Of a DNA stretch of 64,000 nucleotides, positions 1 through 64,000 are shown in pieces. The stretch comes from Candidatus Omnitrophota bacterium (GTDB lineage Bacteria; Omnitrophota; Gorgyraeia; JAGLLT01). The DNA is taken from assembly GCA_030632085.1 (NCBI GenBank), contig DAOVJY010000001.1, positions 207,402-271,401 of the forward strand, written 5' to 3'. The notes under the pieces were generated by a model. It did no database searches and was not told the origin of the DNA. It was given only the letters and a program-made list of their open reading frames with translations. The number at the start of each line of letters is the position of its first letter. Positions within the stretch are counted from its first letter, which is position 1. Position numbers and translations under genes: made by a program.

Positions 1-519
1 AACGTGTATGTCTTGATCGACACCTACGGCCAGCATGCCTGAATCATCTTCGCCGCTTCCATCAAGAGTTATAACATTGGCTTCATCAAACCCACTGACT
101 CTAAAAGCACTAGCTGCATGTGACATATGATGAGATATAAAAGTAAATTTCTTGTGTATAATATCCGGATCAAGCTCTTTAAAAGCAACTTTCAATTTAT
201 ACATAATTATTTTATACTCTAAAACAGACCCAATCTGCTGGATAATTCTATTGAAATTAAATTCTTTAGTTTCATCAACAATATTTTTTAAGCCATAAAC
301 CAGAGGCGAACTGAAGCCTACCGCAATATGATTAATCTTACTCATATCTATACCTGCTTCTCTAAGGCAATATTTGGTTGCCCGTATAGGAGGAATTCGG
401 GGGGCATGTTTAATACGAGTAAATCTTTCTTCTTCCGCTGCCGCTATTAATTCTCCGTCTTTAATTATACAGGCCGCACTATTCCAGGAAATTGGAGCTG
501 TAATACCTAAAATGTACAT
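1..519 (-). CDS. O-carbamoyltransferase, NodU/CmcH/HypF-like family, N-terminal part. The gene continues beyond the window start.
   Basis: Translating the minus strand from the ATG at complement(517..519) gives MYILGITAPISWNSAACIIKDGELIAAAEEERFTRIKHAPRIPP..., which matches the typical carbamoyltransferase N-terminus (MKILGI...HDSAA...EEERFTR). A GGAGAT Shine-Dalgarno-like sequence precedes the start. There is no stop codon inside the window. Confidence 0.6.
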   Translation of the reverse strand, partial: MYILGITAPISWNSAACIIKDGELIAAAEEERFTRIKHAPRIPPIRATKYCLREAGIDMSKINHIAVGFSSPLVYGLKNIVDETKEFNFNRIIQQIGSVLEYKIIMYKLKVAFKELDPDIIHKKFTFISHHMSHAASAFRVSGFDEANVITLDGSGEDDSGMLAVGVDQDIHV

Positions 520-534
520 TAGTATCTCCTTTAA

Positions 535-1395
535 TTATTTTTTTGTAGCAATATATTTTAATGGGTAATAGAAACCAAAATTCCCCATACATGAAGCTAA
601 CTTTGTTAAATGCATTTTTTTTATAAGCTTTAAGACAGCGGTTCCGGCATTTGTTCTATATTTACTGTTTAAACTTATTAGGTCTTTCTTCCATTCTTTA
701 AGGCCAACATTATCAATTTTCATATCTAGTTTCCGCATAACCCGCTCTAAATACCAGGGCTTTGCAAAATTTAATGTATCTAAAAATTCTATCTTCTTGC
801 CACGCATCCTTAAGTATAATTTAGCAATTGCCTTGGGCAAGACTGGAATTAAATACATCTCATAATGAGGCTCATAAAAACATAAATAATTAGGACCCCA
901 TATAAACAATTGGCCATCTTTCTTTAAAACTCTATGGCATTCCGTAAGTAATGCTTGAATATTATCCACATGCTCCAAGACATTAAAAAATGTTATCACA
1001 TCAAATGTGTTACTTTCGAAAGGTATGCTATCTATTGTACTTTGCTTTATAATTTCCTGATTAAAACCATTTAGTTTTAATCTTTCCCTAGAAGTCTTCC
1101 ACATCAGCCCGTCAATCTCTACCCCGCTTGCATCATAAGCACCTTTTAGAGCAGCTAAAACGAAACAACCAAAGCCGGAACCTACATCCAGTATTTTTTT
1201 TCCTTTTAAGTCAATATAATCCTGAACAAGCTCCAGATGCATATTTGCATCATCTTCGTTCAGATGCGTCTTCAGGGCAAGCTCTAAGCCTAACTCCTGA
1301 TTAGAAACACCATTATAGGTGCTATTATAGTACTCGATCACAGCTTTTTCTATCTCAGAATAGGAATCTTGCTTTTGCATTGCGTCAGTTTCCAT
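535..1395 (-). CDS. Class I SAM-dependent methyltransferase
   Basis: SAM-binding motif ILDVGSGFGCF (motif I) with a downstream acidic residue. An AAGGA Shine-Dalgarno-like sequence lies 7-8 nt upstream of the ATG at 1395. Confidence 0.7.
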   Translation of the reverse strand: METDAMQKQDSYSEIEKAVIEYYNSTYNGVSNQELGLELALKTHLNEDDANMHLELVQDYIDLKGKKILDVGSGFGCFVLAALKGAYDASGVEIDGLMWKTSRERLKLNGFNQEIIKQSTIDSIPFESNTFDVITFFNVLEHVDNIQALLTECHRVLKKDGQLFIWGPNYLCFYEPHYEMYLIPVLPKAIAKLYLRMRGKKIEFLDTLNFAKPWYLERVMRKLDMKIDNVGLKEWKKDLISLNSKYRTNAGTAVLKLIKKMHLTKLASCMGNFGFYYPLKYIATKK

Positions 1396-1430
1396 GATTA
1401 TCCTTGTAGTACAATAATTAAATTAAATAT

Positions 1431-4400
1431 TTACCAAACTTTTCTTTTAACCAATAAAAATATAAAACAAATTATGCTAAATACGGCTGAAATCAATAAA
1501 GCAGCCCTAAAGTATGTTTGAGGCTGAAATTTGATATTTATCTTATAAGACCCAACTTTTTCTACATACCAGCCATTTGCAAATGAATTGGCAACAAAAT
1601 GGTTTTTTAACTTCCTGCCTTCAGCATAAGCACTCCACCCTGGATGAAAAGATTCTGAGAATATGAGGAAAAATGGCTTTTGACAGACAATTTCAACATT
1701 ATATTCTGTAGGATTAACGTTGCTAAAGGTAATCTCAGGATTTTGCTCTACTTGTTGATTGAGCCCTTTGCCCTTAATCTCTATTAAATAGTCCTCATCT
1801 TCTATCTGATCAACCGTTAATTCCACAACTCCTTTGGCAGCATTGAGTTGCTTCGAAAAAGACTTTCGTCCATTAAAATTTTGTGTTTCTAATTTTATCT
1901 TTTGTTTGTCTATTATTACATTTATTTCTTTAAAGTCAATAAGATTAGTGCTAATAGGATATAAAGTAATATTATAATGGCCGCCAGGAGGCTTATAAAA
2001 CTCGGTTTGAAAAAATAAATTCCCAATCTCGATATTTTTATTAATCGCAATTGAAACAGATTGTCCATTTCTAATATCAGCAGCTGCTACCTGATAGAAA
2101 GATATAATGTTTTCACTAGGATGCAATTTTATCTTTTTTAATAGGATGTCGCTAACTTGTTCTTGTTCTAAGTTATGCATTGAAGCGAGGTTATCATTAA
2201 CATATACATATAAAACCCTCTTTCTACCAAAAGCATAGGCCTGTAAAAATAGATTCGTTTCTGAAGAAGCATTATCAGAATTTTTGATAACAATATGCCT
2301 TGCCAAATTATGCTGAAGCAATTTCCAACCAGGCTTAGCAGCTATTGTTTTCTCTTGGAGATAATAACCAGCTTCGAAAGTATACTCTAAACTATTATTA
2401 CTGCTTCCCCCGGATGCTTCAGACATTTTTCCAGGCGCAGCTATCTTTGCATCTAATTTTCTAGTATCTGCAAGAGCATACCAGTCACAATTATCATAAT
2501 CAGCTGTCTCTTGCCCATCACATGCAGCTTGATAACCATCAGAAGAATAGAAAGTCACTAAGCTGCCAATCATATTCTCATGTGAAATCTTATCGTAAAA
2601 ATCCAAATCTTGATTGTTCTCAGAAAATATTAAAACCTGATTATCAATAATATCAGTATCACTTATAGGAACCAGAGCATGAAACCCGCCTCTTGTAATG
2701 GCAGCTTTATTTCTAGTGTATATATGTTTAAATAAAGGCTTGATACGGTAAAAATCCCACATCCCGAAACTTCTTTCAAAATTGATGTTGTTTTGACATT
2801 GCAGGGCTTCTTTGATAAATTGAGGATCATCTCCCAGAAAAAAAGCCGGGCCTTTGTAAAAATCATTTCTAACATCATTTTCCTGTAAGATATAACCAAT
2901 ATTAAATAAATTAAAAAGTTTGTAAACATTGGGTGTCGCTCTATCATATATACTCAACTTGATAATATCGCACATTGGCCGCGACATATTTACAGCACCC
3001 TGGGACATAAGAATATATTCCGGATCATAGGAAAAAACAACCGGCCTGTTAATAAAATTATTTATTATGGAGCCGTATCCATTATATCCCCAGGAAGATA
3101 TCCACGGACTATCTCCGGGCATATTATAAACCCTATAATAATCACTTTGGTTATTAAGCCAATCAGCTGATTCATAAACATACTCAGGTATTTTTATATG
3201 ATGAGGCGGTAAAAACGTTCTATCGCTTTTTTCATGGTACATCTTTCCTGAAAAAACCGGATAAGCATAAATAATATTTAAAAAGACTATAAGAAAAACT
3301 GCTAAATAGGCCAGCCAACTGCCCTTTCCTTTAAATTTATTGAGTAAATACGTGAATATACTCATTGAGGCCAAACCTATAAGAAAAGAAAAACTTATGC
3401 AAATTATAATTCCAAATTTAAAATAAGGGCTTCTGATAATCCACAACAAAGGAACATGTTTAACCACCCATAGATATGTAAGAGAAAATGGAAAATGCGT
3501 TCCCATGCTTAGTACAACACCAGTAATTGCAAGAAGCGAAAATAATAATCTATTTTTATTTTTCGAAAAAAACATTGCAAATAAAACCATAAGCGGCGCA
3601 AACCAGCTGAGAACAATCAACAAAATATTAGTTTGAAAAAGCTTGGAATAAGCCTGATAGGGATCGACACAACCATCATACCAGGTCCAATCCCCTTGCA
3701 GGCGGATCACATTAACAAAGCTTGTATGTAAAGAAAGATTTTTGAGCCAAAGAAAAGCTTCAGCTTTTTTTAAGACAAAAAAACCGCTATCTGCTGAACG
3801 CATTAAAGAAATAGCCTCCGGTAAAAGCCAGTATAAATTTATCACTAGAGCTGCTATCAGAAACGAAACAAAAAACAGCAGAGTTCTTTTAAGCTTTTTA
3901 AAATCCTTTAGATACAACTGCTTTATCAAAAAAAATACAAAACAAAATGCTATGGGCGAGATTACGGCTATCATTTCAGAAGGATTGTTGCCGGCGGCTC
4001 CAATAGATAAACATAACAAGGAAAGTAAACCGATATTTTTAAAGGTATACTTATCTTTTCTGATGGATACTATAATTACAGCTAGGATAAAAGGCAAAAT
4101 CGCATAACCGCTTATAAGCGGAGACTTGAAGGCTTGCCAAATAGTAGTCTGCCATAAGTTGTAGAGATAAAAAGATGCTGCACAAAAAGCAGCTATATGG
4201 CTATATTTCGTTCTTATGAGCTTATTGACGAGATAATACATTGCTATGCCCGAAAGCATAAACCAGAATATGAAACTAATTTTTTCTGTAGTAATAATAT
4301 CCAAACCATATTTTTGCAATAAGGCAGGTAATGCCTGAAATATAATGAGACAGGTATCTAGAATTCTTTCTGCACCTGCTCCCAGTTGCTCATTCCAGAC

Positions 4401-4550
4401 ATAAAATAGCTGAGACCATTTTTCATAGCTATAAGGCAAGCGCATATCATTTGAGATAATGAGCATACCTTTTTTAAACCACAAAAGAGGCGTCAGTCCT
4501 AATATTAATGTAAGGATAAAAAATAAAATATTTTCTTTTTTGGATTTCAT
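1431..4550 (-). CDS. Large polytopic membrane protein, putative GT-C glycosyltransferase (AftD/DUF3367-like), 1039 aa
   Basis: About 12 hydrophobic helices in the N-terminal roughly 450 aa. The first loop (LLWFKKG...SNDMRLPYSYEKWSQLFYVWNEQLGAG) resembles the AftD-family first-loop Asp motif. A large soluble C-terminal domain ends in an ANGW motif and a C-terminal transmembrane anchor. It is a paralog of the ORF at 15063..18575. Confidence 0.5.
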   Translation of the reverse strand: MKSKKENILFFILTLILGLTPLLWFKKGMLIISNDMRLPYSYEKWSQLFYVWNEQLGAGAERILDTCLIIFQALPALLQKYGLDIITTEKISFIFWFMLSGIAMYYLVNKLIRTKYSHIAAFCAASFYLYNLWQTTIWQAFKSPLISGYAILPFILAVIIVSIRKDKYTFKNIGLLSLLCLSIGAAGNNPSEMIAVISPIAFCFVFFLIKQLYLKDFKKLKRTLLFFVSFLIAALVINLYWLLPEAISLMRSADSGFFVLKKAEAFLWLKNLSLHTSFVNVIRLQGDWTWYDGCVDPYQAYSKLFQTNILLIVLSWFAPLMVLFAMFFSKNKNRLLFSLLAITGVVLSMGTHFPFSLTYLWVVKHVPLLWIIRSPYFKFGIIICISFSFLIGLASMSIFTYLLNKFKGKGSWLAYLAVFLIVFLNIIYAYPVFSGKMYHEKSDRTFLPPHHIKIPEYVYESADWLNNQSDYYRVYNMPGDSPWISSWGYNGYGSIINNFINRPVVFSYDPEYILMSQGAVNMSRPMCDIIKLSIYDRATPNVYKLFNLFNIGYILQENDVRNDFYKGPAFFLGDDPQFIKEALQCQNNINFERSFGMWDFYRIKPLFKHIYTRNKAAITRGGFHALVPISDTDIIDNQVLIFSENNQDLDFYDKISHENMIGSLVTFYSSDGYQAACDGQETADYDNCDWYALADTRKLDAKIAAPGKMSEASGGSSNNSLEYTFEAGYYLQEKTIAAKPGWKLLQHNLARHIVIKNSDNASSETNLFLQAYAFGRKRVLYVYVNDNLASMHNLEQEQVSDILLKKIKLHPSENIISFYQVAAADIRNGQSVSIAINKNIEIGNLFFQTEFYKPPGGHYNITLYPISTNLIDFKEINVIIDKQKIKLETQNFNGRKSFSKQLNAAKGVVELTVDQIEDEDYLIEIKGKGLNQQVEQNPEITFSNVNPTEYNVEIVCQKPFFLIFSESFHPGWSAYAEGRKLKNHFVANSFANGWYVEKVGSYKINIKFQPQTYFRAALLISAVFSIICFIFLLVKRKVW

Positions 4551-4593
4551 TATCTTCTCATATCCGCTTAGGGACCACTATATTATGTTATTT

Positions 4594-5337
4594 TTAAGAA
4601 CCTTTTGAGGCTTCAATCCAAAGCGATCCCGCAATATTATTAATAATAGGAATCTGTTCGCAAAATTCGCCAACTTTTTTTACAAAATTAATAAGTTTAG
4701 CCGGTGTCGCCGGATGTAAAAAATCAAAATTCTTGACACAAATATTCTGCCAACCATTATCTTTAAGAAAATTATTTAATTGTGATTTCGAAAAAGCTGT
4801 TTCAGTGGGTGTTTGATGCCGCTGTCTGATAAAAGCAATATTTCTTTCTAAAAAAATCTGCGGATTAAGCATATTAGGCTCAAAAAATAGAATTCTACCA
4901 TTTTTAGTTAATACTCTTTTAATCTCACTTAAAGCCGCATTCAAATCAACGTGATGTAAAATGCCATCCCCAACAACAGCTTCAAAACTCTCATTTTTAA
5001 AAGGTAGATGAGTAAGGTCAGCACATAAATAAGTAGCAGTAACATTTTGTTTTTTGGCAATTTCAATTAAATCAGAGGTAAGGTCTATACCTGTGACTTT
5101 TAGATAATCCTTAACTGAAGAAGTTAATTCCCCCGCTCCACAACCCACCTCCAAGAGATTCTTTTTTACATTAGCTCTTTTTAAAAAATCTTTTAAGATG
5201 CTTTGCTTTCTTCTTAAGCGCCGCTTACCGGCTTTTGTGCTTTGGCCCCACCAAGAATGGCCATAGGCTTCCGCCTTAGTGCGGAAGTGTTCAGACTCAG
5301 TGGATTTATTTTGTACTATTTTATTTTCTTTTGTCAT
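4594..5337 (-). CDS. Class I SAM-dependent methyltransferase
   Basis: Motif LLEVGCGAGELTS (G-x-G-x-G). No clear Shine-Dalgarno sequence. Confidence 0.7.
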   Translation of the reverse strand: MTKENKIVQNKSTESEHFRTKAEAYGHSWWGQSTKAGKRRLRRKQSILKDFLKRANVKKNLLEVGCGAGELTSSVKDYLKVTGIDLTSDLIEIAKKQNVTATYLCADLTHLPFKNESFEAVVGDGILHHVDLNAALSEIKRVLTKNGRILFFEPNMLNPQIFLERNIAFIRQRHQTPTETAFSKSQLNNFLKDNGWQNICVKNFDFLHPATPAKLINFVKKVGEFCEQIPIINNIAGSLWIEASKGS

Positions 5338-5372
5338 TTTTTATTTTTTGATTAATATGTACTATTCTTAAA

Positions 5373-5969
5373 TTAACTTTTTAATTTACATCTGATGACG
5401 CACAAAGCAACACTTTTTGTTCTACTTTTGAAATTGAACGTTTCTTTGATATCAAAAACCTGAGAAACTAATTTTTTATGTTCTTTTAGGCTTCGCAAAT
5501 AAACCCCCTGATCATAGCGCAATAACATCGTCTGAAAAAAATTTGATGAACTTAAATCTGCATCAACAATAATAAACTCATCGCTAATAAAACTCTTTAT
5601 TTTTTTAAAAATTTTTATATTGTCTTCGTCTGAAAAATGATGAACAGCATTTATCATAAAAGCTTTATTGAAACTATTTTCCGGGAAATTGATCATTTGT
5701 ATATCTTGATGAATAAATTTCTTTTGTTTAGAACTATATTTTTTAATTGCGTAATCAATATGGTTTTTGTCATTATCAACACCCACATATTCTCCCTTAA
5801 ACATGGAGCTGTAATATCCTATGCCGCAACAAATATCTAAAACACTATCATCCTCTTTAACATTAATTAGAGATTCAATTTTGCCCTTAAAGGTGCCGCC
5901 ATTAATAATGCACCTTATGCTATTATACAAAAATGGAATTTCTGTGATTTTAGCAATGAGTTGTTTCAT
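5373..5969 (-). CDS. Class I SAM-dependent methyltransferase
   Basis: Motif VLDICCGIGYYS plus a downstream acidic residue. The ORF is 198 aa. Confidence 0.65.
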   Translation of the reverse strand: MKQLIAKITEIPFLYNSIRCIINGGTFKGKIESLINVKEDDSVLDICCGIGYYSSMFKGEYVGVDNDKNHIDYAIKKYSSKQKKFIHQDIQMINFPENSFNKAFMINAVHHFSDEDNIKIFKKIKSFISDEFIIVDADLSSSNFFQTMLLRYDQGVYLRSLKEHKKLVSQVFDIKETFNFKSRTKSVALCVIRCKLKS

Positions 5970-6010
5970 AATTTTCTTTTCTGAAGTATTAACAAGTTAC
6001 AATAATGATA

Positions 6011-7897
6011 TCAGGCATACTTTTGATGCCATAATTGAAAAATTAAAAGAGTCCAGATTAGTTTTCGGTTATCTTTTTTCATACAAAAGTGTTCGTCTAA
6101 TATTCTTTTCACGTATTGATCATTAAAAATACCACCTCTTTTTATCTTTGAGATATCAAGGATATCTGTAATAAATGGACGCAATTCCCCATTAATCCAT
6201 TTGCCCACTGGAATACCGAAACCTTTTTTGGGTCTGTTAATAATTTCTTTCGGTAATCTTTTGTGGGCCGCTTTTTTCAAAATATATTTCGTTTTAAATT
6301 TTCTGAGCTTTAACGATGGTTCTAATCTAGAGACAAATTCCACAAATTCCTTATCTAGAAATGGCGACCTCACCTCCAGGGAATTAGCCATGCTTGCTCT
6401 ATCAACTTTAACCAATACGTCATCCTGAAGATAAAGTTTCGCATCCAGATACAAAAGCTTTTCTAATGAATCTTTTGAATTACATTTGTCCAGATGCTGT
6501 CTAATATCTTCAAATTCATCCATATTACTTAGATTTTCTCTAAAATCATCCGTAAAAAGACATTTTTTTTCTTCCGGAGAAAAAGATCCCATCCACCTGT
6601 AGTGTCTTTCCTCGGGGGAAGTTCCTAACCCAGAAACAAATTTTTTTGCTTTAAAATCAAAACTGAAATTACTAAGTGAAACCGGTAATTTGTTAACTAT
6701 TTTTTTAAACTGCGAGATAACCGACGCAGGTAATAATTTAAAATATTCAGCAGTTTTATGAGCCCCATAAGTAGGATAACCTGCAAAAAGTTCATCGCCA
6801 CCATCACCACTTAAGGCCACTTTAACATGTTTACCTGTAAAAGAAGATAAAAGATAAGTAGGTACAATTGAAGCATCAGCTAATGGTTCATCTAAAATAT
6901 CGCATATTCCGGGAATGATATCTAAAAGTTGCTTGCTGCTAAGGTGTTCTTCGAAATAATCAACGCCTAAATATTTTGCCACTTTTTTAGCATATTTACT
7001 CTCATCAAATGACTTATCATCAAAGGCTATATTAAAAGCTTTGACGCTCGCTGATGACAATTCAGACATAAGGCTAATGATGTAAGACGAATCTAGGCCA
7101 CCGCTTAAAAAAGCACCTAAACTTACATCGCTTATAAGTCTCTTTTTTACTGATTTTTTAAGTAAATTATCAAGTTCTGCTGCTGCTTCGTCTTCATTGT
7201 ACAGCTTAAAATCAGTTCTTGAAGAATATCTTATATCCCAATAAGGTTCATTTATAATTTTATCTTTAGTGATTACTAATTTATGTCCCGGCCGAACTTT
7301 TTTTATTTTTGAAAAAATTGTTGCTGGTGCCGGTACAAATTCATAAGTAAAGTATTTACTGACCGCATTGTAATCTAGCGCTTTACTAACCTTGGGGTGC
7401 TGCAGCATTGACTTTATTTCTGAAGAAAAAACAACTCCATTGTCTACAAATGAATAGTGCAACGGCTTTTGTCCCATATTATCTCGGGCTAATATTAATT
7501 TTTTTTCTCTTTCATCCCATAGAGCAATCGCAAACATGCCATCTAATTTCTTTATAAAATCTTCTCCATGTTCTTCGTAAAGATGAACAATGACCTCGGC
7601 ATCTGACTTTGTATAGAAATTGTGGGATTTATTCTGAAGGATTTGCTTTAATTCTTGATAGTTGTATATTTCGCCATTACAGACAGCCCAGATACTCTTA
7701 TCTTCACTGTGCATTGGCTGATTACCGGTTGTTAAATCTATAATACTTAAACGCCTGAAGCCCATGCCGGCAATTTTAGTTAAGTAATATCCCTCATCAT
7801 CCGGCCCACGATGAATCTGGGCCTGATTCATTTTTTTTAACGCCTTTACGTCAACGGGCGTTGCATTAAAATTAACAATACCACATATTCCACACAT
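6011..7897 (-). CDS. asnB: Asparagine synthetase (glutamine-hydrolysing)-like amidotransferase. In a glycan cluster it is probably a WbpS-like sugar uronamide-forming enzyme.
   Basis: N-terminal MCGICGI provides the Cys2 Ntn nucleophile. The PP-loop SGGLDSS is present. Its start lies 2 nt after the upstream gene's stop, which suggests translational coupling. Confidence 0.85.
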   Translation of the reverse strand: MCGICGIVNFNATPVDVKALKKMNQAQIHRGPDDEGYYLTKIAGMGFRRLSIIDLTTGNQPMHSEDKSIWAVCNGEIYNYQELKQILQNKSHNFYTKSDAEVIVHLYEEHGEDFIKKLDGMFAIALWDEREKKLILARDNMGQKPLHYSFVDNGVVFSSEIKSMLQHPKVSKALDYNAVSKYFTYEFVPAPATIFSKIKKVRPGHKLVITKDKIINEPYWDIRYSSRTDFKLYNEDEAAAELDNLLKKSVKKRLISDVSLGAFLSGGLDSSYIISLMSELSSASVKAFNIAFDDKSFDESKYAKKVAKYLGVDYFEEHLSSKQLLDIIPGICDILDEPLADASIVPTYLLSSFTGKHVKVALSGDGGDELFAGYPTYGAHKTAEYFKLLPASVISQFKKIVNKLPVSLSNFSFDFKAKKFVSGLGTSPEERHYRWMGSFSPEEKKCLFTDDFRENLSNMDEFEDIRQHLDKCNSKDSLEKLLYLDAKLYLQDDVLVKVDRASMANSLEVRSPFLDKEFVEFVSRLEPSLKLRKFKTKYILKKAAHKRLPKEIINRPKKGFGIPVGKWINGELRPFITDILDISKIKRGGIFNDQYVKRILDEHFCMKKDNRKLIWTLLIFQLWHQKYA

Positions 7898-7899
7898 AA

Positions 7900-8853
7900 T
7901 TAATCAATATTAAGTTTAGTTAAAATAACGTAAGGAGCTTTATCTTGAGATTCATGGTAGGTTCTGATGGAAATTTCACTTAAAAGGCCCATAAGAATAA
8001 ACTGAACTCCGGTTATTATACAAATGGTCATAATGAATATCATGGGACTTACCCAAGCGCCATGTAATAACAGCGCGCGAATAAGTACAAAAACACTTAC
8101 CAAAAAACCAATAAGAAACAGGAAAATTCCAATAAAACCAAAAACATATATGGGTTTTGTGGCATATCTGATAAGAAAATTAGCGGTGATTAAATCTAAA
8201 ATTACTTTAAAGGTTCTGCTTAATCCGTATTTAGTTTGCCCATGAATTCTAGGAGAATGCTCAACTTCTACCTCTGCCATTTTGGCACCCATCCAAGCAG
8301 CATACACGGCTAAAAGCCTATGCATCTCTCCGTAAAGCTTTAAGTCTGATAAAACTTCTTTGCGGTATGCCTTTAGGGTGCAACCTAAATCGTGTATGGG
8401 AATGTTGGCAAGTTTGGATATAATTTTATTTGCTATTAAGGAAGGTAAACGTTTGGTAATAAAGGGGTCCCGCCTATTTTTTCTCCAGCCACTAACAACA
8501 TCATAACCTTCATTAATTTTTTTTATTAATTTAGGAATATCATTAGGGCTATTCTGTAAGTCAGCATCCATGGTGATGATGATATCTCCCTTAGCACAAT
8601 CAACTCCGGCAGCAATAGCAATAGTTTGACCGCAATTTCTCCTTAAATTTATCCCTTTCATATTTTTATCTTTTTTTGCCACCTCGCTAATAACATTCCA
8701 GCTTTTATCAACTGAACCATCATTGACAAAAATAACCTCATATTCCATTTTGAGGCTCGGCAATATTCCCGCTAATTTATCATAAAGAATTTTTAAATCT
8801 TCTTCTTCATTATATACAGGAATAACTACTGACAAATCAAGCTTATTGCTCAT
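7900..8853 (-). CDS. GT2 polyprenyl-phosphate glycosyltransferase of the ArnC/GtrB/DPM1-like family, with C-terminal transmembrane helices
   Basis: [14 protein letters not shown] and [35 protein letters not shown] align closely with E. coli ArnC ([49 protein letters not shown]). There are two C-terminal transmembrane helices. An AAGGAG Shine-Dalgarno sequence lies 5 nt upstream. Confidence 0.8.
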   Translation of the reverse strand: [317 protein letters not shown]

Positions 8854-8906
8854 AAAAAACTCCTTGGTTTTCTATTTGAAAATACTAAAAATATTTTCTA
8901 CAATTA

Positions 8907-10025
8907 CTAATCTAAAGGTTCACAATCAGTAATTCTTACATTGCATACTTTGCCTAAATATTTACGGTATACACATTGAGTTTCAGAAGATACATCATTC
9001 TGCTTCATCCATACTTTCTGAACACCAACTGTGCCGCTTTGAGTAAGAATGTGAACTAAATCTACGTCTTTTTTCTTATAGCAGTTGAGAATTCCTTGCA
9101 CTAATAACGAATAAATTCCACGTCTCCTATATGCTTCATCGACGGCGTTCAACGTTATGTAGACTATATTCTTTGAAAATGACTTGGTAGCTTCTATATC
9201 TGCTTCCCCGCTTAAGTACCCAACCACTTTATTTTCATGAGTTGCAATAATAATTTTATTATTTGCGTTTTGCAAGGAGCTTTTATAACAACTATTTATC
9301 CATTTTTTGTAAAGAAGATCAGCTTTATCATTAGAAAGCATGGGGTCATTGTGAAATCTATCGAACCAACCGCTTTGAGGCCTAAATGACTTTTCTGTAA
9401 TTTTGCGTAAGTCTTTTAAATCGGATGGTTTGGAGAATCTCAATTTTATATTTGAATCGTAAGCTTCCGGTGTATAATTTGTTAAATTCTTAATATAAGC
9501 GCTTGTTTGAGCCATTAACAAGTATTGGTTTTCTTCAGCCGAGTGTATTAATGATATCTGATTTAAGGGCAGGCGAATGGTTATATGTTTTATTTGCTGA
9601 TGGATACAATAACTCTCTATTTCATTTAATAGAATAGACGAGTATTTCTTGTCATCTGAATAACCCGACTGGCTAACAATACCAATCTTGGCCATCTTGA
9701 ACCCAAAATGCCTGGTATCCCAATCGGAAAGCTCTACCCATCCAAATGCTTTAATTTTCCCATTGATATCTAAGGCTATAATTCTGCCGTTATTCTTTAT
9801 TTTAGAAAGTTTACTAAGAAAATATTTTACCTTCTTTTTGTTCGTTATCTCTTTACAGCTGTAAAAATTTTTGTATTTATACTCATCCAGCAGCAAAGAG
9901 AGTTTTTTTAAGGTTGAGTTATTTATTTCGATAATCTTCATACAAGCTAAATAATCTTTTTCTTGTAGTATTCGATTGTCTTTTTTAAGCCATCTTCCAA
10001 AGAAGTTGATGGCTCCCAATTGCAA
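8907..10025 (-). CDS. GNAT-family N-acetyltransferase (two-domain, WecD-like), probably a sugar N-acetyltransferase
   Basis: The C-terminal half carries the GNAT acetyl-CoA motif VDEAYRRRGIYSLLV. The annotated start overlaps the upstream gene by 79 nt. An alternative start at Met29 (complement 9939..9941) removes the overlap. Neither start has a convincing Shine-Dalgarno sequence. Confidence 0.5.
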   Translation of the reverse strand: MQLGAINFFGRWLKKDNRILQEKDYLACMKIIEINNSTLKKLSLLLDEYKYKNFYSCKEITNKKKVKYFLSKLSKIKNNGRIIALDINGKIKAFGWVELSDWDTRHFGFKMAKIGIVSQSGYSDDKKYSSILLNEIESYCIHQQIKHITIRLPLNQISLIHSAEENQYLLMAQTSAYIKNLTNYTPEAYDSNIKLRFSKPSDLKDLRKITEKSFRPQSGWFDRFHNDPMLSNDKADLLYKKWINSCYKSSLQNANNKIIIATHENKVVGYLSGEADIEATKSFSKNIVYITLNAVDEAYRRRGIYSLLVQGILNCYKKKDVDLVHILTQSGTVGVQKVWMKQNDVSSETQCVYRKYLGKVCNVRITDCEPLD

Positions 10026-10912
10026 TAACTCTTAATTCTATCTATTTTTGGCACTCTTCTAGGTATATCTTCATATTTATCGCCAAACACTTCTTTATGG
10101 GAAATAAATTTAAACTCTGATTTAAAATTACCAACTTTTTTCAGCGCCTTAGCAAGCTCCAAAACTGAAACTTCTTCTGTGCGCCCTATATTGAAAACAT
10201 TCTGTTCCGCTTTTTTACAAAAGGCAACTTTTAATACTGCATCTACGGCATCGTCAACATATACATACGTTCTAGTTTGTGAGCCATCTCCATGAATTGT
10301 GACAGGTTCATTCATCAAAAACTGTTTTAAAAATATAGGAATAACTCTCCCTGAGCCTAAATCATCCAGCTTTGGGCCGTAGACATTAAAAAAACGAACC
10401 ATAGCGAAAGGCAGGCCTTCGTGCTGATGATAGGCATAAAGATAATGTTCTGCTGTCGCCTTTGCAGATGAATAACACCACCTATTTATAGCAGTTGAAC
10501 CCAAAACCCTATCATCATCTTCCGCCCAAGGAGTTTTTGGATTCCTGCCATAAATTTCTGAAGTTGAGGCAAAAATAACTTTTGTTTTATCTTGAGCAGC
10601 CAACTTTAAAATATTGAGCGTTGCCTGTAAATCAATCTCAAGCACAGTTAGGGGCTCTTGCACATATCTTTTCGGATCGGCGATAGCCGCAAAATGAAAA
10701 ACCATATCAGCCTTTTTGACTTCTCTCTGCATTAGGTCTCTATCTAAAACAGAACCCTGAATAAACTGAAAATCTTTATTATCCATAAGATATTCTACTT
10801 TTGAACCATCTGACATATCAAGAGCAATGACATTATGCCCCTTTTTTAAGAGTTTTTCACATAAATATGAACCTAAAAAACCAGCTCCACCTGTAATTAA
10901 TATTCTTTCCAT
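9947..10912 (-). CDS. SDR-family UDP-glucuronate decarboxylase resembling the ArnA C-terminal domain
   Basis: Rossmann motif ITGGAGFLGSYL. ADMVFHFAAIADPKRYVQEPLTVLEIDLQATLNILKLAAQDKTKVIFASTSEIYG aligns with the ArnA decarboxylase segment [55 protein letters not shown]. The catalytic YSSAK motif is present. A GGAGGA Shine-Dalgarno sequence is present. Confidence 0.7.
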   Translation of the reverse strand: MERILITGGAGFLGSYLCEKLLKKGHNVIALDMSDGSKVEYLMDNKDFQFIQGSVLDRDLMQREVKKADMVFHFAAIADPKRYVQEPLTVLEIDLQATLNILKLAAQDKTKVIFASTSEIYGRNPKTPWAEDDDRVLGSTAINRWCYSSAKATAEHYLYAYHQHEGLPFAMVRFFNVYGPKLDDLGSGRVIPIFLKQFLMNEPVTIHGDGSQTRTYVYVDDAVDAVLKVAFCKKAEQNVFNIGRTEEVSVLELAKALKKVGNFKSEFKFISHKEVFGDKYEDIPRRVPKIDRIKSYCNWEPSTSLEDGLKKTIEYYKKKII

Positions 10913-10946
10913 CTAATTCCTCCGCATCTATTGTTATTTGAGATGA

Positions 10947-12473
10947 TTATATCAAATCCACCTTAATTAAGCAATAAAAACCACTTTCTTTAACAATCTG
11001 ATTGTTGGGCAAGTTTAATTCAGAAATTTGGACGTATTGTGTGTTGATCAAGAGATAATTTATGTCATATCTTTTAAAAATGACGGTCAAGGGCACCTTC
11101 AAGACAGGCCAAAAATCACTGTAATCCACAACATGGGCTATAGAGTTGTCTGTGGTTAACAACCTGGCAGAAGTAAAATATGTAGCAGCATCAGCTAAAT
11201 ACAGGGGCATGGTCATTATATTTACTTTGCCTTCAAGAATATCAATATATTTAAATATTTCTTTTATTTCTTTATTAACCGAGCGTTTAGAATCTTTTAC
11301 TATAACTTGCTGCTGTATGAATAATGTGGGCAGCAACGCTCCGAAAATAGCGATGATTAAATAGAACACTAAAAATACATTATGCTGTCCCGATATTAAG
11401 CCATTTGTAAGAAATACTGCTACAATTATAGCTACAGGGAAAGCTGAGTATTCCAGATACCTTTCGCCCTCTCCAATACAGCCAAGTTTCTTCACCTGTC
11501 TGACAATGACTCCAATCACAAACAACAAGATACTCCAAACAACAAACTTTGAGAACATAGCCTCTGGGATACCCATTGTATTTATATTATATGATTTGAA
11601 TAAATCTAAATAAACATAAGCAAAAACAAAAACCATAAAAGGATTAGCGGCGCATACAGCTATAAAAGGTATATTTTGAACAAGTTGATATATCCTAAAA
11701 ACAGCATCCGGATTTTTCTCTTTTTTTGAAACTCCTCTTATCTGGTGAGCATATCTATTATCAATATGAATAAACCAGAACCTTATCATGGCCAGGTGTC
11801 CCTTGAGAACTTTAAGATAGAACCCTTTTGAAAAAAGTATTGCTAAGATAACAGAACCTAACAACACAGCAATATATGTAAAATCAAGTTCAATTATTGA
11901 GAAAAACACCAAGGTAAACACAATTGCCTGAATAGACATTCGGTGCGATAAAAGTAATATAGTTAAGAAAATAATAGAAGCTATCAAACAAAAGATATTG
12001 CCAAACACACTATAACAAATAAGGGAAAAGAAACAACCGCTAAATAGTAATGAAGCAAAAGAGCGAGTTGTCAAATTAGAATTTTCCATAATAACTATAG
12101 GGCTGAGCATATAAGTTACTTGAGCGAGTATCGAAATAAAGAAGTTATTTGTAAAATAATAAACTACGCTAAAAATAAATAAGTTGTGAATGAAATCAAA
12201 AATTGGTGAAGCAATCCACTGGTATTTTTCAAGTAATTTTTTTGGAAATAGGGCTAGTAAAAAACGAAAAAGCGGCGGATAATCAGAAGGCTTATCTATA
12301 AGATAGTGTTCAGGCATAAGCTTTGGATATTTCTTATTCTGCCTTATATAGTCGGCTACTGTCAGATGCCTCCATGTATCAATCCCAAAATAGCGATTAC
12401 TAAGCCGAGGCCTAACCTGGATAAACAACCCAACCAAAGCAACAACTACTCCAAATATATACCCAATTAACAT
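10947..12473 (-). CDS. Polytopic membrane protein, putative GT-C glycosyltransferase (ArnT/PMT-like), 508 aa
   Basis: About 12-13 hydrophobic helices. The first loop motif FGIDTWRHLTVADYIRQNKKYP resembles the ArnT DE-motif region (PDETRYAEISREM). It is a paralog of 21575..23104 and of the remnant at 12651..12878. An AAGGAT Shine-Dalgarno sequence is present. Confidence 0.5.
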   Translation of the reverse strand: MLIGYIFGVVVALVGLFIQVRPRLSNRYFGIDTWRHLTVADYIRQNKKYPKLMPEHYLIDKPSDYPPLFRFLLALFPKKLLEKYQWIASPIFDFIHNLFIFSVVYYFTNNFFISILAQVTYMLSPIVIMENSNLTTRSFASLLFSGCFFSLICYSVFGNIFCLIASIIFLTILLLSHRMSIQAIVFTLVFFSIIELDFTYIAVLLGSVILAILFSKGFYLKVLKGHLAMIRFWFIHIDNRYAHQIRGVSKKEKNPDAVFRIYQLVQNIPFIAVCAANPFMVFVFAYVYLDLFKSYNINTMGIPEAMFSKFVVWSILLFVIGVIVRQVKKLGCIGEGERYLEYSAFPVAIIVAVFLTNGLISGQHNVFLVFYLIIAIFGALLPTLFIQQQVIVKDSKRSVNKEIKEIFKYIDILEGKVNIMTMPLYLADAATYFTSARLLTTDNSIAHVVDYSDFWPVLKVPLTVIFKRYDINYLLINTQYVQISELNLPNNQIVKESGFYCLIKVDLI

Positions 12474-12483
12474 AAATAAATCC

Positions 12484-12639
12484 TTACTTTTTCTTTGCGA
12501 TTAAGAAAATATCTCTAAATCCTTCTTTTTTGAATTTATGAGTTATAAGCCTCTTCACAGACTTAAAATCTCTATAGATAATCTTTTTAAGAAAATATTT
12601 AAAAAAATAAAAAAAGTTGGAGAAACTAACCACTCGCAT
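12484..12639 (-). pseudogene. Remnant of the 3' end of a methyltransferase paralog, 51 codons
   Basis: The minus-strand translation ...SFSNFFYFFKYFLKKIIYRDFKSVKRLITHKFKKEGFRDIFLIAKKK* aligns with the C-terminus of the methyltransferase at 12881..13606 (...NLSIPFFYLSKYLFKINLYKKPFIEKIITREYEKDGFRDIFLVCKKIKGNEE*). The upstream frame is closed by a stop codon. Confidence 0.5.
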
Positions 12640-12650
12640 TCTCTAATAAA

Positions 12651-12878
12651 TTATTTATGGAAAGCTGCCAGTAGAAATCTTAGGCCCGGCTGATAATCAG
12701 AGAGAGATTCGATTAAGAATTTATCCATCCATTTGGGATAGTGTTTGTTTTCTCTGATATAATCTGCTACCATCAGATGTCTCCAACTATCTACTCCGAA
12801 ATGCCTGATGCTGAAGCGGGGCCTAACTTGAATAATAAAACTAAGTGCTGTAATAAAAATACCAACAAGCAAAAACAA
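12651..12878 (-). pseudogene. Truncated N-terminal remnant (75 aa) of an ArnT-like GT-C membrane protein paralog
   Basis: MFLLVGIFITALSFIIQVRPRFSIRHFGVDSWRHLMVADYIRENKHYPKWMD...RFLLAAFHK* is about 55% identical to the first 78 aa of 10947..12473. It stops where the full-length proteins continue for a further 430 aa. Confidence 0.6.
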
Positions 12879-12880
12879 TG

Positions 12881-13606
12881 TTATTCCTCATTACCTTTAA
12901 TTTTCTTACAAACTAAAAATATATCTCTAAAACCATCTTTTTCATATTCACGGGTAATAATTTTTTCTATAAAAGGCTTCTTATACAAATTAATTTTAAA
13001 CAAGTATTTAGAAAGATAAAAGAAAGGGATGGAAAGATTTGTTAATACTCCTCCTTTTAACATGAGTTTTTCAAATTCAAAACCTTTATCAGCTAACATC
13101 TGTCTTAAATTTTCTACGTTGTAATGCCGATGGCCCACTAACCAGTGCGCTACATCAAAGATATTACCCATCAACTCACTACGAGGAGTCGTTATTATGA
13201 ATGAGCCCCCTATTTTTAGCACTCTATTTACTTCTTTAAAAAGCTGCGGCTCGGTATTTTTAGGAATATGCTCTAAAACCATAAACAGACTCACCACATC
13301 AAAGGAATTATCCTCAAAGGGCAGGCAAAATGCATCAGCTGCCCCAAAAGTACAATGGGGATTCGCTTCCTTGGCTATTTTTAAAGCTGCCAGGGATATA
13401 TCTACGCCAGTAATCTGACAATCGTCATCTTTAAACTGGGTTTCAAAACTAGCTGTCCAACAGCCGATATTCAAAACCTTTTTACCTTCAAAATATGGTT
13501 TAATTAATTTGTAAATAATCTTATGAAAAACGTCCGGAGTCGGTTCATCAAAACTCTTTAGAAAATTCAACTCATGAATTATGCGCTTCTTATTATCTTT
13601 TGGCAT
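12881..13606 (-). CDS. Class I SAM-dependent methyltransferase
   Basis: Motif VLNIGCWTASF, a motif II Asp and a VLEHI motif. Its start lies 2 nt after the upstream stop. Confidence 0.7.
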   Translation of the reverse strand: MPKDNKKRIIHELNFLKSFDEPTPDVFHKIIYKLIKPYFEGKKVLNIGCWTASFETQFKDDDCQITGVDISLAALKIAKEANPHCTFGAADAFCLPFEDNSFDVVSLFMVLEHIPKNTEPQLFKEVNRVLKIGGSFIITTPRSELMGNIFDVAHWLVGHRHYNVENLRQMLADKGFEFEKLMLKGGVLTNLSIPFFYLSKYLFKINLYKKPFIEKIITREYEKDGFRDIFLVCKKIKGNEE

Positions 13607-13608
13607 TT

Positions 13609-15066
13609 TTATCTTCTGACCTTTACAAAATCTCTGATATGCCCTATGACCGGTTTTATACCTCTGCCTAAATATCTAATATATTCTAAATCTCTAATTT
13701 TTAAGATATGGCGCAATATAAATCTAGGATGCAGAAATATTTTATATATATCATGACAAATCTTCATTATTTCTTCTTCAGTTGCATCAGGTGTTTTTAA
13801 TATCGGATGGCACATATCGAATTGCTCATAATCATCTTTATCAATCTTAAGCCAGTTGTTTTCCACAGCCTCCTCATAAAGAGGTGTCCCGGGATAACTC
13901 ATAATCACAGTTGATTGCAACATATCGGCATAACCGTTAAGCATCAGATATCTGGCTAGTTTAAGGGTATCGAGCATGTCTTGCTTAGTTTCCCAGGGAT
14001 AGCCGACCATCATTGTTAAATGGACTGTCAGTCCGGCCTGCTTAGCTATTTTGCTACCCTCTATTATCTGGGCAACGGTTGTACCTTTATCAAGCCGCTT
14101 TAGAGTTTCATCGCTGGCTGATTCCAGACCACATTTCATGAGCCGGAAGCCCGCTTTTTTCATTAACTTGGCTCGTTCAAGAGTTAAATAATCATACCTG
14201 AAATTACAGGATATGTATATCTTCTTATTGTAACCTCTTTCAATCATTCCGTTACAAAATTCTGTTAACCACTTGCCAGAAGGAAAAGTTCCGGTATCAT
14301 CAAATATTTCACCGATATCATATTTTCCAATCAACAATCCAATTTCATTTAGTAAGCTCTCAGGGCTTCTGGTTCTAAACTTGGGAAAAAGTGTGGTCCA
14401 GGAACAAAATTTACATTTGGCCCAAGGACAGTCTCTTCCAACCATAGTATAAGTGAATGGCTCTCTTTTATAAAGCCGTTCACCATATAAACGCCACTTA
14501 GTCAGCTCTCTATCAACTAAAGGCAGAGTATTTAAATCATGATTAAGCTCAAACTTACCGGTACTTTTTATTTGTCCATTATTTCGATACCAGATACCAG
14601 GCTCCAGCGTTTCTTTTTTTTCTAAATATTTAACTATATTTGAGAGAAGAAAATCATAATCCCCTCCGGTAAGACAAAAATCAACTTTTGAATTTTGCAT
14701 ACTTTCATCCGGCTTAGCCGTAATGTGATCTCCCATTAAGACTGTAATGCATTCAGGATTGATGCTTTTAAGTTCATCAACTATTTTCCAGTGCTGCCTA
14801 ACGACCGGGGTTTTTGTCTCCAGGGCAATTAAATCGGGTTTTTCTTTCTTGACAAAATCGATAAATTCCTCATATTGCCATTTTTCAGCAATGCAATCAT
14901 TCCATACAACCTCATGGCCCTCTTCTTTTAAAAGAGTTGCCGCTGAAGCCGGCACCATGGGATATATATAAGATGGATTATGAAAATATTGAAACTGTCT
15001 ATTCTGCCCAAGCATAGGTATTCCTTTAGCATCCGGTATTGGTGGATATGAAATCATTATTTTCAT
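13609..15066 (-). CDS. B12-binding-domain radical SAM protein
   Basis: The N-terminus has a Rossmann-like B12-binding domain. The core carries GRDCPWAKCKFC (a Cys triad with Cx4Cx2C spacing), DDTGTF (glycine-rich SAM motif), CGLESASDETL (GxESxS ribose motif) and TMMVGYPWET (the xVGxPGET motif typical of B12-rSAM and Elp3-like enzymes). Confidence 0.7.
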   Translation of the reverse strand: MKIMISYPPIPDAKGIPMLGQNRQFQYFHNPSYIYPMVPASAATLLKEEGHEVVWNDCIAEKWQYEEFIDFVKKEKPDLIALETKTPVVRQHWKIVDELKSINPECITVLMGDHITAKPDESMQNSKVDFCLTGGDYDFLLSNIVKYLEKKETLEPGIWYRNNGQIKSTGKFELNHDLNTLPLVDRELTKWRLYGERLYKREPFTYTMVGRDCPWAKCKFCSWTTLFPKFRTRSPESLLNEIGLLIGKYDIGEIFDDTGTFPSGKWLTEFCNGMIERGYNKKIYISCNFRYDYLTLERAKLMKKAGFRLMKCGLESASDETLKRLDKGTTVAQIIEGSKIAKQAGLTVHLTMMVGYPWETKQDMLDTLKLARYLMLNGYADMLQSTVIMSYPGTPLYEEAVENNWLKIDKDDYEQFDMCHPILKTPDATEEEIMKICHDIYKIFLHPRFILRHILKIRDLEYIRYLGRGIKPVIGHIRDFVKVRR

Positions 15067-18000
15067 TTTTTATATCTTCCCTTCCTTTGACGATCATAAC
15101 ATAGGTAAGATATTGATATAATAAGAGTAATAAATGAAACACTTAGACCTAAATAAAATAAGTTTTGTACCTTATAGTTAATTACTATTGTTGAACCTTT
15201 TTTATATTCGGACTTATCAATTTTCCATCCATTTGCATAGCCATCTATTATGAAATGTTCATCAAGTTTAGACTTCTTACCTGAATTACGATTAATAATA
15301 TATGCTTCCCATTCTGAGTTATAAGCTTCCCGAAAATATAAAAAAGATACCTTATTGCTATCGCGTAAAACATTATATTTAGTTTGATTAATCTTTTTAT
15401 ATTTGAGAGGATATGAAAATTCTTGAGTATCGTCTTTAGATGATACTTCAAGGCAACATTTACCCATATTTGCCTGAGCAAATCCAACACTATGCAGTCC
15501 CTCAGGAAAAAATATACTTTCATATATATAACAGTTAACACCATCTAAATTCTTTAGTTCAAATGATATTTCCTTTTCATCTAAACAAACCTTTTTATTC
15601 TTTGTTTGAATGTTTTCACTTACTAAACTATCATAAGGGTAAATTCTGATGTTGTAATCACCCGATTTTGGTATATATATATCACTTTTATAATATTCAT
15701 TACCTATAACCACATCTTTAATAGCACAAGTTACACTTCTCCCATATTTATAACTTTCTTTATCGGGCGAATAAAATGAAATATAATTATCACCCGGTTT
15801 TAATTTAATGCCTTTTAAAATTGTTGTTCGAACCATATCTTTTGGTAAAAAACACATTGAAAGATACGTATCGTTTATATAATAATACATATATCTATCC
15901 ATTTCATATGAATATACATCAAATTTGACATTGGTAATAACTTCTTCACTACTCCTATTATCTATGATAATTGTTTTTCCGTTAGCTGATATTAACCAGT
16001 TCCATTTCGCTTCTTCCGGATTTTTTTTAAATTTAAAAACATTAATTAACTTTGGACTGTTATATTCGCTATTCCATTGAGTATCTTCGGATCTGACTTC
16101 TGACTGCATTTTTTCTGATGATAAAAAATATGTTAAACCCTTACCTTTTTCTCTCAAGCATCTCAGCAATAAATTTCGATATAAATCATTATATGTATCA
16201 AAAACAGCTTTGGGTAATATAATTAAATTAATTTCTTTACTTCCAAGTATGCTCTTTTCCTGATTGGTTAATCTTATTTCAATAACACGCTTTCCTTTTT
16301 TTATATAAAAATTTGCAATGTTAATCCATTTCAAAGAAAAATCGTCCTGAATTAGATCCTTTCTAGCTTGCCCAATTTGTCCATCAATTTTTACATTAAG
16401 TTTGCGGCTATATATGTTGTATATATCCTGTTCAATCCATACCTGATACAAATTTTCAATGCTTGCCTCAAAATTAAATATATGTCCGTTATTAGCTTGT
16501 AAATCGTCACTTAATAGAGTAATTTTATGTTCGGGTTCTATAAAATCAAATACAAAATCAGAAAAATTAGCATTGTAAAAGAAAATTTTCTCAATTCCTC
16601 CATTGAGTTCTTCTTTAATGAAAGTATGATTTATTTTTTGACTAGATAAAATAACAGGTAAGTCATTCATAATATTAATATAACTTAAAGGAGAAAAAGC
16701 TGAAACTTTACCGACTAACATAGCTAACTTAGATGTTTCCCCAATATAAACCGGGTCATCCTGATTTTGATATAATTGCCACTTGCCATAAGTGCCTAAA
16801 AGATTAATTTTTCTTTGATAGGATAAAGCGCTCTTTAGAAAATCCGGTGAAAGCTTTGAACCAAAAAAATCATACCAGGCATCATTGTGAACTAAGATAT
16901 ATTTTACGTTTAAGACATTCAGAATATTAGCGGCTAGCGGAGTCGTTCTCTCATAAAGGGCGTTGTAATAAGTATTTTTCAGCTTATCAGTATCGGTTGC
17001 ATTACTGTTTCCATATAGTATAGATTTTAATGAGAGCAATGTAAGTAAATGTGGGGGGCCTACATAACCCCATCTATATCCATTAAGCGGTAATGATGGT
17101 AACGCAATAATACGATAATCATTTTCTTGCTTATCCATAAATTTAACAAAATCAATTATATAATTTGGAACCTTTATACCAACAGAAAATGACGTTCCAG
17201 GTTCTCTTATCCTAATAACTTGTCCGTTTAACATTGGATAGCTGTAGATAAAATTACAACATAAAATTATTATTATAAATACTGTAGGTATCATGCTATT
17301 AAGGTTATACTTTTGGTGCAATATTGTTCTTTTGCAACAATTTTTAATCTTTGTGTACAAATATATCAAAGTAACACTTATTAAATACGAATATGCCAAG
17401 GAAATAATTAACGCGAATTTATAATATGGGCTTCTAAATACCTGAAAAAAAGGCACATTTTCAGTCATCCACAAGTAAAATTTGCCCGTGGGCATATGAG
17501 CACCGCAAGCTAAAACCGTGGCAATTATACTCATTACAACAAAAAAAACTTCGTGAAATTTCTTTTTAATAATAATTGCAGAGTAAGCCAATGCAGGAAT
17601 TAATACACTCCAAATTATCAAAAATGGATTAGTGAAATATGTTTTAGCATAGGGAACATAAGGCACATTAACCCTGGCGTCATAGTACCAATCCCATGCT
17701 CCCTGAAAGCGGGAAACATTTAAAATAGAGGTGTGGGTACTTATTCCCTTAAGCCAGTTAGCCAAATTAAACGCCCCTAAGCCGTAATTCACACTGGCCA
17801 TCAATCTTGCAACAACTTCACGCAAATAAGGTAACCACCAAAAAGCGTTTATACCGATAAAGATAAGGATAATTAAAGCAAAAAAACTTATAACGTTACA
17901 TATATTTTTAAAGGCATCCTTTGAAAATATCCTATTTATAATATAAAAAATTGCGTATGAGACAATCAACAATAGTGGCATAGCAAAAATAGGAGGACTA

Positions 18001-18575
18001 GCTCCCCATTCAGACACTAATAGTGAAAACAGTCCTATGTAAATAGCAGCCTTAAAATAACTTATATCTTTCCTTAGGCCCTTAATCATAAAAGCTAATA
18101 TTATCGGCATACCAACATAAGCTGAAATATTGGCAGCCTTCCCTACTTCCCAAATATTAAAAACCAGTGGATTAAAAGCATAGAAACAGACAGCTATTAA
18201 TCTTTGCAAGCGATTCGGTTTCGCCTGAATGACAGCAACCATGTAATAAATGGCCACTTCTATCATTAAAAACCAAAATATAAAAAGAATCTTCTGCGAT
18301 ATAATTGCTGACATACCGAAAAAATTGCAAATGGCTTGAGGTAAATAATAGAATAGACTTGTAGCATAAATAGCAGATGGCATACCGGCGCCAAAACGAG
18401 AATCCCACATAAAAAAACGTGCTGTATAAAACTTAATAGGATTGTACAAAGGATAAACCGCATCTGAACCAGCCACAGCTATTCCGCCTTTGAACCAAAG
18501 CAGGGGCACGAGTCCTAATAAAAAAATTACTAATAAATCCTGTAATAATGCATTTTTACTTTTATTATTATTCAT
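15063..18575 (-). CDS. Large polytopic membrane protein, putative GT-C glycosyltransferase (AftD/DUF3367-like), 1170 aa
   Basis: The N-terminal roughly 480 aa are multi-transmembrane. The first loop GSDAVYPLYNPIKFYTARFFMWDSRFGAG aligns with the AftD N-terminal motif (PDTKLDLTANPLRFLARATNLWNSDLPFGQ). The large soluble C-terminal domain ends ...ANGW... plus a transmembrane anchor. Confidence 0.5.
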   Translation of the reverse strand: MNNNKSKNALLQDLLVIFLLGLVPLLWFKGGIAVAGSDAVYPLYNPIKFYTARFFMWDSRFGAGMPSAIYATSLFYYLPQAICNFFGMSAIISQKILFIFWFLMIEVAIYYMVAVIQAKPNRLQRLIAVCFYAFNPLVFNIWEVGKAANISAYVGMPIILAFMIKGLRKDISYFKAAIYIGLFSLLVSEWGASPPIFAMPLLLIVSYAIFYIINRIFSKDAFKNICNVISFFALIILIFIGINAFWWLPYLREVVARLMASVNYGLGAFNLANWLKGISTHTSILNVSRFQGAWDWYYDARVNVPYVPYAKTYFTNPFLIIWSVLIPALAYSAIIIKKKFHEVFFVVMSIIATVLACGAHMPTGKFYLWMTENVPFFQVFRSPYYKFALIISLAYSYLISVTLIYLYTKIKNCCKRTILHQKYNLNSMIPTVFIIIILCCNFIYSYPMLNGQVIRIREPGTSFSVGIKVPNYIIDFVKFMDKQENDYRIIALPSLPLNGYRWGYVGPPHLLTLLSLKSILYGNSNATDTDKLKNTYYNALYERTTPLAANILNVLNVKYILVHNDAWYDFFGSKLSPDFLKSALSYQRKINLLGTYGKWQLYQNQDDPVYIGETSKLAMLVGKVSAFSPLSYINIMNDLPVILSSQKINHTFIKEELNGGIEKIFFYNANFSDFVFDFIEPEHKITLLSDDLQANNGHIFNFEASIENLYQVWIEQDIYNIYSRKLNVKIDGQIGQARKDLIQDDFSLKWINIANFYIKKGKRVIEIRLTNQEKSILGSKEINLIILPKAVFDTYNDLYRNLLLRCLREKGKGLTYFLSSEKMQSEVRSEDTQWNSEYNSPKLINVFKFKKNPEEAKWNWLISANGKTIIIDNRSSEEVITNVKFDVYSYEMDRYMYYYINDTYLSMCFLPKDMVRTTILKGIKLKPGDNYISFYSPDKESYKYGRSVTCAIKDVVIGNEYYKSDIYIPKSGDYNIRIYPYDSLVSENIQTKNKKVCLDEKEISFELKNLDGVNCYIYESIFFPEGLHSVGFAQANMGKCCLEVSSKDDTQEFSYPLKYKKINQTKYNVLRDSNKVSFLYFREAYNSEWEAYIINRNSGKKSKLDEHFIIDGYANGWKIDKSEYKKGSTIVINYKVQNLFYLGLSVSFITLIISISYLCYDRQRKGRYKK

Positions 18576-18580
18576 AAATT

Positions 18581-19564
18581 TTATTTTTTTATACCTCTAA
18601 CTTCTAAGCACCCGCCTAGCCTGAAAATATCAAGTAAAAAATCGAGAGATATAGAAATAAATCTAAAAAAAACATTATTAAATAGTAAATTTACAAGGGT
18701 TTCGTTTTTAAATTTTATATTCATTATAGACACTAAGCTTGCCAAACCAGTACCAACAGAGTTATAGTATATCTTTATATCTGAATAACCGCATTCCACT
18801 AATATTTTTTTAATTGTTTGCGGAGAGAAATGATAGAGATGCCGCGGCACATCAAACCCAGACCAATCCTGTTTAAATATTTTACTATATAACGAATTAA
18901 CATTCGGTATACCTATTATAATCTGGCCTTTTAGTTTTAAAATATTTGCTATTTTTTTTAAATTCTGTTTTGGATGTTTAAAATGTTCTAGAACATGCCA
19001 CAAGCGCACAACATCATATGTCTCATCTTTAACTTCAAGTTCCTCAAATTTGCCACAACGAACATCTAAATTGTGACTTTGTGCTCTTTTGACAGCTTCG
19101 CGATCAATTTCTATGCCGCTAACGCTCCAACCAAGATCTTTAAGCTGTTTAATGAATAAACCATCACCACAACCTATGTCCAATAATTTAGCATTTTTTT
19201 TGAATGGGGGAATCCCACCAAATCTTCGTTTCAACGGAAAATATAAAACCATTTTAATTTTTCTCAAACAACTGTTACCATGACCTCCGTAAGTCAAAAA
19301 TATCTGCTTTCTGAGGAATTTTTTAATCTTGCTGAATAAGTCAAGTTTGCTCTGATCTTCTTTTAAAACTTCTCCATATGAATAATACTCACCTTTAACA
19401 TAATACCTTCCCAATTCTTCAGCTGTGGGTTGAGGATTAATATAAACCAAGTGACATTGAGAACACATAACTAAATCGAATGTTACCTCGGTTTCGCTGT
19501 TTTTAATAGCATATAGTTTATTGTATTCATTGGAATTGCAAATGTTACAGCTTATTTTATCCAT
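18581..19564 (-). CDS. SAM-dependent methyltransferase with an N-terminal Cys4 zinc-ribbon
   Basis: N-terminal CNICNS...CSQCHL (Cys4), then LLDIGCGDGLF (motif I) and WHVLEH. The architecture resembles sugar C-methyltransferases of the TcaB9 type; this is an inference. Confidence 0.65.
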   Translation of the reverse strand: MDKISCNICNSNEYNKLYAIKNSETEVTFDLVMCSQCHLVYINPQPTAEELGRYYVKGEYYSYGEVLKEDQSKLDLFSKIKKFLRKQIFLTYGGHGNSCLRKIKMVLYFPLKRRFGGIPPFKKNAKLLDIGCGDGLFIKQLKDLGWSVSGIEIDREAVKRAQSHNLDVRCGKFEELEVKDETYDVVRLWHVLEHFKHPKQNLKKIANILKLKGQIIIGIPNVNSLYSKIFKQDWSGFDVPRHLYHFSPQTIKKILVECGYSDIKIYYNSVGTGLASLVSIMNIKFKNETLVNLLFNNVFFRFISISLDFLLDIFRLGGCLEVRGIKK

Positions 19565-19578
19565 ATTATTATCTCATT

Positions 19579-20673
19579 CTATAGTGCACTTTTTACTGTT
19601 TTAGCAAGTAAATTTATTTCTTCTTCAGTCATTTGGGGATAAAGCGGCAAGACTACGCTTTTTTCTCCTGCAATAAATGAATTAGAAACATCTCCAGGGG
19701 TATATTTATATTTATTCTTGTAAAAAGGTTGGCTATGGAGTGCGTAATTACCAACAACAGTTTCAATATCTTTACTTTTTAAATAAGACATAAATTTGGA
19801 CCTATCAACTTCCTGATTCAACAACACTACATATGCTTGAAATATATGCTGGCAATTTTCACTTATCTCGGGGAGCCGCAAAGAAGCAATACCGGAAAGT
19901 AAAGCACTTAATTCTTTTGCTGCCTTTTGTCTTTTTTTTATGATGTCATTTAGTTTTTTCATTTGTGCAATTCCTAAAACAGCGTGTAACTCACTCAATC
20001 TATAGTTATAGCCACAATGATTAAAATAGACTCTGCCATCTTTCTTTATGCTTCCGTGATCACGCAATCTTTCTATTAATTTAGCATGTTCATCGTTGTT
20101 GGTCACGACTATGCCACCCTCCGCGGTAGTAAGTATTTTTCTGGGATGAAGGCTAAAACATCCTAAATCTCCCATAACTCCACAAAACTCTCCCTTATAT
20201 TCTGCACCCATTGCACAGGCAGCATCTTCAATAATAAAAAGATTGTGTTCATGGGCAATTTTTCTAATTTCGTCCATGTCAGCAGATTGACCAAATCCAT
20301 GAACAGGCATAATTGCTTTTGTTTTACTTGTTATTTTTCTCCTTATATCTTCAGGATCAATATTGAAAGTTTTTAAATCAATATCCGCAAATACAGGTTT
20401 TGCTCCTGTGTATTCAACTGCATTTGCGGTCGCTACAAAAGTAAAATCAGGAACTATCACCTCGTCGCCACTTGATATATTTAATGATATTAATGCTAGA
20501 TGAAGAGCTGCTGTACCTGAACTTACAGCAATAGCATACTTAACCCCCATGTAATCTTTCACCATACGCTCAAACTCTTCTACATATGGTCCTTTGGTCA
20601 ACCATCCCGAATCAATAACTTTTTGTAAATCTAAAACCTCTTCATAGCACAAATCAGGAAGTGTAATTCTCAT
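19579..20673 (-). CDS. DegT/DnrJ/EryC1/StrS-family PLP-dependent sugar aminotransferase (ArnB-like)
   Basis: VEEFERMV...YAIAVSSGTAALHLAL...SLHPRKILTTAEGGIVVTN. The family's conserved Lys is present in SLHPRK. It shares an ATGA overlap with the upstream gene. Confidence 0.85.
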   Translation of the reverse strand: MRITLPDLCYEEVLDLQKVIDSGWLTKGPYVEEFERMVKDYMGVKYAIAVSSGTAALHLALISLNISSGDEVIVPDFTFVATANAVEYTGAKPVFADIDLKTFNIDPEDIRRKITSKTKAIMPVHGFGQSADMDEIRKIAHEHNLFIIEDAACAMGAEYKGEFCGVMGDLGCFSLHPRKILTTAEGGIVVTNNDEHAKLIERLRDHGSIKKDGRVYFNHCGYNYRLSELHAVLGIAQMKKLNDIIKKRQKAAKELSALLSGIASLRLPEISENCQHIFQAYVVLLNQEVDRSKFMSYLKSKDIETVVGNYALHSQPFYKNKYKYTPGDVSNSFIAGEKSVVLPLYPQMTEEEINLLAKTVKSAL

Positions 20674-21566
20674 TCGCCTATCCTTTTCTTTACAATATAT
20701 TCCTTAAAATATTCCTTGAGGGTATACTTTGTTTTAAAATTTAATTGCTTTTTCGCTTTAGAAATATCGGCTACAATATTTTGCACTTTAGAATTAGTTA
20801 TTTTTTTATACTCTGGTTTTATCCCTAAAATATTTCCAATTTCACTACAAATTTTAGTAATACTCTTACATTCATCACTAGCAATATTGAAAATTTCATT
20901 ATCTCCGGTTGTCATAACTTTTTTAATAACCTCAACTAAATCTCCTATATATATACTGGAGACAACCGGCTGATTATCATTATAAACTTTTATCTGTTCT
21001 CCTGTCATAACTCTACGAATTAAACTTGGAATAAATCTATTTTCCTCCTGACCAAACCCATAAGGAAAATATAATCGCAGAATACTATACTTGAAGTAAT
21101 CTTTATACATAGGTATTAACTTCTCTGAAAAATACTTTGAAAGAGCATAAAAATTGTCGGGATTGACTTGATCATTTTCCGTGACTGCATCACTTCTATA
21201 TCCATAAACGCCTCCCGTTGAAGCAAAGATAAACTTCTTGAGACTTTCCCTCTTGCCATACTCTAATAATTTTAATGTTGATATCACATTTATATTAAAG
21301 CTATTCAAAGCATCTTCTTCAAAACCTTTATTTCCAACAACAGATGCCAAGTGAATAATAATGTCTATATCTTTTGGTAAAGAATTGATGTTTATTTTAG
21401 ACAAATCCATACTAATAAATTTAAAATTATCATGATTGAAATCCAATTTTTTAATATCAAGACCAATTACATGGTAGTCATTTATAATATTTTTTACTAA
21501 ATTTCGACCAACAAAACCGCTTACCCCCGTAATCAAAACATTTACTTTTTTCATATTAGTTTCCAT
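20670..21566 (-). CDS. NAD-dependent epimerase/dehydratase (SDR) family protein
   Basis: Rossmann motif VLITGVSGFVGRNL and a YALSK motif (YxxxK). Confidence 0.7.
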   Translation of the reverse strand: METNMKKVNVLITGVSGFVGRNLVKNIINDYHVIGLDIKKLDFNHDNFKFISMDLSKININSLPKDIDIIIHLASVVGNKGFEEDALNSFNINVISTLKLLEYGKRESLKKFIFASTGGVYGYRSDAVTENDQVNPDNFYALSKYFSEKLIPMYKDYFKYSILRLYFPYGFGQEENRFIPSLIRRVMTGEQIKVYNDNQPVVSSIYIGDLVEVIKKVMTTGDNEIFNIASDECKSITKICSEIGNILGIKPEYKKITNSKVQNIVADISKAKKQLNFKTKYTLKEYFKEYIVKKRIGE

Positions 21567-21574
21567 GATAATAA

Positions 21575-23104
21575 TTAAATTTTTATTAAAACATAAGATT
21601 TTATTGTTTTGACAATCTTTTTGTCGGACAAATTAAGCTCTGAAAAATTAACATAGTGTTCATTGATAAGACAATAATTAATTCTATGCTCCCTAAAAAT
21701 ATCAGATAAAGGTTTTTTAACAATAGGATAAAAATCCTTTAATCCGTCCAGATGAGCCAAAGCACTCTCGGTTGAAAGAATCTTGCAATTCACAAAATAG
21801 GATACCGGAGAAATTAAATACATAGGTATCGTTGCTATGCGCACATCATCATTTAGACTATTAATATAATCCATCATCTCCCATAAATCTTTATGGATGC
21901 TTCTTTCTTTGTCTTTAAGCACGAGCTTCCTTTGGATTAATAAAGTCGGTATATATGCCAAAGTAATTGCCCAAATTATAAATAATGCTCCATACATTAA
22001 ACCATTTTGACTTTTTATTGCAACATTAAAAAGAATAGCTAATAAAATCGCTGTAGGAACAGCTGAATATTCTAAATACCTTTCCGCTTCACCAAGAAAT
22101 CTTATAGGTTTGATTAAATTTACAAGAACAGCTACCACAAAGAGGCTAATAGCCCAGACCAAAAGAAAATCATAAACCGTCGAGGAAACATTAACAAAAG
22201 TTAAGGCAGTTGTCTTTCCAATCAAAAAAAGCATTAAAAATAACAAAAAAACAAACGAATTTGAACCAAATAATGACAGAAGAGGAACTTTCTGCAGTAA
22301 ATTGTAAACTTGATTTATAAAATCAGGGCTTTTATTTTGCTTGTTTTCAATTCCTCGTATTTGATGAGCAAACCTATAATCTATATTTTCTCTGAAAAAA
22401 TTTAGCACAGCTACATGCCCCTTTAATACGGTTAAATAGTACCCCTTTGAAATCACGATGGCGATTAAAACAGCTAACAAGGGTATGCTAATGTATATAA
22501 AATTTAAAGTCCAAACTGAGAAAGCAATGCTTAGGAAAATTAAAGCTTGTAAAGCAAATTTATGAGACAATACTAAAATAACTGACATAAAAAGGGTCAA
22601 TAAAAAAAGTAATGGTTCTTGATAATGAACAGATAAAAGCATTGTAAGAAGAGTAAGTGAAAAAATAAGCTGACTGAAGGATCTTACTGAAAGCTGTGAA
22701 CTTTCAATAATAACTATTGGGGTTAAGCTATAAACTATCTGAGCAATTAAGGCAATTAATAAATTACGTGTTAGAAAATATGTTATAGCAAAAACGATTA
22801 TGCTGTGCAAAGCGTTTATAAAAGGTGAAATCCACCATTGATTTTTCTCTAAAAATTCCTTTCTAAAAAAAGAAAGTATATACAAAAAAATTGGCGGATA
22901 ATCAAAGGGCCCGGCAATTAAGTACTTATCCGGTATTGTTTTGGGAAGTTTGCCATTTTTTCTAATAATGTCAGCCATTTCCAGCAGCTTCCATGTATCA
23001 ACTCCAAAATAGCGATTATATATTCTGGGATATATCTGCAACAAAAAAGCGATACCGGCAATAATTGAGGTTACAAATAAGTTATGCAATAATGTCATAG
23101 CCAT
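21575..23104 (-). CDS. Polytopic membrane protein, putative GT-C glycosyltransferase (ArnT/PMT-like), 509 aa
   Basis: It shares its architecture and the first-loop motif FGVDTWKLLEMADIIRKNGKLP with 10947..12473. Confidence 0.5.
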   Translation of the reverse strand: MAMTLLHNLFVTSIIAGIAFLLQIYPRIYNRYFGVDTWKLLEMADIIRKNGKLPKTIPDKYLIAGPFDYPPIFLYILSFFRKEFLEKNQWWISPFINALHSIIVFAITYFLTRNLLIALIAQIVYSLTPIVIIESSQLSVRSFSQLIFSLTLLTMLLSVHYQEPLLFLLTLFMSVILVLSHKFALQALIFLSIAFSVWTLNFIYISIPLLAVLIAIVISKGYYLTVLKGHVAVLNFFRENIDYRFAHQIRGIENKQNKSPDFINQVYNLLQKVPLLSLFGSNSFVFLLFLMLFLIGKTTALTFVNVSSTVYDFLLVWAISLFVVAVLVNLIKPIRFLGEAERYLEYSAVPTAILLAILFNVAIKSQNGLMYGALFIIWAITLAYIPTLLIQRKLVLKDKERSIHKDLWEMMDYINSLNDDVRIATIPMYLISPVSYFVNCKILSTESALAHLDGLKDFYPIVKKPLSDIFREHRINYCLINEHYVNFSELNLSDKKIVKTIKSYVLIKI

Positions 23105-23112
23105 TTTTTATA

Positions 23113-24840
23113 TTACTCCTCCTCTGCCATTCTTTTTGCGAATAAACCTTTTATAAAATATATTCCATAGACGATATGAGTGGACATTATACCAAAAAAA
23201 ATCAAGCACATCAATTTAATTTTCATCGCGGGAATGCTATTCAATAGTAAGAGGCTTAAATAAAAGGCTACTGCGCCAAAATACAAGCCTCTTATACAAG
23301 GAAAAAAGAAGGAGAGTATGCCGCCTAAAATAAACCCTATATCAAATAAAGAAGGTATAAAATAACAAATCTTGAAAGAAGTTTCGGGATACTTTTTCAC
23401 GAAATAACCTCTATGGAGAGCATAGTTTTTTATTTGCTTTAGATGAACCTTAAACAGCTCCCTTCTATGATGATAAACTATAACACCGGGATCATAAATA
23501 ATTTTTTTATTAAGCAATTTTATTTTTAGACACAGGATCGTATCTTCTCCAGGCCAAAATTTAGTATTAAATCCTTTGATCTGCTCAAGCACTTCTTTTC
23601 TGACAAACAAATTACAAGATGGATAATCATCAACTTCTCTAACTTTGTAGGGAATATATCTATAGTTGTTAATCCCCGCGACTAGCCATGAGGAATAAAC
23701 GGCCCCACTGGCAATTTGATTGAGATTATCTGAGGCTGGTGTGACAGCCGGCCCACCCACAGCTGCTACTCTTTCATCTTCAAAATGACTAATCGTGTTC
23801 ATAATCCAGTCTTTTGTCGGCAAGGCATCATCATCTAAAAAAGCGACAATTTCACCCTTTGCTTCTCTTATGCCAACATCTCTTTTTTCAGGAGGCGTGA
23901 CACAACCCGTCGGCACTATATTAATCTTTTCATCCTGCAGCTCCTTATCAAATGAAAACTTCTCATCAGGCAAAACAATTATTTCATATTTTGGATAATT
24001 TAATTCTAAGCATTTCCCCATAGACTCTTTTAAGTACTCATTCATCTTAACTACCGGAATGACAATAGAAACCATCGGAAATATTGAAGGTTTTTTCTTT
24101 AGATAATCATAATATTTTAGAATATAGAGACGATAATAAATTGCAAGTACATCAATTACCACATAATACAAATGAAATAAGCTCAGGGGCTGCCATTTTT
24201 GGCGCGAACCCAATTTGATTGGAACATTTTTCACTTTATAATTAAGGTGCCGCGCAACTACAAAAATTTCAAGGTTCAAGGCATATTTTTTTGTTATTAT
24301 GCGTTCTACGATATTCTTTAGCACATTTCTCTTAAATAACATGCAATCAGTATTAACATCTTTTACATTAAGGCTGAAGAGCTTTTTTAAAAACCAATAA
24401 TAAAATTTAGATAGGACGTGCCTAACTGCCGGGTAATCGACATTGGATTCCGGATGAAATTTTGAAGCTACAATTATATCAGTAATTTCACCATCAAAGT
24501 CTTCAATAAATTTTCCAATATCCTCTTTCTTTAAATCTAAAGCTGGGTCAATAAAGAAAATTAAATCTCCTGAGGCAAATTGAAATCCCCTTAGCAAAGT
24601 AAAAACTTTGCCTACCTTTGGATCATAATTAACTATTTTGACCTTCTCTAAATCTAGTGCACACTCAGGAACTATTCCTTCTAAATTTAAACTCTCTTCC
24701 TCCTTGATAACAATAATAAACTCATAGAGATATGCTAGTTTATTTAGTACCTCGAGAATATCACTCATTTTAGACAAAAGCAGTTTTGTTTCAACGGAGA
24801 AAGGCATAATAATTGAAATTTTTAGATTATTTTTTTTCAT
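23113..24840 (-). CDS. GT2 glycosyltransferase with a degenerate N-terminal GT2-like domain and C-terminal transmembrane helices
   Basis: The second domain carries VSIVIPVVKMNEY...IVAFLDDDALP (DxD motif). The first domain (ISIIMPFSVETK...) lacks a clear DxD. The C-terminal roughly 90 aa are hydrophobic. Confidence 0.65.
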   Translation of the reverse strand: MKKNNLKISIIMPFSVETKLLLSKMSDILEVLNKLAYLYEFIIVIKEEESLNLEGIVPECALDLEKVKIVNYDPKVGKVFTLLRGFQFASGDLIFFIDPALDLKKEDIGKFIEDFDGEITDIIVASKFHPESNVDYPAVRHVLSKFYYWFLKKLFSLNVKDVNTDCMLFKRNVLKNIVERIITKKYALNLEIFVVARHLNYKVKNVPIKLGSRQKWQPLSLFHLYYVVIDVLAIYYRLYILKYYDYLKKKPSIFPMVSIVIPVVKMNEYLKESMGKCLELNYPKYEIIVLPDEKFSFDKELQDEKINIVPTGCVTPPEKRDVGIREAKGEIVAFLDDDALPTKDWIMNTISHFEDERVAAVGGPAVTPASDNLNQIASGAVYSSWLVAGINNYRYIPYKVREVDDYPSCNLFVRKEVLEQIKGFNTKFWPGEDTILCLKIKLLNKKIIYDPGVIVYHHRRELFKVHLKQIKNYALHRGYFVKKYPETSFKICYFIPSLFDIGFILGGILSFFFPCIRGLYFGAVAFYLSLLLLNSIPAMKIKLMCLIFFGIMSTHIVYGIYFIKGLFAKRMAEEE

Positions 24841-24844
24841 GTTT

Positions 24845-25846
24845 TTACCATCTTTTTAGATATGCCTTAAGAAAACTCCAGATATAGTTAAAAGGTATTC
24901 TTTTTAAATTATCTTTAAATAGTTCTCTATCTGCAATCTTCCTAATATCCTTTTGTACTTTTTTCCTTTTTTCTAAAATCGCCCCAAAATTAGCTATGTT
25001 CCAGCCAATAGATTTCATTATCGCTCTTGCATTACAAGGTTTTGCGAGAACTAAAAACATTACGCTAATTAGCAAGCATAGGAGTATATGTAGAGGCACA
25101 ATCAAAACAGCGTTTCCCAAAGACAAATTTTTCAAAAGAGTGCAAATTCTATTTTTAAAAGAGTGATAATCAATGAAGCTTGAATCAAGTTTTAGCGATG
25201 TGCCACTACCTTTATGATAAACGACGGACTTTGGTGAAAATGCTATTTTATGGCCCGACAACCAAACCCTCCAAAAAAAATCAGTTTCTTCAAAATAACA
25301 AAAGAAATTAGAATCAAAAAGTCCGGTTTTTTCAATAACTTCCCTTTTAACCGCAAAAGAAACTCCTTTAGGGGAAAAAACTTGTTTTACGTTATCATAC
25401 TGACCCTTATCTTCTTGAAGATAACCTACATGATAGATAAAACCCGTTCTTGTAAAATATGAACCAAATGTATCATATTTTTTAGGATCATCCATTAATA
25501 ACAACTTACTAAATGAAACACCAATTTTTTCATCAGATCTAAGGGTTTTTATTAATTCCGCTACAAAATTATTTCCTCCCTCAGTATCATTGTTAATAAA
25601 TAGTATGTAATCACCTTTTGAAGCTTTATAGCCAATATTATTTGCTTCAGCAAAACCAAGATTCTCTTTATTTTTAATTAATCTTACACTCGAATAATTA
25701 TCTTCAATAAAACCTATGGAATCATCAGTAGAATTATTATCTACTACAATAATTTCATAATTATCTAGTTTTTGGCCTTCTATAGAATCAAGACATTTTT
25801 TTAAAAATTCTTTTCCATTAAAATTGATAATTATGATTGATATCAT
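24845..25846 (-). CDS. GT2 glycosyltransferase
   Basis: MISIIIINFNGKEFLKKCLDSIEGQ...IVVDNNSTDDS...FINNDTE. There is a C-terminal transmembrane segment. Confidence 0.75.
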   Translation of the reverse strand: MISIIIINFNGKEFLKKCLDSIEGQKLDNYEIIVVDNNSTDDSIGFIEDNYSSVRLIKNKENLGFAEANNIGYKASKGDYILFINNDTEGGNNFVAELIKTLRSDEKIGVSFSKLLLMDDPKKYDTFGSYFTRTGFIYHVGYLQEDKGQYDNVKQVFSPKGVSFAVKREVIEKTGLFDSNFFCYFEETDFFWRVWLSGHKIAFSPKSVVYHKGSGTSLKLDSSFIDYHSFKNRICTLLKNLSLGNAVLIVPLHILLCLLISVMFLVLAKPCNARAIMKSIGWNIANFGAILEKRKKVQKDIRKIADRELFKDNLKRIPFNYIWSFLKAYLKRW

Positions 25847-25848
25847 TT

Positions 25849-26964
25849 TTATACGTTTTTACTTTTCTGCGCTGAAATTCTATTTATAATCATTAAACTT
25901 TTTTCAACTGTTGTATTCCAATTGTATTTTCTTGAATCCTCAAGAGCCTTTTGGCAATATTCCAATTTATATTCAGGCTTTTTCAAAAAATACGAACCGA
26001 TACTTTCAGCAAGAGAATCTATGGTATTTTCTTTTGCGAAAAAACCGTTTACTCCTTCACTTACCGAATCTTTTAGACCAGCTACTCTATAGGTTAGAGC
26101 CGGTGTACCCATGGCATTAGCTTCGGTTACAATCAAACCCCATCCTTCTCTTACTGAAGTAACTACAATCAGATGAGCTAAAGACATAAGCCTTAATTTA
26201 TCTTTATTATTTAGATTATGAAAGAACTTTATACCAGGTTCATCTTTAGCGAGTTTGTATAAATATTCCTTATGGGATTTATCTCCATTACCAACTATCC
26301 ATAACTTCAAATCAGGTTGTTTTACTCTAGCTAATTTATAAGCCTCGATTATATGATGTACTCTCTTTGATTTTTTTAATCTGCCAACATAAATTAGCGT
26401 AGGAGTTTCTTCTTTTTCAGGCAAACTATCAAGAGGCTTAAACTCTATGCCCATAGGTATAATGCTTATTTTATCAGCCTTAAAACCTAAATTGATTAAA
26501 TCATCTTTGGTGCTGTTGGAAATCGTTATCACATCATTATTATTATAACTTTTTATAAAAAAAGGTTCTATTGAATACCCAAGTAATGAAAGGGGAAATA
26601 CCGACTCATAAAACCAAACTTCTTTAGCCAACTGATTAATATGACAAACCACTTTTTCCTTAGCATAGCAATTTGAAAAAAAAGGTATAGTATTAATTTC
26701 ATCAATAATTAAATCAAACTTACCCTTGAATTCCTTTTTATAGTATATATATGCCTGCCAATATACGCTAATAGCATTACCGGCTCTTATAATATTAACA
26801 CCGTCAACGCTTTCTCTTTTTTTGGCTCCTTTAAAAAAACTTGAGAAAAATGTAACTTCATGGCCGGTGGTCACCCATCCTTTGGCCAGTTCATGGGTTA
26901 AAACTTCCGCTCCACCCGCTCTGGGACTTTTTATGTCTCTCCAGTTTAGTATAAGAATTTTCAT
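25849..26964 (-). CDS. GT4 (GT-B fold) glycosyltransferase
   Basis: C-terminal EGWGLIVTEANAMGTP (the E-x7-E-like motif region). Confidence 0.75.
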   Translation of the reverse strand: MKILILNWRDIKSPRAGGAEVLTHELAKGWVTTGHEVTFFSSFFKGAKKRESVDGVNIIRAGNAISVYWQAYIYYKKEFKGKFDLIIDEINTIPFFSNCYAKEKVVCHINQLAKEVWFYESVFPLSLLGYSIEPFFIKSYNNNDVITISNSTKDDLINLGFKADKISIIPMGIEFKPLDSLPEKEETPTLIYVGRLKKSKRVHHIIEAYKLARVKQPDLKLWIVGNGDKSHKEYLYKLAKDEPGIKFFHNLNNKDKLRLMSLAHLIVVTSVREGWGLIVTEANAMGTPALTYRVAGLKDSVSEGVNGFFAKENTIDSLAESIGSYFLKKPEYKLEYCQKALEDSRKYNWNTTVEKSLMIINRISAQKSKNV

Positions 26965-27704
26965 TTAATTTTATCGTAATATTTTAAGATATACATACGG
27001 TAAAAAACCGCCATGGTGTCCAGCCATGTATGCCATATATCTTTTAATTTTATTCTTCCAAACTCTCTTTGAAAATGAAGCTTAATAGGAGCTTCAACTA
27101 TCTTGTAGCCCAAATGGTGCGCGTTTACCAACAGCTCTAAATCAAAAGCGTACCTTTTAATTAATACTCTGGGAAAAGTATCCTTAAGAACTTCCCTCTT
27201 GAATAACTTTATGCCCGTCTGAGTATCCCTTACCGGTAAACCAAATAATAATCGGATAATATAATAATAACCATTACTGATTATTTTTCTACGCAAAGGG
27301 TAATTAACTTCAGACTCAGGATGTCTTTTGGAGCCAATGGCTACATCGGCTTCACATTTCTTCAAAACATCGAAAAGTTTTTCAACTTGCTGCGGATGTA
27401 AATCCAAATCCGCGTCTAAAAAAACAATATAATCACCCAGAGTATATCTAAAGGCTTTTTTTAAAGCCCTGCCCTTGCCAAAGTTGGTCCGGTTTCTTTT
27501 AGCGCATATATTTGCATGATCAGCCGCAAATTCCCTAATTTTATCATAAGTATCATCTTTGGAACCGTCATCTATTATTACTATTTCATAATCACTGCCA
27601 AACTCGTTAAAAGTACGCATAGTCTCTTTGATGCTGGAGATTATATGCGTTCCTTCATTATACGCGGGCATTATGATAGATATCTTATTCTTAATGTCTC
27701 TCAT
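26961..27704 (-). CDS. GT2 polyprenyl-phosphate hexose synthase-like glycosyltransferase (DPM1-like, soluble)
   Basis: ISIIMPAYNEGTHI...VIIDDGSKDDT...FLDADLD. No transmembrane segment is apparent. Confidence 0.75.
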   Translation of the reverse strand: MRDIKNKISIIMPAYNEGTHIISSIKETMRTFNEFGSDYEIVIIDDGSKDDTYDKIREFAADHANICAKRNRTNFGKGRALKKAFRYTLGDYIVFLDADLDLHPQQVEKLFDVLKKCEADVAIGSKRHPESEVNYPLRRKIISNGYYYIIRLLFGLPVRDTQTGIKLFKREVLKDTFPRVLIKRYAFDLELLVNAHHLGYKIVEAPIKLHFQREFGRIKLKDIWHTWLDTMAVFYRMYILKYYDKIK

Positions 27705-28965
27705 CTGTTTCTGACACCTTCTTTTGCCTAAAAGTAAAAATTAACAACGCCGCGCATATAATTACACCACTTACAGCCAGCGTCTGTATTACCATAAAAA
27801 GTGACTGTTTGAAAAAATTCAATAAAACCACATGCATAATAGAGCCGCCGAGCAGCACCCATAAAACTTTAATTCTATGGGCGGCAATGTTATAATAAAT
27901 CAAGATAGTAATCAAAGAGTAAGGGATAAAGGCAAAAACGAAAATCTTTAATAATGCCGGAACCTCAGCACTGTATGCGCTCTTTAAAACCAAACCTACT
28001 AAAAAATCAGCCAAAATAAATAAGATAATGGCAGCCAGGCTGCAAAGAGTAAAACTGTATTTCAGGGTTGTCTTTAGAAGCGGCAACGAAGATCTTTTAT
28101 CGGCGTAGGCGGCAGACACTTTAGGAAACATACCCGCGGCCAGGGCCAGGGGCAGATAGAATATTGTCCTGCCCAAAAGTGAAGCTGAAGAGTACACCGG
28201 TGACCCCTCGAGAAAACAATGCTGAACCATCAAAATATCAATAAAACAAATTATGTAACTAAAGAAAAAAGCTATCACTATCCACCAGCTGGTTTTATAA
28301 TAACCAATCAGGTTATCCTTAACGGGGTTTTCATAACCAAAGAAGATATCTTTAAGCCAATAAAAAATCAAAGCAAAAATTAATATATAAGCTATTATGG
28401 AAGCACTTATAATTCCCGTTACATTAAAACCAAGATATATCAAAGAACAACCTATCGTAAATCTCAATACGGCAAAAATAATCATACTCAATGACCACAA
28501 CTTAAATCGTTCCATACCCTGCAGGGCGCCGTAAACCACCGGGATAACAACCGATAAACACATCAGAAAACCGGTAACCATAACAGCCGTAACCGCCTCA
28601 GGCCTATTTAGAATAGAAGCAATTTTACCCGCAAACGGCAAAAAAGCAGCAAAGGCCACAAGTGCTATAAGCGAAATTTTGCCGAGGGTATGAACTAACA
28701 AGTATGAAACCTTACTGGTTTGAGCACTGGCGCGGTATTGTGATATCTGTTTTGAGACCATAGACAACACCGACATACCCAAAACGCCAAATATCATACT
28801 TAAAGTAAACAATGAGTACATAAAGGAAAAATCGCTTTCCGTCAGTTTACGGTTGGCTACAATCTGCAGGAAAAAATTAAACGAGCCGCTTACTATTGTA
28901 GCTAAAAATATTAAGCTGCTGTGTTTTAATAAATCATTTTTTGTCTTATCGTTAGAAAAATTCAT
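27691..28965 (-). CDS. Polysaccharide biosynthesis protein, a Wzx-like flippase of the MOP superfamily
   Basis: A 424-aa protein with about 12 hydrophobic helices and no soluble domain. Confidence 0.6.
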   Translation of the reverse strand: MNFSNDKTKNDLLKHSSLIFLATIVSGSFNFFLQIVANRKLTESDFSFMYSLFTLSMIFGVLGMSVLSMVSKQISQYRASAQTSKVSYLLVHTLGKISLIALVAFAAFLPFAGKIASILNRPEAVTAVMVTGFLMCLSVVIPVVYGALQGMERFKLWSLSMIIFAVLRFTIGCSLIYLGFNVTGIISASIIAYILIFALIFYWLKDIFFGYENPVKDNLIGYYKTSWWIVIAFFFSYIICFIDILMVQHCFLEGSPVYSSASLLGRTIFYLPLALAAGMFPKVSAAYADKRSSLPLLKTTLKYSFTLCSLAAIILFILADFLVGLVLKSAYSAEVPALLKIFVFAFIPYSLITILIYYNIAAHRIKVLWVLLGGSIMHVVLLNFFKQSLFMVIQTLAVSGVIICAALLIFTFRQKKVSETDERH

Positions 28966-29894
28966 TTGCCTTTATTGAACCACCTTATCGTTTTAATCAG
29001 GCCTTCCTCAACCCCTACCGCAGGCTGCCAATTAAGGTGTTTCTTGGCCAAATTTATATTCGGCCTTCTCAGCTTAGGGTCGTCCTCCGGAAGTCCTTTA
29101 TAACAAATCTTACTTTTAGAATTAGTGAGCTTGATAATCAAATTGGCTAATTCCAACATATTCATCTCAAAAGGACTACCTAAATTAATCGGGCCTGTCT
29201 GCTTAGATAGCATAAGTTTGTCAATAGCCTTAACTAAATCCGCAACATAACAAAAACTTCTAGTTTGAGTTCCTTTACCATAAACCGTTATTTTTTTATT
29301 AGCCAGGGCCTGTTCAATAAAGTTAGGAATAACCCTGCCATCATCACTTCTCATCATCGGCCCATATGTATTAAATATACGGCAAATCTTCACGTTTAAT
29401 TTATGCTTCTTATGATAAGCAATCGTAATTGCCTCCGCGAAACGCTTAGACTCATCATAAACACCACGCGGGCCTAAACAGTTAACATTTCCCCAATATG
29501 TTTCCGGCTGCGGATGAACCAACGGATCACCATAGATTTCCGAAGTTGAGGCCAAGAGAAAAACAGCTTTCTTGTTCTTTGCGATACCCAAGGCATTATG
29601 CGTGCCTAGAGAATTTACCTTGAGGGTTTTAATGGGATAATTTAAATAAAACACCGGAGATGCCGGTGAAGCAAAATGCAGAACATAGTCAATGCGTTCT
29701 TTAAACTTAATTGATACAGTTATATCATGTTTATTAAAAACAAAATTCTTATTCTTAAGAAGAGTTTTTATGTTTTCTTTTCTACCCGTTAAAAGACTAT
29801 CAAGGCAGATAACCTTATATCCCTTATCCAGCAAAAACCGGCATAAATGTGACCCAATGAAACCGGCCCCACCCGTAATTAACACTGTTTTCAT
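28962..29894 (-). CDS. UDP-glucuronate decarboxylase-like SDR (UXS-like)
   Basis: LITGGAGFIGSHLCRFLLDKGYKVICLDSLLTGRKENI resembles the UXS pattern (...VDNFFTGRKRNV). A YDESK motif (YxxxK) is present. Confidence 0.7.
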   Translation of the reverse strand: MKTVLITGGAGFIGSHLCRFLLDKGYKVICLDSLLTGRKENIKTLLKNKNFVFNKHDITVSIKFKERIDYVLHFASPASPVFYLNYPIKTLKVNSLGTHNALGIAKNKKAVFLLASTSEIYGDPLVHPQPETYWGNVNCLGPRGVYDESKRFAEAITIAYHKKHKLNVKICRIFNTYGPMMRSDDGRVIPNFIEQALANKKITVYGKGTQTRSFCYVADLVKAIDKLMLSKQTGPINLGSPFEMNMLELANLIIKLTNSKSKICYKGLPEDDPKLRRPNINLAKKHLNWQPAVGVEEGLIKTIRWFNKGK

Positions 29895-30826
29895 ATTCTG
29901 TCCCCATAATATTTAACTGTTTCAATCAACCCCTTTGCAAAATTACTTTTTGGACTATATTTCAAAATCTTTTTTGCTTTGCTTATGTCAGCAAGAGTAT
30001 GTCTGACATCTCCTGCTCTATGCGGTAAAAAAATGGGTTCTATATTTTTATTAGTTATCTCTTTTAAAATTTTTACCAACTTTAAAACACTGTATCTCTT
30101 TCCGCTTGCGATATTAAAAGCTTCTCCATTTATACCTAATTTATTTATAGCTAAAATATTAGCCATAACCACATCGTCAACATAGGTAAAATCTCTCGTC
30201 TGTTTTCCATCATCATGAATAGGTGGTTTTTTATCATGCAACAAACTGGTTATAAATTTAGGAATAGCCATCGCGTATTTAGATTCAAGAGGTTGCCTGG
30301 GTCCATAAACGTTGAAATAACGAAGTATCACTGTGGGAAGCTTATATTTACTTGAAAACAATCGGCAGTAATATTCTCCGGCTAATTTTGAAACACTATA
30401 AGGTGAAATAGGATTTTGGGGCATATCCTCCACAATTGGCAGTCGCTTAACTATTCCATAAATAGAGCTTGATGAAGCAAAAATTACTTTTTTGACTTTA
30501 TTATGCTTCGCGGCCAGCAAAACATTTAAGGTGCCTTCCGCGTTAACCTTATCAAATTTTAAAGGATTATCAATAGATTTAGGAACAGATCTAAGCGCAG
30601 CTTGGTGCAATATGCAATCTATGCTTTTTGAAGCTTCTTTTAAATGCGAAATATTTGTTATGCTAGCTTTAACGAACCTAATTTTTTTTAAATGTTTCTG
30701 TAAATATTCTAATTTTCCCGTTGACAAATCATCATATACTGACACTTTATATTTTAATTTGACAAGTTTTTCTACAATGTGCGAACCAATAAATCCGGCA
30801 CCTCCGGTAACTAATACTCTTTTCAT
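29891..30826 (-). CDS. NAD-dependent sugar-nucleotide epimerase of the WbpP/TviC-like family
   Basis: VLVTGGAGFIGSH..., YDDLSTGKLEYL and YSVSK motifs. It is a tandem paralog of 30823..31761. Confidence 0.7.
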   Translation of the reverse strand: MKRVLVTGGAGFIGSHIVEKLVKLKYKVSVYDDLSTGKLEYLQKHLKKIRFVKASITNISHLKEASKSIDCILHQAALRSVPKSIDNPLKFDKVNAEGTLNVLLAAKHNKVKKVIFASSSSIYGIVKRLPIVEDMPQNPISPYSVSKLAGEYYCRLFSSKYKLPTVILRYFNVYGPRQPLESKYAMAIPKFITSLLHDKKPPIHDDGKQTRDFTYVDDVVMANILAINKLGINGEAFNIASGKRYSVLKLVKILKEITNKNIEPIFLPHRAGDVRHTLADISKAKKILKYSPKSNFAKGLIETVKYYGDRI

Positions 30827-31761
30827 AGTAAATTTTTCTTGTAATAATTTAATGTCTTTTTTATGCCTTCAGCAAAAGATGTTGTGGACTTGTAAAAAAT
30901 TTTTCTTTCGATTTTAGAAATACTGGCTTTAGTAGAATAAACATCACCAGGTCTGGGTTTTTTGTAGCAGGGTTCAATGTTTGTTTTTAAAAGACTATTT
31001 AATGTTTTAGTTATACTATTAACTGTATAACTTCTGCCAGACGCTACATTAAAAACTTCACCATTAGCATTGTTACTATTCAAAGACAGCTTAATAGCCT
31101 TAACTATATCTTTAACATAAACAAAGTCTCTTTCTTGGCCTCCATCGCCATATATGGGAGGCTTTTTCCTTTGCAACATCAATGAAGCAAACTTTGGTAT
31201 TACGGACGCATAGTGGCTTGATAGCGATTGCTTTGGACCATATACATTAAAAAAACGGAGACTTACTGTAGGTAAGGAATAAATCTCATTAAATAATTTA
31301 CAGTAATATTCCCCAATAAGTTTAGTTACACCATATGGTGAAACAGGCTGAACATTATAAGATTCACTAACAACCAGGCTACCAATTTCTCCGTATACAG
31401 CGCTGGAAGACGCGAATATAAATTTCTTTATATTGTTTTCCCGCGCAGCTAAAAGTGTTTTTAGGGTTCCTATTACATTAACCTTATTATACTTAACTGG
31501 ATTCATAATAGATTCAGGTACCGAAATCAGAGCAGCTAAATGAATAATATAATCATGTCCCCTGATGGCCTTTTTTAAAAGAGGTAAATTGGTTATATCC
31601 CCTTTTATAAATTTAATCTCTTTTAAATGTCCTCGTAAATTTTCCTTTTTACCACTTGAAAGATTATCTATTACTGTAACATGGTGTTTCCTTTTAAGAA
31701 GTTCGGCCACAACATGTGAACCTATAAAACCGGCACCGCCGGTGATTAAGTAATTACTCAT
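30823..31761 (-). CDS. NAD-dependent sugar-nucleotide epimerase of the WbpP/TviC-like family (tandem paralog)
   Basis: LITGGAGFIGSHVV, IDNLSSGKKENL and YGVTK motifs. Confidence 0.7.
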   Translation of the reverse strand: MSNYLITGGAGFIGSHVVAELLKRKHHVTVIDNLSSGKKENLRGHLKEIKFIKGDITNLPLLKKAIRGHDYIIHLAALISVPESIMNPVKYNKVNVIGTLKTLLAARENNIKKFIFASSSAVYGEIGSLVVSESYNVQPVSPYGVTKLIGEYYCKLFNEIYSLPTVSLRFFNVYGPKQSLSSHYASVIPKFASLMLQRKKPPIYGDGGQERDFVYVKDIVKAIKLSLNSNNANGEVFNVASGRSYTVNSITKTLNSLLKTNIEPCYKKPRPGDVYSTKASISKIERKIFYKSTTSFAEGIKKTLNYYKKNLL

Positions 31762-33065
31762 AATCTAACTATATTATCCTTCTTAGTTTTTATATTTTTT
31801 AAGGCGTTGCGTGTATCTAGGACAACATTGGCTTCCCGGGCAATCATTTTATAATTAAGCTTGCTGTGGTCAGTGACAATAACAACGCAGTCATATTTTC
31901 CTATATTAGCCTTGGTGAGTTTTTCAAGGCTTTGAATTCTTTTTTGATTAACCCTTATACTGCCGACATGAGGATCGAAATAGTCTACTTTGGTTTTTTT
32001 TCTTAAAAGGGTTGATATTATATTTAAAGCAGGTGATTCCCTTGTGTCACTAATATCCTTTTTATAACTTACACCTATAATAAGTATTTTAGACGCTTTG
32101 ATATCCTTTTTATTCTTTCTTAGTACGGATGATAATTTGTTAACCACATACGCCGGCATTGACCTGTTTATCTCATGAGCCAAATCTATCATATTGTATG
32201 CTTTGTAACCGGCTACTTTAGCCTTCCATGAAAGAAACTTGGGATCTGTAGGCAGGCAATGACCTCCTAGACCGGGGCCGGGATAAAAGGGCATAAAACC
32301 GAAAGGTTTAGTCTTGGCCGCATCAATAACATCCCAAACGTCAATTTTCAACTTATGGCACATCTTATTAAATTGATTTATAAGACCGATATTGACACTC
32401 CTAAACGTATTTTCTAAAAGCTTGCTCATTTCGGCAACTTCTGATGAAGGTACTTGAATCACACTTTTAAAAACTTTCTTATATAAGTCCGCGGCTATCT
32501 CAGTTGACTTCTCACTAACCCCACCAACAATTTTAGGAATGTTTTTAAGTTGATATTTTTTATTTAAGGGATCCACCCTCTCAGATGAAAATGTCAGATA
32601 AAAATCTTTATCTAGCTTTAATCCGCTTTTTTCGAGCTCAGGCAAGACAACTTCTCTGGTTGTTCCGGGATACGTCGTACTTTCCAATATAACTAACTGT
32701 GATTTCTTAAGTTGTTTCTGGATCGTCTTAACACTTTTTCTAATATAAGATATATCCGGCTCACCCGTTTTGCTAAGCGGTGTGGGAACGCAAATAATAA
32801 CAACATCGCTTTGGGATAAAATATCAGCTGATGTTGTGGCGTGAAAATTTTTGGATAAATATTTTTTAAGCTCTTCAAAAGGCACATCCTCAACGTAAGA
32901 TTTACCGTTTTGAAGAAGTTTAATCCTTTCTTTATCTATATCAAAAACACTTACCTTAAAATTCTTACTACAGAAAAGCATAGCTAAAGGTAAACCGACA
33001 TAACCTGCTCCCACTATAGCAATGCAAGCCTTATTGGATGAAATTCTATCATTTAAAATCTTCAT
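31758..33065 (-). CDS. UDP-N-acetyl-hexosamine 6-dehydrogenase family protein (WbpO/TviB/WecC-like nucleotide-sugar dehydrogenase)
   Basis: N-terminal IAIVGAGYVGLPLA and the catalytic-Cys motif GGHCLPTDPKFL. Confidence 0.8.
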   Translation of the reverse strand: MKILNDRISSNKACIAIVGAGYVGLPLAMLFCSKNFKVSVFDIDKERIKLLQNGKSYVEDVPFEELKKYLSKNFHATTSADILSQSDVVIICVPTPLSKTGEPDISYIRKSVKTIQKQLKKSQLVILESTTYPGTTREVVLPELEKSGLKLDKDFYLTFSSERVDPLNKKYQLKNIPKIVGGVSEKSTEIAADLYKKVFKSVIQVPSSEVAEMSKLLENTFRSVNIGLINQFNKMCHKLKIDVWDVIDAAKTKPFGFMPFYPGPGLGGHCLPTDPKFLSWKAKVAGYKAYNMIDLAHEINRSMPAYVVNKLSSVLRKNKKDIKASKILIIGVSYKKDISDTRESPALNIISTLLRKKTKVDYFDPHVGSIRVNQKRIQSLEKLTKANIGKYDCVVIVTDHSKLNYKMIAREANVVLDTRNALKNIKTKKDNIVRL

Positions 33066-34024
33066 TTAACTTTTTCTCTCCAGTAGTTTAAAAGATCTTC
33101 CATAGTTTTCTCAAAAGGAATTTCAGGTTTCCAGCCGGTCTGTTTGGTGAATTTACTGTTATCCCCTAAAAGAATTTGAACATCACTAGGCCGCATTCTG
33201 GCTTTATCCGGTTCGATCTTGACATCTGCTTTACTAAGACTCAACAAGATATCCAGAACTTCCTTGATTGAATATGCTTTGCCGCAACAAATATTATATT
33301 CTTCACCAGGCTTACCCTTTTCCAAAGCAAGCCAATATCCTCTTACCATATCCCTTACGTCTGTAAAATCTCTTTGGGCATCTAAATTACCAACTCTGAT
33401 AATCGGCTGTTGTTTACCAGCTTCAATTTTAGCTATCTGCTTAGCAAAGTTACTACAAACAAACACTTCCCCTCTTCTGGGGCCGGTATGATTGAAACCT
33501 CTGGTCCTAATAATATTTAAGCCATAACTTTTGAAATATTGATAACCCAATAAATCCTGGCCTACTTTAGAAACTCCATAAGGACTTAAAGGTCTTAAAG
33601 GATTACTCTCTTTTATAGGAACCTCATCCTCTTCAACATATCCATATTCCTCGGAAGAACAGGCTATTTGAATAAAAGGATTGATGCCTATCTGCCGCAT
33701 TGCCTCAAATATATTAAGCTGTCCGATAACATTGGTCGTTAATGTTTCTGCCGGTGCTCTCCAGGATGTAGGCACAAAGGATTGAGCTGCTAGATGAAAA
33801 ATCCTATCAGGTCTTATTTCTTCTAAAACTTTTCTGACATTGGAAGCATCTCTTATATCACACTCATGCAGTTTAATGCCCTTTTCGCATAAGTGTTCAA
33901 TGTTATCTGTCTTGGAGCGCCATCTAACCATACCGTAAATTTCAACATCTTTATGCTTTTCAAGCAAGTATTCAGCCATGTGGCTTCCGGTAAAACCGGT
34001 AACCCCGGTTATTAAAACTTTCAT
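33062..34024 (-). CDS. GDP-mannose 4,6-dehydratase-like SDR (GMD/Rmd family)
   Basis: VLITGVTGFTGSHMAEYLL, ACSSEEYG and YGVSK. The exact substrate is uncertain. Confidence 0.55.
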   Translation of the reverse strand: MKVLITGVTGFTGSHMAEYLLEKHKDVEIYGMVRWRSKTDNIEHLCEKGIKLHECDIRDASNVRKVLEEIRPDRIFHLAAQSFVPTSWRAPAETLTTNVIGQLNIFEAMRQIGINPFIQIACSSEEYGYVEEDEVPIKESNPLRPLSPYGVSKVGQDLLGYQYFKSYGLNIIRTRGFNHTGPRRGEVFVCSNFAKQIAKIEAGKQQPIIRVGNLDAQRDFTDVRDMVRGYWLALEKGKPGEEYNICCGKAYSIKEVLDILLSLSKADVKIEPDKARMRPSDVQILLGDNSKFTKQTGWKPEIPFEKTMEDLLNYWREKVK

Positions 34025-34039
34025 CTTTATCTCCTTTTA

Positions 34040-34966
34040 CTATTGACTTAAATAAGTCCTAAGCGCGTCCTGCCATGCCTTTAAGGGCTTTTGAATCAAA
34101 TCATTAAATCTACGATTACTTAAAATTGAACAAGTAGGTCTTGGAGCATACCTTTTATCTGCTTTATTATAAATTTCCTTTAATTCATCAGTGCTTATTG
34201 CTTGTACCTGAGCATCAATGCCTGCATATTTCAATATTTGCAAGGCATAATCATACCAACTACAAGTACCGGCATTGCTTATATGGTAGACCCCAAATAG
34301 CCCTTGGTTATCTCTGTCTTCCTCAAAGCGCTTACATATCTCAATTAATCCTTGAGATAAATCAATAGTATTAGTAGGTGAACCTATCTGATCATCTACT
34401 ATTCTTAATAATTCTCCGCCTCTGGCCTTGGTGACTATTTTATCAACGAAGTTGGATCCGCATTTACCATATAGCCAGCTGGTTCTGGCGATAATATATT
34501 TATACCCCAAAATATTTTTGACGACTTCTTCACCGGCTAATTTTGACTTACCGTAAATACTTATTGGATTGACTTCATCTGTTGTTTTATAGATCGAAGT
34601 TTTCTTGCCATCAAAAACATAATCAGTACTTATATAAATCATGTTAGCGTTTATTTTCTTGGCCGCCCGGGCAACATTACTGGCGCCTTCTTCGTTTATC
34701 TTAAAAGCCAGCTCCTTATTTGCTTCACAATCATCCACTGCCGTATAGGCTGCAGTATGAATGACTATATCCGGTTTGACTTGCTTTAAAACAGCCTCAA
34801 TTTTCTTTTTGTCGGTTATGTTCGCTTGAACATAGGCATTATGAGATAAAATTTGCTCATTAGGCTCTTTTATATCTGTACCTACAAAAAAATAATCACC
34901 TTCTGCTAATAATTTACAAAGATCGCTACCCAACATCCCGGCAGAACCGGTAACTAAAATTATCAT
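34040..34966 (-). CDS. rfbD: dTDP-4-dehydrorhamnose reductase
   Basis: MIILVTGSAGMLGSDL, YGKSK, and its position in the rfbC-A-B-D block. Confidence 0.8.
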   Translation of the reverse strand: MIILVTGSAGMLGSDLCKLLAEGDYFFVGTDIKEPNEQILSHNAYVQANITDKKKIEAVLKQVKPDIVIHTAAYTAVDDCEANKELAFKINEEGASNVARAAKKINANMIYISTDYVFDGKKTSIYKTTDEVNPISIYGKSKLAGEEVVKNILGYKYIIARTSWLYGKCGSNFVDKIVTKARGGELLRIVDDQIGSPTNTIDLSQGLIEICKRFEEDRDNQGLFGVYHISNAGTCSWYDYALQILKYAGIDAQVQAISTDELKEIYNKADKRYAPRPTCSILSNRRFNDLIQKPLKAWQDALRTYLSQ

Positions 34967-35970
34967 TTAATGCATCCGTATTGCTTTTGATAATATTTTA
35001 GATATTGCTGATTTCTCTTTTTTATCTTGTGCCACCACTTCTCATTATTTAAAAACCAATCAATGGTTTCCTTGAGTGCGTCTTCAAATCTATATACGGG
35101 TTTCCAACCCAGCTTTCTTAGTTTATCGCAATTAATTGAATATCTTCTATCATGTCCGAGCCGATCCTCTACATATTTGATTAAATCCTTACTTTTTTTA
35201 AGGTGTTTGAGGATTAATTTAGTTATCTTTATATTAGTTTCTTCATTACCCGCTCCAATATTATAAATTTGACCAATTTTACCTTTGTGCCAAACTTTAT
35301 CAAGCGCACGGCAATTATCCACTACATATATCCAGTCTCTGACGTTTTTACCATCACCATAAACAGGTAACTGTTTGCCTTCAAAAGCGTTAGTTATAAA
35401 TAAGGGCATCAATTTTTCGGGATATTGATAGGGTCCGAAATTGTTTGAACTTCTGGTTATTATTACTGGAATTTTATGAGTAGCGTAATATGATAAAGCC
35501 AATAAGTCGCCGGCCGCCTTAGAAGCGGAATAAGGACTATTAGGTTCTAAAGGATCATTTTCCTCAAAAGACCCTTTTAAAGTGGAGCCATAAACTTCAT
35601 CAGTTGATATCTGAATAAACTTACTGATTCTGTGCTTTTTAGTTGCTTCAAGAAGAACGTTAGTTCCATAAACATTGGTCTTAATAAAATCTGTGGCATC
35701 TAATATGGAACGGTCTACATGGGTGCAAGCGGCAAAGTTGATGATGCATTCACACTTGGAAGCTAAATCATCTACTAATTTTTTATTACAAATATCACCT
35801 TTTACAAAATGGTAATTATTGCTTACAATACCCTTTAAATTATCCGGATTGCCGCAATAAGTCAACTTATCCAGATTAATTATTTGATAATCAGGATATT
35901 TATTTATAACGTATCTAATGAAGTTTGAACCGATAAACCCGGCTCCGCCTGTGATAAGTATTTTTTTCAT
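34963..35970 (-). CDS. rfbB: dTDP-glucose 4,6-dehydratase
   Basis: KILITGGAGFIGSNFIRYV...INLDKLTYCGN...YSASK. Confidence 0.85.
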   Translation of the reverse strand: MKKILITGGAGFIGSNFIRYVINKYPDYQIINLDKLTYCGNPDNLKGIVSNNYHFVKGDICNKKLVDDLASKCECIINFAACTHVDRSILDATDFIKTNVYGTNVLLEATKKHRISKFIQISTDEVYGSTLKGSFEENDPLEPNSPYSASKAAGDLLALSYYATHKIPVIITRSSNNFGPYQYPEKLMPLFITNAFEGKQLPVYGDGKNVRDWIYVVDNCRALDKVWHKGKIGQIYNIGAGNEETNIKITKLILKHLKKSKDLIKYVEDRLGHDRRYSINCDKLRKLGWKPVYRFEDALKETIDWFLNNEKWWHKIKKRNQQYLKYYQKQYGCIK

Positions 35971-35972
35971 TA

Positions 35973-36710
35973 TTATTTTTTCTCCCGCTCAGCAACTAAA
36001 TTATTCGCTCTTAAAAGCGATTCAATTGCACCCGCGTCAGTCCACCAGCCATCAAGAACGTCATAGCGCATTTTTCCCTCTTTTATATATGCATTGTTAA
36101 CATCTGTAATCTCAAGCTCTCCCCTGCCAGAGGGTTTCAATGTTTTAATTATCTTGTAAACACCGGCATCATACATATATATACCGGTGACAATATAATT
36201 GCTTTTAGGCTTATCGGGTTTTTCTTCGATGCCGAGTATCTTATCATCTTTCAACTCCACAGTCCCGAATCTTTCAGGGTCGTTTACTTTTTTTATAAGT
36301 ATCCTGCCGCCATCGGGCTGTTCTCTGAATTTATCAACATATGTTTTTATGCTTTTCTCAAAAATATTATCGCCTAAAATTACAACGACTTTATGGCCTT
36401 CGGCGAAATGTTCTGTGAGCCCCAAAGCATCAGCAATGCCGCCTTCGCCCTGTTGATAAGTATAGTTAATATGCTTAAGGCCAAATTCAGATCCATTGCC
36501 CAACAAGCGCAGGAAGTCTCCGGCGTTATTGCCTCCGGTAACAATCATAATGTCATCTATGCCGGCTTTAACCAAAGCCTCTAGAGGGTAAAAAATCATA
36601 GGTTTATTATATATAGCCAATAAATGCTTATTGGTGATTTTGGTTAAAGGATGAAGTCTGGTTCCCAAACCTCCGGCTAAAATAATTCCTTTTACCTTAT
36701 CTTTACTCAT
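35973..36710 (-). CDS. rfbA: Glucose-1-phosphate thymidylyltransferase
   Basis: KGIILAGGLGTRLHPLT nucleotide-binding motif. The preferred start is Met8 of the track ORF (complement 36708..36710): it has an AGAGGA Shine-Dalgarno sequence 6 nt upstream and an ATGA overlap with the rfbC stop. The track ORF start at 36731 has no Shine-Dalgarno sequence. Confidence 0.8.
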   Translation of the reverse strand: MSKDKVKGIILAGGLGTRLHPLTKITNKHLLAIYNKPMIFYPLEALVKAGIDDIMIVTGGNNAGDFLRLLGNGSEFGLKHINYTYQQGEGGIADALGLTEHFAEGHKVVVILGDNIFEKSIKTYVDKFREQPDGGRILIKKVNDPERFGTVELKDDKILGIEEKPDKPKSNYIVTGIYMYDAGVYKIIKTLKPSGRGELEITDVNNAYIKEGKMRYDVLDGWWTDAGAIESLLRANNLVAEREKK

Positions 36711-37156
36711 AATTTTTCCTCTTTGTCCCAATCGTAATATTTATTATCCACTCTAATTTCATCAGGATCTTGATGATTATATTCCTGATTAATTACATTT
36801 ATAACTACAGATTCTCCTTTTAGACTTTTAAAGGCATGCAAAATTTTAGGCGGAATAGTTACAATGGCAAAATTTTCATCACCCAAGACAAATTCATTTA
36901 TCTCACCTTTTGTAGAGCTGTCTTCTCTGGTATCAACAATAATTATCTTCATCTTACCCTTAATACAGCACATATTATCTGTCTGGAGATTATGCATATG
37001 AAAAGCATGCTTATCTTTAGCTATGCCTTCATAGGCCGTAGTCATATATACCTGGGCAGGCTGGACGTTATTATCAGAAACTCTGAATATTTCCAGCAAG
37101 CGGCCTCTTTCGTCCGGGATAACCTTTAATTGTTTGACTTTTACACCATTTATCAT
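36707..37156 (-). CDS. rfbC: dTDP-4-dehydrorhamnose 3,5-epimerase (short cupin form)
   Basis: MINGVKVKQLKVIPDERGRLLEIFR is RfbC-like (..DERG.F.E.FR). The ORF is 149 aa. Confidence 0.7.
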   Translation of the reverse strand: MINGVKVKQLKVIPDERGRLLEIFRVSDNNVQPAQVYMTTAYEGIAKDKHAFHMHNLQTDNMCCIKGKMKIIIVDTREDSSTKGEINEFVLGDENFAIVTIPPKILHAFKSLKGESVVINVINQEYNHQDPDEIRVDNKYYDWDKEEKL

Positions 37157-37174
37157 AATTATATACCTCCTGTT

Positions 37175-38473
37175 TTACGATTTTTTACCAATACAAACAT
37201 ATTTAAATCCTTGCTTGCGCATTACATCAGGATCGTAAATATTTCGGCCATCAACAATAATCGGATCATTTAAAAGCTCTTTGATTTTAGCTAAATCTAA
37301 CTCTTTAAATTCACTCCATTCAGTAATTATCACCAAGGCATCAGCCCCATCAGCTGCTTCATACGAGCTAGAGCAATATTTAACCTTGGGAAGCACTTTG
37401 GACATTTTATCCATAGCATACGGATCATAAGCATTTATCGTAGCCCCATCTTTTTGTAATGCCTGAATAATATCAATGGAAGGCGCAAACCTGATATCAT
37501 CTGTATTGGGCTTAAATGATAAACCTAGGACGGCTATTTTTTTACCTTTTATATTCCAGAGGGCATTTTCTATCTTCTTAATAAAACGTTCTTTTTGAGT
37601 TTTATTAATCTCCTGAACAGCTTTCAGCAGCTTAAAATCATAACCCAGTTTTTCGGCTATCTTCACAAAAGCTGCCACGTCTTTAGGAAAACAAAAACCT
37701 CCAAAACCAACACCAGCTTTTAAGAATGTCGATCCAATTCTTTTATCCATTCCCATGCCTTCGGCCACCTTATCAACATCGGCTCCGGTCTTCTCGCAGA
37801 TGACAGATAAGGCATTAACAAAAGAAACTTTTGTAGCCAGAAACGAATTAGCGGCGTGTTTAATCAATTCAGCACTTTGAATGTCGGTTACAATAATAGT
37901 AGAATTAAGGGGCATATAAACCTCTTTTAATAAATCAGCCGCTCTCTCAGTCTCCACCCCGATTACAATCCTGTCCGGGTGCATAAAATCATCAACCGCG
38001 GAACCTTCTCTTAAAAATTCAGGATTGGATGCCACATCAAATTCAATATCTTTCTTGAGGCATCTGGATATAGTCTCTTTTACCCTCTGGCCGGTTTGAA
38101 CCGGAACAGTGCTCTTATCAACAATTAACCGATAGCTATCCATATTGAAAGCTACTTCTCTGGAAACATCTTCCACGCAGGATAAATCAGCTTCACCATT
38201 AGCTTTGGGTGGCGTTCCTACGGTAATATATATTATTTCTGAATCTTTAACCGCCCGCTTTAAATCAGTTGTAAAAACAAGACGTCCGGCCTTGGTGTTT
38301 CTTTTTACAATGTCCTCAAGTCCGGGTTCATAAATAGGCATTTTTAGATCTTTTAAGGCAGCTATTTTATCTTTATCATTATCAACGCAAATAACTTCAT
38401 TACCTAAATCCGAGAGACAACTGCCAGTTACAAGCCCGACATAGCCCGAGCCAATCACACATATTCTTTTCAT
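37175..38473 (-). CDS. ugd: UDP-glucose 6-dehydrogenase
   Basis: ICVIGSGYVGLVTG and the catalytic GGFCFPKD motif. Confidence 0.85.
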   Translation of the reverse strand: MKRICVIGSGYVGLVTGSCLSDLGNEVICVDNDKDKIAALKDLKMPIYEPGLEDIVKRNTKAGRLVFTTDLKRAVKDSEIIYITVGTPPKANGEADLSCVEDVSREVAFNMDSYRLIVDKSTVPVQTGQRVKETISRCLKKDIEFDVASNPEFLREGSAVDDFMHPDRIVIGVETERAADLLKEVYMPLNSTIIVTDIQSAELIKHAANSFLATKVSFVNALSVICEKTGADVDKVAEGMGMDKRIGSTFLKAGVGFGGFCFPKDVAAFVKIAEKLGYDFKLLKAVQEINKTQKERFIKKIENALWNIKGKKIAVLGLSFKPNTDDIRFAPSIDIIQALQKDGATINAYDPYAMDKMSKVLPKVKYCSSSYEAADGADALVIITEWSEFKELDLAKIKELLNDPIIVDGRNIYDPDVMRKQGFKYVCIGKKS

Positions 38474-38476
38474 TTT

Positions 38477-40597
38477 TTAATCCTCCAATGATTGTGAACC
38501 TAACTTAGGTGAATGATAAGATTTTACCCATTCTATCGGAATATCAGGAAAAGCCTTAGGTGTAAATACTATCCAGATAGTTTCGCCTTCTTTAATATTC
38601 CAGATAAGTTCGGCTGTCCAGCAATGCAAATCTCGTTTAAATGAATACTCCTGTTCAACCAACTCATTTTTCTGAAAATCATATCGCTCATAAAACCCTA
38701 ACGTCCATTTAGGTGTTAGGCTATAAGTTGTATCAATAATACCTTCATGGTATTGCGTAGATTTAGTATATCTGGAACTTATACTAACTGCCCATTTGCT
38801 TTTAGTTATTTTCGTCCTCGCGTTAAAGACATCAAATTCATTGCGGTAAGGATCATAATTAGCATCAAATATAATTTCAAACCATCTCTTAGGATGCACT
38901 TCAAGCCTATTGTTTATATAAGACCACTGATGTCCTTCAATCTGAGGTGTAAAATCTACGCTATTTCTAAAAACAAGCAAATCAACTCTTTCCTTATCAT
39001 AAGTGCCCTCAGTATACCATTTAGTCTGAAGTTTATTATCAAGGGCAAAGGTGTAATATTTAGCTCTATCTATACCATCCAAACCGTCAAACTGTTCAAC
39101 CTTACTTGCCTCTGAAGTCGGTTTATGCCTGTAGGTATAAGTTATTGAAGGTGAAATTAAATGCCTAAGCTTATTAACCTCAACTCCTAAATAGGTATCC
39201 TCAATATCAAACATCCTGAAAATCTTAGTCGTCAGACTATAACCCGAATACCAACAACTTTTGGTGAAGTCTCTATCGTTACCCGACTTATCTTTAGTAT
39301 AAAATGTCTCTATCCTACCTATGTGCGGAGTGAACTCCAACCAGTCAAGATAACCAAAAAGACGCGTAGGATAACCTAATTTATTATCAGTATAGAATCT
39401 TATTGAATCATGATCCAGACCCGTTTTGGCTTCTTTCTTATTAAAATTATCAAATTGATACTGGGCCGTATAATAAAAACGACTTGAACCAAGCCTATAG
39501 TTATTAATGTTATATTTCAATTCCGGGAGGGTTTCAACGATAGTTCTAAAATGATTAATCCTTTTTCTAAAAAGAAAACTTAATGAATAATGCGCTTTAT
39601 TTCTAGTTATAGATAAGTATGTGGCCGGCAGAGGATCTTCAACGTACTCCCTATAAAAATAATCTTTAATAAAAGTATAATCACTGTATTTATTAATTTC
39701 AGCCATAACCTCTGTGCACGAATCCATATCCCATTTATGAACTAGGGCAATTCGATATCTGTCTTTTTCAGCAGCCAGGCTTTCTTTTATCTTTCTGTCT
39801 CTTTCCTGAGTATAGTAACCCTTAAATGTACCTTCGCCGAATTTATTAGTATTGTATTCAACATCTACACCTTCACCAAAACCGAGATTCTCGCGCCAAT
39901 CGAAACGCAGCCAACCTTTTAAGTTGTCGTTTATATTATATCTCCAGCCGGTTAAGAGGAAATTACCCCATTGCTTATCATGTCCTGGAACAATTTGAAC
40001 TTTCGGCCTGTTATCTTTTAGAGAATGCGCGTAATAAGGCATATACATAATGGGAATATTACCCACATAGAATAAAACATTCCTAGCTACAACTTTATCG
40101 TTGGGATAAATACGAAGTTTCTTTGATTCTATTCTATAATGAGGCTTCTTAAAATCGCAAGTGGTTATATATCCCTTAAGGGCAATTAGTTCTTTATCGG
40201 AAACTTTTTCTAATGTTTCAGCACCACCGAATATCTTACCGCTTTCAAAATTACCATGAATAAATGTGCCTTTTTTTGTCCGCACATTATAATATAACTT
40301 ATCAGCACTATATATCTCTTCGCCTTTATAAAGAATTACTTTCCCTGACGCATAAATATCTTCACTTTGGGTGAAATATATGACCTCCCGGGCCGTAATC
40401 CTCGTATCCATATGAGTTATAATTACGTTTCCGGTGATTCTGATTTTTTTATTGGCATCAGAATATTCAATAGTATCACCCTGGCAATCCACAGGTTGCG
40501 ACTCATCATACATAGCAGCCGCAGCTATGTCAAAAAACAACAAAATAATAACTAATCCACTTGTGAAAAAATATAAAGACTTTTTAAATAGACCCAT
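38477..40597 (-). CDS. lptD: LPS-assembly outer-membrane protein LptD (OstA)
   Basis: Signal-peptide-like N-terminus. The OstA-like N-domain has the repeat pattern GDTIEYSDANKKIRITGNVIITH...EVIYFTQSEDIYASGKV and a TTCD motif. The long C-terminal region is rich in beta-strands and aromatic residues. Confidence 0.75.
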   Translation of the reverse strand: MGLFKKSLYFFTSGLVIILLFFDIAAAAMYDESQPVDCQGDTIEYSDANKKIRITGNVIITHMDTRITAREVIYFTQSEDIYASGKVILYKGEEIYSADKLYYNVRTKKGTFIHGNFESGKIFGGAETLEKVSDKELIALKGYITTCDFKKPHYRIESKKLRIYPNDKVVARNVLFYVGNIPIMYMPYYAHSLKDNRPKVQIVPGHDKQWGNFLLTGWRYNINDNLKGWLRFDWRENLGFGEGVDVEYNTNKFGEGTFKGYYTQERDRKIKESLAAEKDRYRIALVHKWDMDSCTEVMAEINKYSDYTFIKDYFYREYVEDPLPATYLSITRNKAHYSLSFLFRKRINHFRTIVETLPELKYNINNYRLGSSRFYYTAQYQFDNFNKKEAKTGLDHDSIRFYTDNKLGYPTRLFGYLDWLEFTPHIGRIETFYTKDKSGNDRDFTKSCWYSGYSLTTKIFRMFDIEDTYLGVEVNKLRHLISPSITYTYRHKPTSEASKVEQFDGLDGIDRAKYYTFALDNKLQTKWYTEGTYDKERVDLLVFRNSVDFTPQIEGHQWSYINNRLEVHPKRWFEIIFDANYDPYRNEFDVFNARTKITKSKWAVSISSRYTKSTQYHEGIIDTTYSLTPKWTLGFYERYDFQKNELVEQEYSFKRDLHCWTAELIWNIKEGETIWIVFTPKAFPDIPIEWVKSYHSPKLGSQSLED

Positions 40598-40609
40598 TAT
40601 AAGAATACT

Positions 40610-40771
40610 TTAGTTTTGGTTTATCCTACTGCATGAATATGTCAGATTCAGAAACTTTTTTCCAATTTCTCTGGAACCCGGTGTTAGGTTTGTAGTTACA
40701 CTATCTAAGACACTCATTTCATTGGCTTTATTAATTTCCTTAATATTGACCGTATCTATGAATAATTTCAT
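40610..40771 (-). pseudogene. Transaldolase (TalC/Fsa-type) N-terminal remnant, 53 codons. It is absent from the supplied ORF track.
   Basis: The minus-strand ORF MKLFIDTVNIKEINKANEMSVLDSVTTNLTPGSREIGKKF... matches the canonical transaldolase N-terminus ([31 protein letters not shown]). It ends after 53 aa, whereas full enzymes are about 215 aa. A strong GGGAGG Shine-Dalgarno sequence lies 5 nt upstream. Confidence 0.5.
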
Positions 40772-40822
40772 CTTCCCTCCCGGAAAAACCTAAAAGCCTA
40801 TAAATACTATATCAATTTTTTT

Positions 40823-40851
40823 AATATAACACAAATAAAGGTACGATTCAA
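40823..40851 (-). promoter_or_regulatory. Candidate sigma70-type promoter upstream of the transaldolase remnant and lptD
   Basis: On the minus strand, TTGAAT, a 17-nt spacer and TATATT lie about 50 nt upstream of the GGGAGG Shine-Dalgarno sequence and ATG of the tal remnant. Confidence 0.3.
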
Positions 40852-40883
40852 CCTAAATCTATCTTAAATATATACTTATAAAA

Positions 40884-41855
40884 TTAACTTTTTTCCCCGA
40901 GATTAGCTAAAACGGATGCACCAACAATACCAGCTTCTTCACCCAATAAAGCAGGTACTACTCTAACAAAGGAGGCGGGATTTTTCATGGCGCGCAGCTT
41001 AATTGTCTTTTTAATGGAGTCAAACAAAGGTTTACCTGCCTTTGCTACACCACCACCAATTACAATTAATTCCGGATTAAACGTGTTAACTAAACCACTT
41101 AATGCAATACCTAAGAAATTACCCACTTCCTCCCAAATAAACAAGGCAGTTTTATCCTTGGCTCTGGCAGCTTGAGAAATAATCTGAGGTGTTATCTTTG
41201 AGTGTTGATTATCAGCATATTTTAGAATTAGTGATTTTTTGTTTTTCTTTACAAGCTCTCTGGCCCTTTGGCTAATAAATTTATTACCTACATAGCGCTC
41301 AATGCAAGCTGTGCCTCCGCAGTTACATTTGGGGCCTGTAATATTTATAGGGATGTGGCCTATTTCGCCTGCGGTAAAATTAGGGCCGCGATAAAGACAA
41401 CCGTTAAGCACAATACCGCCACCAACACCCGTACCCAAGGTAAGACATATAACATCTTTGAATCCTATGCCGGCTCCATACGCCAATTCACCCAGGGTAA
41501 CTACATTAACATCGTTATCAACAAAAGTACGAATACCCACTTTTTTAGTTAATATCTGCTTTAAAGATGTATTTTTCCAGCCTTGAATATTTGTTAAATT
41601 ATGAATAAAACCACGGTCAAAATCAATGAGCCCCGCTACACCAATTCCTATGCCGGCAATTTGATTTTTCTTAAGTTTGTTGTCTTTTAAAAGCTGCCTA
41701 ATTGTTTTAGATACTTCCGCAATTAATTTTGATTTTCCTTTATATTTAACGGTTTTAATTATAACTTTCTGCACAACATGATTTACATTTTTAAGAAGAG
41801 CTATTTTTACGTTTGTACCACCTAAATCAATACCAATTGTAAAATGTTTTTTCAT
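40884..41855 (-). CDS. ROK-family sugar kinase, a putative glucokinase
   Basis: N-terminal GIDLGGTNVK and the ROK zinc motif CNCGGTACIERY. Confidence 0.75.
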   Translation of the reverse strand: MKKHFTIGIDLGGTNVKIALLKNVNHVVQKVIIKTVKYKGKSKLIAEVSKTIRQLLKDNKLKKNQIAGIGIGVAGLIDFDRGFIHNLTNIQGWKNTSLKQILTKKVGIRTFVDNDVNVVTLGELAYGAGIGFKDVICLTLGTGVGGGIVLNGCLYRGPNFTAGEIGHIPINITGPKCNCGGTACIERYVGNKFISQRARELVKKNKKSLILKYADNQHSKITPQIISQAARAKDKTALFIWEEVGNFLGIALSGLVNTFNPELIVIGGGVAKAGKPLFDSIKKTIKLRAMKNPASFVRVVPALLGEEAGIVGASVLANLGEKS

Positions 41856-41858
41856 AAA

Positions 41859-43250
41859 TTATCCTATCTGTCTTTTATTGTCAAATATGCATGTATTGTT
41901 TCTGCCGGAAGCTTTGGCTTTATAGAGCGCTTGGTCAGCTTTATCTATCAAATCCAAAATCTCATTGCTATCATCGGGGCAAGTGGCAACCCCAATACTA
42001 ATAGATGCCCTGGTAAACTTTCCTTCAGCCATGAAATTCTCTCTTTCAATCTGTTCCCTTATTCTTTCGGCCACAGCATAAGCACCTTCTTTACTTGTTT
42101 CCGGAAGGGCTAAGCAGAATTCTTCCCCGCCATAGCGACATATTAAATCAATTTCTCTCGTATTATTGCGGATAATGTCAGATATTTTAATCAAAACTCC
42201 ATCTCCAACTAAATGCCCAAAGCGATCATTGAACTTTTTAAAATGATCAATATCTAGCATTAAAACTGAAATCTCAATTTTATTAGTCACTAAACGCTCC
42301 ATTTCTTTTTCAAATGAAATTAAGAAATGACGCTTTAGAAGTAAGCCGGTTAAGCCATCCGTAATAGCTAACTTTTCAACTAATTCATATAATCTGACTT
42401 TTCTCATTTCTAGGCCGAACTGACCGATAACGATCGAAAATTTTTCAAAACTCTCAAGATTCATATTCTCAACTATAACAACACTCCTAATGTATTCGTC
42501 AATATATATAGGAATAGCCAAAAGACTTTCAACTTTTAATGGCAATATTAATCCATATTCCTCCGCGTCTTTTTGAGCCTGCGGTAAAGATAAAGACAAA
42601 CTTTTCTCGTATATAATTTGAATTATTTTATAATCGTAACTTTTGGCATCTTTTATGCGTGATTCTATAGGAATATCATAGACTTCTTCCAGATGCACCT
42701 CACCCTTAATGCGATTAATATGAATAAGTCGACAATCATCAAATTCAAATGTATTCTTTAATTCAGAGCATAATATACGAAAAATATCCTCAAATCTTAA
42801 GTAAGCACTCATTCTTTTGGTAATCTCATAAAGGTTCTCAATTTCCTGCGATTGCTGACTCACTTCAGATATATGCTCTTCAGATTTATTGTTATCCTCT
42901 TTACAACAAATTATGGCTTTTTTCTTTTTCTTTATTTCATTATTGAAATTTATTTTATTTTTTGTGAATCTTTTCTTATTTTCCAAGGCAATAATAAATG
43001 TAGCTGTAAAACACAAACCCAAAAAAAGGGCCAGATAATTTTCAATCCCCAGCACAAAAATTATTACCGCGCTTATTATAGATAAAGCAAAAACAATATA
43101 ACTAAATATTTTTTTTGTAAAATAAACCGCTAAGATAAGAGGTAAAATACTCAGGCCGCTACAAATATAGACCTGATTATTCGAAGAAGATAACATTATA
43201 ACCTCCGAGAAAAAAACAAGGGATAATAAAAATATAACTATGAAATACAT
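41859..43250 (-). CDS. Membrane-anchored GGDEF diguanylate cyclase
   Basis: About 3 N-terminal transmembrane helices. The active site RYGGEEF is preceded by an RxxD I-site (REID). Confidence 0.8.
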   Translation of the reverse strand: MYFIVIFLLSLVFFSEVIMLSSSNNQVYICSGLSILPLILAVYFTKKIFSYIVFALSIISAVIIFVLGIENYLALFLGLCFTATFIIALENKKRFTKNKINFNNEIKKKKKAIICCKEDNNKSEEHISEVSQQSQEIENLYEITKRMSAYLRFEDIFRILCSELKNTFEFDDCRLIHINRIKGEVHLEEVYDIPIESRIKDAKSYDYKIIQIIYEKSLSLSLPQAQKDAEEYGLILPLKVESLLAIPIYIDEYIRSVVIVENMNLESFEKFSIVIGQFGLEMRKVRLYELVEKLAITDGLTGLLLKRHFLISFEKEMERLVTNKIEISVLMLDIDHFKKFNDRFGHLVGDGVLIKISDIIRNNTREIDLICRYGGEEFCLALPETSKEGAYAVAERIREQIERENFMAEGKFTRASISIGVATCPDDSNEILDLIDKADQALYKAKASGRNNTCIFDNKRQIG

Positions 43251-44722
43251 ACTTTGTTTCTCCCTGTGTTTTTTGCTTCATATAAGGCCTTATCTGCTTC
43301 CGCAATAAGGTAGTTGACATCTTTAATCGCATTAGTTATGGTGGCTACACCTATAGATATAGTTACATTAGTTTTCTCGCGCCTTAAATAAAATATACGT
43401 TCTTCAACCTTCCTTCTTAACTTCTCGGCTAATTCAGCAGCTTCTTTCTTTGAAATGCCGGGAAGCCCTATAGCGAATTCCTCTCCACCGTAACGAGCAA
43501 CAATTGCTTTGGAGCCAGCCATCTTTATGAAAATCCTAGCTGTTGTCTTTAAGACAATATCCCCTGCAACATGGCCATAGCTATCGTTATATTTTTTAAA
43601 ATGATCAATATCAATCATTAAAAAAGAAATTTTATTTTTAGATTCCGTCATATTTTTTATTTCTTCAGCCAGCAACTGCCTCATGTATCTTTGGACATAA
43701 CAACCTGTCAAACCATCAGTTACTGCTAGTTCTTCTGTTTTTTCATAAAGATGAGCGTTTTCCACAGCAACAGCTCCCAAGTCGGCAATAATATTCAAAA
43801 TTCTTAAATCTTCGGAATTAAAAATTTCAGCGTTCAATGCGTCTAATCGCACAACCCCAATAGCTCTATCTTCACTTATTAATGGCGTAGATATTAAAGA
43901 GCGAAATTCACGAGTTTTACTTTTAATCACTTCGTAATCAAACCTGTAGTCTTTTCTGATATCTTGAATAATTAAGGGTTGCTTTCTTTTTAAAACTCTC
44001 ATATCAAATCCATCGGCTCCTTCTATTTTAAACCTTTTAAGCTCCTGGCTTTTTCTCATAGATGTCAATATTAGATTATGTTTCTTTTCATCGATAAGAT
44101 ACAATAAACAACAGTCAGCTTTGCTAACTATAGAAAATGAATTTTTAACTACTAGATTAGCAACCTCAGCCAAAGATAAGCTGGAACTCAATTTTTCAGT
44201 AATGTCTTTAAGTATGCTAAATCTAGAGAAACTTTTCTCGAGAGCTTTTAACCGGAGTTGATTTTGTAAACGTTCATCATTTAAAAGATTGAGTTCTTCA
44301 TTGATATCCTCTAACTCAGCCTGCTGCAAACCAATAGAAGCATTGCTCTTTTTATCATAATAAAAAGCGCTTCCCATTACTAATCCAAACAAAATAAGAT
44401 GCATATTAATGATGGGACTTTTGGCAATAGTTGCTGCAAGAAGGGTAAAAATAAAAGCTATAGTCAGGCAAATTACAGAAGCAATGACGCCAAAAAATAG
44501 CCACGCAGCCAGGATAATTAAATTTAGAAAAAAGATAGTAGCATTGATAAGTCGCAGATAGTAAGTTCTCTCGATATAAATATCACCCAGAAACTTCACT
44601 AAAAGAAGTAATATAGTTAATACCGATAAGGAAACCAGAAATATATTGAAGGTATATATTTTTTTATTATTCGTCATAGGACTAAAATAAAGAAAATGCG
44701 CGTATGTGCCCAATACACGCAT
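43238..44722 (-). CDS. Membrane-anchored GAF-GGDEF diguanylate cyclase
   Basis: N-terminal transmembrane helices, a coiled-coil and a GAF-like middle domain, then RYGGEEF. No RxxD lies 5 residues upstream (the sequence there is SKAIVA). Confidence 0.8.
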   Translation of the reverse strand: MRVLGTYAHFLYFSPMTNNKKIYTFNIFLVSLSVLTILLLLVKFLGDIYIERTYYLRLINATIFFLNLIILAAWLFFGVIASVICLTIAFIFTLLAATIAKSPIINMHLILFGLVMGSAFYYDKKSNASIGLQQAELEDINEELNLLNDERLQNQLRLKALEKSFSRFSILKDITEKLSSSLSLAEVANLVVKNSFSIVSKADCCLLYLIDEKKHNLILTSMRKSQELKRFKIEGADGFDMRVLKRKQPLIIQDIRKDYRFDYEVIKSKTREFRSLISTPLISEDRAIGVVRLDALNAEIFNSEDLRILNIIADLGAVAVENAHLYEKTEELAVTDGLTGCYVQRYMRQLLAEEIKNMTESKNKISFLMIDIDHFKKYNDSYGHVAGDIVLKTTARIFIKMAGSKAIVARYGGEEFAIGLPGISKKEAAELAEKLRRKVEERIFYLRREKTNVTISIGVATITNAIKDVNYLIAEADKALYEAKNTGRNKVCIS

Positions 44723-44760
44723 CTCATTAAATACTCTTGATTACGTTATGCGCAAGGCAA

Positions 44761-45867
44761 TCATACAATAGTTACTTCAGTCTCTTTGTCAAAAAAGTGA
44801 ACCTTAGACATGTCAAAAACTAACTCCATCTTCTGATTAACATCAGGTTTTTCTTTAGCTCCAACTTTTGCGGTAATTGAGTTTTTATTACTGGTAGTTA
44901 GATATAAAATGGTTTCTGAACCCATAGGTTCAACAACTTCTACCATAGCGCTTATAGTGGTTTCCTCCGGGGCTTCCGGAATAAATAATTTATCATGTAT
45001 ATCTTCCGGTCTAATACCAAAAACAGTTTCTTTGCCTACATATTCTTTAATTTTCGGGTACATCTCTTCGTTAATTTTAACCTTGAAAGTTCCTTCATCA
45101 AGATAGTAAGCTCCGCTTTCTTTTATAAACTTACCCTCTATAAAATTCATCGGCGGACTTCCAATAAACCCAGCAACAAATTTATTGGCTGGATTATCAT
45201 ACAAATGTATGGGATCAGCTATTTGTTGAATAAAACCATCCTTTAAAACAACAATGCGAGTGCCCATAGTCATAGCTTCAACCTGATCGTGAGTTACATA
45301 AATCATAGTTGCCTGTAATCTGATATACAGCTTACTAATTTCGGCGCGCATCTGAACTCTGAGTTTAGCATCAAGGTTACTTAGAGGTTCGTCGAACAAA
45401 AAGACTAAGGGTTTTCTTACAATGGCTCTACCTACTGCAGCTCTCTGCCTCTGCCCGCCAGATAAAGCCTTGGGTTTTCTTTGGAGCAATTCCCTGATAT
45501 TTAAAATATTGGCTGCTTCATTAACTCTGGCATCTATTTCTTTTTTAGGATATTTTCTTAGTTTCAAACCAAAGGCCATATTTTCATAAACAGTCATATG
45601 TGGATATAAAGCGTAATTCTGAAAAACCATGGCAATATTTCTATCCTTGGGAGGGGCATCATTAACTAAACGTTCACCTATACGGATTTCACCTTCAGTT
45701 ACATCTTCAAGACCGGCAATCATACGCAATGTGGTTGATTTTCCGCATCCGGATGGCCCTACTAAAACTAAAAGCTCCTTATCTTCAATCACTAAATCCA
45801 TCTTCTGGACCGCCACCACACCACCTGAATAAACTTTTGAAACACCTTTCAAAGTTACCTCTGCCAT
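44761..45867 (-). CDS. ABC transporter ATP-binding protein, MalK/UgpC/MsmX-like (carbohydrate importer ATPase)
   Basis: Walker A GPSGCGKST, signature LSGGQRQR, Walker B LFDEPLSNLD, and a C-terminal MalK-like regulatory (TOBE) domain. An AAAGGAGG Shine-Dalgarno sequence is present. Confidence 0.85.
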   Translation of the reverse strand: MAEVTLKGVSKVYSGGVVAVQKMDLVIEDKELLVLVGPSGCGKSTTLRMIAGLEDVTEGEIRIGERLVNDAPPKDRNIAMVFQNYALYPHMTVYENMAFGLKLRKYPKKEIDARVNEAANILNIRELLQRKPKALSGGQRQRAAVGRAIVRKPLVFLFDEPLSNLDAKLRVQMRAEISKLYIRLQATMIYVTHDQVEAMTMGTRIVVLKDGFIQQIADPIHLYDNPANKFVAGFIGSPPMNFIEGKFIKESGAYYLDEGTFKVKINEEMYPKIKEYVGKETVFGIRPEDIHDKLFIPEAPEETTISAMVEVVEPMGSETILYLTTSNKNSITAKVGAKEKPDVNQKMELVFDMSKVHFFDKETEVTIV

Positions 45868-45897
45868 TGAAAACCTCCTTTAATTTACTCTTTAATC

Positions 45898-46752
45898 TTA
45901 AGTCTCTAAATAGCTTATCATGCTAAAAAGTGTTTCTTTTAAATCTTTCCTAGTAGCTATGATATCTAAAAAACCATGTTCAAGTAAAAATTCCGAGCTT
46001 TGAAAGCCTTCAGGTAATTTCTGTTTAATTGTCTGCTCAATTACTCTGGGTCCTGTAAAACCTATAAGCGCCTTTGGTTCCGCGATAATTACATCACCAA
46101 GAGATGCAAAACTGGCCATAATTCCGGCCATTGTCGGATTGGTAAGAACCGATATGTAAAGTAATCCTTTGCTTTGGTGCTTAGCAATAGCCGCAGAAGT
46201 CTTGGCCATCTGCATCAGAGAGAACATACCTTCGTACATTCTAGCTCCTCCGCCGGAACCCGAAAATATAATTAGGGGGACTTTTTTTTCGGTTGCTTTC
46301 TCGGTTGCTCTTGTAATTTTCTCACCCACCACAGACCCCATTGAACCCATAATGAATCTGGAGTCGGTAATAGAGAAAATTATCTTTTTATTGTTAATCT
46401 TAGCTTCACCGGTAATCACCGCTTCCTTAAGTGACGTCTGGCTTTGGGCTGTTTTTAATTTGTCTTTGTATGTTTTGGGGCCTTTAAAATTTAAAGGATC
46501 CAGAGAAACCATATCCTTATCATACTCAATAAAACTATTTTTATCGAAGAGTATTTCTATCCTTTTTTGAGGTGTTATGCGAAAATGAAAATCACATTTA
46601 GGGCAAATATCCAGATTTTCTTCCAGTGTCTTATTGTAAACAATAGCGCCACAATCTTCACATTTTGTCCACAATCCACCCGGTATCTGCTTTTTCTTAG
46701 CTTCTACCTTATTGTAATTTGGACGCCTGTTAAAAAACGACATTAAGCTCAC
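45898..46752 (-). CDS. accD: Acetyl-CoA carboxylase carboxyltransferase beta subunit
   Basis: N-terminal Cys4 zinc-ribbon CEDCGAIVY...CPKCDFHF and the carboxyltransferase motif GGGARM. Confidence 0.85.
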   Translation of the reverse strand: MSLMSFFNRRPNYNKVEAKKKQIPGGLWTKCEDCGAIVYNKTLEENLDICPKCDFHFRITPQKRIEILFDKNSFIEYDKDMVSLDPLNFKGPKTYKDKLKTAQSQTSLKEAVITGEAKINNKKIIFSITDSRFIMGSMGSVVGEKITRATEKATEKKVPLIIFSGSGGGARMYEGMFSLMQMAKTSAAIAKHQSKGLLYISVLTNPTMAGIMASFASLGDVIIAEPKALIGFTGPRVIEQTIKQKLPEGFQSSEFLLEHGFLDIIATRKDLKETLFSMISYLET

Positions 46753-46796
46753 CTTTAATGTATTTAGAGTCTTATTCTTACAATTTACGTATAAAT

Positions 46797-46825
46797 ATGG
46801 TAACAGTTTGACTTCTTGTTGTCAA
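46797..46825 (-). promoter_or_regulatory. Candidate sigma70-type promoter for accD
   Basis: On the minus strand, TTGACA, a 17-nt spacer and TACCAT lie about 45 nt upstream of the accD ATG. This was recognised by eye only. Confidence 0.3.
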
Positions 46826-47138
46826 TAGGCATTGTATATATACTAAATAACCCTAAACACACAAAAACCACCCATTAGCTTGCCGGGCACTTCTTCGCGC
46901 AATAACGCATAAAGGTTAATAACTATCGGAGAAAATACACCGCCCCGGACAAAAGCTATAAGACCCGCCTTAAAAAAGCTGTTTTCAGGTTTAATTAATT
47001 ATGAAAATAAAGTCAACAATGCCCTGCTAAACACAAAACTAATAAATATGGCTCCAGGCTTTGAGAAATGAGAAAGAGAAAGCTTTATTTTTTAAAACTT
47101 TCAGAATTGAACTCACTTAAAAGTATCCATATAAGACG

Positions 47139-47210
47139 AGCCGATGAGAGGAATCGAACCTCCAACCTAGCGCTTACGAAGCGCTTGCTCTTCCATTGAG
47201 CTACATCGGC
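47139..47210 (-). tRNA. tRNA-Thr (anticodon CGU); no CCA encoded
   Basis: It folds as a cloverleaf: acceptor GCCGATG/CATCGGC, D-stem GCTC/GAGC, anticodon stem AGCGC/GCGCT with loop TTCGTAA, and T-stem GGAGG/CCTCT with loop TTCGATT. Confidence 0.8.
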
Positions 47211-47253
47211 AAAAAAAGCTCATTTTATTTAAGCTTTTAGGCCATATAATAGA

Positions 47254-47329
47254 TGGTGCCGCGAGACGGAATTGAACCGCCGACGCCGGGATTTTCAGTC
47301 CCGCGCTCTACCAACTGAGCTATCGCGGC
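47254..47329 (-). tRNA. tRNA-Phe (anticodon GAA); CCA encoded
   Basis: GCCGCGATAGCTCAGTTGGTAGAGC...CTGAAAA...GGTTCAATTCC...TCGCGGCACCA. Confidence 0.8.
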
Positions 47330-47352
47330 ATTAACTACTTTTTGAAGATAAC

Positions 47353-47430
47353 TGGCGGGGACGACGGGATTCGAACCCGCGATCACCGGATCGACAGTCC
47401 GGGGTCTTATCCTAGCTAGACGACATCCCC
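47353..47430 (-). tRNA. tRNA-Asp (anticodon GUC); CCA encoded
   Basis: GGGGATGTCGTCTAGC...anticodon loop CTGTCGA...GGTTCGAATCCC...CCCCGCCA. Confidence 0.75.
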
Positions 47431-47432
47431 TT

Positions 47433-47453
47433 AAATTTCACGTCGTGAAATTT
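47433..47453. repeat. Perfect 10-bp inverted repeat (hairpin) immediately 5' of tRNA-Asp on the transcribed strand
   Basis: aaatttcacg-t-cgtgaaattt. Confidence 0.5.
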
Positions 47454-47597
47454 AGTTTTAAGTATTAAGCTATAAGTTTTAAGTATCTTTCTAACTGCAA
47501 ATTAATTTAATCAACATTCTCGTAAGCTTTTTGCCAAACTTTTAATTCTTCGTAATTTACAGTAATCTTATGACTTAAGACTTACAACTGCAAAGCG

Positions 47598-47673
47598 TGG
47601 TGGGCAGTATAGGGCTCGAACCTATGACCTCGTGAATGTAAGTCACGCGCTCTTCCAGCTGAGCTAACCGCCC
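47598..47673 (-). tRNA. tRNA-Val (anticodon UAC); CCA encoded
   Basis: GGGCGGTTAGCTCAGCTGGAAGAGC...CTTACAT...GGTTCGAGCCC...CTGCCCACCA. Confidence 0.8.
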
Positions 47674-47687
47674 ATATATAAACTATT

Positions 47688-47716
47688 ATTTAAACATACA
47701 AATAATTCTGTGTCAA
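47688..47716 (-). promoter_or_regulatory. Candidate sigma70-type promoter for the Val-Asp-Phe-Thr tRNA array
   Basis: On the minus strand, TTGACA, a 17-nt spacer and TTAAAT lie about 14 nt upstream of the tRNA-Val 5' end, immediately after the glmS stop. Confidence 0.3.
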
Positions 47717-47719
47717 ATA

Positions 47720-49546
47720 CTATTCTACAGTTACGCTTTTTGCCAAATTCCTGGGCCTATCAACATCGCGCCCCTTGGCAACAGCCATATAATACGCCAA
47801 CAATTGCAACGGTATGGTAGCTAATATACAACTCAAATCTTCATTAACTTTAGGAATATGTATCACGTAATCTGAATGTTTCTTTATAATATTATCTCTT
47901 TCGGTAGCTACACTGACTACAATGCCGCATCTGGCTTTAAGCTCTTGGATATTTGAAAGCATTTTTTCATAAGTTACAGATTTTGGTGCGATGCATACTG
48001 TCGGAAGCTTCTCATCCACCAAAGCTATAGGCCCGTGCTTCATTTCACCGGCACTACAGCCTTCGGCATGAATATATGAAATTTCTTTTAATTTTAATGC
48101 TCCTTCAAGGGCGGTCGGATAATTTATATTGCGGCCCAAATATAAAAAACTACTAGCCTGCTTATACTTTTCAGCGCAACTCTCAATATCCTTTTTATTA
48201 TTTAAAATCCTTGTGATAAGCTTTGGAAGTTCTTCAAATTCTTTAACTAGCTTATGCTCTGTATTGCGTCCTATAACGCCTCTTAAAAAAGCTAAGTGGA
48301 CGGCTAATAAGTAAAATATGGAAATCTGAGCCGTATAAGCTTTAGTTGAGGCAACCCCTATTTCCGGGCCGGCATGAGTATAAATAACACTATCAGATTC
48401 TCTGACCATAGAAGAACCTATTACATTACAAACAGTAATAACTTTGAGTTTATTATGGCGAGCTAACCTCAAGGCTGCTAACGTATCAGCTGTCTCACCT
48501 GATTGACTTACCGCAATAACTAACTCATTTTTTATTGATGGTGGTTTTCTATAGCGATATTCACTGGATAAGTCAACTTCAACCGGAATGCGAGCATGCT
48601 TCTCTATTAAATATTTACCAATTAAACCGGCATGCCATGCCGTACCGCAAGCTATAATAGTTATCTTCTTTATAGATTTAAAGTCATTTTTGTTAAGTTT
48701 CAGTTCATCAAAAAATATTCTTCTTTTATCATCAATTCGTCTTTTTATTATGTTCAAAATTACATCAGGCTGCTCTTCTATTTCCTTGAGCATAAAATGA
48801 GAATAACCGCCTTTTTCGGCCGCGTTAATATCCCAAGTTATTTTTTCAACTCTGCGATTAACGTTTTTGCCTTTAATATTTTTTATCTGAACTTTCTTCT
48901 CATTTAGGACAACCACATCGTAGTCATGAAGATATATAACTTTCCTGGTATGCGTCAATATAGCCGGTACATCACTAGCTACAAAGTTCTCTTCTTTTCC
49001 AATACCAACAATTAAGGGGCTGCCGCATTTAACAGCGACAACTTTGTGGGGTTCATCTTTAGTAATTACAGCAATCGCGTATGAACCTTTGAGTTTTTTT
49101 ATTGACGAAAGGACTGCTTTTTCGAGGTTACCCTTATAATACTTTTCAATAAGATGAGCAATGACTTCAGAATCGGTTTTACTTCTGAATTTATGGCCTT
49201 CTTTAATAAGTTTTTCTTTTAACTCAAGGTAATTTTCAATAATTCCATTATGAACTATGGCAATACTTTTACTGCAGTCTGTGTGAGGATGCGCGTTAGT
49301 TACTGAAGGTTCGCCGTGTGTCGCCCAACGTGTATGACCGATACCAACGGTTCCCGAATAGTGGCTGCGATTGACAGAGTTATCCAGCAACTCGACTTTG
49401 CCTTTACTTTTAGCAACTGTTAGGTTGCCTTTGTCCAACAAAGCAATGCCGGCCGAGTCATAACCCCTATACTCAAGACGGCGCAAACCATCTATAAGTA
49501 TAGGCACAACTTCTTTTTTTCCTACATAACCTACTATTCCGCACAT
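47720..49546 (-). CDS. glmS: Glutamine--fructose-6-phosphate aminotransferase
   Basis: Start chosen at MCGIVGYVG (the Ntn Cys2), which is Met10 of the track ORF. The longer ORF would overlap tRNA-Glu. The SIS domains and the C-terminal ...RNLAKSVTVE are present. Confidence 0.9.
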   Translation of the reverse strand: MCGIVGYVGKKEVVPILIDGLRRLEYRGYDSAGIALLDKGNLTVAKSKGKVELLDNSVNRSHYSGTVGIGHTRWATHGEPSVTNAHPHTDCSKSIAIVHNGIIENYLELKEKLIKEGHKFRSKTDSEVIAHLIEKYYKGNLEKAVLSSIKKLKGSYAIAVITKDEPHKVVAVKCGSPLIVGIGKEENFVASDVPAILTHTRKVIYLHDYDVVVLNEKKVQIKNIKGKNVNRRVEKITWDINAAEKGGYSHFMLKEIEEQPDVILNIIKRRIDDKRRIFFDELKLNKNDFKSIKKITIIACGTAWHAGLIGKYLIEKHARIPVEVDLSSEYRYRKPPSIKNELVIAVSQSGETADTLAALRLARHNKLKVITVCNVIGSSMVRESDSVIYTHAGPEIGVASTKAYTAQISIFYLLAVHLAFLRGVIGRNTEHKLVKEFEELPKLITRILNNKKDIESCAEKYKQASSFLYLGRNINYPTALEGALKLKEISYIHAEGCSAGEMKHGPIALVDEKLPTVCIAPKSVTYEKMLSNIQELKARCGIVVSVATERDNIIKKHSDYVIHIPKVNEDLSCILATIPLQLLAYYMAVAKGRDVDRPRNLAKSVTVE

Positions 49547-49561
49547 GAGATTTACATAATT

Positions 49562-49639
49562 TGGCGTCCCCAAGGGGATTTGAACCCCTGCCGTCGGATC
49601 GAAAATCCGATGTCCTAGACCTGGCTAGACGATGGGGAC
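49562..49639 (-). tRNA. tRNA-Glu (anticodon UUC); CCA encoded
   Basis: GTCCCCATCGTCTAGCC...TTTTCGA...GGTTCAAATCCCC...GGGGACGCCA. Confidence 0.75.
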
Positions 49640-49658
49640 GGCCGGTTATTTTTTAAGA

Positions 49659-49734
49659 TGGTGAGCCGCCCAGGACTTGAACCTGGCACACCCGCCTTAA
49701 AAGGGCGGTGCTCTACCGGATGAGCTAGCGGCCC
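49659..49734 (-). tRNA. tRNA-Lys (anticodon UUU); CCA encoded
   Basis: GGGCCGCTAGCTCATCCGGTAGAGC...CTTTTAA...GGTTCAAGTCC...GCGGCTCACCA. The frr stop codon abuts its 5' end. Confidence 0.8.
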
Positions 49735-50292
49735 CTAAATTTCTCTTATCTCGACTTGCTTTTTCTCAAGCAAATCATCAATCTCTTTGATATATTTATC
49801 GGTGAGCTTCTGTACATCTTCATGACGACCGAATTCCTCATCTTCAGAAATTTCAGCAGAGCTCTTTGATTTCTTTATTTTTTCATTCGCGTCTCGCCTG
49901 ACTGCACGAATAGAAACCCTGCCCTCTTCAGCCATGTTTCTAACAACCTTGATCAGACTTTCTCTTCGCTCTTGCGTCAATTGCGAGATATTTATCCTTA
50001 TTACTTTACCATCATTATTGGGGGTAAGGCCGATATCCGACTTAAATATTGCTTTTTCTATAGCTTCCATTGAAGCCGGATCCCAAGGCTGAATTATAAT
50101 AAGTCGGGCTTCAGGTATAGAAATATTAGCTAACTGTTTTAAAGGTGTCGGATTTCCATAATAATCCACCTTTAAGTTTTCCACTAATGATTTAGAAGCT
50201 CTACCTGTATGCACCGAAGAAAACTCAACTTGAGTTACTCCTACACTCTTCTTCATTTTAGCTTCTGTATCAATTACAATTGCACTAGCCAT
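49735..50292 (-). CDS. frr: Ribosome recycling factor
   Basis: A 185-aa ORF, with a conserved RRF-like sequence throughout and the conserved rpsB-tsf-pyrH-frr gene order. Confidence 0.9.
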   Translation of the reverse strand: MASAIVIDTEAKMKKSVGVTQVEFSSVHTGRASKSLVENLKVDYYGNPTPLKQLANISIPEARLIIIQPWDPASMEAIEKAIFKSDIGLTPNNDGKVIRINISQLTQERRESLIKVVRNMAEEGRVSIRAVRRDANEKIKKSKSSAEISEDEEFGRHEDVQKLTDKYIKEIDDLLEKKQVEIREI

Positions 50293-50302
50293 TAATTAAC
50301 TC

Positions 50303-51028
50303 CTACTTAATAATTGTTCCTATTTTACTACCGGTTATAACTCGCTTAATATTACCCTTTTTAAGCAAATCAAAAACTATTATTTGTAATTTATTATCCA
50401 TGCAAAGACTAACCGCTGTTAAATCCATAACTTTAAGTTCTTTTTCAAAAAATTCCATATAAGTCAAAGATTTAATTTTTTTAGCTTTTTTATTCCTTAC
50501 GGGGTCGCTAGTATATACACCGTCAACTTTTGTGGCCTTTAATATTGCATCAGCCCCGATTTCAATTGCTCTTAAAGCAGCTGCCGTATCCGTTGTAAAA
50601 TACGGATTGCCTGTACCAGCTACAAAAATAACTACCCTATTTTTCTCAAGGTGCCGTATAGCTCTTCTTCTGATATAAGGCTCGGCTAGCTCTTTCATTT
50701 CAATGGCCGTCAGTACCCTGGTGGCTACACCAATTTTTTCCAAACTATCCTGAAGAGCCAAACCGTTTATAACTGTTGCTAACATCCCCATGTAATCGGC
50801 TGTTGAACGGTCTATTCCTTCTTTTTTTGAATTAGGTATACCTCTAAAAATGTTACCGGCACCTATCACAACAGCAATATCAACACCAAGATTGTTTACT
50901 TCTTTGATCTGTTTCGCGATAGATTTAATACTATCGGGATCTATACCATATCCTTTAGGCCCTTGCAGTGATTCACCGCTGAGCTTCAAAAGAACTCTCT
51001 TAAAAACAGATTTACTATTCTTTGCCAT
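50303..51028 (-). CDS. pyrH: Uridylate (UMP) kinase
   Basis: [10 protein letters not shown]...[13 protein letters not shown]...[23 protein letters not shown]. Confidence 0.9.
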
Positions 51029-51032
51029 TATT

Positions 51033-51620
51033 TTAGCTTAGTTTTTCACCTAGTGAAAACCTAATAAATCTTTTGATAACTATATTTTCTCTTATTTTTC
51101 CTACAATTTGATTCAGGTAATCTTTAATTTTGATTTTATCATCCTTAACAAAAGGCTGCTCCAATAAACATGTTTCCTGAAAATATTTATCTATTTTACC
51201 GTCAATAATTTTCTCAAGCACATTATCAGGTTTATCTTTAATTTGAGACTTTATAATCTCTCTTTCTTCCTCAATAACTTTAGTTGGAACATCCTCTCTT
51301 TTTAAATAAAGTGGATTAGTGGCCGCTATCTGTATGGCCACATCTTTAGTAAACTGCTTAAAATCATCACAATTAGCTACAAAATCAGTCTCGCAGTTAA
51401 CTTCAACTAAAACACCTATTTTGGCATTCGAATGGATATAACCTTCAACGCGCCCTTCTTCAGCAACTCTGTCAGCTTTTTTACGAGCTGTCACAATGCC
51501 CTTTTTTCTTAAAATTTCAACTGCTTTTTCAATATTTCCCTGGGTTTCGCTTAAAGCAACCTTACATTCCATTATTCCAGCGCCAGTCATCTGCCGTAGT
51601 TGCTTAATCTTTTCTGTCAT
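51033..51620 (-). CDS. tsf: Elongation factor Ts (short form)
   Basis: [19 protein letters not shown] (UBA-like N-domain). The ORF is 195 aa. Confidence 0.85.
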
Positions 51621-51622
51621 AA

Positions 51623-52495
51623 CTATTTCTTATCTCCTGCTGCTTCTTTTTTATTTTTAGATGTTACTTTTTTTGAATCGCTTTTTTTATCCTTTTTTTT
51701 GCTCTCCGGCTTCTTTAGACCTTTTTTATCGGTTTTAGAAACTTCTTGCTGATCTTCAGTTGCTTTCTTTTCTTCTTCATCTTTTAACCTGCGAATTTCT
51801 TCCTGCTCTAAGTATTCCTGTCTTCCTTCAATGATACCATCGGTTAATATAGAGCTAACTAATTTAATAGATCTAATCGCGTCATCGTTTCCGGGAACGG
51901 GAAAGTCAATTCCATCAGGATCACAGTTAGTATCAATTAGAGCTACAACAGGTATATTAAGCTTTCTGGCTTCTTTAATAGCTAAACTTTCTCTTTTGGG
52001 ATCAACTACAAAAACAGCTCCCGGTAATTTGCTCATTTTTAAAATACCGCATAAATTCTTTGTGAGTTTTTCAAGTTCTTGATTTAATGAAGCAATTTCT
52101 TTTTTAGTCAATTTATCAAAAACACCATCTTCTTTCATCCCTCTAATTTCATAGAGACGTTTTATACTTTTTTTGATGGTCTCAAAATTAGTTAACATAC
52201 CGCCCAACCAACGATTATTGACGTAAAACATTCCGCACCGCTGAGCTTCCTGATGGACTATATTCTGAGCCTGCTTTTTAGTACCTACAAACAAAACATA
52301 ATCACCCGCTGAGGCCACATCCTTCAGAAAATTTTTTGCCGCATTTAAGAGATTAGTGGTTAATTTTAAATTAATTATGTAAATTCCGTTACGTTCACCG
52401 TATATGAATTTCGCCATTTTGGGGTTCCAACGCTTAGTTTGATGCCCAAAATGTAAACCTGCTTCTAAAAATTGTTTTATTAGTTCTGTCGCCAC
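51623..52495 (-). CDS. rpsB: 30S ribosomal protein S2, with a lysine-rich C-terminal tail
   Basis: [19 protein letters not shown]...VFVVDP...[14 protein letters not shown]. Confidence 0.9.
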
Positions 52496-52580
52496 TACAC
52501 GCGTTCCTCCTTGTGTTTAAATACATAAAATACAATAGAAAATAATTATAACATAATTTTATCCCAATGCAAGCTTTTTT

Positions 52581-54419
52581 TCAACTATCAATAAACTGTA
52601 AATCATGGAGCCTCTTATAATAACTTGCGTTCTTCATAAGCTCTTCATGGGTACCAACTTCGGTTATTTTTCCCTCATCCAACACTATAATTTTATCAGC
52701 ATGTTTAATCGTGGATAACCTGTGAGCAATAATAAATACTGTTCTGCCTTCAATCAGGTGATCAAGAGCCTCCTGTACCAATCTTTCGCTCTCACTGTCC
52801 AACTGCGAGGTAGCTTCATCTAGAATAAGTATGGGTGGGTTCTTTAAGATAGCTCTAGCCATGGCCAAACGCTGTTTTTCGCCTCCGGATAATTTAAAAC
52901 CCCTATCTCCGATTATAGTGTTATATTTATTGGGCAACTTATTAATAAAAACATGAGCATTAGCAATCCTTGCCGCCTTCTCTATATCTTGTATTTTGGC
53001 CCGACAGCTGCCATAACAGATATTGGCCTTTACTGTATCATTAAAGAGTATAGTCTCCTGGGTAACCACGGCAATACCTTTTCTAAGTGAGGCTACACTT
53101 AAATTTTTCACGTTGTTATTATCAATTTCAAGTGAACCCTTGCTGACATCATAAAAACGAGGAATTAAATTAACAAGAGTAGTTTTACCAACGCCACTTT
53201 TACCAACAATAGCAACTACATCCCCCTTTTTAATTTCTAAATTAATATCTTTAAGTATTTCGTTGTTATGGTATTTGAAACTAACATTGGAAAAAACAAT
53301 TTTATTCTTAAATGAAGCTAATTCTTTAGCCTGAGGCGCATCCTGAATATTCGGTTCAGATTCCAGTATTTCATATATTCTCGTTGAAGCAGCTAAAGCC
53401 TGCTGATTAATTCCATGAACCTTACTTAACTTCTTAAAAGGAGCTATCATTTGCAATAATAATCCCACAAACGCCGTAAAAGCACCCGGATCAAGCTCGC
53501 CGGATATCATCAACTTGCCGCCAAAGTAAATAACACTCACACCGGCCAATATCGCCACATACTCAGAGATAGGGCTTATGCAAACTAGTCTTTTAACAGA
53601 CTTAAGCATTATTTTATAGAAATCTTCATTTACTTCATTAAATCTCTTTTCTTCATACGAAGCCATATCAAAGGCCTTCACGATTCTAATACCTGAGAAG
53701 GTTTCGTAAAGAATAGAATTCATGTCAGCCATTTTATTCTGAGCATCAGTACTTATTGATCTGAGCTTCTTACCTATTCTAGTAACCGGATACACTATGG
53801 CCGGCATAATTACCAACATCATAAATATTAATGTCCAAGGAATAGCAAAAGCTATAATTAAAGTTACGGTTAAGACTATTAAAACTAAAAGTTCTATGCT
53901 GGAATATATTAAATCCCTTAATCCTTCCGCAACCGCGTTTTGGACTACCCCCGCGTCATAGGTTATCTTTGAAACTAATTGACCCGCTCTGTTTTCACTG
54001 TAGAAATTCAAAGATAAGCTTAATAATTTTTTATAAAGTTTATTTTTGATGTCTTTAACAACTTTAAGGCTCAATTTACTTAAGATGAAGCTATGCAAAA
54101 TAGTAAAAATCTCTTTGAAAAAGTAGGCCGCCGCTATACCGACAACCAACCATCCCAGGAGAGTTGATCTGTCAATAGAATTTACATAATCAATCATCTG
54201 CCTTATGTTCTCATCTAAAAATAGAGGTAAATGTATATTATTTGGAATATTTATTTTATTTCCGGCAATGAGAATGGTAATGAAAGGTATAATCGCTCCC
54301 ACTGAGGCCACTTTTTCGATTAACTGCGTTAAAAGCATGAAAAAAACCGAAATCGCGAAAAGGACCCTGTGCGGCTTTATAAAGTAAAGTAATTTTTTAT
54401 AATCTTCAAATTTTTTCAT
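52581..54419 (-). CDS. msbA: ABC exporter with fused permease and ATPase, MsbA-like lipid A/LPS flippase candidate
   Basis: Six-transmembrane N-domain, Walker A GKSGVGKTTL, signature LSGGEKQR and Walker B ILILDEATS. It sits next to the lipid A genes. Confidence 0.7.
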   Translation of the reverse strand: MKKFEDYKKLLYFIKPHRVLFAISVFFMLLTQLIEKVASVGAIIPFITILIAGNKINIPNNIHLPLFLDENIRQMIDYVNSIDRSTLLGWLVVGIAAAYFFKEIFTILHSFILSKLSLKVVKDIKNKLYKKLLSLSLNFYSENRAGQLVSKITYDAGVVQNAVAEGLRDLIYSSIELLVLIVLTVTLIIAFAIPWTLIFMMLVIMPAIVYPVTRIGKKLRSISTDAQNKMADMNSILYETFSGIRIVKAFDMASYEEKRFNEVNEDFYKIMLKSVKRLVCISPISEYVAILAGVSVIYFGGKLMISGELDPGAFTAFVGLLLQMIAPFKKLSKVHGINQQALAASTRIYEILESEPNIQDAPQAKELASFKNKIVFSNVSFKYHNNEILKDINLEIKKGDVVAIVGKSGVGKTTLVNLIPRFYDVSKGSLEIDNNNVKNLSVASLRKGIAVVTQETILFNDTVKANICYGSCRAKIQDIEKAARIANAHVFINKLPNKYNTIIGDRGFKLSGGEKQRLAMARAILKNPPILILDEATSQLDSESERLVQEALDHLIEGRTVFIIAHRLSTIKHADKIIVLDEGKITEVGTHEELMKNASYYKRLHDLQFIDS

Positions 54420-54499
54420 ATTTGGGTTATTTTATCACAAGGTAATTTTATTGTCGAGTTAAATTTTATTATGTAAGTCTTTGCGAGTTAGTTATTTAC

Positions 54500-54528
54500 T
54501 TGCTCAGATGCCTATAAAATGCTATAAT
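54500..54528 (+). promoter_or_regulatory. Candidate sigma70-type promoter for the Gfo/Idh/MocA-lpxB transcript
   Basis: TTGCTC, a 17-nt spacer and a perfect TATAAT; the -10 box ends about 22 nt before the GGAG-preceded ATG at 54550. Confidence 0.35.
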
Positions 54529-54549
54529 TCCTTAATTGGAGCAAAAACT

Positions 54550-55464
54550 ATGAAAATGATAAATGTAGCTGTAATTGGAGTTGGACATTTAGGCCAATAC
54601 CACACAAAGGTCTATAAATCCTTTAAAGACGTGGAATTAGTCGGAGTATGCGATATTAACATAAAACGGGCTGATGAGATCGCGGCCAGTTATAAAACAA
54701 ACGCTTATTATGATTACAAGACCCTCCTGCGCAAAATTAACGCGGCCAGCATCGCTGTTCCCACAAAACAGCACTATAAAATAGCCAAAGCTCTAATTCA
54801 AGCCGGAGTTCATATCCTAATCGAAAAACCTATTACCGAAAATCTTAAACAAGCCGAGGAATTAATTCGTTTAGCTAAAAAACATAGAGTCTTGTTGCAA
54901 GTTGGCCATATAGAACGCTTTAATTCCGCTGTCAGAGCCCTAAAAAAAATTATATATCGTCCTCAATTCATAGAATGCCACCGATTGGGAGCATTTCAAC
55001 CTAGGGGTATTGATGTTGGCGTTGTCTTAGATTTAATGATTCACGACATTGATATAATACTACACTTGGTAAAATCTGATATAAAGAAATGCGAAGCTAT
55101 AGGCGTTAAAGTGCTTTCGAACCATGAAGATATAGCCAATGTTCGCCTTGTCTTTAAAAATGGAGCTGTCTGCAATATAACTGCCAGCCGCATATCTCAG
55201 GAAACAGTTCGAAAAATCAGAATATTCCAGAAAGATACCTACATCTCACTGGACTATGTAAACCAAGAAGCCAATATCTATCAGAAAAAAAAGAATTCAA
55301 TTCACAAACAAAGCATTAATATTGAGAAACAAGATCCCTTAAATGAGGAATTAAAATCATTTATAACATGTGTACGATCAAACAAAAGACCTCTGGTTTC
55401 CGGAGAAGAAGCTACCGCGGCTCTTAAGGTGGCTTTAGATATTGTAAAAAAAATTCACAAATAA
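54550..55464 (+). CDS. Gfo/Idh/MocA-family NAD(P)-dependent oxidoreductase
   Basis: The start was moved to MKMINVAVIGVGHLGQYH (Rossmann motif), where a GGAG Shine-Dalgarno sequence lies 9 nt upstream. The track ORF begins 69 nt earlier with no Shine-Dalgarno sequence. The gene ends 1 nt before the lpxB ATG. Confidence 0.75.
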   Translation: MKMINVAVIGVGHLGQYHTKVYKSFKDVELVGVCDINIKRADEIAASYKTNAYYDYKTLLRKINAASIAVPTKQHYKIAKALIQAGVHILIEKPITENLKQAEELIRLAKKHRVLLQVGHIERFNSAVRALKKIIYRPQFIECHRLGAFQPRGIDVGVVLDLMIHDIDIILHLVKSDIKKCEAIGVKVLSNHEDIANVRLVFKNGAVCNITASRISQETVRKIRIFQKDTYISLDYVNQEANIYQKKKNSIHKQSINIEKQDPLNEELKSFITCVRSNKRPLVSGEEATAALKVALDIVKKIHK

Positions 55465-55465
55465 A

Positions 55466-56611
55466 ATGACTAAAAAATTATTTTTTATAGCTGGTGAATC
55501 TTCTGGTGACCTCCACGGAGCTCACTTGATTAACAATTTACTGGCGATAGACCCCACTATTGAAACTTGTGGTATCGGCGGACCTCAAATGAAAAAAGCA
55601 GGTGCTGAAATATTTGAGGACTTAACCGATGTAGCCGTCATAGGTTTTGCTGAAATTATAAAAAACCTTAAACGCTTTAAGGCCGCCTTCAACCTTGCCC
55701 TTAATAAAATTGAACAAATCAAACCTGACGCGGTAATCTTAATTGATTATCCGGGTTTCAATCTTAAAATAGCAGCCGAAATAAAAAAAAGAAACATTCC
55801 TGTAATATATTATATCAGTCCTCAGGTTTGGGCCTGGGGCAAAAGAAGAATTCAACTTATTAAAAAAATAGTCGACGTTATAATCGTGGTTTTTAAATTT
55901 GAAGAAACTCTCTATAAAGAAAACGGCATGAATGTCTCTTTTAATGGTCATCCCTTAATAGACATAGTTAAAGCTAATGACTATAATGAGAGTATTTTTC
56001 AAAATTACAACATAGATAAATCAAAAAAAATAATTTCTCTCCTGCCTGGGTCAAGAATTAATGAAGTAAATCGCATTTTACCTGTTATGCTTAAAAGCGT
56101 TTCCATAATACATAATAAAAATAATAATACTCAATTTCTAATTATAAAGTCGCCGAATTTAAGTTCTCAAATTTATGAAAAGATTATGAATATAAAAAAT
56201 TTACCGGTGAGATTAATTGAATCTGATACTTACAACCTCTTAAGTATTTCTGACTTTGCGATGGTTTGTTCTGGAACAGCAACCCTTGAGACAGCTATCT
56301 TGCAAATACCTATGTTAATTATATATAAAATCAGTTTTTTAAGTTGGTTACTTATAAAGAATTTGATAAATATACCTCACATCGGCCTGGTAAATATTGT
56401 AGCCGGTAAAAGAATTGTACCTGAATTTTTGCAGTATGAGGCTAGTGCTGAAAAGATTGCTGCTTATGTACTAAACATACTAAACGACAGTAAAAAAATT
56501 AACGAAATTAAATCTGATTTAAAACTAGTAAAGACTGCTTTAGGTGCTCCCGGTGCCAGCCAAAGAACAGCGGAGTATATTTTAACTTTTTTATCAAACA
56601 CTAAAAGCTAG
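55466..56611 (+). CDS. lpxB: Lipid-A-disaccharide synthase
   Basis: N-terminal FFIAGESSGDLHGAHLI is the LpxB signature (E. coli ALVAGETSGDILGAGLI). Confidence 0.85.
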   Translation: MTKKLFFIAGESSGDLHGAHLINNLLAIDPTIETCGIGGPQMKKAGAEIFEDLTDVAVIGFAEIIKNLKRFKAAFNLALNKIEQIKPDAVILIDYPGFNLKIAAEIKKRNIPVIYYISPQVWAWGKRRIQLIKKIVDVIIVVFKFEETLYKENGMNVSFNGHPLIDIVKANDYNESIFQNYNIDKSKKIISLLPGSRINEVNRILPVMLKSVSIIHNKNNNTQFLIIKSPNLSSQIYEKIMNIKNLPVRLIESDTYNLLSISDFAMVCSGTATLETAILQIPMLIIYKISFLSWLLIKNLINIPHIGLVNIVAGKRIVPEFLQYEASAEKIAAYVLNILNDSKKINEIKSDLKLVKTALGAPGASQRTAEYILTFLSNTKS

Positions 56612-57403
56612 TATAGTAATTCCTATTTTATTGGCTTTATTTATTAATTCTTCTCTATCAATTAAAAGCGTCTTTTGAGCTTCAACTGCAATAACTTTGA
56701 TCTTGCACTTTTTAAGAGTTTTAAGTGTTTTTAAACCTATAACGGGAATATCAAAGCGCATATCATGATTGGGTTTTGAAACCTTTACAACGACCGCTTG
56801 AGAACCACCTAATTTAGCTGCTCTTTTTATAGCTGCGTCCGTACCTTCAATTGATTCAACGGCTAATATGGCTTTGTTCTTGACGACAATAGTCTGGCCT
56901 ATAGCAAGGCGGGCAATTTCTTTAGCAATTTTTTTTGCAAATTCAATATCAGCCAACTCATCATTAGTCGGTTTCCTTTTAGTTAATAGCCCTTCAGGAG
57001 CTAAAAAATCTTTTAGTAAAAAAGATGAGTCCAGTAACTTTATATTCCTTTTATCAAGTTCAGTCGCTAAAGCATCCAATAAAGAATCGCCTCTTTTGTC
57101 CTTAACCCTTTTTAATATACCTTTGAGAATTTTATCTTTCTTCAACCACGGCTTAAATAAATTGACTGCTCTTATTTGACCAGCCATTATTGCTTGGGTT
57201 ATATTTTCACTCTTTAAAATATAAAAAAGCTTGCCAAGCTCTCCAATTCGTATCCAGTGAATTTTAGTTACATATTTACTAAGCTCCTTTGAAGTCTCAC
57301 CTAAAAAAGCAACAGCAACAATCTCTATACCCTGCTTTTTGGCAGAAATAGTCGCCATAATCGGAAAATTTCCATTACCCGCTATAAGCCCTAAGCGCTT
57401 CAT
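56594..57403 (-). CDS. lpxI: UDP-2,3-diacylglucosamine hydrolase LpxI (DUF1009 family)
   Basis: N-terminal MKRLGLIAGNGNFP matches the LpxI N-terminus (LGLIAGxGxLP). The ORF is 269 aa. Its 3' end overlaps the convergent lpxB by 18 nt. Confidence 0.65.
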   Translation of the reverse strand: MKRLGLIAGNGNFPIMATISAKKQGIEIVAVAFLGETSKELSKYVTKIHWIRIGELGKLFYILKSENITQAIMAGQIRAVNLFKPWLKKDKILKGILKRVKDKRGDSLLDALATELDKRNIKLLDSSFLLKDFLAPEGLLTKRKPTNDELADIEFAKKIAKEIARLAIGQTIVVKNKAILAVESIEGTDAAIKRAAKLGGSQAVVVKVSKPNHDMRFDIPVIGLKTLKTLKKCKIKVIAVEAQKTLLIDREELINKANKIGITILAFSV

Positions 57404-58173
57404 TAACTACAGAATCCTCTTTTTGATTTTTTTATAAAATTAAGCAAATGGGTTATCTGAGGAGATTTTTTTATTTCTTTTCGGATGAGATCTAACGCGT
57501 GGGATGTTGTTATTTGAGATTTTGTTAAAATTTTAAAGGCTTTCTTTAAATCATTTCTAATATCAGAGGGGATATTCCCTCTTCTTAGTCCAATTACATT
57601 AAGACCTTTTGTTTTTGCGGGATGTCCGTCAACTAATGAGTATGGTAAGACGTCTTGCACTATTTTTGAGCAACCGCCAACCATGGCAAAAGTGCCCATA
57701 CTCGTAAATTGATGTATGGCCGATAAACCACCAATAACAACCCTGTCTTCTATTTCAACAAAACCGGCCAAAGTTCCACAGTTGGCAATTATGATATTAT
57801 TACCTAGATTACAATCATGTGCTACATGACAATAAGCCATTAAGAGATTGTTGTTCCCGATAACAGTCTTATGATCTTCTTCCGTGGCAGAATTAATGGT
57901 TACATATTCTCTGAAAGTATTACTATCTCCTATTTCGAGATATGTAACTTTATTTTTGTACTTTAAATCTTGGGGGGCTGACCCAATGATACCACCGGTG
58001 TGAAAACTACAATTTTTACCTATGGTTGTATAGCCCGTAATAAAACAATGAGCTCCGATAACACTATTATCCCCTATCTTAACGTGTTCTTCTATAATGC
58101 TATAGGGTCCTACTTTTACCCCTTTACCTAACTCAACTTTCGAATGAACTAATGCTGTTGGATGAATATTCAT
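57403..58173 (-). CDS. lpxA: Acyl-[ACP]--UDP-N-acetylglucosamine O-acyltransferase
   Basis: IHPTALVHSKVELGKGVKVGPYSIIEEHVKIGDNSVIG (left-handed beta-helix hexapeptide repeats) and the SAPQDLKYK motif. Confidence 0.85.
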   Translation of the reverse strand: MNIHPTALVHSKVELGKGVKVGPYSIIEEHVKIGDNSVIGAHCFITGYTTIGKNCSFHTGGIIGSAPQDLKYKNKVTYLEIGDSNTFREYVTINSATEEDHKTVIGNNNLLMAYCHVAHDCNLGNNIIIANCGTLAGFVEIEDRVVIGGLSAIHQFTSMGTFAMVGGCSKIVQDVLPYSLVDGHPAKTKGLNVIGLRRGNIPSDIRNDLKKAFKILTKSQITTSHALDLIRKEIKKSPQITHLLNFIKKSKRGFCS

Positions 58174-58176
58174 TTT

Positions 58177-59511
58177 TTACGCCTTAACTAAACTAAACTT
58201 TAGATCAGCTTCAGAAACTATATTCCCATCTACAGAAGCCTTTGTGCGAACCTGTCCCGTTTTAGACTTAAGCTTAATAATTTCCACTTCAAACACTAAC
58301 TGATCTCCAGGAACAACTGTTTTTCTAAATTTAACGTTATCCATACTCATGAAATAAGCTATTTTACCGGCATTAGATGATTTACTTAAAAGTAAAACGC
58401 CTGCAACTTGAGCCATGGCCTCAACAATTAAAACCCCGGGCATAATTGGTCGGCCAGGAAAATGTCCTCTAAAAAAATACTCATTCATTGTTACATTTTT
58501 TATACCAACCGCTCGCTTATCTTCTTCTAATTCAATTATTTTATCAATCAATAAAAACGGGTAGCGATGAGGTAAGATATTCTGAATATCAGTTATGTTA
58601 AGTGGCGGCATACCTGAAAATACAGCCGGCGATTTAACGCCAGCTTCCTTCGCTTTCTTTACATAGCTGTACATTCGCTCTGATAATTTAATATTAAGCG
58701 AATGTCCACTTTTTAAAGCTATAATCTTACCTTTTATTGGTTTTCCCAAAAGATATAAATCACCCATAAGATCAGCAATCTTATGGCGCACAAATTCATT
58801 AGTAAATCTCAATTTATTATTTATGATACCGTTTTTACCGATAACAATAGTATTTTCGTAATTAGCTCCCTTTCCCAAGCCCATCTTTTTTAAAGCCTCA
58901 ACCTCTTCATTTAGACAAAATGTTCTTGCCGGGGCAATCTCTTTCTCGAAAACTTCTGAATCAATATTGATACTCATGAACTGAGAGCTTAAAAGAGGAT
59001 TTTCATAGCTTAGAGTATAAGAAATCTCAAATGAATCATGTGGCAGCAAAACCAAAGAACGATCTTTTTCTTCCAGCCAGATAGGCATTCTGGGTATAAA
59101 ATATTCTTTTTCAGCGTCTTGTTCTTTTATGCCAGCTTTTTTTATCAACTCCACAAATCCAAGAGCGCTACCATCCAATCCAGGAAGTTCCTCAGAATCT
59201 AATTCAACAATGATATTATCAATACCGGTACCGCATAAAGCAGACATAATATGTTCGATAGTGTGTATTTCAACGCTCATACCATCTTTTTTTACCCCAA
59301 TTGAAGTTCTTCTTAATCTTTTTGTGGGGTCTATAATATTTGAAATATGCGCTTTGACAACGGGTTTATCCGGCAAGTCTACTCTGATAAAATTTACACC
59401 ACTGTCTGCTAAGGCAGGCTTAAATTTTACATTTACTTCTTTGCCTGTATGAATACCGCATCCGCTAAAACTTACTTCTTTTTCAATAGTCTTTTGTTTT
59501 TCCATGCACAT
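58177..59511 (-). CDS. lpxC: Bifunctional UDP-3-O-acyl-GlcNAc deacetylase / 3-hydroxyacyl-ACP dehydratase (LpxC-FabZ fusion)
   Basis: The N-terminal half is LpxC-like (KQKTIEKEVSFSGCGIHTGKEV; HTIEHIMSAL). The C-terminal roughly 150 aa form a FabZ hot-dog fold (HFPGRPIMPGVLIVEAMAQ). The true start may be Met3, at 59505. Confidence 0.85.
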   Translation of the reverse strand: MCMEKQKTIEKEVSFSGCGIHTGKEVNVKFKPALADSGVNFIRVDLPDKPVVKAHISNIIDPTKRLRRTSIGVKKDGMSVEIHTIEHIMSALCGTGIDNIIVELDSEELPGLDGSALGFVELIKKAGIKEQDAEKEYFIPRMPIWLEEKDRSLVLLPHDSFEISYTLSYENPLLSSQFMSINIDSEVFEKEIAPARTFCLNEEVEALKKMGLGKGANYENTIVIGKNGIINNKLRFTNEFVRHKIADLMGDLYLLGKPIKGKIIALKSGHSLNIKLSERMYSYVKKAKEAGVKSPAVFSGMPPLNITDIQNILPHRYPFLLIDKIIELEEDKRAVGIKNVTMNEYFFRGHFPGRPIMPGVLIVEAMAQVAGVLLLSKSSNAGKIAYFMSMDNVKFRKTVVPGDQLVFEVEIIKLKSKTGQVRTKASVDGNIVSEADLKFSLVKA

Positions 59512-59550
59512 CCAACCTTCTAAATATTTTAACTTATAGCAGAAATTAGC

Positions 59551-60579
59551 CTATTTGCGCTTTTCTAATTCCTCAATACGATTCTGAAGTTCTTTAATAG
59601 TCTTCATCATTTCAGGCAGTCTCTGAACGCAAGCATTGACTCTCTTGGCAATGTTATGGGGCTTGGCAGGGTAACCGGAAACTTTTGTATTCGGTGGGAC
59701 TGATTTAGTTACTCCGGCTTGCGCGGCAACAATAGATCCGTCTCCGATATTGATATGGCCCACAACTCCAGATTGACCGGCCAAAATAACTTCTCTACCA
59801 ATAACGGTACTACCTGAAATACCAGCCTGAGCAACAACTATTGAATTTTCTCCAATTATTACATTATGTGCTATCTGAACTAAATTATCTATTTTTGTAC
59901 CTCGACCAACTACGGTTTTATCAAATCTAGCCCTATCAATAGTAACATTAGCACCAATCTCAACATCGTCCTCAATGGCCACAGTACCAATCTGAGGTAT
60001 CTTATGATGGACGCCTTTAACTGTCGCGAAACCAAACCCATCACTACCTATAACACTTCCCGAGTGGACAATAACCCTATCGCCTATAGTTACTCTTTCT
60101 CTAATAGAAACGCTAGGATAGACAATACAATTTTTACCTATTTTTGCATGGTGCCCAAGATACACACCACTATAAAGGACGGTGTTATCGTCTATCTCCG
60201 CGTAATCTTCAACAACTACATAAGCCTGAATGGCTACATTTTTACCTAACTTGACATTATTACCGATAATAGCTGTCGAGTGTACGCCTTCCGGATGCTT
60301 ATCCTCATTGGGAGCTAAAAGAGAAACCAACCTGGAAAATGCCAAAGACGGATTATCGGTTTTAATAATTGTTTTTGGCCCACTTTCTACATCCATCGAA
60401 GTAATTATAGCTGAAGCATTCGTAGCATCCATTAAATTCATATACTTAGAATTAGCTATAAAAGTTATATCGCCTTTTTTAGCTTCTTTTATGCCCGAAA
60501 CACCGGTAATATGAATACTCTCATCACCAATGATAGTGCCATCAATTAATTTTGCAATCTCTTTAAGCGTTGTTTTCAT
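59551..60579 (-). CDS. lpxD: UDP-3-O-acylglucosamine N-acyltransferase
   Basis: N-terminal [15 protein letters not shown] and a long run of hexapeptide repeats. Confidence 0.85.
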
Positions 60580-60602
60580 AAATACACCTTAGTTTATTTG
60601 CA

Positions 60603-61109
60603 TCATTTATTAAGTTCGTTTAAAATCCTATCAGTCAAATCATAACTGTCCTGTCCATAAAGTATCATGCGCTCATTAAAAATTATAGTATATTCTTCCT
60701 TTTTGCCTATTTCTTTTACTAGTTCATCAAACTCTTTAATAATTTCCTTCGCGGCGTCATCTTTCTCTTTGAGTAGTTCCTTGCTGGCTTTCTGATCAAA
60801 AGCCTGCAACTCTTTAATTTTTCCATTAATCTCACTTTGTATTTTGTTTTTTTCTACGTCACTGGCAAGCTCAAACTTGTCTCTAAGTTTTCTTATCTGA
60901 GTTACCTTTTTATCACGTTCTTTTTGTTTTTTTTCACCCTTTTTCTCTAAATCTTTTTCAGCCTCAATAGTTTTTTTGTAATTATTGAAAACCTTTACAA
61001 AATCAACATATCCAAATTTTATTTCCGCGGAAACCGCATTCGCAAATAAAAATACGAACATCATTGTTATAATAAAACTAACTCCTAGCATTCTAACTAT
61101 TTTACTCAT
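60603..61109 (-). CDS. skp: Periplasmic chaperone Skp/OmpH
   Basis: Signal peptide followed by KFGYVDFVKVF and a lysine- and glutamate-rich coiled-coil. It sits between bamA and lpxD as in many diderms. Confidence 0.75.
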   Translation of the reverse strand: MSKIVRMLGVSFIITMMFVFLFANAVSAEIKFGYVDFVKVFNNYKKTIEAEKDLEKKGEKKQKERDKKVTQIRKLRDKFELASDVEKNKIQSEINGKIKELQAFDQKASKELLKEKDDAAKEIIKEFDELVKEIGKKEEYTIIFNERMILYGQDSYDLTDRILNELNK

Positions 61110-61142
61110 TAAACTACCTCCGTATAATATTTTAAAAGTTGC

Positions 61143-63446
61143 TTAAAACCCTCTGCTCATACTGAAATGGAATCTACCTTTCTTGTCTCCCGGATCATAA
61201 TCAAGTCCATAGCCATAGTCAACTTTGACCGGACCGATAGGAGTTTTAACTCTAACACCTAAACCAATGGAAGATTTAAAGTCTTTGCCCATATCTCCAA
61301 TATCAGACCAAACATTTCCTATATCGTAGAAAACAGCTCCCTTAATATTTTTCATAACCGGGAAAGTGTATTCCAAGTTACCTATTAACATTGAATCTCC
61401 ACCGATTGGTTCACCGCTTATTTTGGGACCTATGTGTCTTTCTTTATAACCACGAATTGTAGTAGCTCCGCCAGCATAGAATCTCTCGTATATTGGCACC
61501 ATATTAGTGTTATCATATTCATCCGCCAAGCCGGCCCTCAATCTGGTCTCAAATGTAAAATTCTCAAAATGCGTAAAGTACCAATCAAGTTCACCCCTAT
61601 ATTTCACGAAGTCTCTATCACCTCCAAAGGGTCCACCAACGATTTCAAGCGTATTATCAATAACTCCTCCCGACTTGGGATTGTAGCTACTGTCTCTCGT
61701 GTCTCTTACGAGGGTAAATTGAAGCGTACTTATCGCATGCTCGCCCTCTTCTTCCCAGACGTCAGGAAGATGATCCGCCGTGGCCCAATAAGGTATATTT
61801 CCAAGTTTAACCTGCTCTAATTTATACATCGTGCCTATATGTATGTTGTCATTTATTCTTTTACCTAGACGCACATCTCCACCTAAGCGCTGCAATTCAT
61901 ATAAATTTCTTGAGCGATATCTATTATAAAAATCAAAGCCAAATGATATAGGTTTATTAAAAAGCCATGGTTCTGTAAAACTTAAATCGTAACACTCTTT
62001 TTCGCTGCCGAGCTCTGCTCTGATAGATAATTTCTGTCCATCTCCCGTGAAGGTGGGCCAATTTCTCCAATCAAAATTACGCTGTTGCAATTCCACAAAA
62101 CCAATAAATTTATCTACAGAGCTATACCCCGCTCCAAAGCTAACTTGACCCGTTTTAGTTTCTTTTACGTTGATAATTAAATCTTTTTTATTGGGAGCTG
62201 AACCTGGAGCAGTATCATATGTAATCTCTTCAAAATAACCAAGGTTATTAAGGTTCTGCTTGCTTCTTTTAAGCCGGGCCCCATCAAAAACTCCTCCCGG
62301 CTTAACCTTTAACTCTCTTCTTATAACAATATCTTTTGTCTTATCGTTGCCGCGTATTATAATTTTTTCAATATAGGCTAATTCATTTTCAGTTATGTTG
62401 TAAGTAATATCCATCTGCTGTTTTTCTTTATTAAAAACAACTTCAGGAATTGTCCTGGCCGAAATATAACCTTTCTCAAAATAGAGCTCATTGATTCCGG
62501 CAACATCGTTTTCAAGTTTATAAGGCGTGAAAGTTGAACCGGATTTCATTTTCAGAGCCAGCTTAATAGCCTTTATATCAATAACCCCGTTGCCCTTTAT
62601 CTTAATCATACCAACCGTGTATTTATCACCTTCATAGATATCCAATACAATTGTCATTGTATTTTTACTCTTATTGTACTCTACATCATAATCAACCTCG
62701 ACATCGGCATAACCCTTATCAGCATAAAGCTGTTTAATAATTCTGATGTCACTTTTGAATTTACTATCATCAAAGAACCCTGAAGTAAATAGGGCATCTC
62801 TTTTAGTTTGAATTGACTTTAAAATAATTTTAGTATCTATAGCCTTATTACCGCTGACCTTAATACTGGAAATTCTATAACGTCCGCCTTCATCTACCAA
62901 AACAAAAACTCGGGCTTCATTTGTATCCTTATCAACTATAATCTCTTCTTTAACTATAGATAGATGATAACCTTCTTTAATATAAAAATTTTCTATTTTA
63001 TCAACATCCTGCTTTAGTTGAACGAAATTTAGCGGCTGATCAATCTGAGAATCCATTAGCCTGCGGAGTCTCTCGCTTTTTATGTGCTGATTACCTCTAA
63101 AGATAATCTCTTTTAAAAGGGGTTTTTCGGTTACTATAAAGCTAATTACAACACCTTCATCTTCATCCTGAAGATCAGCATTAATATCAGTAAAATACCC
63201 CGTTGCGTACAGATTCTTTATGTCCTCATTTAATTTATCCTGAGAAAAAACAGAACCTATTTGGGTTTTGACTTTTGAAAGTATAGTAGGCGTGCTGATT
63301 AATTTATTATTTACTACTTTAACATCAATGACTAATTTACCGGTTAGGTCTGCTTCGGCAAATACATCAGCCCCCATCCCCACTAATATCAAAACTACTA
63401 GTATTATGTAAAAAAAAATTTTCCGCATTTTTTTATATGATAGCAT
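61143..63446 (-). CDS. bamA: Outer membrane protein assembly factor BamA
   Basis: Signal peptide and multiple POTRA-like repeats. The C-terminal beta-barrel ends ...GRFHFSMSRGF (terminal aromatic residue). Confidence 0.85.
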   Translation of the reverse strand: MLSYKKMRKIFFYIILVVLILVGMGADVFAEADLTGKLVIDVKVVNNKLISTPTILSKVKTQIGSVFSQDKLNEDIKNLYATGYFTDINADLQDEDEGVVISFIVTEKPLLKEIIFRGNQHIKSERLRRLMDSQIDQPLNFVQLKQDVDKIENFYIKEGYHLSIVKEEIIVDKDTNEARVFVLVDEGGRYRISSIKVSGNKAIDTKIILKSIQTKRDALFTSGFFDDSKFKSDIRIIKQLYADKGYADVEVDYDVEYNKSKNTMTIVLDIYEGDKYTVGMIKIKGNGVIDIKAIKLALKMKSGSTFTPYKLENDVAGINELYFEKGYISARTIPEVVFNKEKQQMDITYNITENELAYIEKIIIRGNDKTKDIVIRRELKVKPGGVFDGARLKRSKQNLNNLGYFEEITYDTAPGSAPNKKDLIINVKETKTGQVSFGAGYSSVDKFIGFVELQQRNFDWRNWPTFTGDGQKLSIRAELGSEKECYDLSFTEPWLFNKPISFGFDFYNRYRSRNLYELQRLGGDVRLGKRINDNIHIGTMYKLEQVKLGNIPYWATADHLPDVWEEEGEHAISTLQFTLVRDTRDSSYNPKSGGVIDNTLEIVGGPFGGDRDFVKYRGELDWYFTHFENFTFETRLRAGLADEYDNTNMVPIYERFYAGGATTIRGYKERHIGPKISGEPIGGDSMLIGNLEYTFPVMKNIKGAVFYDIGNVWSDIGDMGKDFKSSIGLGVRVKTPIGPVKVDYGYGLDYDPGDKKGRFHFSMSRGF

Positions 63447-63507
63447 AGTCTATATTAAATGTAAACTATATATTACGAAATTTTTATTGCATAAACGCAC
63501 TGTAATA

Positions 63508-64000
63508 TTATATGTGCTCGCTTTCGGCATAATTCTCGAAACGCGCATACTCCTTAATAAATGTAAGGTAGAAATTGCCTACAGGACCATTTCTCTGCTT
63601 GGCGATTATAACTTCCGTTCTACCCTTATTTTCCGGTGATGGACTGTAATATTCTTCTCTTAAAAGAAGAGCGACTACATCAGCATCTTGCTCAATAGCC
63701 CCTGATTCTCTTAAATCTGAAAGCTGTGGCCTTCTATCAGTTCTGGACTCTACAGCACGCGACAACTGACTAACTGCGATAACCGGCACTTCCAGTTCTC
63801 TGGCTAATGCCTTTAGTGAACGCGAGATATCAGAAATTTCCTGTTGCCTGCTATCCGAGCGACGAGATGATGCCTGCATAAGCTGCAAATAATCAACCAT
63901 AATCAACTGAATGTTATGTTGCGATTTAAGTCTTCTGGCTTTAGCTCTTACTTCCAAAGCAGAAATACTGGGAGTATCATCAATATATATAGGTGCATCT
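63508..64000 (-). CDS. dnaB: Replicative DNA helicase DnaB, C-terminal part. The gene continues beyond the window end.
   Basis: ...[20 protein letters not shown]...[10 protein letters not shown]...[36 protein letters not shown]...REEYY. Confidence 0.85.

Follow-up and report, generated by a model that had tools for sequence, protein, structure and literature searches.

A candidate multi-donor extracytoplasmic glycosylation locus encoding a new family of GT-C enzymes in an Omnitrophota bacterium

Introduction

Which sugars are transferred by four large membrane glycosyltransferases encoded together in a Candidatus Omnitrophota genome, from which lipid-linked donors, and onto which acceptor? 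A preliminary description of the window, the stretch of 64,000 nucleotides analysed here, had proposed that a single Arn-like aminopentose pathway feeds all four, for the modification of lipid A/LPS or another envelope glycan. All of the open reading frames that it named are present on the minus strand, overlapping or tightly packed, and the co-directional array spans at least 29 kb (1-28,965), probably continuing to about 38.5 kb. On balance, we lean towards regarding this array as a single surface-glycan biosynthesis locus, with much of its chemistry extracytoplasmic. The best reading is an elaborate multi-donor "three-component" glycosylation system for a heavily modified surface glycan.

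Results

Four GT-C enzymes of two families

The four membrane proteins predicted to be GT-C enzymes indeed belong to this class. Two of them, paralog a (508 aa; 10947..12473) and paralog b (509 aa; 21575..23104), share 40% identity over 497 residues and represent a new, widespread and previously un-annotated family with the GT-C fold, hereafter the 508 family. Both carry the first-loop motif FG(I/V)D(T/S)W..L.(V/M)AD.IR.N...P noticed earlier (RYFGIDTWRHLTVADYIRQN and RYFGVDTWKLLEMADIIRKN); the first external loop of the family holds an invariant Asp, D32 and D38 are the conserved Asp residues, and the helices of the model would place the other conserved motifs in outer-face loops. The closest structures are those of STT3/AglB, with ArnT, PMT, AftA and ALG12 scoring nearly as well, and the C-terminus forms a small alpha/beta domain resembling that of AglB-S2. 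Since none of the ArnT/PMT profiles matched the 508-aa proteins and STT3/AglB is structurally nearest, their initial label "ArnT-like" is not specific. Paralog b had no match in Pfam or NCBIfam, and searches placed neither protein in Wzy, ligase or transporter families. Two gene relics (together 12484..12878, minus strand) lie beside paralog a. One is the N-terminal remnant of a 508-type GT-C (12651-12878), which is 58% identical (E 2e-26) to the 508-aa protein over residues 8-78; the other is a C-terminal methyltransferase fragment (12484-12639), recognized by eye alone.

The other two are giants of the AftD family, in agreement with their earlier alignment to AftD/DUF3367. Giant 1 (1039 aa; 1431..4550) has a TM domain at its N-terminus and one TM helix at its C-terminus, as well as a large extracytoplasmic region, and giant 2 (1170 aa; 15063..18575) combines CBM-like beta-sandwich domains with one C-terminal TM helix. 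They are paralogs, with 30% identity across the N- and C-terminal regions alike, and show the AftD fold with CBM-like domains. Their direct matches to PF11847 are weak (18-20 bits against a cutoff of 26; E 5.6e-4 for giant 1), and the family profile A2, which includes giant 1, matches AftD at E 9e-15. By HMM alignment, both lack the essential D41 and D474/E475 of AftD, so their chemistry may differ from that of AftD. The giants probably extend or branch a polysaccharide.

Conserved partners of the 508 family

We then compared 44 loci. The 508-type GT-C adjoins a decarboxylase-like SDR in 15 of them. These 15 loci come from at least four phyla and represent Omnitrophota, Chloroflexota, Nitrospinaceae and an Actinomycetes MAG, and they often also carry a GNAT and an ArnB-like aminotransferase. 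Genes for a DPM1-like and for other GT2s, for a MOP flippase-like protein and for a B12-radical SAM enzyme are conserved partners as well, and the giants accompany the 508 family in 10 of the 44. A class I SAM methyltransferase (MT4; 12881..13606, Pfam) is also a conserved neighbour. The sugar-modifying genes beside paralog b vary among relatives, as in locus L001, where WbpB/E/D-like genes stand in place of the epimerase/dehydratase-type SDR, DegT gene and methyltransferase of the window; donor-specific side-chain transferases would be expected to show such variation.

Polyprenyl-phosphate glycosyltransferases and a flippase-like protein

The GT2 at 7900..8853, with C-terminal TM helices (240-290), aligns strongly with ArnC structures, as had been claimed (183 bits, E 8e-53), but nearly equally with GtrB sll0501 (164 bits), and it scores 218 bits against the NCBIfam ArnC model, for which the cutoff is 529; we designate it an ArnC/GtrB-type polyprenyl-phosphate GT2. 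This gene is lineage-specific and no conserved partner, with a strong ortholog only in L004 and a weak one in L044 among the 44 loci. The GT2 at 26961..27704 proved to be soluble and DPM1-like, as first described: it has no TM helix, and its best PDB match is the Pyrococcus DPM synthase 5mlz (74.8 bits; ArnC, 65 bits). Orthologs of this candidate second polyprenyl-phosphate-sugar synthase occur in 14 of the 44 loci. Directly upstream of it lies the gene for a MOP/Wzx-like candidate flippase (27691..28965; about 12 hydrophobic segments; Polysacc_synt 25.6 bits, gathering cutoff 28.2), a pairing found in at least eight loci (L002, L003, L006, L013, L020, L033, L040 and L041) besides the window.

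A GT2 of 575 aa with two domains and C-terminal TM helices (23113..24840, from Pfam) has orthologs in 15 of the 44 loci; its N-terminal domain is 36% identical to the DPM1-like GT2 and lacks the DDGS and DxD motifs, and is probably an inactive copy. A further GT2 (333 aa, one TM helix) and a GT4 (371 aa), at 24845..26964, are assigned to the cytoplasmic face from Pfam, hydropathy and synteny.

An Arn-like route for one enzyme

The SDR at 9947..10912, said to resemble the ArnA decarboxylase domain, is indeed a UDP-glucuronate decarboxylase-family enzyme and not a plain epimerase. Its best NCBIfam model is the UDP-4-keto-pentose/UDP-xylose synthase NF008872 (226 bits, cutoff 294), followed here by the ArnA C-terminal domain (193 bits), and among PDB structures it matches human UXS1 best (194 bits), then ArnA (156 bits); UDP-xylose and/or UDP-4-keto-pentose are its candidate products. 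The neighbouring acyltransferase, reported as 8907..10025, is a GNAT (Acetyltransf_1, E 3e-8; domain at residues 240-330 of that frame; weak WecD similarity, 37 bits). Its start is probably the ATG at 9941, giving 8907..9941, as a gene starting from the TTG (10025) would share 79 nt with the upstream SDR. The aminotransferase at 19579..20673 is a DegT-family sugar 4-aminotransferase (PF01041, 399 bits), but the ArnB-type assignment did not hold, as PseC (316 bits) and LegC (291) both score above ArnB (271), each below its own cutoff. This gene lies 9 kb from the decarboxylase-family SDR and adjoins another SDR of the epimerase/dehydratase type (20670..21566; Epimerase, 134 bits), which has only weak matches among the equivalog models.

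A route from decarboxylase through aminotransferase, N-acyltransferase and polyprenyl-phosphate GT2 to a GT-C is a plausible fit for paralog a. Indeed, GNAT genes follow the SDR in L003, L004, L006, L009 and L013, and in L003, L006 and L013 a DegT gene with ArnB as its best NCBIfam match (424-450 bits) comes next. The conserved adjacency of 508-type GT-C and SDR supports an Arn-like (amino)pentose as what this single enzyme takes as donor; the broader proposal, that the pathway feeds all four GT-C enzymes, finds nothing pointing to one shared donor.

Tailoring and sugar-nucleotide genes

Besides MT4, the array encodes four class I SAM methyltransferases: MT1 (535..1395; Methyltransf_11, E 3e-19), two identified by Pfam at 4594-5337 and 5373-5969 (span 4594..5969), and MT5 (18581..19564; Methyltransf_23, E 5e-26). 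The B12-binding radical SAM enzyme (13609..15066; Radical_SAM plus B12-binding domains) is HpnJ-like at 169 bits, below the cutoff, and its orthologs, scoring 290 bits or more, occur in 14 of the 44 loci. An AsnB-type glutamine amidotransferase (6011..7897; Asn_synthase, 340 bits; TIGR03108, 630 bits against a cutoff of 817), kept in 7 of the 15 SDR-bearing loci, likely amidates a sugar carboxylate. The frame running off the window start (1..519), whose translation begins MYILGITAPISWNSAACIIKDGELIAAAEEERFTRIKH, reads as the N-terminal part of a carbamoyltransferase-like protein, an assignment made by reading the translation rather than by profile search; Carbam_trans genes are present in the related loci L002 and L003. 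Profile matches across 28962..38473 identify sugar-nucleotide supply genes for three SDRs, a WecC/TviB-like dehydrogenase, a GMD-like SDR, RmlD, RmlB, RmlA, an RmlC-like protein and Ugd, the last (37175-38473; TuaD, 586 bits) located further along the array as anticipated. The 1-38 kb array encodes neither an initiating phosphoglycosyltransferase nor a Wzy, a WaaL or an ABC exporter, so that the acceptor pathway is not visible there, which weighs against the reading as one complete glycan locus.

Lipid A as a possible target

The window does contain lptD (38477-40597) and, at 54.5-63.4 kb, an lpxB/I/A/C-fabZ/D/bamA cluster, so the physical link first noted exists, but it is loose: lptD lies beyond the rml/ugd genes at the array end, and housekeeping genes and tRNAs separate it from the lipid A genes. 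The range of the 508 family takes in the cultured Solidesulfovibrio alcoholivorans and extends to monoderm phyla, with members in Chloroflexota, in Patescibacteria and in an Actinomycetes MAG. Chloroflexota, Patescibacteria and Actinomycetes lack LPS. Lipid A is therefore unlikely as the target of the 508 family, and the recurrence of the gene set in several phyla suggests that the product is probably a modified surface glycan, not modified lipid A.

Discussion

The 44-locus results, namely the SDR pairing of one enzyme, the lineage-specific ArnC-like gene and the occurrence in monoderms, leave both a single donor and a lipid A target unsupported. A single Arn-like pathway, with polyprenyl-phosphate-(N-acyl)-4-amino-4-deoxy-pentose as sole donor for the four GT-C enzymes and lipid A/LPS as target, is accordingly quite improbable, even though every Arn enzyme class except ArnD and ArnE/F is present, ArnB-like DegT genes adjoin the SDR in relatives, and this diderm has its lipid A genes within the same window. 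Against it stand the conservation of the 508/SDR module in organisms without LPS, the presence at the locus of two or three possible donor synthases alongside numerous other sugar pathways, the CBM-like domains of the giants, which suggest polysaccharide acceptors, the ArnT profile, which matches none of the proteins, and the genes intervening before the lipid A cluster.

Because the 508 family is structurally nearest to oligosaccharyltransferases, its members might instead be STT3/AglB/PglB-related oligosaccharyl- or polysaccharyltransferases. They would then move en bloc, to protein or another acceptor, a lipid-linked glycan built by the DPM1-like GT2, the GT4 and other GT2s; the MOP protein would flip this glycan, in the manner of archaeal Dol-P-based N-glycosylation. 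The weak NCBIfam similarity of neighbouring glycosyltransferases to AglJ, AglG and Agl16 and the absence of WaaL and Wzy are consistent with this, yet a WWDYG-type motif is absent from the window proteins and the family consensus, the two paralogs of a locus each sit beside a different sugar-nucleotide module, the tight pairing with a monosaccharide-supply SDR extends across phyla, and ArnT, PMT, AftA and ALG12 score nearly as high; we consider en-bloc transfer unlikely. A narrower alternative keeps the multi-donor system and makes the 508-aa donor plain xylose, with the SDR acting as a UXS and the GNAT and DegT enzymes serving other sugars. The closer match to human UXS1 than to ArnA and the distant DegT gene lend this some appeal, but the top NCBIfam model is the Ralstonia UDP-4-keto-pentose/UDP-xylose synthase, and a GNAT gene comes straight after the SDR gene in the window and five relatives, with an ArnB-best DegT next in three, so that plain xylose is possible though rather doubtful.

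The analysis shows the folds, family relationships and conserved synteny. In the multi-donor scheme that we infer for the donors, their assignment to the GT-C enzymes and the acceptor, cytoplasmic enzymes would make unusual nucleotide sugars. Among these, Ugd, the decarboxylase-family SDR, an aminotransferase and the GNAT would convert UDP-GlcA into a pentose or a 4-(acyl)amino-4-deoxy-pentose. At least two polyprenyl-phosphate glycosyltransferases, ArnC/GtrB-type and DPM1-type, would load monosaccharides, and the MOP-type flippase-like protein would export the lipid-linked material across the cytoplasmic membrane. On the external face of this membrane, the four GT-C enzymes would move sugars to a glycan acceptor, the giants probably extending or branching a polysaccharide and the two 508-aa enzymes probably adding side-chain sugars, with a UDP-GlcA-derived (amino)pentose as the most likely donor of paralog a. 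The five methyltransferases, the B12-radical SAM enzyme, the amidotransferase and the carbamoyltransferase may further modify the product.

Among known systems, GtrA/GtrB/Gtr*, CsbB/GtcA/YfhO and the GT136 pentofuranose systems with a MATE flippase are established examples of a three-part scheme in which a synthase, a flippase and a GT-C work together (PMC11127046). The locus as a whole would be a form of this scheme: it encodes a DPM1/GtrB/ArnC-type synthase, a candidate flippase and GT-C together in a glycan locus, and this MOP-type candidate shares its superfamily with the MATE flippase of GT136. Its four GT-C enzymes from two families, two or more synthases, B12-radical SAM enzyme and numerous tailoring enzymes set it apart, as do the lack of a PRPP-dependent synthase and of a GtrA-like gene and the 508-aa GT-C, which falls into no described family. 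With the Arn system (PmrHFIJKLM) it shares Ugd, the UDP-GlcA decarboxylase-family SDR, DegT, an N-acylating enzyme, an ArnC-type GT2 and a GT-C. However, it acylates with a GNAT rather than a formyltransferase domain, has no ArnD-, ArnE- or ArnF-like genes, and encodes no protein reaching the ArnA, ArnB or ArnC equivalog cutoff. Its GT-C has no ArnT/PMT profile similarity, and the module recurs in phyla that have no lipid A. Relative to mycobacterial arabinan assembly (AftA-D, EmbA-C and decaprenyl-P-arabinose), no gene of the DPA pathway (UbiA-type PRTase, DprE1/2) was found among window ORFs of at least 100 aa. The giants end in a single C-terminal TM helix where AftD has a five-helix ACP-binding bundle, D41 and D474/E475 are not conserved, and their host is an Omnitrophota-like diderm, whereas the homologs reported in the AftD paper were all from Actinobacteria. 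Finally, STT3/AglB/PglB (GT66) offers the closest overall fold to the 508 family, including the AglB-S2-like C-terminal alpha/beta domain, but the 508 family, much smaller at 508 aa and with two paralogs per locus, has neither the WWDYG motif nor profile similarity to GT66.

Results

All genes between position 1 and about 53 kb of the window lie on the minus strand, and from 535 to 38,473 they overlap or are separated by gaps of <60 bp, with the sole exception of 12,474-12,880; the GC content of the array is 0.30-0.35. Read 5' to 3' on this strand, the array begins with Ugd (37175-38473), followed by an RmlC-like protein, RmlA, RmlB, RmlD, a GMD-like SDR, a WecC/TviB-like dehydrogenase, three SDRs, a MOP/Wzx-like membrane protein (27691-28965), a soluble DPM1-like GT2 (26961-27704), a GT4, a 333-aa GT2, a two-domain 575-aa GT2 (23113-24840), a 509-aa membrane protein (21575-23104, paralog b), an SDR (20670-21566), a DegT aminotransferase (19579-20673) and a methyltransferase. 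It continues with a 1170-aa giant (15063-18575), a B12-radical SAM enzyme, a methyltransferase, two gene relics, a 508-aa membrane protein (10947-12473, paralog a), a decarboxylase-family SDR (9947-10912), a GNAT (8907-9941), an ArnC/GtrB-type GT2 (7900-8853), an AsnB-type amidotransferase, two methyltransferases, a 1039-aa giant (1431-4550), a further methyltransferase and a carbamoyltransferase-like gene (1-519, minus strand), which starts at 519 and runs past the window edge. Among relatives that bear a name, Candidatus Omnitrophota MAGs come nearest, with 78% and 55% identity.

The two relics lie in the single sizeable intergenic gap of the array (12484-12878, minus strand). One, of 75 aa, corresponds to the N-terminus of a 508-type GT-C and shares 58% identity with residues 8-78 of the intact gene; the other, of 51 aa, resembles the C-terminal end of the neighbouring methyltransferase. 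Their arrangement suggests that the methyltransferase/GT-C junction was duplicated in tandem and then lost an internal segment.

Between 38.5 and 63.4 kb lie the genes for LptD, for housekeeping proteins and for six tRNAs, as well as a lipid A cluster of msbA/lpxB/lpxI/lpxA/lpxC-fabZ/lpxD/bamA; since LptD and this cluster are present, the host organism is a diderm. LpxC is fused with a FabA/FabZ-like dehydratase in a single 444-aa protein (58177-59511, minus strand) within the lipid A cluster. The tRNA genes (Thr, Phe, Asp and Val; Glu and Lys), on either side of glmS (47138-47673 and 49562-49734, minus strand), lie where the glycan locus has ended and the lipid A genes have yet to begin. Two adjacent GGDEF diguanylate cyclase genes (41859-44722, minus strand), one with a GAF domain, lie directly upstream, in the direction of transcription, of a ROK kinase gene and lptD.

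We then investigated the 508-aa and 509-aa membrane proteins, which are paralogs with 40% identity and had been described preliminarily as two ArnT-like GT-Cs. Neither showed a Pfam or NCBIfam match at E<=0.01, 30 distant members of the family gave no PMT/ArnT match at E<=0.1 and no meaningful family in a Pfam scan, and the family profile retrieved no GT-C among PDB sequences, with only a spurious match to NDUFB9 (E 0.04). Structure comparison, in turn, gave scores of 22.5 for ALG12, 22.4 for AglB (413 residues, 3.6 Å), 22.0 for STT3B, 21.5 for Pmt4, 20.3 for AftA, 19.4 for PglB, 18.6 for ArnT and 14.5 for AftD. The conserved residues of the family (D32, D41, D64-Y65-P66, E130, R137, H177, Q182, R240/H243 and a GEGERY motif at 334-339) are all predicted, from the helix order of the model, to lie in outward-facing loops, and D32, just past TM1, occupies the usual position of the GT-C catalytic acid. 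The proteins thus have both the GT-C fold and a conserved acid within their first extracytoplasmic loop. The fold and the outward-loop conserved residues identify the family as a GT-C(A)-type enzyme, while the term "ArnT-like" is overly specific, since no sequence profile links it to ArnT/PMT. An exhaustive profile search recovered at least 1,327 cluster representatives at E<=1e-10 (about 1,300 clusters, counted at 50% identity), nearly all of about 500 aa. Judged by sequence profiles, this is a large, un-annotated GT-C family that lacks a Pfam, NCBIfam or PDB sequence relative.

The assignment of the two giants, which are paralogs with 30% identity, to the AftD/DUF3367 (PF11847) family was borne out. 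Although their individual PF11847 scores fell under the gathering threshold, the giant-family profile matched mycobacterial AftD with an E of 9e-15 over three separate regions, and profile and fold agreed across the GT-C and soluble domains. The residues essential in AftD are K39, D41, E251, K361 and D474 (bioRxiv 10.1101/2019.12.22.885152). In the HMM alignment, D41 corresponds to P42 of the giants and D474/E475 to a non-acidic stretch, with E251 and K361 beyond the aligned stretches; the giants carry an invariant D38 in the same loop, 3-4 residues upstream of the D41 equivalent. The multi-helix C-terminal TM bundle with which AftD binds an acyl carrier protein was not found in the giants, which have a single predicted C-terminal TM helix (hydropathy gives residues 1016-1034 and 1139-1157, and the model a helix at 1135-1169). 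A DPA donor route (PRPP/UbiA/DprE) for the giants was rejected, as no such gene occurred among the scanned window ORFs of >=100 aa.

Three of the sugar-nucleotide and polyprenyl-phosphate enzymes had been likened to ArnA, ArnC and ArnB, and in each case the broader class held; the specific identity did not hold for ArnC and ArnB. The SDR at 9947-10912 scored 226 bits against NF008872 (cutoff 294), 193 bits against the ArnA model and, among PDB sequences, 194 bits against hUXS1. Its sequence places it in the UDP-GlcA decarboxylase branch, with UDP-xylose or a 4-keto-pentose as the putative product; with only 321 aa, it has no formyltransferase domain. The GT2 at 7900-8853, which had been aligned strongly with ArnC, reached 218 bits against the ArnC equivalog NF007986, far short of the cutoff of 529, and among PDB sequences GtrB (164 bits) came near to ArnC (183 bits). 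It is best assigned, on these profile scores, as a polyprenyl-P GT2 of the GtrB/ArnC/DPM1 group with C-terminal TM helices. The DegT enzyme matched ArnB NF008658 with 271 bits (cutoff 631) and was ranked PseC > LegC > ArnB; it is a generic sugar 4-aminotransferase. The GNAT showed a weak WecD resemblance.

The GT2 at 26961-27704 is similar to archaeal DPM synthase and ArnC throughout its catalytic domain and lacks TM helices. Residues 7-248 of the 575-aa GT2 (23113-24840, minus strand) are a 36%-identical copy of this enzyme, with IKEEES and DPA in place of the DDGS and DxD motifs. Because these motifs are lost, the N-terminal domain is probably catalytically dead, fused to an active GT2 with TM helices. 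Chloroflexota encode the two parts in separate genes.

Members of the 508 family came from 43 genome loci, of Omnitrophota, many Chloroflexota, Nitrospinaceae, an Actinomycetes MAG, Patescibacteria and Daviesbacteria, Planctomycetia, Acidobacteriota, Gammaproteobacteria and Desulfovibrionaceae, the last with two cultured organisms, Solidesulfovibrio alcoholivorans DSM 5433 and Fundidesulfovibrio agrisoli SG106. We compared all ORFs from 44 non-redundant loci (L numbers below) with the window proteins by BLAST. An ortholog of the decarboxylase-family SDR (358-570 bits) directly adjoined the 508-type GT-C in 15 of the 44 loci, from at least four phyla. The SDR is followed by a GNAT in the window, L003, L004, L006, L009 and L013, and in L003, L006 and L013 the GNAT is followed by a DegT enzyme, whose best NCBIfam match was ArnB (424-450 bits, under the cutoff of 631). 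The ArnC-like GT2 was strong only in L004, the closest relative (GT-C 78% identical, full synteny), and weak in L044. Broad conservation was instead seen for other partners: the DPM1-like GT2, the 333-type GT2 and the B12-radical SAM enzyme each occurred in 14 of the 44 loci, the 575-type GT2 in 15 and the AftD-like giants in 10. In at least 8 loci, the MOP-like gene immediately precedes the DPM1-like GT2. Chloroflexota L009 has a nearly full set, with the radical SAM enzyme, both GT2s, AsnB, the 333-type GT2, the MOP-like gene, the 508-type GT-C, SDR, GNAT and two giants. Pfam carbamoyltransferase genes are present in L002 and L003, which, together with the gene in the window, suggests that the glycan is carbamoylated.

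Beside paralog b, WbpB/E/D-like genes in the Omnitrophota relative L001 replace the SDR, DegT and methyltransferase genes of the window; a small ParE/YoeB-type toxin gene pair (5672-6140) is inserted within this variable sugar-modification block. In the high-GC Desulfovibrionaceae loci, read by Pfam scan of selected ORFs, the sugar context of the 508 gene differs from that of the window, and different clades may therefore use different sugars, possibly heptose-type in Desulfovibrionaceae. At 6.7-15.3 kb of the DSM 5433 locus (L027), an NTP-transferase, a GNAT, a fusion of a GHMP kinase with a GmhA-like SIS domain, two GT4s and a SPASM radical SAM enzyme are encoded near the 508 gene. In the Gammaproteobacteria MAGs L033, L036, L037 and L040, two 508 paralogs are adjacent on opposite strands, flanked by a DPM1-like GT2, a GT4, DegT and an ortholog of the 333-aa GT2; pairs of paralogs thus recur in the family.

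Discussion

In the three-component scheme of extracytoplasmic glycosylation (PMC11127046), a Pren-P-sugar synthase works with a flippase and a GT-C. By homology, the locus supplies all three, namely the ArnC/GtrB-type and DPM1-type GT2s, the MOP-like protein, whose assignment as a flippase is weak (25.6 bits, under the gathering cutoff), and the four GT-Cs. The array shows neither an initiating transferase nor a polymerase, ligase or ABC exporter. The data agree with an elaborated form of this system for a heavily tailored surface glycan, in which at least two donor synthases would supply Pren-P-sugars, the flippase would export them, and the four GT-Cs would transfer the sugars to the glycan.

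Only for paralog a is an Arn-like route a reasonable hypothesis, and we regard a 4-(acyl)amino-pentose as its donor with somewhat better than even confidence; plain xylose as the donor is a doubtful alternative. That the 508-type enzymes act instead as en-bloc transferases, like OSTs, is improbable. Their modelled fold is nevertheless nearest to that of the OSTs, but the WWDYG motif, which STT3/AglB/PglB (GT66) carry in the C-terminal domain, occurs neither in the two window proteins nor in the consensus of the family alignments A1 and A3. As to the acceptor, the preliminary description had proposed lipid A/LPS; this is unlikely across the family, since the module is conserved in monoderm phyla. 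For the giants, their CBM-like domains point to a polysaccharide as the probable acceptor.

More tentatively, the locus might represent a cross-phylum, mycobacteria-style extracytoplasmic assembly line, in which AftD-like, CBM-bearing GT-Cs, OST/ArnT-like 508 GT-Cs, a DPM1-like synthase, a MOP flippase and the B12-radical SAM enzyme would act together. Their product, in Omnitrophota, Chloroflexota, Nitrospinaceae and further phyla, would be a surface polymer that contains aminopentose and is methylated, amidated and carbamoylated; polyprenyl-monophosphate sugars, instead of Wzy or ABC routes, would drive its growth. Glycan assembly by multiple GT-Cs from lipid-monophosphate sugars is so far best known from mycobacterial arabinan; if this model is right, it would be a more general bacterial strategy. 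The family-level pairing of the 508 protein with a UDP-GlcA decarboxylase offers a concrete donor hypothesis, and the cultured Desulfovibrionaceae that carry a family member provide an experimental entry point.

The combination had been thought to be an undescribed system, and our literature search found no description of the locus, the 508 family or AftD homologs in these phyla, although the component superfamilies and the operating principle are already known. What is new is the 508-aa GT-C family itself, the occurrence of AftD-type enzymes in lineages other than Actinobacteria (Omnitrophota, Chloroflexota, Nitrospinaceae and others), and a conserved gene set that unites multiple GT-Cs and a B12-radical SAM enzyme. 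AftD-type enzymes thus extend well beyond Actinobacteria, in a gene set common to phyla with very different envelopes. Unlike the Arn pathway, which has the deformylase ArnD and the flippase ArnE/ArnF, the window array has neither; no polysaccharide deacetylase occurred among its Pfam-scanned ORFs of >=100 aa, and the intergenic gaps are too small for an extra gene, except for that with the relics (12474-12880). With ArnT/PMT_2 (GT83; PF02366, PF13231), the 508 family shares the GT-C fold and the loop acid, but not the sequence profile; ArnT itself moves Ara4N from Und-P-Ara4N onto a phosphate of lipid A. The locus departs from the basic three-component scheme in its number of donor synthases (at least two) and of GT-Cs (four), and in that these are embedded among many glycan-tailoring genes.

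Follow-up and report, generated by a model that had tools for sequence, protein, structure and literature searches.

Two AftD-superfamily GT-C membrane proteins in a surface-glycan locus of an Omnitrophota-like bacterium

Genes of the locus

The window (the whole 64,000-nucleotide stretch of DNA that was analyzed) carries a string of 32 co-directional genes, in which gaps do not exceed 53 bp except for one 407-bp scar. Two ORFs of 1039 and 1170 aa, reported in an earlier note, are present on the minus strand and are referred to below as giants A and B. In order of transcription, the features are as follows.

23113..28965, minus strand: upstream context, with a two-domain GT2 (575 aa), a GT2 (333 aa), a GT4 (371 aa), a short DPM1-like GT2 (247 aa) and a MOP/Wzx-like flippase (424 aa)
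21575..23104, minus strand: TM509, GT-C-fold membrane protein (509 aa) with a near-invariant Asp36 directly after TM1
20670..21566, minus strand: SDR298, SDR-family sugar-nucleotide epimerase/dehydratase, absent from the close relative L012
19579..20673, minus strand: DegT-family sugar aminotransferase (364 aa), PseC/LegC/ArnB-like
18581..19564, minus strand: class-I SAM methyltransferase (327 aa), last gene before giant B; L012 ortholog 68% identical
15063..18575, minus strand: giant B, predicted AftD-superfamily GT-C glycosyltransferase (1170 aa), with about 11 N-terminal TM helices and an invariant Asp38 in the first loop, followed by a predicted periplasmic domain of alpha/beta type and a beta-sandwich-rich region, with a single TM helix at the C terminus
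13609..15066, minus strand: B12-binding radical-SAM enzyme (485 aa), with a 4-bp overlap onto the 3' end of giant B
12881..13606, minus strand: MT241, class-I SAM methyltransferase (241 aa) that took the place of an ancestral methyltransferase here
12651..12878, minus strand: gene remnant, a 75-aa N-terminal piece of a third 508-like GT-C gene
12484..12639, minus strand: gene remnant, a C-terminal piece of the ancestral methyltransferase
10947..12473, minus strand: TM508 (508 aa), 40% identical to its paralog TM509
9947..10912, minus strand: SDR321, similar to the C-terminal domain of ArnA and of the UDP-glucuronate decarboxylase type (UDP-4-keto-pentose/UDP-xylose synthase; E = 4.8e-67, 1e-56)
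8907..9941, minus strand: GNAT acyltransferase; L012 ortholog of 336 aa
7900..8853, minus strand: GT2_317, ArnC/GtrB-type polyprenyl-phosphate sugar synthase (ArnC, E = 1.6e-64; PgfS, E = 7e-48)
6011..7897, minus strand: AsnB-type glutamine amidotransferase (628 aa), with orthologs near giants in L002 and L010
5373..5969, minus strand: class-I SAM methyltransferase (198 aa)
4594..5337, minus strand: MT247, class-I SAM methyltransferase (247 aa), last gene before giant A
1431..4550, minus strand: giant A (1039 aa), which shares the architecture of its paralog giant B (30% identity) and has Asp35 in the first loop
535..1395, minus strand: class-I SAM methyltransferase (286 aa), first gene after giant A
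1..519, minus strand: putative carbamoyltransferase, an ORF of which only the N-terminal part lies within the window

The GNAT gene probably starts at the ATG at 9941, not at the mechanically listed TTG at 10025, and the hydrophobic C-terminal region of GT2_317 may be read as two TM helices. The carbamoyltransferase assignment comes from position and a reading of the sequence; a 551-aa Carbam_trans gene stands at this place in a related locus, L004. The remnant at 12651..12878 matches residues 8-78 of TM508 (58% identity, E = 2e-26), and that at 12484..12639 matches the C terminus of MT230 of L012 at 74% identity (E = 3e-16) versus 45% for MT241 of the window. The gene order of the upstream context is also found in L012. 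No gene for a small flippase of the GtrA or ArnE/F type is present at the locus, which has only the Wzx-like MOP protein. The window also encodes an LptD_N/LptC-like protein and an ABC exporter that we read as MsbA-like, which together point to a diderm context.

The giants and their relationship to AftD

Giants A and B are true paralogs. Their N-terminal parts are 30% identical over 670 aa (BLASTP, E = 7e-82) and their C termini 31% identical over 311 aa (BLASTP, E = 1e-35). When the soluble regions alone were compared (A 440-1012 versus B 450-1135), similarity was still significant, with one match of 268 aa (BLASTP, 123 bits, E = 8.6e-34) and a second of 192 aa (66 bits, E = 1.4e-15), while the best score among 100 shuffles was 23.5 bits. 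BLASTP did not align a mid-soluble stretch (A ~652-741 versus B ~653-857). The shared architecture proposed in the earlier note is borne out: in both proteins, hydropathy and AF2 secondary structure place the end of the multi-helix N-terminal membrane domain near residue 435-445 and a single helix at the C terminus (A 1016-1034, B 1139-1157), with a soluble region in between. The length proposed for that region, roughly 550-650 aa, fits giant A (~580 aa) and is slightly exceeded by giant B (~695 aa). The LLWFK start (A22/B25) and the ANGW motif (A991/B1114) that had been pointed out are found in both giants, as are QGxWxWY and RSPYxKF, and the N and C termini of both are Lys/Arg-rich.

The family to which the giants belong is large (>5,400 representatives at E ≤ 1e-30), and orthologs of giant B are kept in other genomes at 79% and 38% identity. 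Across 33 relatives, with identities down to 21%, the first-loop Asp and a dozen further positions are invariant; D38, R381, D565, N1115 and W1117 (giant B numbering) are invariant or nearly so. We argue that this pattern reflects a conserved active site.

Judged from sequence profiles and a structure model, the earlier reading of the giants as AftD-like GT-C proteins holds at the superfamily level. The Pfam family GT-C_AftD (PF11847, formerly DUF3367) matches both giants weakly, at 18.4 and 19.8 bits, below its curated threshold of 26 bits, and also matches 18 of the 33 relatives. A profile of the giant family matches solved AftD with an E value of 1.7e-15 in three colinear stretches that include the C-terminal beta-sandwich and TM12 region. 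The best PDB fold match of the AF2 model of giant B (pLDDT 87.3, pTM 0.85) is likewise AftD (E = 2.9e-24), followed by STT3 (E = 1e-8). Neither giant had an NCBIfam match, nor a CBM domain in the Pfam scan.

Like AftD of Mycobacterium and Corynebacterium (PDB 6W98, 6WBX), the giants have an N-terminal GT-C super-domain, with about 11 TM helices and an Asp in its first periplasmic loop, and a large beta-sandwich-rich periplasmic region. The C-terminal beta-sandwich is homologous to that of AftD, and the helix after it corresponds to AftD TM12. The helix pattern of the giant B model agrees with the published super-domain, including a Pro-kinked TM3, a periplasm-extended TM7 and a short JM helix before TM8, and the Trp of the conserved QGxW aligns with AftD W272. 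The invariant first-loop Asp aligns with AftD D37, four residues ahead of the mutated D41. The essential AftD residues, however, are not conserved: D474/E475 align with non-acidic residues, and the E251 column (MAFFT alignment) holds Gly in giant B, whose close homologs have Glu, and Lys in giant A. Because this column varies throughout the clade, it does not mark a clade-wide catalytic residue. The giants also differ from AftD in size (~1040-1170 versus ~1400 aa), in their tandem paralog arrays, in their host (a diderm Omnitrophota-like bacterium rather than an actinobacterium) and in lacking the TM13-16 helix bundle and, with it, the ACP-binding site. As distant AftD relatives, the giants have a well-supported and fairly ordinary annotation. 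Our literature search returned no paper linking arabinofuranosyltransferases with Omnitrophota or Patescibacteria.

A smaller GT-C family and the two gene sets

TM508 and TM509 (40% identity, E = 1e-136) matched no Pfam or NCBIfam model, including the PMT, PMT_2 and ArnT Pfam families, and no PDB sequence. The AF2 model of TM509 (pLDDT 89.6), however, retrieved only GT-C enzymes in Foldseek (E = 4e-8 to 1e-3): ArnT (E = 5e-6, TMq 0.56) ranked behind the best matches, the STT3/AglB/PglB oligosaccharyltransferases and the C-mannosyltransferase DPY19 (E = 4e-8 to 6e-7), and AftA was retrieved as well. On this modeled fold, we are confident that the two proteins form a second, smaller GT-C family. 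Their earlier description as ArnT-like agrees with both fold and context, since they adjoin genes for an ArnA-C-terminal-like decarboxylase, an ArnB-like aminotransferase and an ArnC-like GT2, even though the oligosaccharyltransferases are the better fold match. Unlike in the Arn pathway, a GNAT replaces the formyltransferase, and ArnD and ArnE/F genes are missing from the locus. In Patescibacteria, an Arn-like set of formyltransferase, SDR and DegT genes immediately precedes a 509-like gene. To our knowledge, these bacteria have no outer membrane or lipid A, so that the acceptor there would not be lipid A.

The earlier note saw in the locus a repeated module (ArnT-like gene, SDR, methyltransferase, giant) with each giant as its terminal gene. 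The order is right but abbreviated, as set B reads TM509, SDR298, aminotransferase, methyltransferase, giant B, and set A reads TM508, SDR321, GNAT, GT2_317, AsnB, two methyltransferases, giant A. Only the 508/509 pair and the giants are mutual closest paralogs between the sets; the closest paralogs of SDR321 and SDR298 are SDR310 and SDR312, respectively, and the tailoring genes differ. Nor do the sets end with the giants, given that giant B is followed by the radical-SAM gene and MT241, and giant A by a methyltransferase and the putative carbamoyltransferase. The two sets are not copies of one module. They are best explained as a retained framework of ancient GT-C paralogs, with exchange of the tailoring genes around it.

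Two parallel branches, as had been proposed, are probably an undercount. L004, in which a 1039-aa gene is 81% identical to giant A and the arrangement of MT247 next to a giant is repeated, has four giants in 17 kb, three of them past the counterpart of the carbamoyltransferase and hence beyond the equivalent of the left window edge. Our screen comprised 44 locus records, including duplicates and three 509-anchored loci. Tandem arrays of three giants are found in L014 and L040, and arrays of two in several further loci. The pairing of a 509-like gene with a giant recurs elsewhere, but among the giant-anchored loci screened only in Omnitrophota relatives. The radical-SAM gene is kept after giant B orthologs in L001 (69% identity) and L012 (74%), and in L001 a 514-aa gene 55% identical to TM508 lies just past it. 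Orthologs of GT2_317 (37-44% identity) are one gene away from giants in L002, L010 and L011, and those in L012, L016 and L040 are within 10 kb. L002 and L010 also have orthologs of SDR321 (63% identical and adjoining a giant in L002), GNAT and AsnB, and L002 has one of MT247 (43% identity).

Proposed function and alternatives

We propose, with a probability of about 0.7, that the giants are polyprenyl-phosphate-sugar-dependent AftD-superfamily GT-C enzymes that act on the periplasmic side and there transfer modified sugars to a surface glycan. The polyprenyl-phosphate donor logic is based on the ArnC match of GT2_317, its orthologs near giants and the Arn-like set of Patescibacteria. The donor type, acceptor, site of action and sugar identity that we infer would fit together as follows. 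The sugar nucleotides would be modified in the cytoplasm by enzymes of the same gene string (the ArnA-like decarboxylase, DegT aminotransferase, GNAT, AsnB, SAM and B12-radical-SAM methyltransferases and putative carbamoyltransferase). The ArnC/GtrB-type GT2 would load the sugar onto polyprenyl phosphate, and the lipid-linked sugar would then be flipped. Each GT-C enzyme would pass its own sugar to the growing polysaccharide in the periplasm, with TM508 and TM509 performing an ArnT-like amino-sugar transfer. The giants would reside in the inner membrane with both termini cytoplasmic. Their predicted catalytic domain is formed by the first ~445 residues (~11 helices); the invariant Asp, D38 of giant B and D35 of giant A, would lie in the first loop on the periplasmic side, and the conserved RSPYxKF loop between TM9 and TM10. 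Beyond it, they would present a small alpha/beta periplasmic domain and the beta-sandwich-rich region, assumed to hold the polymer acceptor, a role played in AftD by its CBMs, before the helix corresponding to TM12.

Three-component periplasmic glycosylation with CBM-carrying GT-C enzymes provides a precedent (PMC11127046). We compared the locus with GtrA/GtrB/Gtr*, with CsbB/GtcA/YfhO and with the polyprenyl-phosphoribose synthase/MATE flippase/GT136 system of Citrobacter (PMC11127046). The likeness lies in a GT2 polyprenyl-phosphate sugar synthase alongside a GT-C enzyme with a C-terminal beta-sandwich, CBM-like domain, in the surface-glycan setting, and in the synthase adjoining giants again in several genomes. 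The locus differs in having a MOP/Wzx-like protein instead of the small GtrA- or SMR-type flippase, in having several GT-C genes that apparently share one or two synthases, and in the giants, which are two to three times larger than the Gtr*/GT136 enzymes and have no Pfam YfhO match.

A less probable alternative is that the giants act processively in the periplasm as polymerases, as EmbA/B/C and the Aft enzymes do in arabinan synthesis. The GT-C array would then build an entire polymer domain out of polyprenyl-monophosphate sugars instead of attaching side branches to a Leloir-made glycan. The tandem arrays would suit such an assembly line, in which AftD, the closest solved relative, operates, and no Wzy polymerase or priming phosphoglycosyltransferase appeared in a Pfam scan of ORFs at ~1-55.5 kb of the 64-kb window. 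However, four Leloir GT2/GT4 genes and a Wzx-like flippase are present at the locus, in L002 a priming transferase and Wzy are encoded close to the giant, and GT2_317 is the only clear ArnC-type donor synthase within the two sets.

It is unlikely that the GT-C enzymes, above all TM508 and TM509, act like oligosaccharyltransferases or PMT/DPY19-type enzymes and glycosylate proteins (for example pilins, lipoproteins or S-layer proteins) instead of polysaccharides or lipids. The fold matches of TM509, and STT3 as the second-best fold for giant B, would agree with this, but a WWDxG-type motif is found in none of the four GT-C proteins, and STT3 or PMT families do not match at the sequence level. 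Moreover, the acceptor of AftD is a glycan, and the context is a polysaccharide locus with Arn-like genes. Least probable is that one or both giants are inactive paralogs serving as glycan-binding scaffolds or regulators of the smaller GT-C enzymes: the missing equivalents of E251 and D474/E475 and the absent regulatory ACP-binding bundle would permit it, but the clade-wide variability of the E251 column, the positions invariant in all 33 relatives and the retention of giant B orthologs argue against it.

Returning to sugar addition by the giants, the genes around them point to amino, N-acyl and methylated sugars, and no signature of the decaprenyl-phospho-arabinose pathway was seen among the annotated ORFs of the window. 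The database name "arabinofuranosyltransferase" therefore probably over-specifies what these proteins transfer.

Gene content of the glycan locus

A glycan locus of 32 co-directional genes, all on the minus strand, takes up the first 40 kb of the window; the gaps between the genes are at most 53 bp, with a single exception of 407 bp. Two giant AftD-like proteins (giants A and B) and two smaller paralogous proteins of GT-C fold (TM508 and TM509) are encoded within it; numbers in the names of the SDR, MT and GT2 genes give protein length in amino acids.

1-519, minus strand: open reading frame following MT286, cut by the window edge
1431-4550, minus strand: giant A, 1039 aa
10947-12473, minus strand: TM508
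12484-12639: C-terminal end of a methyltransferase
12651-12878: remnant of a third 508-like GT-C gene (75 aa of its N-terminus)
15063-18575, minus strand: giant B, 1170 aa
21575-23104, minus strand: TM509
27691-28965: 424-aa MOP/Wzx-like protein with weak Pfam matches
41859-44722, same strand as the locus and just upstream of it: a pair of neighbouring diguanylate cyclase (GGDEF) genes, one of them with a GAF domain

The genes around giant B (set B) are TM509, SDR298, a DegT aminotransferase (PseC/LegC/ArnB-like), MT327, giant B, a B12-binding radical-SAM enzyme whose gene overlaps giant B by 4 bp, and MT241. Those around giant A (set A) are TM508, SDR321 (of the UDP-4-keto-pentose/UDP-xylose synthase type, resembling the C-terminal domain of ArnA), a GNAT, GT2_317 (which matches ArnC at E = 1.6e−64 and has a hydrophobic C-terminal region read as two transmembrane helices), an AsnB-type amidotransferase, MT198, MT247, giant A and MT286. 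From its position, its synteny with the related locus L004 and a reading of its translation, the open reading frame at the window edge is taken to be a putative carbamoyltransferase. Upstream lie Leloir GT2 and GT4 genes, the Wzx-like protein, three further SDRs, two nucleotide-sugar dehydrogenases, a group of genes that, judged by Pfam families, can be read as a dTDP-rhamnose pathway, and an LptD_N/LptC-like protein. The mechanically listed GNAT gene (8907-10025) has a TTG start that overlaps SDR321 by 79 bp; read from an ATG at 9941, it encodes 344 aa after a 5-bp gap, in agreement with its 336-aa ortholog in the related locus L012.

An earlier note had described each giant as the terminal gene of a repeated module. 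Neither is terminal, since giant B is followed by the radical-SAM gene and MT241, and giant A by MT286 and the edge open reading frame. In an all-against-all BLAST comparison, the repetition held for the GT-C genes, with TM508/TM509 and the two giants being reciprocal closest paralogs, but not for the SDRs and methyltransferases. Tandem duplication of the whole module was rejected, as the best match of SDR321 is SDR310 and that of SDR298 is SDR312. Mutual identity among the methyltransferases is only 22-31%. The picture of two parallel repeated modules is too tidy.

Relationship of the GT-C proteins to AftD and other families

Giants A and B share 30% identity over 670 aa (BLASTP, E = 7e−82), and a C-terminal stretch of 311 aa is 31% identical (E = 1e−35). 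The similarity extends to the soluble domain, where its absence would have spoken against the earlier note: the soluble parts alone align with E = 8.6e−34 (123 bits) and E = 1.4e−15 (66 bits), against a best score of 23.5 bits in 100 shuffles. A middle stretch (residues ~652-741 of A and ~653-857 of B) is unaligned and ~115 residues longer in B. The previously reported LLWFK and ANGW motifs were found in both giants, which also have QGxWxWY and RSPYxKF in common. Hydropathy and AF2 secondary structure likewise bore out the described architecture, with a multi-helix N-terminal domain to about residue 440 and, later, a lone C-terminal helix in each giant (1135-1169 in B, 1016-1034 in A). Both termini are rich in Lys and Arg in both proteins, which fits a periplasmic location of the soluble domain.

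The only Pfam match of either giant is GT-C_AftD (PF11847), at 18.4 bits for A (E = 5.6e−4) and 19.8 bits for B (E = 2.2e−4), both below the gathering threshold of 26 bits. NCBIfam gave no match for the giants, and single-sequence PDB searches returned chance-level hits only (E = 0.7-0.9). Of 39 giant relatives retrieved by a word-indexed database search, 33 were aligned, and 18 of these 33 match PF11847 at E ≤ 0.01 (best, 2.2e−10). Residues D38 (the first-loop Asp, D35 in giant A), W57, G64, R381, F387, Y444, P447, W502, D565, W1089, N1115 and Q1137 are invariant in the alignment. Searched against the PDB, the profile of the 33 relatives matches Mycobacterium abscessus AftD (6W98/6WBX; E = 1.7e−15) in three colinear stretches: from the first loop to TM7/EL4, across the membrane-proximal periplasmic domain, and over the last beta-sandwich with the next transmembrane helix. 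AftD 6W98 is also the top Foldseek match of the AF2 model of giant B (pLDDT 87.3, pTM 0.85), with E = 2.9e−24 and TMq = 0.48, followed by STT3 (E = 1.4e−8). AftD has a published 11-helix GT-C super-domain; its Pro-broken TM3, its TM7 continuing into the periplasm and its short juxtamembrane helix before TM8 all have counterparts in the model. The earlier label "AftD-like" is correct at the level of superfamily and fold, judging by the profile and the top fold match. No link was found to YfhO (PF09586), the other family named in the earlier note, which matched neither giant at E ≤ 1 and none of the 33 relatives at E ≤ 0.01.

As AftD orthologs, the giants were rejected. The essential active-site residues of AftD are K39, D41, E251, K361 and D474 (Tan et al., bioRxiv 10.1101/2019.12.22.885152). 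In a loop alignment that is unreliable at 11% identity, the invariant D38 of the giants aligns with AftD D37, four residues ahead of the mutated D41, and opposite K39 giant A has R and giant B has V. At the position of E251 the relatives vary (Gly in giant B), D474 and E475 correspond to non-acidic residues, and W272 is aligned to a conserved Trp of the giants; the alignment stops short of the K361 region. Whereas the C-terminal membrane domain of AftD consists of TM12 and a TM13-16 bundle to which acyl carrier protein binds, the giants have one C-terminal helix and lack the bundle. AftD also carries three periplasmic carbohydrate-binding modules (CBMs). The giant B model is rich in beta strands at ~690-1134, with weak Foldseek matches to CBM-bearing glycoside hydrolases; Pfam detects no CBM in either giant, and CBM_4_9 in one of the 33 relatives.

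One giant relative is named "alpha-(1->3)-arabinofuranosyltransferase family protein" by NCBI, which is probably over-specific, because the neighbouring genes indicate amino, acyl and methyl sugars on polyprenyl phosphate. Databases already label the known superfamily to which the giants belong as new, divergent members. A literature search returned no paper tying arabinofuranosyltransferases to Omnitrophota or Patescibacteria.

TM508 and TM509 are 40% identical, and their 32 relatives in the database all lack a Pfam domain. Searches with the two proteins gave nothing for PMT/PMT_2 or any other Pfam family at E ≤ 1 except one chance-level match; NCBIfam gave no match, and the profile of the 509 family matched no PDB sequence at E ≤ 10, solved ArnT included. 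All significant Foldseek matches of the TM509 AF2 model (pLDDT 89.6, pTM 0.90) are GT-C enzymes: STT3/AglB/PglB, DPY19, ArnT 5F15 (E = 4.9e−6), AftA and ALG9. Asp36 is near-invariant in the family and directly follows the first transmembrane helix (2-29), just after which the GT-C catalytic acid is usually positioned. Assignment to the oligosaccharyltransferases (STT3/AglB/PglB) was rejected for want of a sequence match and of the WWDxG motif, which a regular-expression search did not find in TM508, TM509 or either giant. The gene context is Arn-like, with TM508 followed by the ArnA-C-terminal-like SDR, the GNAT and the ArnC-like GT2, and TM509 by an SDR and the DegT. The "ArnT-like" label given earlier to the 508-aa protein therefore stands as a fair functional analogy, from fold and neighbours, but not as a family assignment, since ArnT-type sequences are matched in neither Pfam nor the PDB.

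A weak profile-profile match (probability 36%, E = 4e−4) connects residues 401-509 of TM509, in the soluble C-terminal domain of its family, with residues 467-608 of giant B, in the periplasmic domain that lies next to the membrane in the giants. The 509 proteins may be pared-down relatives of the GT-C super-domain of AftD-like enzymes. Confidently modelled with a GT-C fold, set in an Arn-like context and matched by no Pfam or NCBIfam model, the 508/509 group can reasonably be put forward as a candidate new glycosyltransferase family.

Related loci and turnover of tailoring genes

The sole long "intergenic" gap of the locus (12474-12880) holds two gene remnants. The 508-like fragment is 58% identical to TM508 (E = 2e−26). 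The other remnant, from a methyltransferase, has 74% identity with the C-terminal end of the same-position methyltransferase of L012 and only 45% with the adjoining intact MT241. The gap is therefore a recombination scar, left when MT241, with the attached 508-like piece, replaced most of an ancestral methyltransferase.

L012 (1-23486, corresponding to window ~535-29900) is an Omnitrophota locus with ~79% amino acid identity and gene order kept from Wzx to AsnB. It is without SDR298, has another methyltransferase before TM508, and carries a B12-radical-SAM gene in place of MT198/MT247. Taken together with the scar, these differences show swapping of tailoring genes around conserved GT-C genes, a turnover that is quick. 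In the more distant Omnitrophota locus L001, a giant (38% identity) is followed by a radical-SAM gene (69%), a 508-like gene (55%) and an SDR, and the tailoring genes between its upstream 509-like gene and the giant differ from those of the window.

In L004 (4886-17158), the counterpart of giant A is 81% identical; it has the same two methyltransferases on its flanks, as well as a carbamoyltransferase, after which three more giants follow (1031, 1034 and 1041 aa). Since the window ends in the carbamoyltransferase-position open reading frame, its genome probably has more than two giants, in an array that, by analogy with L004, would continue past the left edge.

Three loci (L002, L010 and L011) carry a GT2_317 ortholog (37-44% identity) one gene after a giant, and L012, L016 and L040 also have one near giants. 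SDR321 (63% identical in L002), GNAT and AsnB orthologs are also present in L002 and L010, and MT247 in L002. Between giant and ArnC-like GT2 lies a Pfam-less multi-transmembrane protein of 395-517 aa (L002, 13426-14667; L010, 13627-14814; L011, 13663-15216). That of L011 weakly resembles the membrane domain of the giants; those of L002 and L010 could be flippases for a lipid-linked donor.

Species-representative genomes yielded 33 giant loci, in Omnitrophota, Planctomycetia, many Patescibacteria, Gammaproteobacteria-labelled MAGs and one Woesearchaeota MAG; the scan used a narrow alignment and is biased to relatives with QGAWDWY and VFRSPYYK. The pairing of a 509-like gene with a giant was rejected as a general rule, being confined, among the giant-anchored loci screened, to Omnitrophota relatives (L001/L013 and L012). 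What recurs is several giants per locus, with methyltransferases nearby. Three Patescibacteria loci of Blackburnbacteria type (L007-L009, 6909-11506) have a formyltransferase, an SDR, a DegT and a 509-like gene in this order, with no giant nearby. To our knowledge, Patescibacteria lack lipid A, and an Arn-like set there argues for a different acceptor. An exhaustive profile search for the giant family returned 15,549 representatives (50% identity) at E ≤ 1e−3 and 5,403 at E ≤ 1e−30, the best 150 of which are ~700-1900 aa long, mostly 950-1250 aa.

Proposed periplasmic glycosylation

The homology, fold, conserved residues and gene neighbourhoods are established above, and the system is best read as periplasmic glycosylation of the Gtr/Arn/AftD type that depends on lipid-phosphate sugars. 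The donor, the acceptor, the identity of the sugar and the choice between single and processive transfer are what we infer. Cytoplasmic enzymes would tailor a sugar nucleotide, and an ArnC-type GT2 would place the sugar onto polyprenyl phosphate. In three-component periplasmic glycosylation, a polyprenyl-phosphate sugar synthase (a GT2 with C-terminal transmembrane helices) is encoded with the GT-C enzyme, and GT2_317 would be its equivalent here. The lipid-linked sugar would then be flipped, for which the locus offers a single candidate, the Wzx-like protein; window 1-22 kb has no small open reading frame resembling GtrA or ArnE/F, and in a Citrobacter three-component system a MATE-type protein flips the lipid-linked sugar (PMC11127046). 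The giants and the 508/509 enzymes would finally move the sugar onto a surface glycan. CBMs have been shown to hold the polymer in AftD and GT136, and by analogy we assume the same of the giants' beta-sandwich region.

AftD transfers arabinofuranose from decaprenyl-phospho-arabinose (DPA) to arabinan; Pfam detected no DPA-pathway families among the scanned window open reading frames (roughly 1-55.5 kb). A processive, arabinan-style assembly line is the strongest rival, although an unlikely one. Glycosylation of proteins by the GT-C enzymes, as STT3-like fold matches could suggest, is a good deal less probable. That the giants are inactive scaffolds seems very improbable beside their invariant residues.

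The finding behind the earlier note is real and its interpretation largely right. The biology in question, in which sugars are added to a surface glycan in the periplasm, is conventional and changes no general principle. The significance of the finding lies in the AftD-type GT-C architecture, so far studied only in Actinobacteria, which extends to diderm Omnitrophota and Patescibacteria within a large AftD-like clade (>5,400 representatives). We also put forward, as a long shot, that the giant array (two members in the window and probably five or more in the genome), acting with the Pfam-less 508/509 enzymes, forms a largely periplasmic GT-C assembly line; from polyprenyl-monophosphate sugars it would build a heteropolysaccharide that is heavily methylated, amidated and carbamoylated. 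If true, arabinan-style synthesis of envelope polymers would exist outside Actinobacteria and be common to ultra-small Omnitrophota and Patescibacteria, and surface diversity would arise from cassette exchange around conserved GT-C scaffolds.

Follow-up and report, generated by a model that had tools for sequence, protein, structure and literature searches.

The window (i.e., the whole stretch of 64,000 nucleotides from a Candidatus Omnitrophota bacterium that was analyzed here) carries on its minus strand, in this order, a B12-binding radical SAM gene, a class I SAM methyltransferase gene, a 75-codon ORF, a 51-codon ORF, a gene for a 508-aa membrane protein and an NAD-dependent epimerase gene. 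Judging from its genes, which encode GT2, NAD-epimerase/dehydratase, DegT aminotransferase, GNAT and AsnB-like proteins as well as GT-C-fold proteins and methyltransferases, the locus fits the synthesis of a surface polysaccharide or glycoconjugate. The original prediction had described the 407-nt stretch between the intact methyltransferase gene and the 508-aa protein gene as the scar of a tandem duplication of this methyltransferase plus GT-C (MT+GT-C) unit followed by an internal deletion. Both small ORFs are indeed present on the minus strand, and the geometry (i.e., full methyltransferase, GT-C N-terminal fragment, methyltransferase C-terminal fragment, full GT-C gene) is as described; the origin of the two fragments was found to be different, as set out below. 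The features of the locus are listed in Table 1, in which the radical SAM (rSAM), methyltransferase (MT) and GT-C (GTC) genes of two diverged versions of the locus are distinguished as type A and type B.

Table 1. Features of the glycan locus in the window, with coordinates, strand and basis of the assignment.
Feature	Coordinates	Strand	Basis
B12-binding radical SAM gene, apparently chimeric (approx. 35 first codons type A, rest type B)	13609..15066	-	Pfam B12-binding and Radical_SAM; informative-site track
Predicted left homologous crossover interval of the putative imported type-B segment	14953..14965	-	Informative sites switch from A to B
MT_B, intact class I SAM methyltransferase gene of type B, 241 aa	12881..13606	-	Pfam Methyltransf_11/25/31; 84-96% to type-B methyltransferases, 44% to type-A methyltransferases
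75-codon ORF, TTG start	12651..12878	-	ORF list
5' remnant of type-B GT-C gene (GTC_B codons 1 to approx. 88), pseudogene	12616..12878	-	77-89% aa identity to intact type-B genes (503 aa)
Nonsense mutation GAA to TAA at codon 76, closing the 75-codon ORF	12651..12653	-	GAA in 7/7 intact type-B genes compared
Putative illegitimate joint, microhomology TTTCTCCA	12618..12625	-	Sequence common to both parental gene types; homology switches there
51-codon ORF, apparently a chance chimeric frame across the joint	12484..12639	-	Codons 1-8 GTC_B-derived, codons 9-51 MT_A-derived
3' remnant of type-A methyltransferase gene (MT_A last 43 codons and stop)	12484..12617	-	71-74% aa identity to C-termini of L006/L007
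Native type-A intergenic spacer with AAGGA ribosome-binding motif ahead of GTC_A	12474..12483	-	Spacer with 1 mismatch to L006; conserved in L052 and L055
GTC_A, intact type-A gene for a GT-C-fold membrane glycosyltransferase-like protein, 508 aa	10947..12473	-	Full-length ORF; 91% to L006, 78% to L007, 48% to type B

The 508-aa protein was characterized by sequence and by predicted structure. Neither GTC_A nor GTC_C nor the type-B protein P0009 matched a Pfam or NCBIfam family at an E value of 0.01 or better. An AlphaFold (AF2) model of the 508-aa protein, built on 60 homologues, had a pLDDT of 93.8 and a pTM of 0.92, and the top 25 Foldseek matches in the PDB were all enzymes of the GT-C superfamily (i.e., the oligosaccharyltransferases STT3, AglB and PglB as well as ArnT, DPY19, ALG9 and AftA), with E values of 1e-7 to 1e-4, TM scores of approx. 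0.45-0.6 and 10-14% identity to the solved structures. The model points to a protein that is like these enzymes in its GT-C fold but, unlike an ArnT/PMT_2 protein, does not belong to that family by sequence. The term "ArnT-like" used in the original prediction is consequently appropriate at the level of the fold, while no ArnT/PMT_2, Pfam or NCBIfam sequence match supports it. Directly after the first helix, in what is predicted to be the first external loop, members of the family share the motif FG(V/I)DxWRH, the Asp of which is nearly invariant; in the alignment and the model, D32 is at least 90% conserved and is placed just after the predicted first helix. The family occurs in Omnitrophota, Chloroflexota, Nitrospinaceae, Desulfovibrionaceae and Patescibacteria, its usual partner being a class I methyltransferase.

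The product of the 75-codon ORF is 58% identical to the N-terminal end of its 508-aa neighbor (over 71 aa; E = 2e-26) and 42% identical to a second GT-C paralog in the window (21575..23104), in agreement with the similarity to the N-termini of these paralogs that had been reported for it. When the homologues of the 508-aa protein in the database (n = 61) were compared with it, the 75-aa fragment is 80-84% identical to five proteins of 501-503 aa (P0009, P0011, P0012, P0014 and P0015), which are only 47-49% identical to the adjacent GTC_A. In nucleotide alignments, the homology to GTC_B starts with the TTG codon (12878), passes the TAA codon and ends at approx. 12616. As it continues for 12 codons beyond this TAA, the GT-C remnant proper comprises approx. 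88 codons including a nonsense mutation, rather than the 75 codons of the ORF to which the original prediction had confined it. The part that is kept covers only the first transmembrane helix and a portion of the first external loop. Over the 87 alignable residues, the remnant is 76-89% identical to the type-B clade vs. 51-52% to the group of the adjacent GTC_A; across all comparisons, its identity to the adjacent GTC_A is 51-58%. The assignment of the remnant to type B was assessed by an identity-rank bootstrap, in which every type-B protein was nearer to the GT-C remnant than any type-A protein in 1000 of 1000 column resamples.

For the 51-codon ORF, the claimed homology to the C-terminus of the adjacent methyltransferase was found over 42 aa (45% identity; E = 1e-9), beginning at codon 9; codons 1 to 8 (MRVVSFSN), on the other hand, are GT-C-derived DNA read in another frame. 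Since its first 8 codons are out-of-frame GTC_B DNA, the 51-codon ORF is best read as an accident of the joint, i.e., as a chance chimeric frame. The methyltransferase portion shares 71-74% identity with the C-terminal end of the 230-aa MT_A (in L006 and L007) vs. 41-48% with the local 241-aa MT_B and its relatives. Within its first 90 nt, this remnant is only 69-74% identical to MT_A where that gene is intact (L006 and L007) and approx. 80% identical to an MT_A pseudogene found in L061 and L062. Sorted by first, second and third codon position, the MT_A tail shows 10/2/17 differences from L006 and 6/4/18 from L007, while L006 and L007 differ from each other at 10/4/17 positions. As the differences fall mainly at third positions, as they do between L006 and L007, the tail looks like a third type-A allele that has undergone little decay.

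To place both remnants in context, 66 loci were compared; these were obtained by genome, metagenome and exact-protein look-ups, comprising one genome scan and one metagenome scan. The GTDB genome scan yielded no type-B genomes, as type-B genes do not match the motif used for it. Loci of type B (L004, L005 and L003) contain rSAM, MT_B (241 aa), GTC_B (503 aa) and the epimerase gene, and an intact GTC_B directly after MT_B was observed in these three loci as well as in L002, L050 and L051. Loci of type A (L007 and L010, the latter from a Candidatus Omnitrophota MAG) contain rSAM, MT_A (230 aa), GTC_A (508 aa), the epimerase, GNAT, GT2 and AsnB; L007 in addition carries an AftD-like gene upstream of rSAM. 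In L006, the order is MT269, MT_A (230 aa), GTC_A (507 aa) and the epimerase, followed by the same downstream genes as in L007 and L010. MT_A is intact and directly precedes GTC_A in L006, L007 and L010, all of which are free of the scar. Types A and B are anciently diverged (44-48% aa identity). The intact tandem of two MT+GT-C units (MT-GTC-MT-GTC) that the original prediction had suggested looking for in related strains was found in none of the 66 fetched loci.

The discordance between the two types is not confined to the methyltransferase and GT-C genes. Overall, the radical SAM gene of the window is 91% identical to that of L004 (type B) and 74% identical to that of L007 (type A). As informative sites, we analyzed the 272 at which three type-B loci agree with each other but not with L007. 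Among the first 20 of these (up to 14965), 18 have the type-A state in the window, and among the following 252 (from 14953), 219 have the type-B state; the left type-A tract is short, amounting to approx. 100 nt with these 20 informative sites, and lies within a conserved region. The 3' end of the AftD-like gene together with the first approx. 100 nt of rSAM is 88-92% identical at the nucleotide level to type-A L007, unlike in L004, L052 and L055, where the gene upstream of rSAM is a GT2 gene and not an AftD-like gene. In the left block of the window, identity amounts to 84-96% for type-B loci and to 44-74% for type-A loci; in the right block, it is 78-91% for type A and 48-76% for type B. The epimerase is 83% identical to those of L006 and L007 vs. 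76% for type B, and the genes further downstream are 92-99% identical to L006. These patterns indicate that the window is chimeric, with a type-B segment of approx. 2.34 kb (approx. 14960..12618) sitting in a type-A context. Because the discordance reaches into the radical SAM gene, the exchanged unit appears to be rSAM(3')-MT-GTC(5') and not MT+GT-C. Identity between the window and L006 is 96-100% from 12530 to approx. 11650, 72-80% from approx. 11600 to 10150 and 95-98% beyond; as the window turns 96-100% identical to L006 from approx. 12530, at least one further exchange has overprinted the region.

These comparisons bear directly on the original prediction of an in-situ tandem duplication of the neighboring MT+GT-C pair with an internal deletion, under which the divergence of the remnants would reflect their decay. 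The order of the four pieces would be accounted for, and the similarity of both remnants to their neighbors at the nucleotide level, which the original prediction had proposed to check, is significant, amounting to 66% identity along 236 nt and to 73% along 60 nt; the two copies of a direct repeat (12482-12548 and 12894-12960) share 72% identity. This similarity is old, however, and as the nucleotide identities are much too low, the remnants are not recent copies of their neighbors. Each remnant belongs to the other ancient type than its intact neighbor and is far closer to gene types of other genomes than to that neighbor. The divergence is also of the kind left by long purifying selection (as seen in the third positions of the methyltransferase tail and in an omega of approx. 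0.1 for the GT-C remnant vs. intact type-B genes) and not by neutral decay. The A/B discordance recurs in the rSAM and epimerase genes on either side, and an amino acid identity of 44-48% excludes that types A and B are recent copies of each other. Overall, we regard a local duplication as highly improbable.

The comparison of both parental gene types allowed us to place the right joint. Homology to MT_A starts exactly where homology to GTC_B stops (approx. 12616) and then runs to the stop codon at 12484. At the switch (12625..12618 in the window), both parental gene types have TTTCTCC(A), the homologous positions being GTTTCTCCA(G/A) in GTC_B relatives and ATTTCTCC(A/G)A in MT_A relatives. 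GTC_B and MT_A are otherwise unrelated, and the shared microhomology TTTCTCCA measures 7-9 nt; this length and both breakpoints are read from relatives with 70-92% identity, which stand in for the true parents. No inverted or direct repeats pointing to an IS or a MITE were detected at the joint. Just past the joint, each of the MT_A relatives compared (3/3) is longer than the window by 1 nt. Since TCT CCA is in frame in both parental genes, as seen in the relatives, the exchange may first have produced an in-frame GTC_B/MT_A fusion.

As metagenome assemblies form the data basis throughout, we also considered whether the joint could be an artefact, i.e., a chimeric contig assembled from co-occurring type-B and type-A strains. 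Types A and B and chimeric haplotypes do share metagenomes (e.g., L004 and L052 occur in one JGI sample). On the other hand, an independent Logan assembly (L001; SRR13892601, 41.7 kb) contains the same 407-nt stretch with an identical junction, and differs from the window by 2 mismatches in 15.7 kb. A shared sequence of 7-9 nt would moreover be too short for a k-mer assembler to join, the remnant has lesions of its own (i.e., a nonsense codon and the 1-nt length change), and other samples combine MT_B on the left with GTC_A on the right through different joints. There is thus very little probability that the junction was created by assembly.

Upstream of near-identical GTC_A genes (93-94% aa identity), at least five arrangements were found in related contigs, which bears out the original view that this glycan locus is being remodelled. 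In the first (H1; L006 and L007/L010), MT_A is intact, and in the second (H2; L061 and L062), it is frameshifted and internally deleted. The third (H3) is that of the window and L001, i.e., the scar with the GTC_B head and the MT_A tail. In the fourth (H4; L052 and L063-L066), MT_B is followed by a GTC_B head of approx. 55 codons with an in-frame stop, DegT, MT327, the last 4 codons of MT_A and GTC_A. In the fifth (H5; L055-L060, 17 contigs), the GTC_B head is missing, and MT_B is followed by DegT, MT327, a GFO/IDH/MocA gene, a 49-aa DegT head, approx. 20 MT_A codons and GTC_A. The last codons of MT_A and the spacer ahead of GTC_A were kept in all haplotypes, a pattern that would fit selection for the ribosome-binding region of GTC_A. 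Derivation of H4 and H5 from the window by simple nested deletions was considered and rejected, as the order of DegT-MT327 relative to rSAM_B-MT_B differs; the MT327 alleles of H4 and H5 also differ (83% vs. 70%), and neither haplotype can be derived from the window in one simple step.

To determine how the GT-C remnant has changed, its substitutions were polarized with the closest intact type-B gene (L046; dS 0.22) and six outgroups. Eight nonsynonymous changes (A10T, G31S, P59L, P63Q, P74H, E76*, Y81C and A88T) vs. 2-6 synonymous changes fall on the branch leading to the window; P63, which is Gln in the remnant, corresponds to a proline that is invariant across 60/60 family members. L052 carries an independently shortened copy of the GT-C remnant with its own in-frame stop at codon 32. 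Between the window and this copy, 17 differences over 162 nt are spread across the codon positions as 6/6/5 (omega = 0.65), while intact neighboring genes in the same comparison show omega values of 0.05-0.20. Given the nonsense codon, the changed invariant proline and the relaxed dN/dS, the GT-C head is a pseudogene that has been drifting for some time. The word "recent" in the original prediction was thus an overstatement, as the remnant has since acquired a nonsense codon and approx. 8 amino acid replacements, and the joint has changed in length by 1 nt.

It could also be hypothesized that the small ORFs have been kept as functional genes, encoding a 75-aa single-pass membrane peptide or a 51-aa regulator of the neighboring GT-C protein. 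The 75-codon ORF retains its native TTG start, which abuts the MT_B stop, and is probably still translated, and neither frame is interrupted in this AT-rich genome, in which stop codons are common. Nevertheless, the 75-codon ORF ends by a nonsense mutation inside continuing homology, conserved residues including the invariant proline have been lost, the differences from the L052 copy (itself interrupted) follow a neutral pattern, and the 51-aa frame begins in out-of-frame GT-C DNA. The GTC_B remnant is also shorter in H4 and absent in H5, and both remnants are absent in L006 and L007. We consider it very unlikely that either ORF is maintained as a gene, and the sequence evidence suggests that both the 75-codon and the 51-codon ORF should be annotated as pseudogene remnants. 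Searches for other elements in the scar yielded no Rfam match at an E value of 1 or better, promoter-like sites only at chance level and no terminator.

Taken together, the 407-nt stretch is most likely the scar at the right-hand end of a cassette replacement, in which part of a glycan locus was exchanged for the allelic part of an anciently diverged version of that locus, as far as can be read from the sequences compared. The resident locus would have been of type A, with the AftD-like GT-C gene, rSAM_A, MT_A, GTC_A and the epimerase, and approx. 2.3 kb of type-B DNA would have come in from a related lineage, presumably in this direction. The incoming segment would have comprised rSAM_B from approx. 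codon 36 onward, all of MT_B, and GTC_B up to approx. codon 88. Its left end would have been integrated by homologous recombination in the conserved 5' end of the radical SAM gene, and its right end by an illegitimate join at the microhomology to the resident MT_A, approx. 44 codons before its stop. This pattern matches homology-facilitated illegitimate recombination (HFIR), and a single step would be more probable than two. Two dead ends would have been left behind, i.e., the GTC_B head and the MT_A tail. The GTC_B head would then have decayed (nonsense codon, loss of the invariant proline and the 1-nt length change at the joint), whereas the MT_A tail may owe its retention to the native ribosome-binding region of GTC_A, which it carries. 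As a result, the type-B methyltransferases (rSAM_B and MT_B) would be newly paired with a type-A GT-C enzyme, a pairing that presumably alters the methylation or structure of the cell-surface glycan.

The same end product could also have arisen in two steps. A type-B cassette (complete or longer) would first have been inserted beside the type-A genes, giving a heterologous tandem (rSAM_B-MT_B-GTC_B ... MT_A-GTC_A), and a later microhomology-mediated deletion would have removed the DNA from GTC_B codon 88 to approx. MT_A codon 186. This scheme has the duplication-then-deletion geometry of the original prediction, but with non-identical units of foreign origin. The order of the pieces is equally well explained by it, and a scar of duplication plus internal deletion does occur in L002, L047 and L049, where GTC_B, epimerase fragments, a second GTC_B and an epimerase gene follow each other, although a different unit is involved. 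In H4 and H5, MT_B and GTC_A are separated by additional genes, which implies that longer intermediates exist in the population; these genes (DegT and MT327), however, are not the bodies of GTC_B or MT_A. In addition, not one of the 66 loci provided a contig with both cassettes intact, and the left crossover inside rSAM indicates that an allelic segment was replaced and not added. An insertion followed by a deletion is therefore rather unlikely in our view.

A tentative extension would be that the short zone from the stop of the methyltransferase gene to the start of the GT-C gene represents a preferred point of cassette exchange, at which rSAM+MT modules are shuffled against GT-C enzymes and the surface glycan is diversified; phage or predator-prey pressure, for example, may drive such shuffling. 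At least five haplotypes with joints in this zone are compatible with a hotspot, but they are equally compatible with the survivorship of those junctions that leave MT_B and GTC_A intact, and we consider the hotspot doubtful.

The scar is of an ordinary and well-documented kind; such scars are common in surface-polysaccharide loci, and O-antigen and capsule loci have long provided examples of the concept. What is new here is the phylum (Omnitrophota), the exchanged module (i.e., rSAM and methyltransferase vs. an unclassified GT-C-fold enzyme) and the resolution of both breakpoints. The locus therefore provides a base-resolved example of how a glycan locus is rebuilt in an uncultured and poorly understood phylum, for which donor-type and recipient-type loci as well as a series of alternative joints in related populations could be identified. 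It also draws attention to an uncharacterized GT-C-fold family that lacks a Pfam or NCBIfam model.

The closest parallel is found in the O-antigen clusters of Salmonella, which contain gene remnants, including wzy remnants in B1 and D1, and among which D2 has arisen by recombination between D1 and E (Reeves et al. 2013, PMC3715488); O-antigen remnants that differ in length between strains have been termed "serial deletions" (PMC3715488). The locus studied here, a predicted surface-polysaccharide locus, is like these in that one position is taken by divergent alternative gene sets, that recombination between clusters gives rise to new forms and that the junctions are marked by non-functional remnants of the displaced genes. 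It differs in its host, an uncultured Omnitrophota bacterium, in its module, which consists of rSAM, a class I methyltransferase and an uncharacterized GT-C-fold enzyme rather than wzx, wzy and GT genes, and in its joint, which is a bare microhomology without an IS or H-repeat. HFIR is defined for natural transformation and conjugation (PMC3240628). The exchange would resemble HFIR as outlined there in that one end is anchored by homology (here the 5' end of rSAM) and the other is joined at a microhomology of 7-9 nt; in contrast to HFIR, the mechanism is read here from the sequence alone, and a later trimming deletion may also have taken place. In type VI secretion (T6SS) clusters of Vibrio cholerae, effector genes are reported to have been displaced sequentially, with orphan remnants left behind (PMC5361080). 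The replacement of a cassette at a fixed locus, with leftovers of the earlier occupants, would be common to those clusters and to the present locus, the cargo being toxin and immunity genes in the former and glycan synthesis genes in the latter.

Compared with L006, a related type-A locus, the window contains a tract covering the 3' half of GTC_A (the type-A GT-C-fold gene) and most of the epimerase gene in which nucleotide identity is 72-80%, as against 96-100% before it and 95-98% after it; judged from these identities, it looks like a separate recombination tract. In L006 the epimerase gene is broken up into separate ORFs of 138 and 151 aa. Between the window and L052 (haplotype H4), synonymous divergence is 1.08 for the B12-binding radical SAM gene as compared to 0.24 for the adjacent type-B methyltransferase, MT_B, and the type-B block common to both therefore itself appears to be mosaic.

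Features in the window and in related loci (L-numbers)
Feature	Coordinates	Remark
Members of the ~500-aa GT-C-fold family	window:10947-12473, 21575-23104; loci L012-L045	
198-aa methyltransferase gene	window:5373-5969	
Its remnant in L006	L006:8237-8443	last ~69 codons, 94%
GNAT ORF	window:8907-10025	372 aa, TTG start
Membrane proteins of 1039 and 1170 aa	window:1431-4550 and 15063-18575	
Low-identity tract	window:10150-11600	
Radical SAM gene	window:13609-15066; L052:3007-4461	
Scar upstream of GTC_A	L055:14055-14336	same in L056 and L057
GTC_A lesion	L052:7635-7790	1-nt deletion
Close type-A relative with degraded genes	L061:1868-3973; L062:1-430	GTC_A 93%
Epimerase pseudogene between tandem type-B GT-C genes	L002:2892-3155; L047:378-595; L049:134-276	

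A scar unlike that of the window lies upstream of GTC_A in three loci of haplotype H5; it consists of a 49-aa ORF similar to the N-terminus of a DegT aminotransferase (42% over 31 aa, E 7e-5), followed by ~20 codons of the 3' end of the type-A methyltransferase, MT_A, frameshift included. In the L061/L062 locus, MT_A is a frameshifted pseudogene that lacks an internal segment (~aa 69-97), and thus appears to be dispensable in this lineage; radical SAM fragments (aa 142-306 and 466-485) and MT269, the methyltransferase upstream of MT_A in L006, are also present. The deletion near codon 28 of GTC_A in L052 leaves a 456-aa ORF; as the gene is intact (508 aa) in L063-L066, which share this haplotype, the deletion represents a lesion specific to this strain or else a sequencing error.

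The epimerase pseudogene comprises two fragments, ~80% identical to the intact downstream epimerase and carrying stops and frameshifts; it is the scar of a GT-C+epimerase unit that underwent duplication plus internal deletion. In L002, the two GT-C copies share 100% identity in their first 600 nt and 79-93% in the remainder, a pattern suggestive of gene conversion or of an effect of the assembly. The 198-aa methyltransferase gene is absent from L052, and its remnant in L006 is a further partial-deletion scar in the same cluster.

The GNAT ORF has a 79-nt overlap with the epimerase gene; as it is called as 344 aa on the identical Logan contig, a separate assembly, its true start is probably downstream of the TTG.

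The GT-C-fold family, for which no Pfam or NCBIfam model was found, occurs in Omnitrophota, Chloroflexota, Nitrospinaceae, Desulfovibrionaceae, Patescibacteria and others. A class I methyltransferase gene lies directly upstream of the GT-C-fold gene in several loci (L009, L012, L020, L042), suggesting a conserved two-gene module. Neither very large membrane protein received a confident family assignment; their N-termini are alike (32% over ~110 aa, via L052), and the 1170-aa protein shows a weak, sub-threshold AftD GT-C match.
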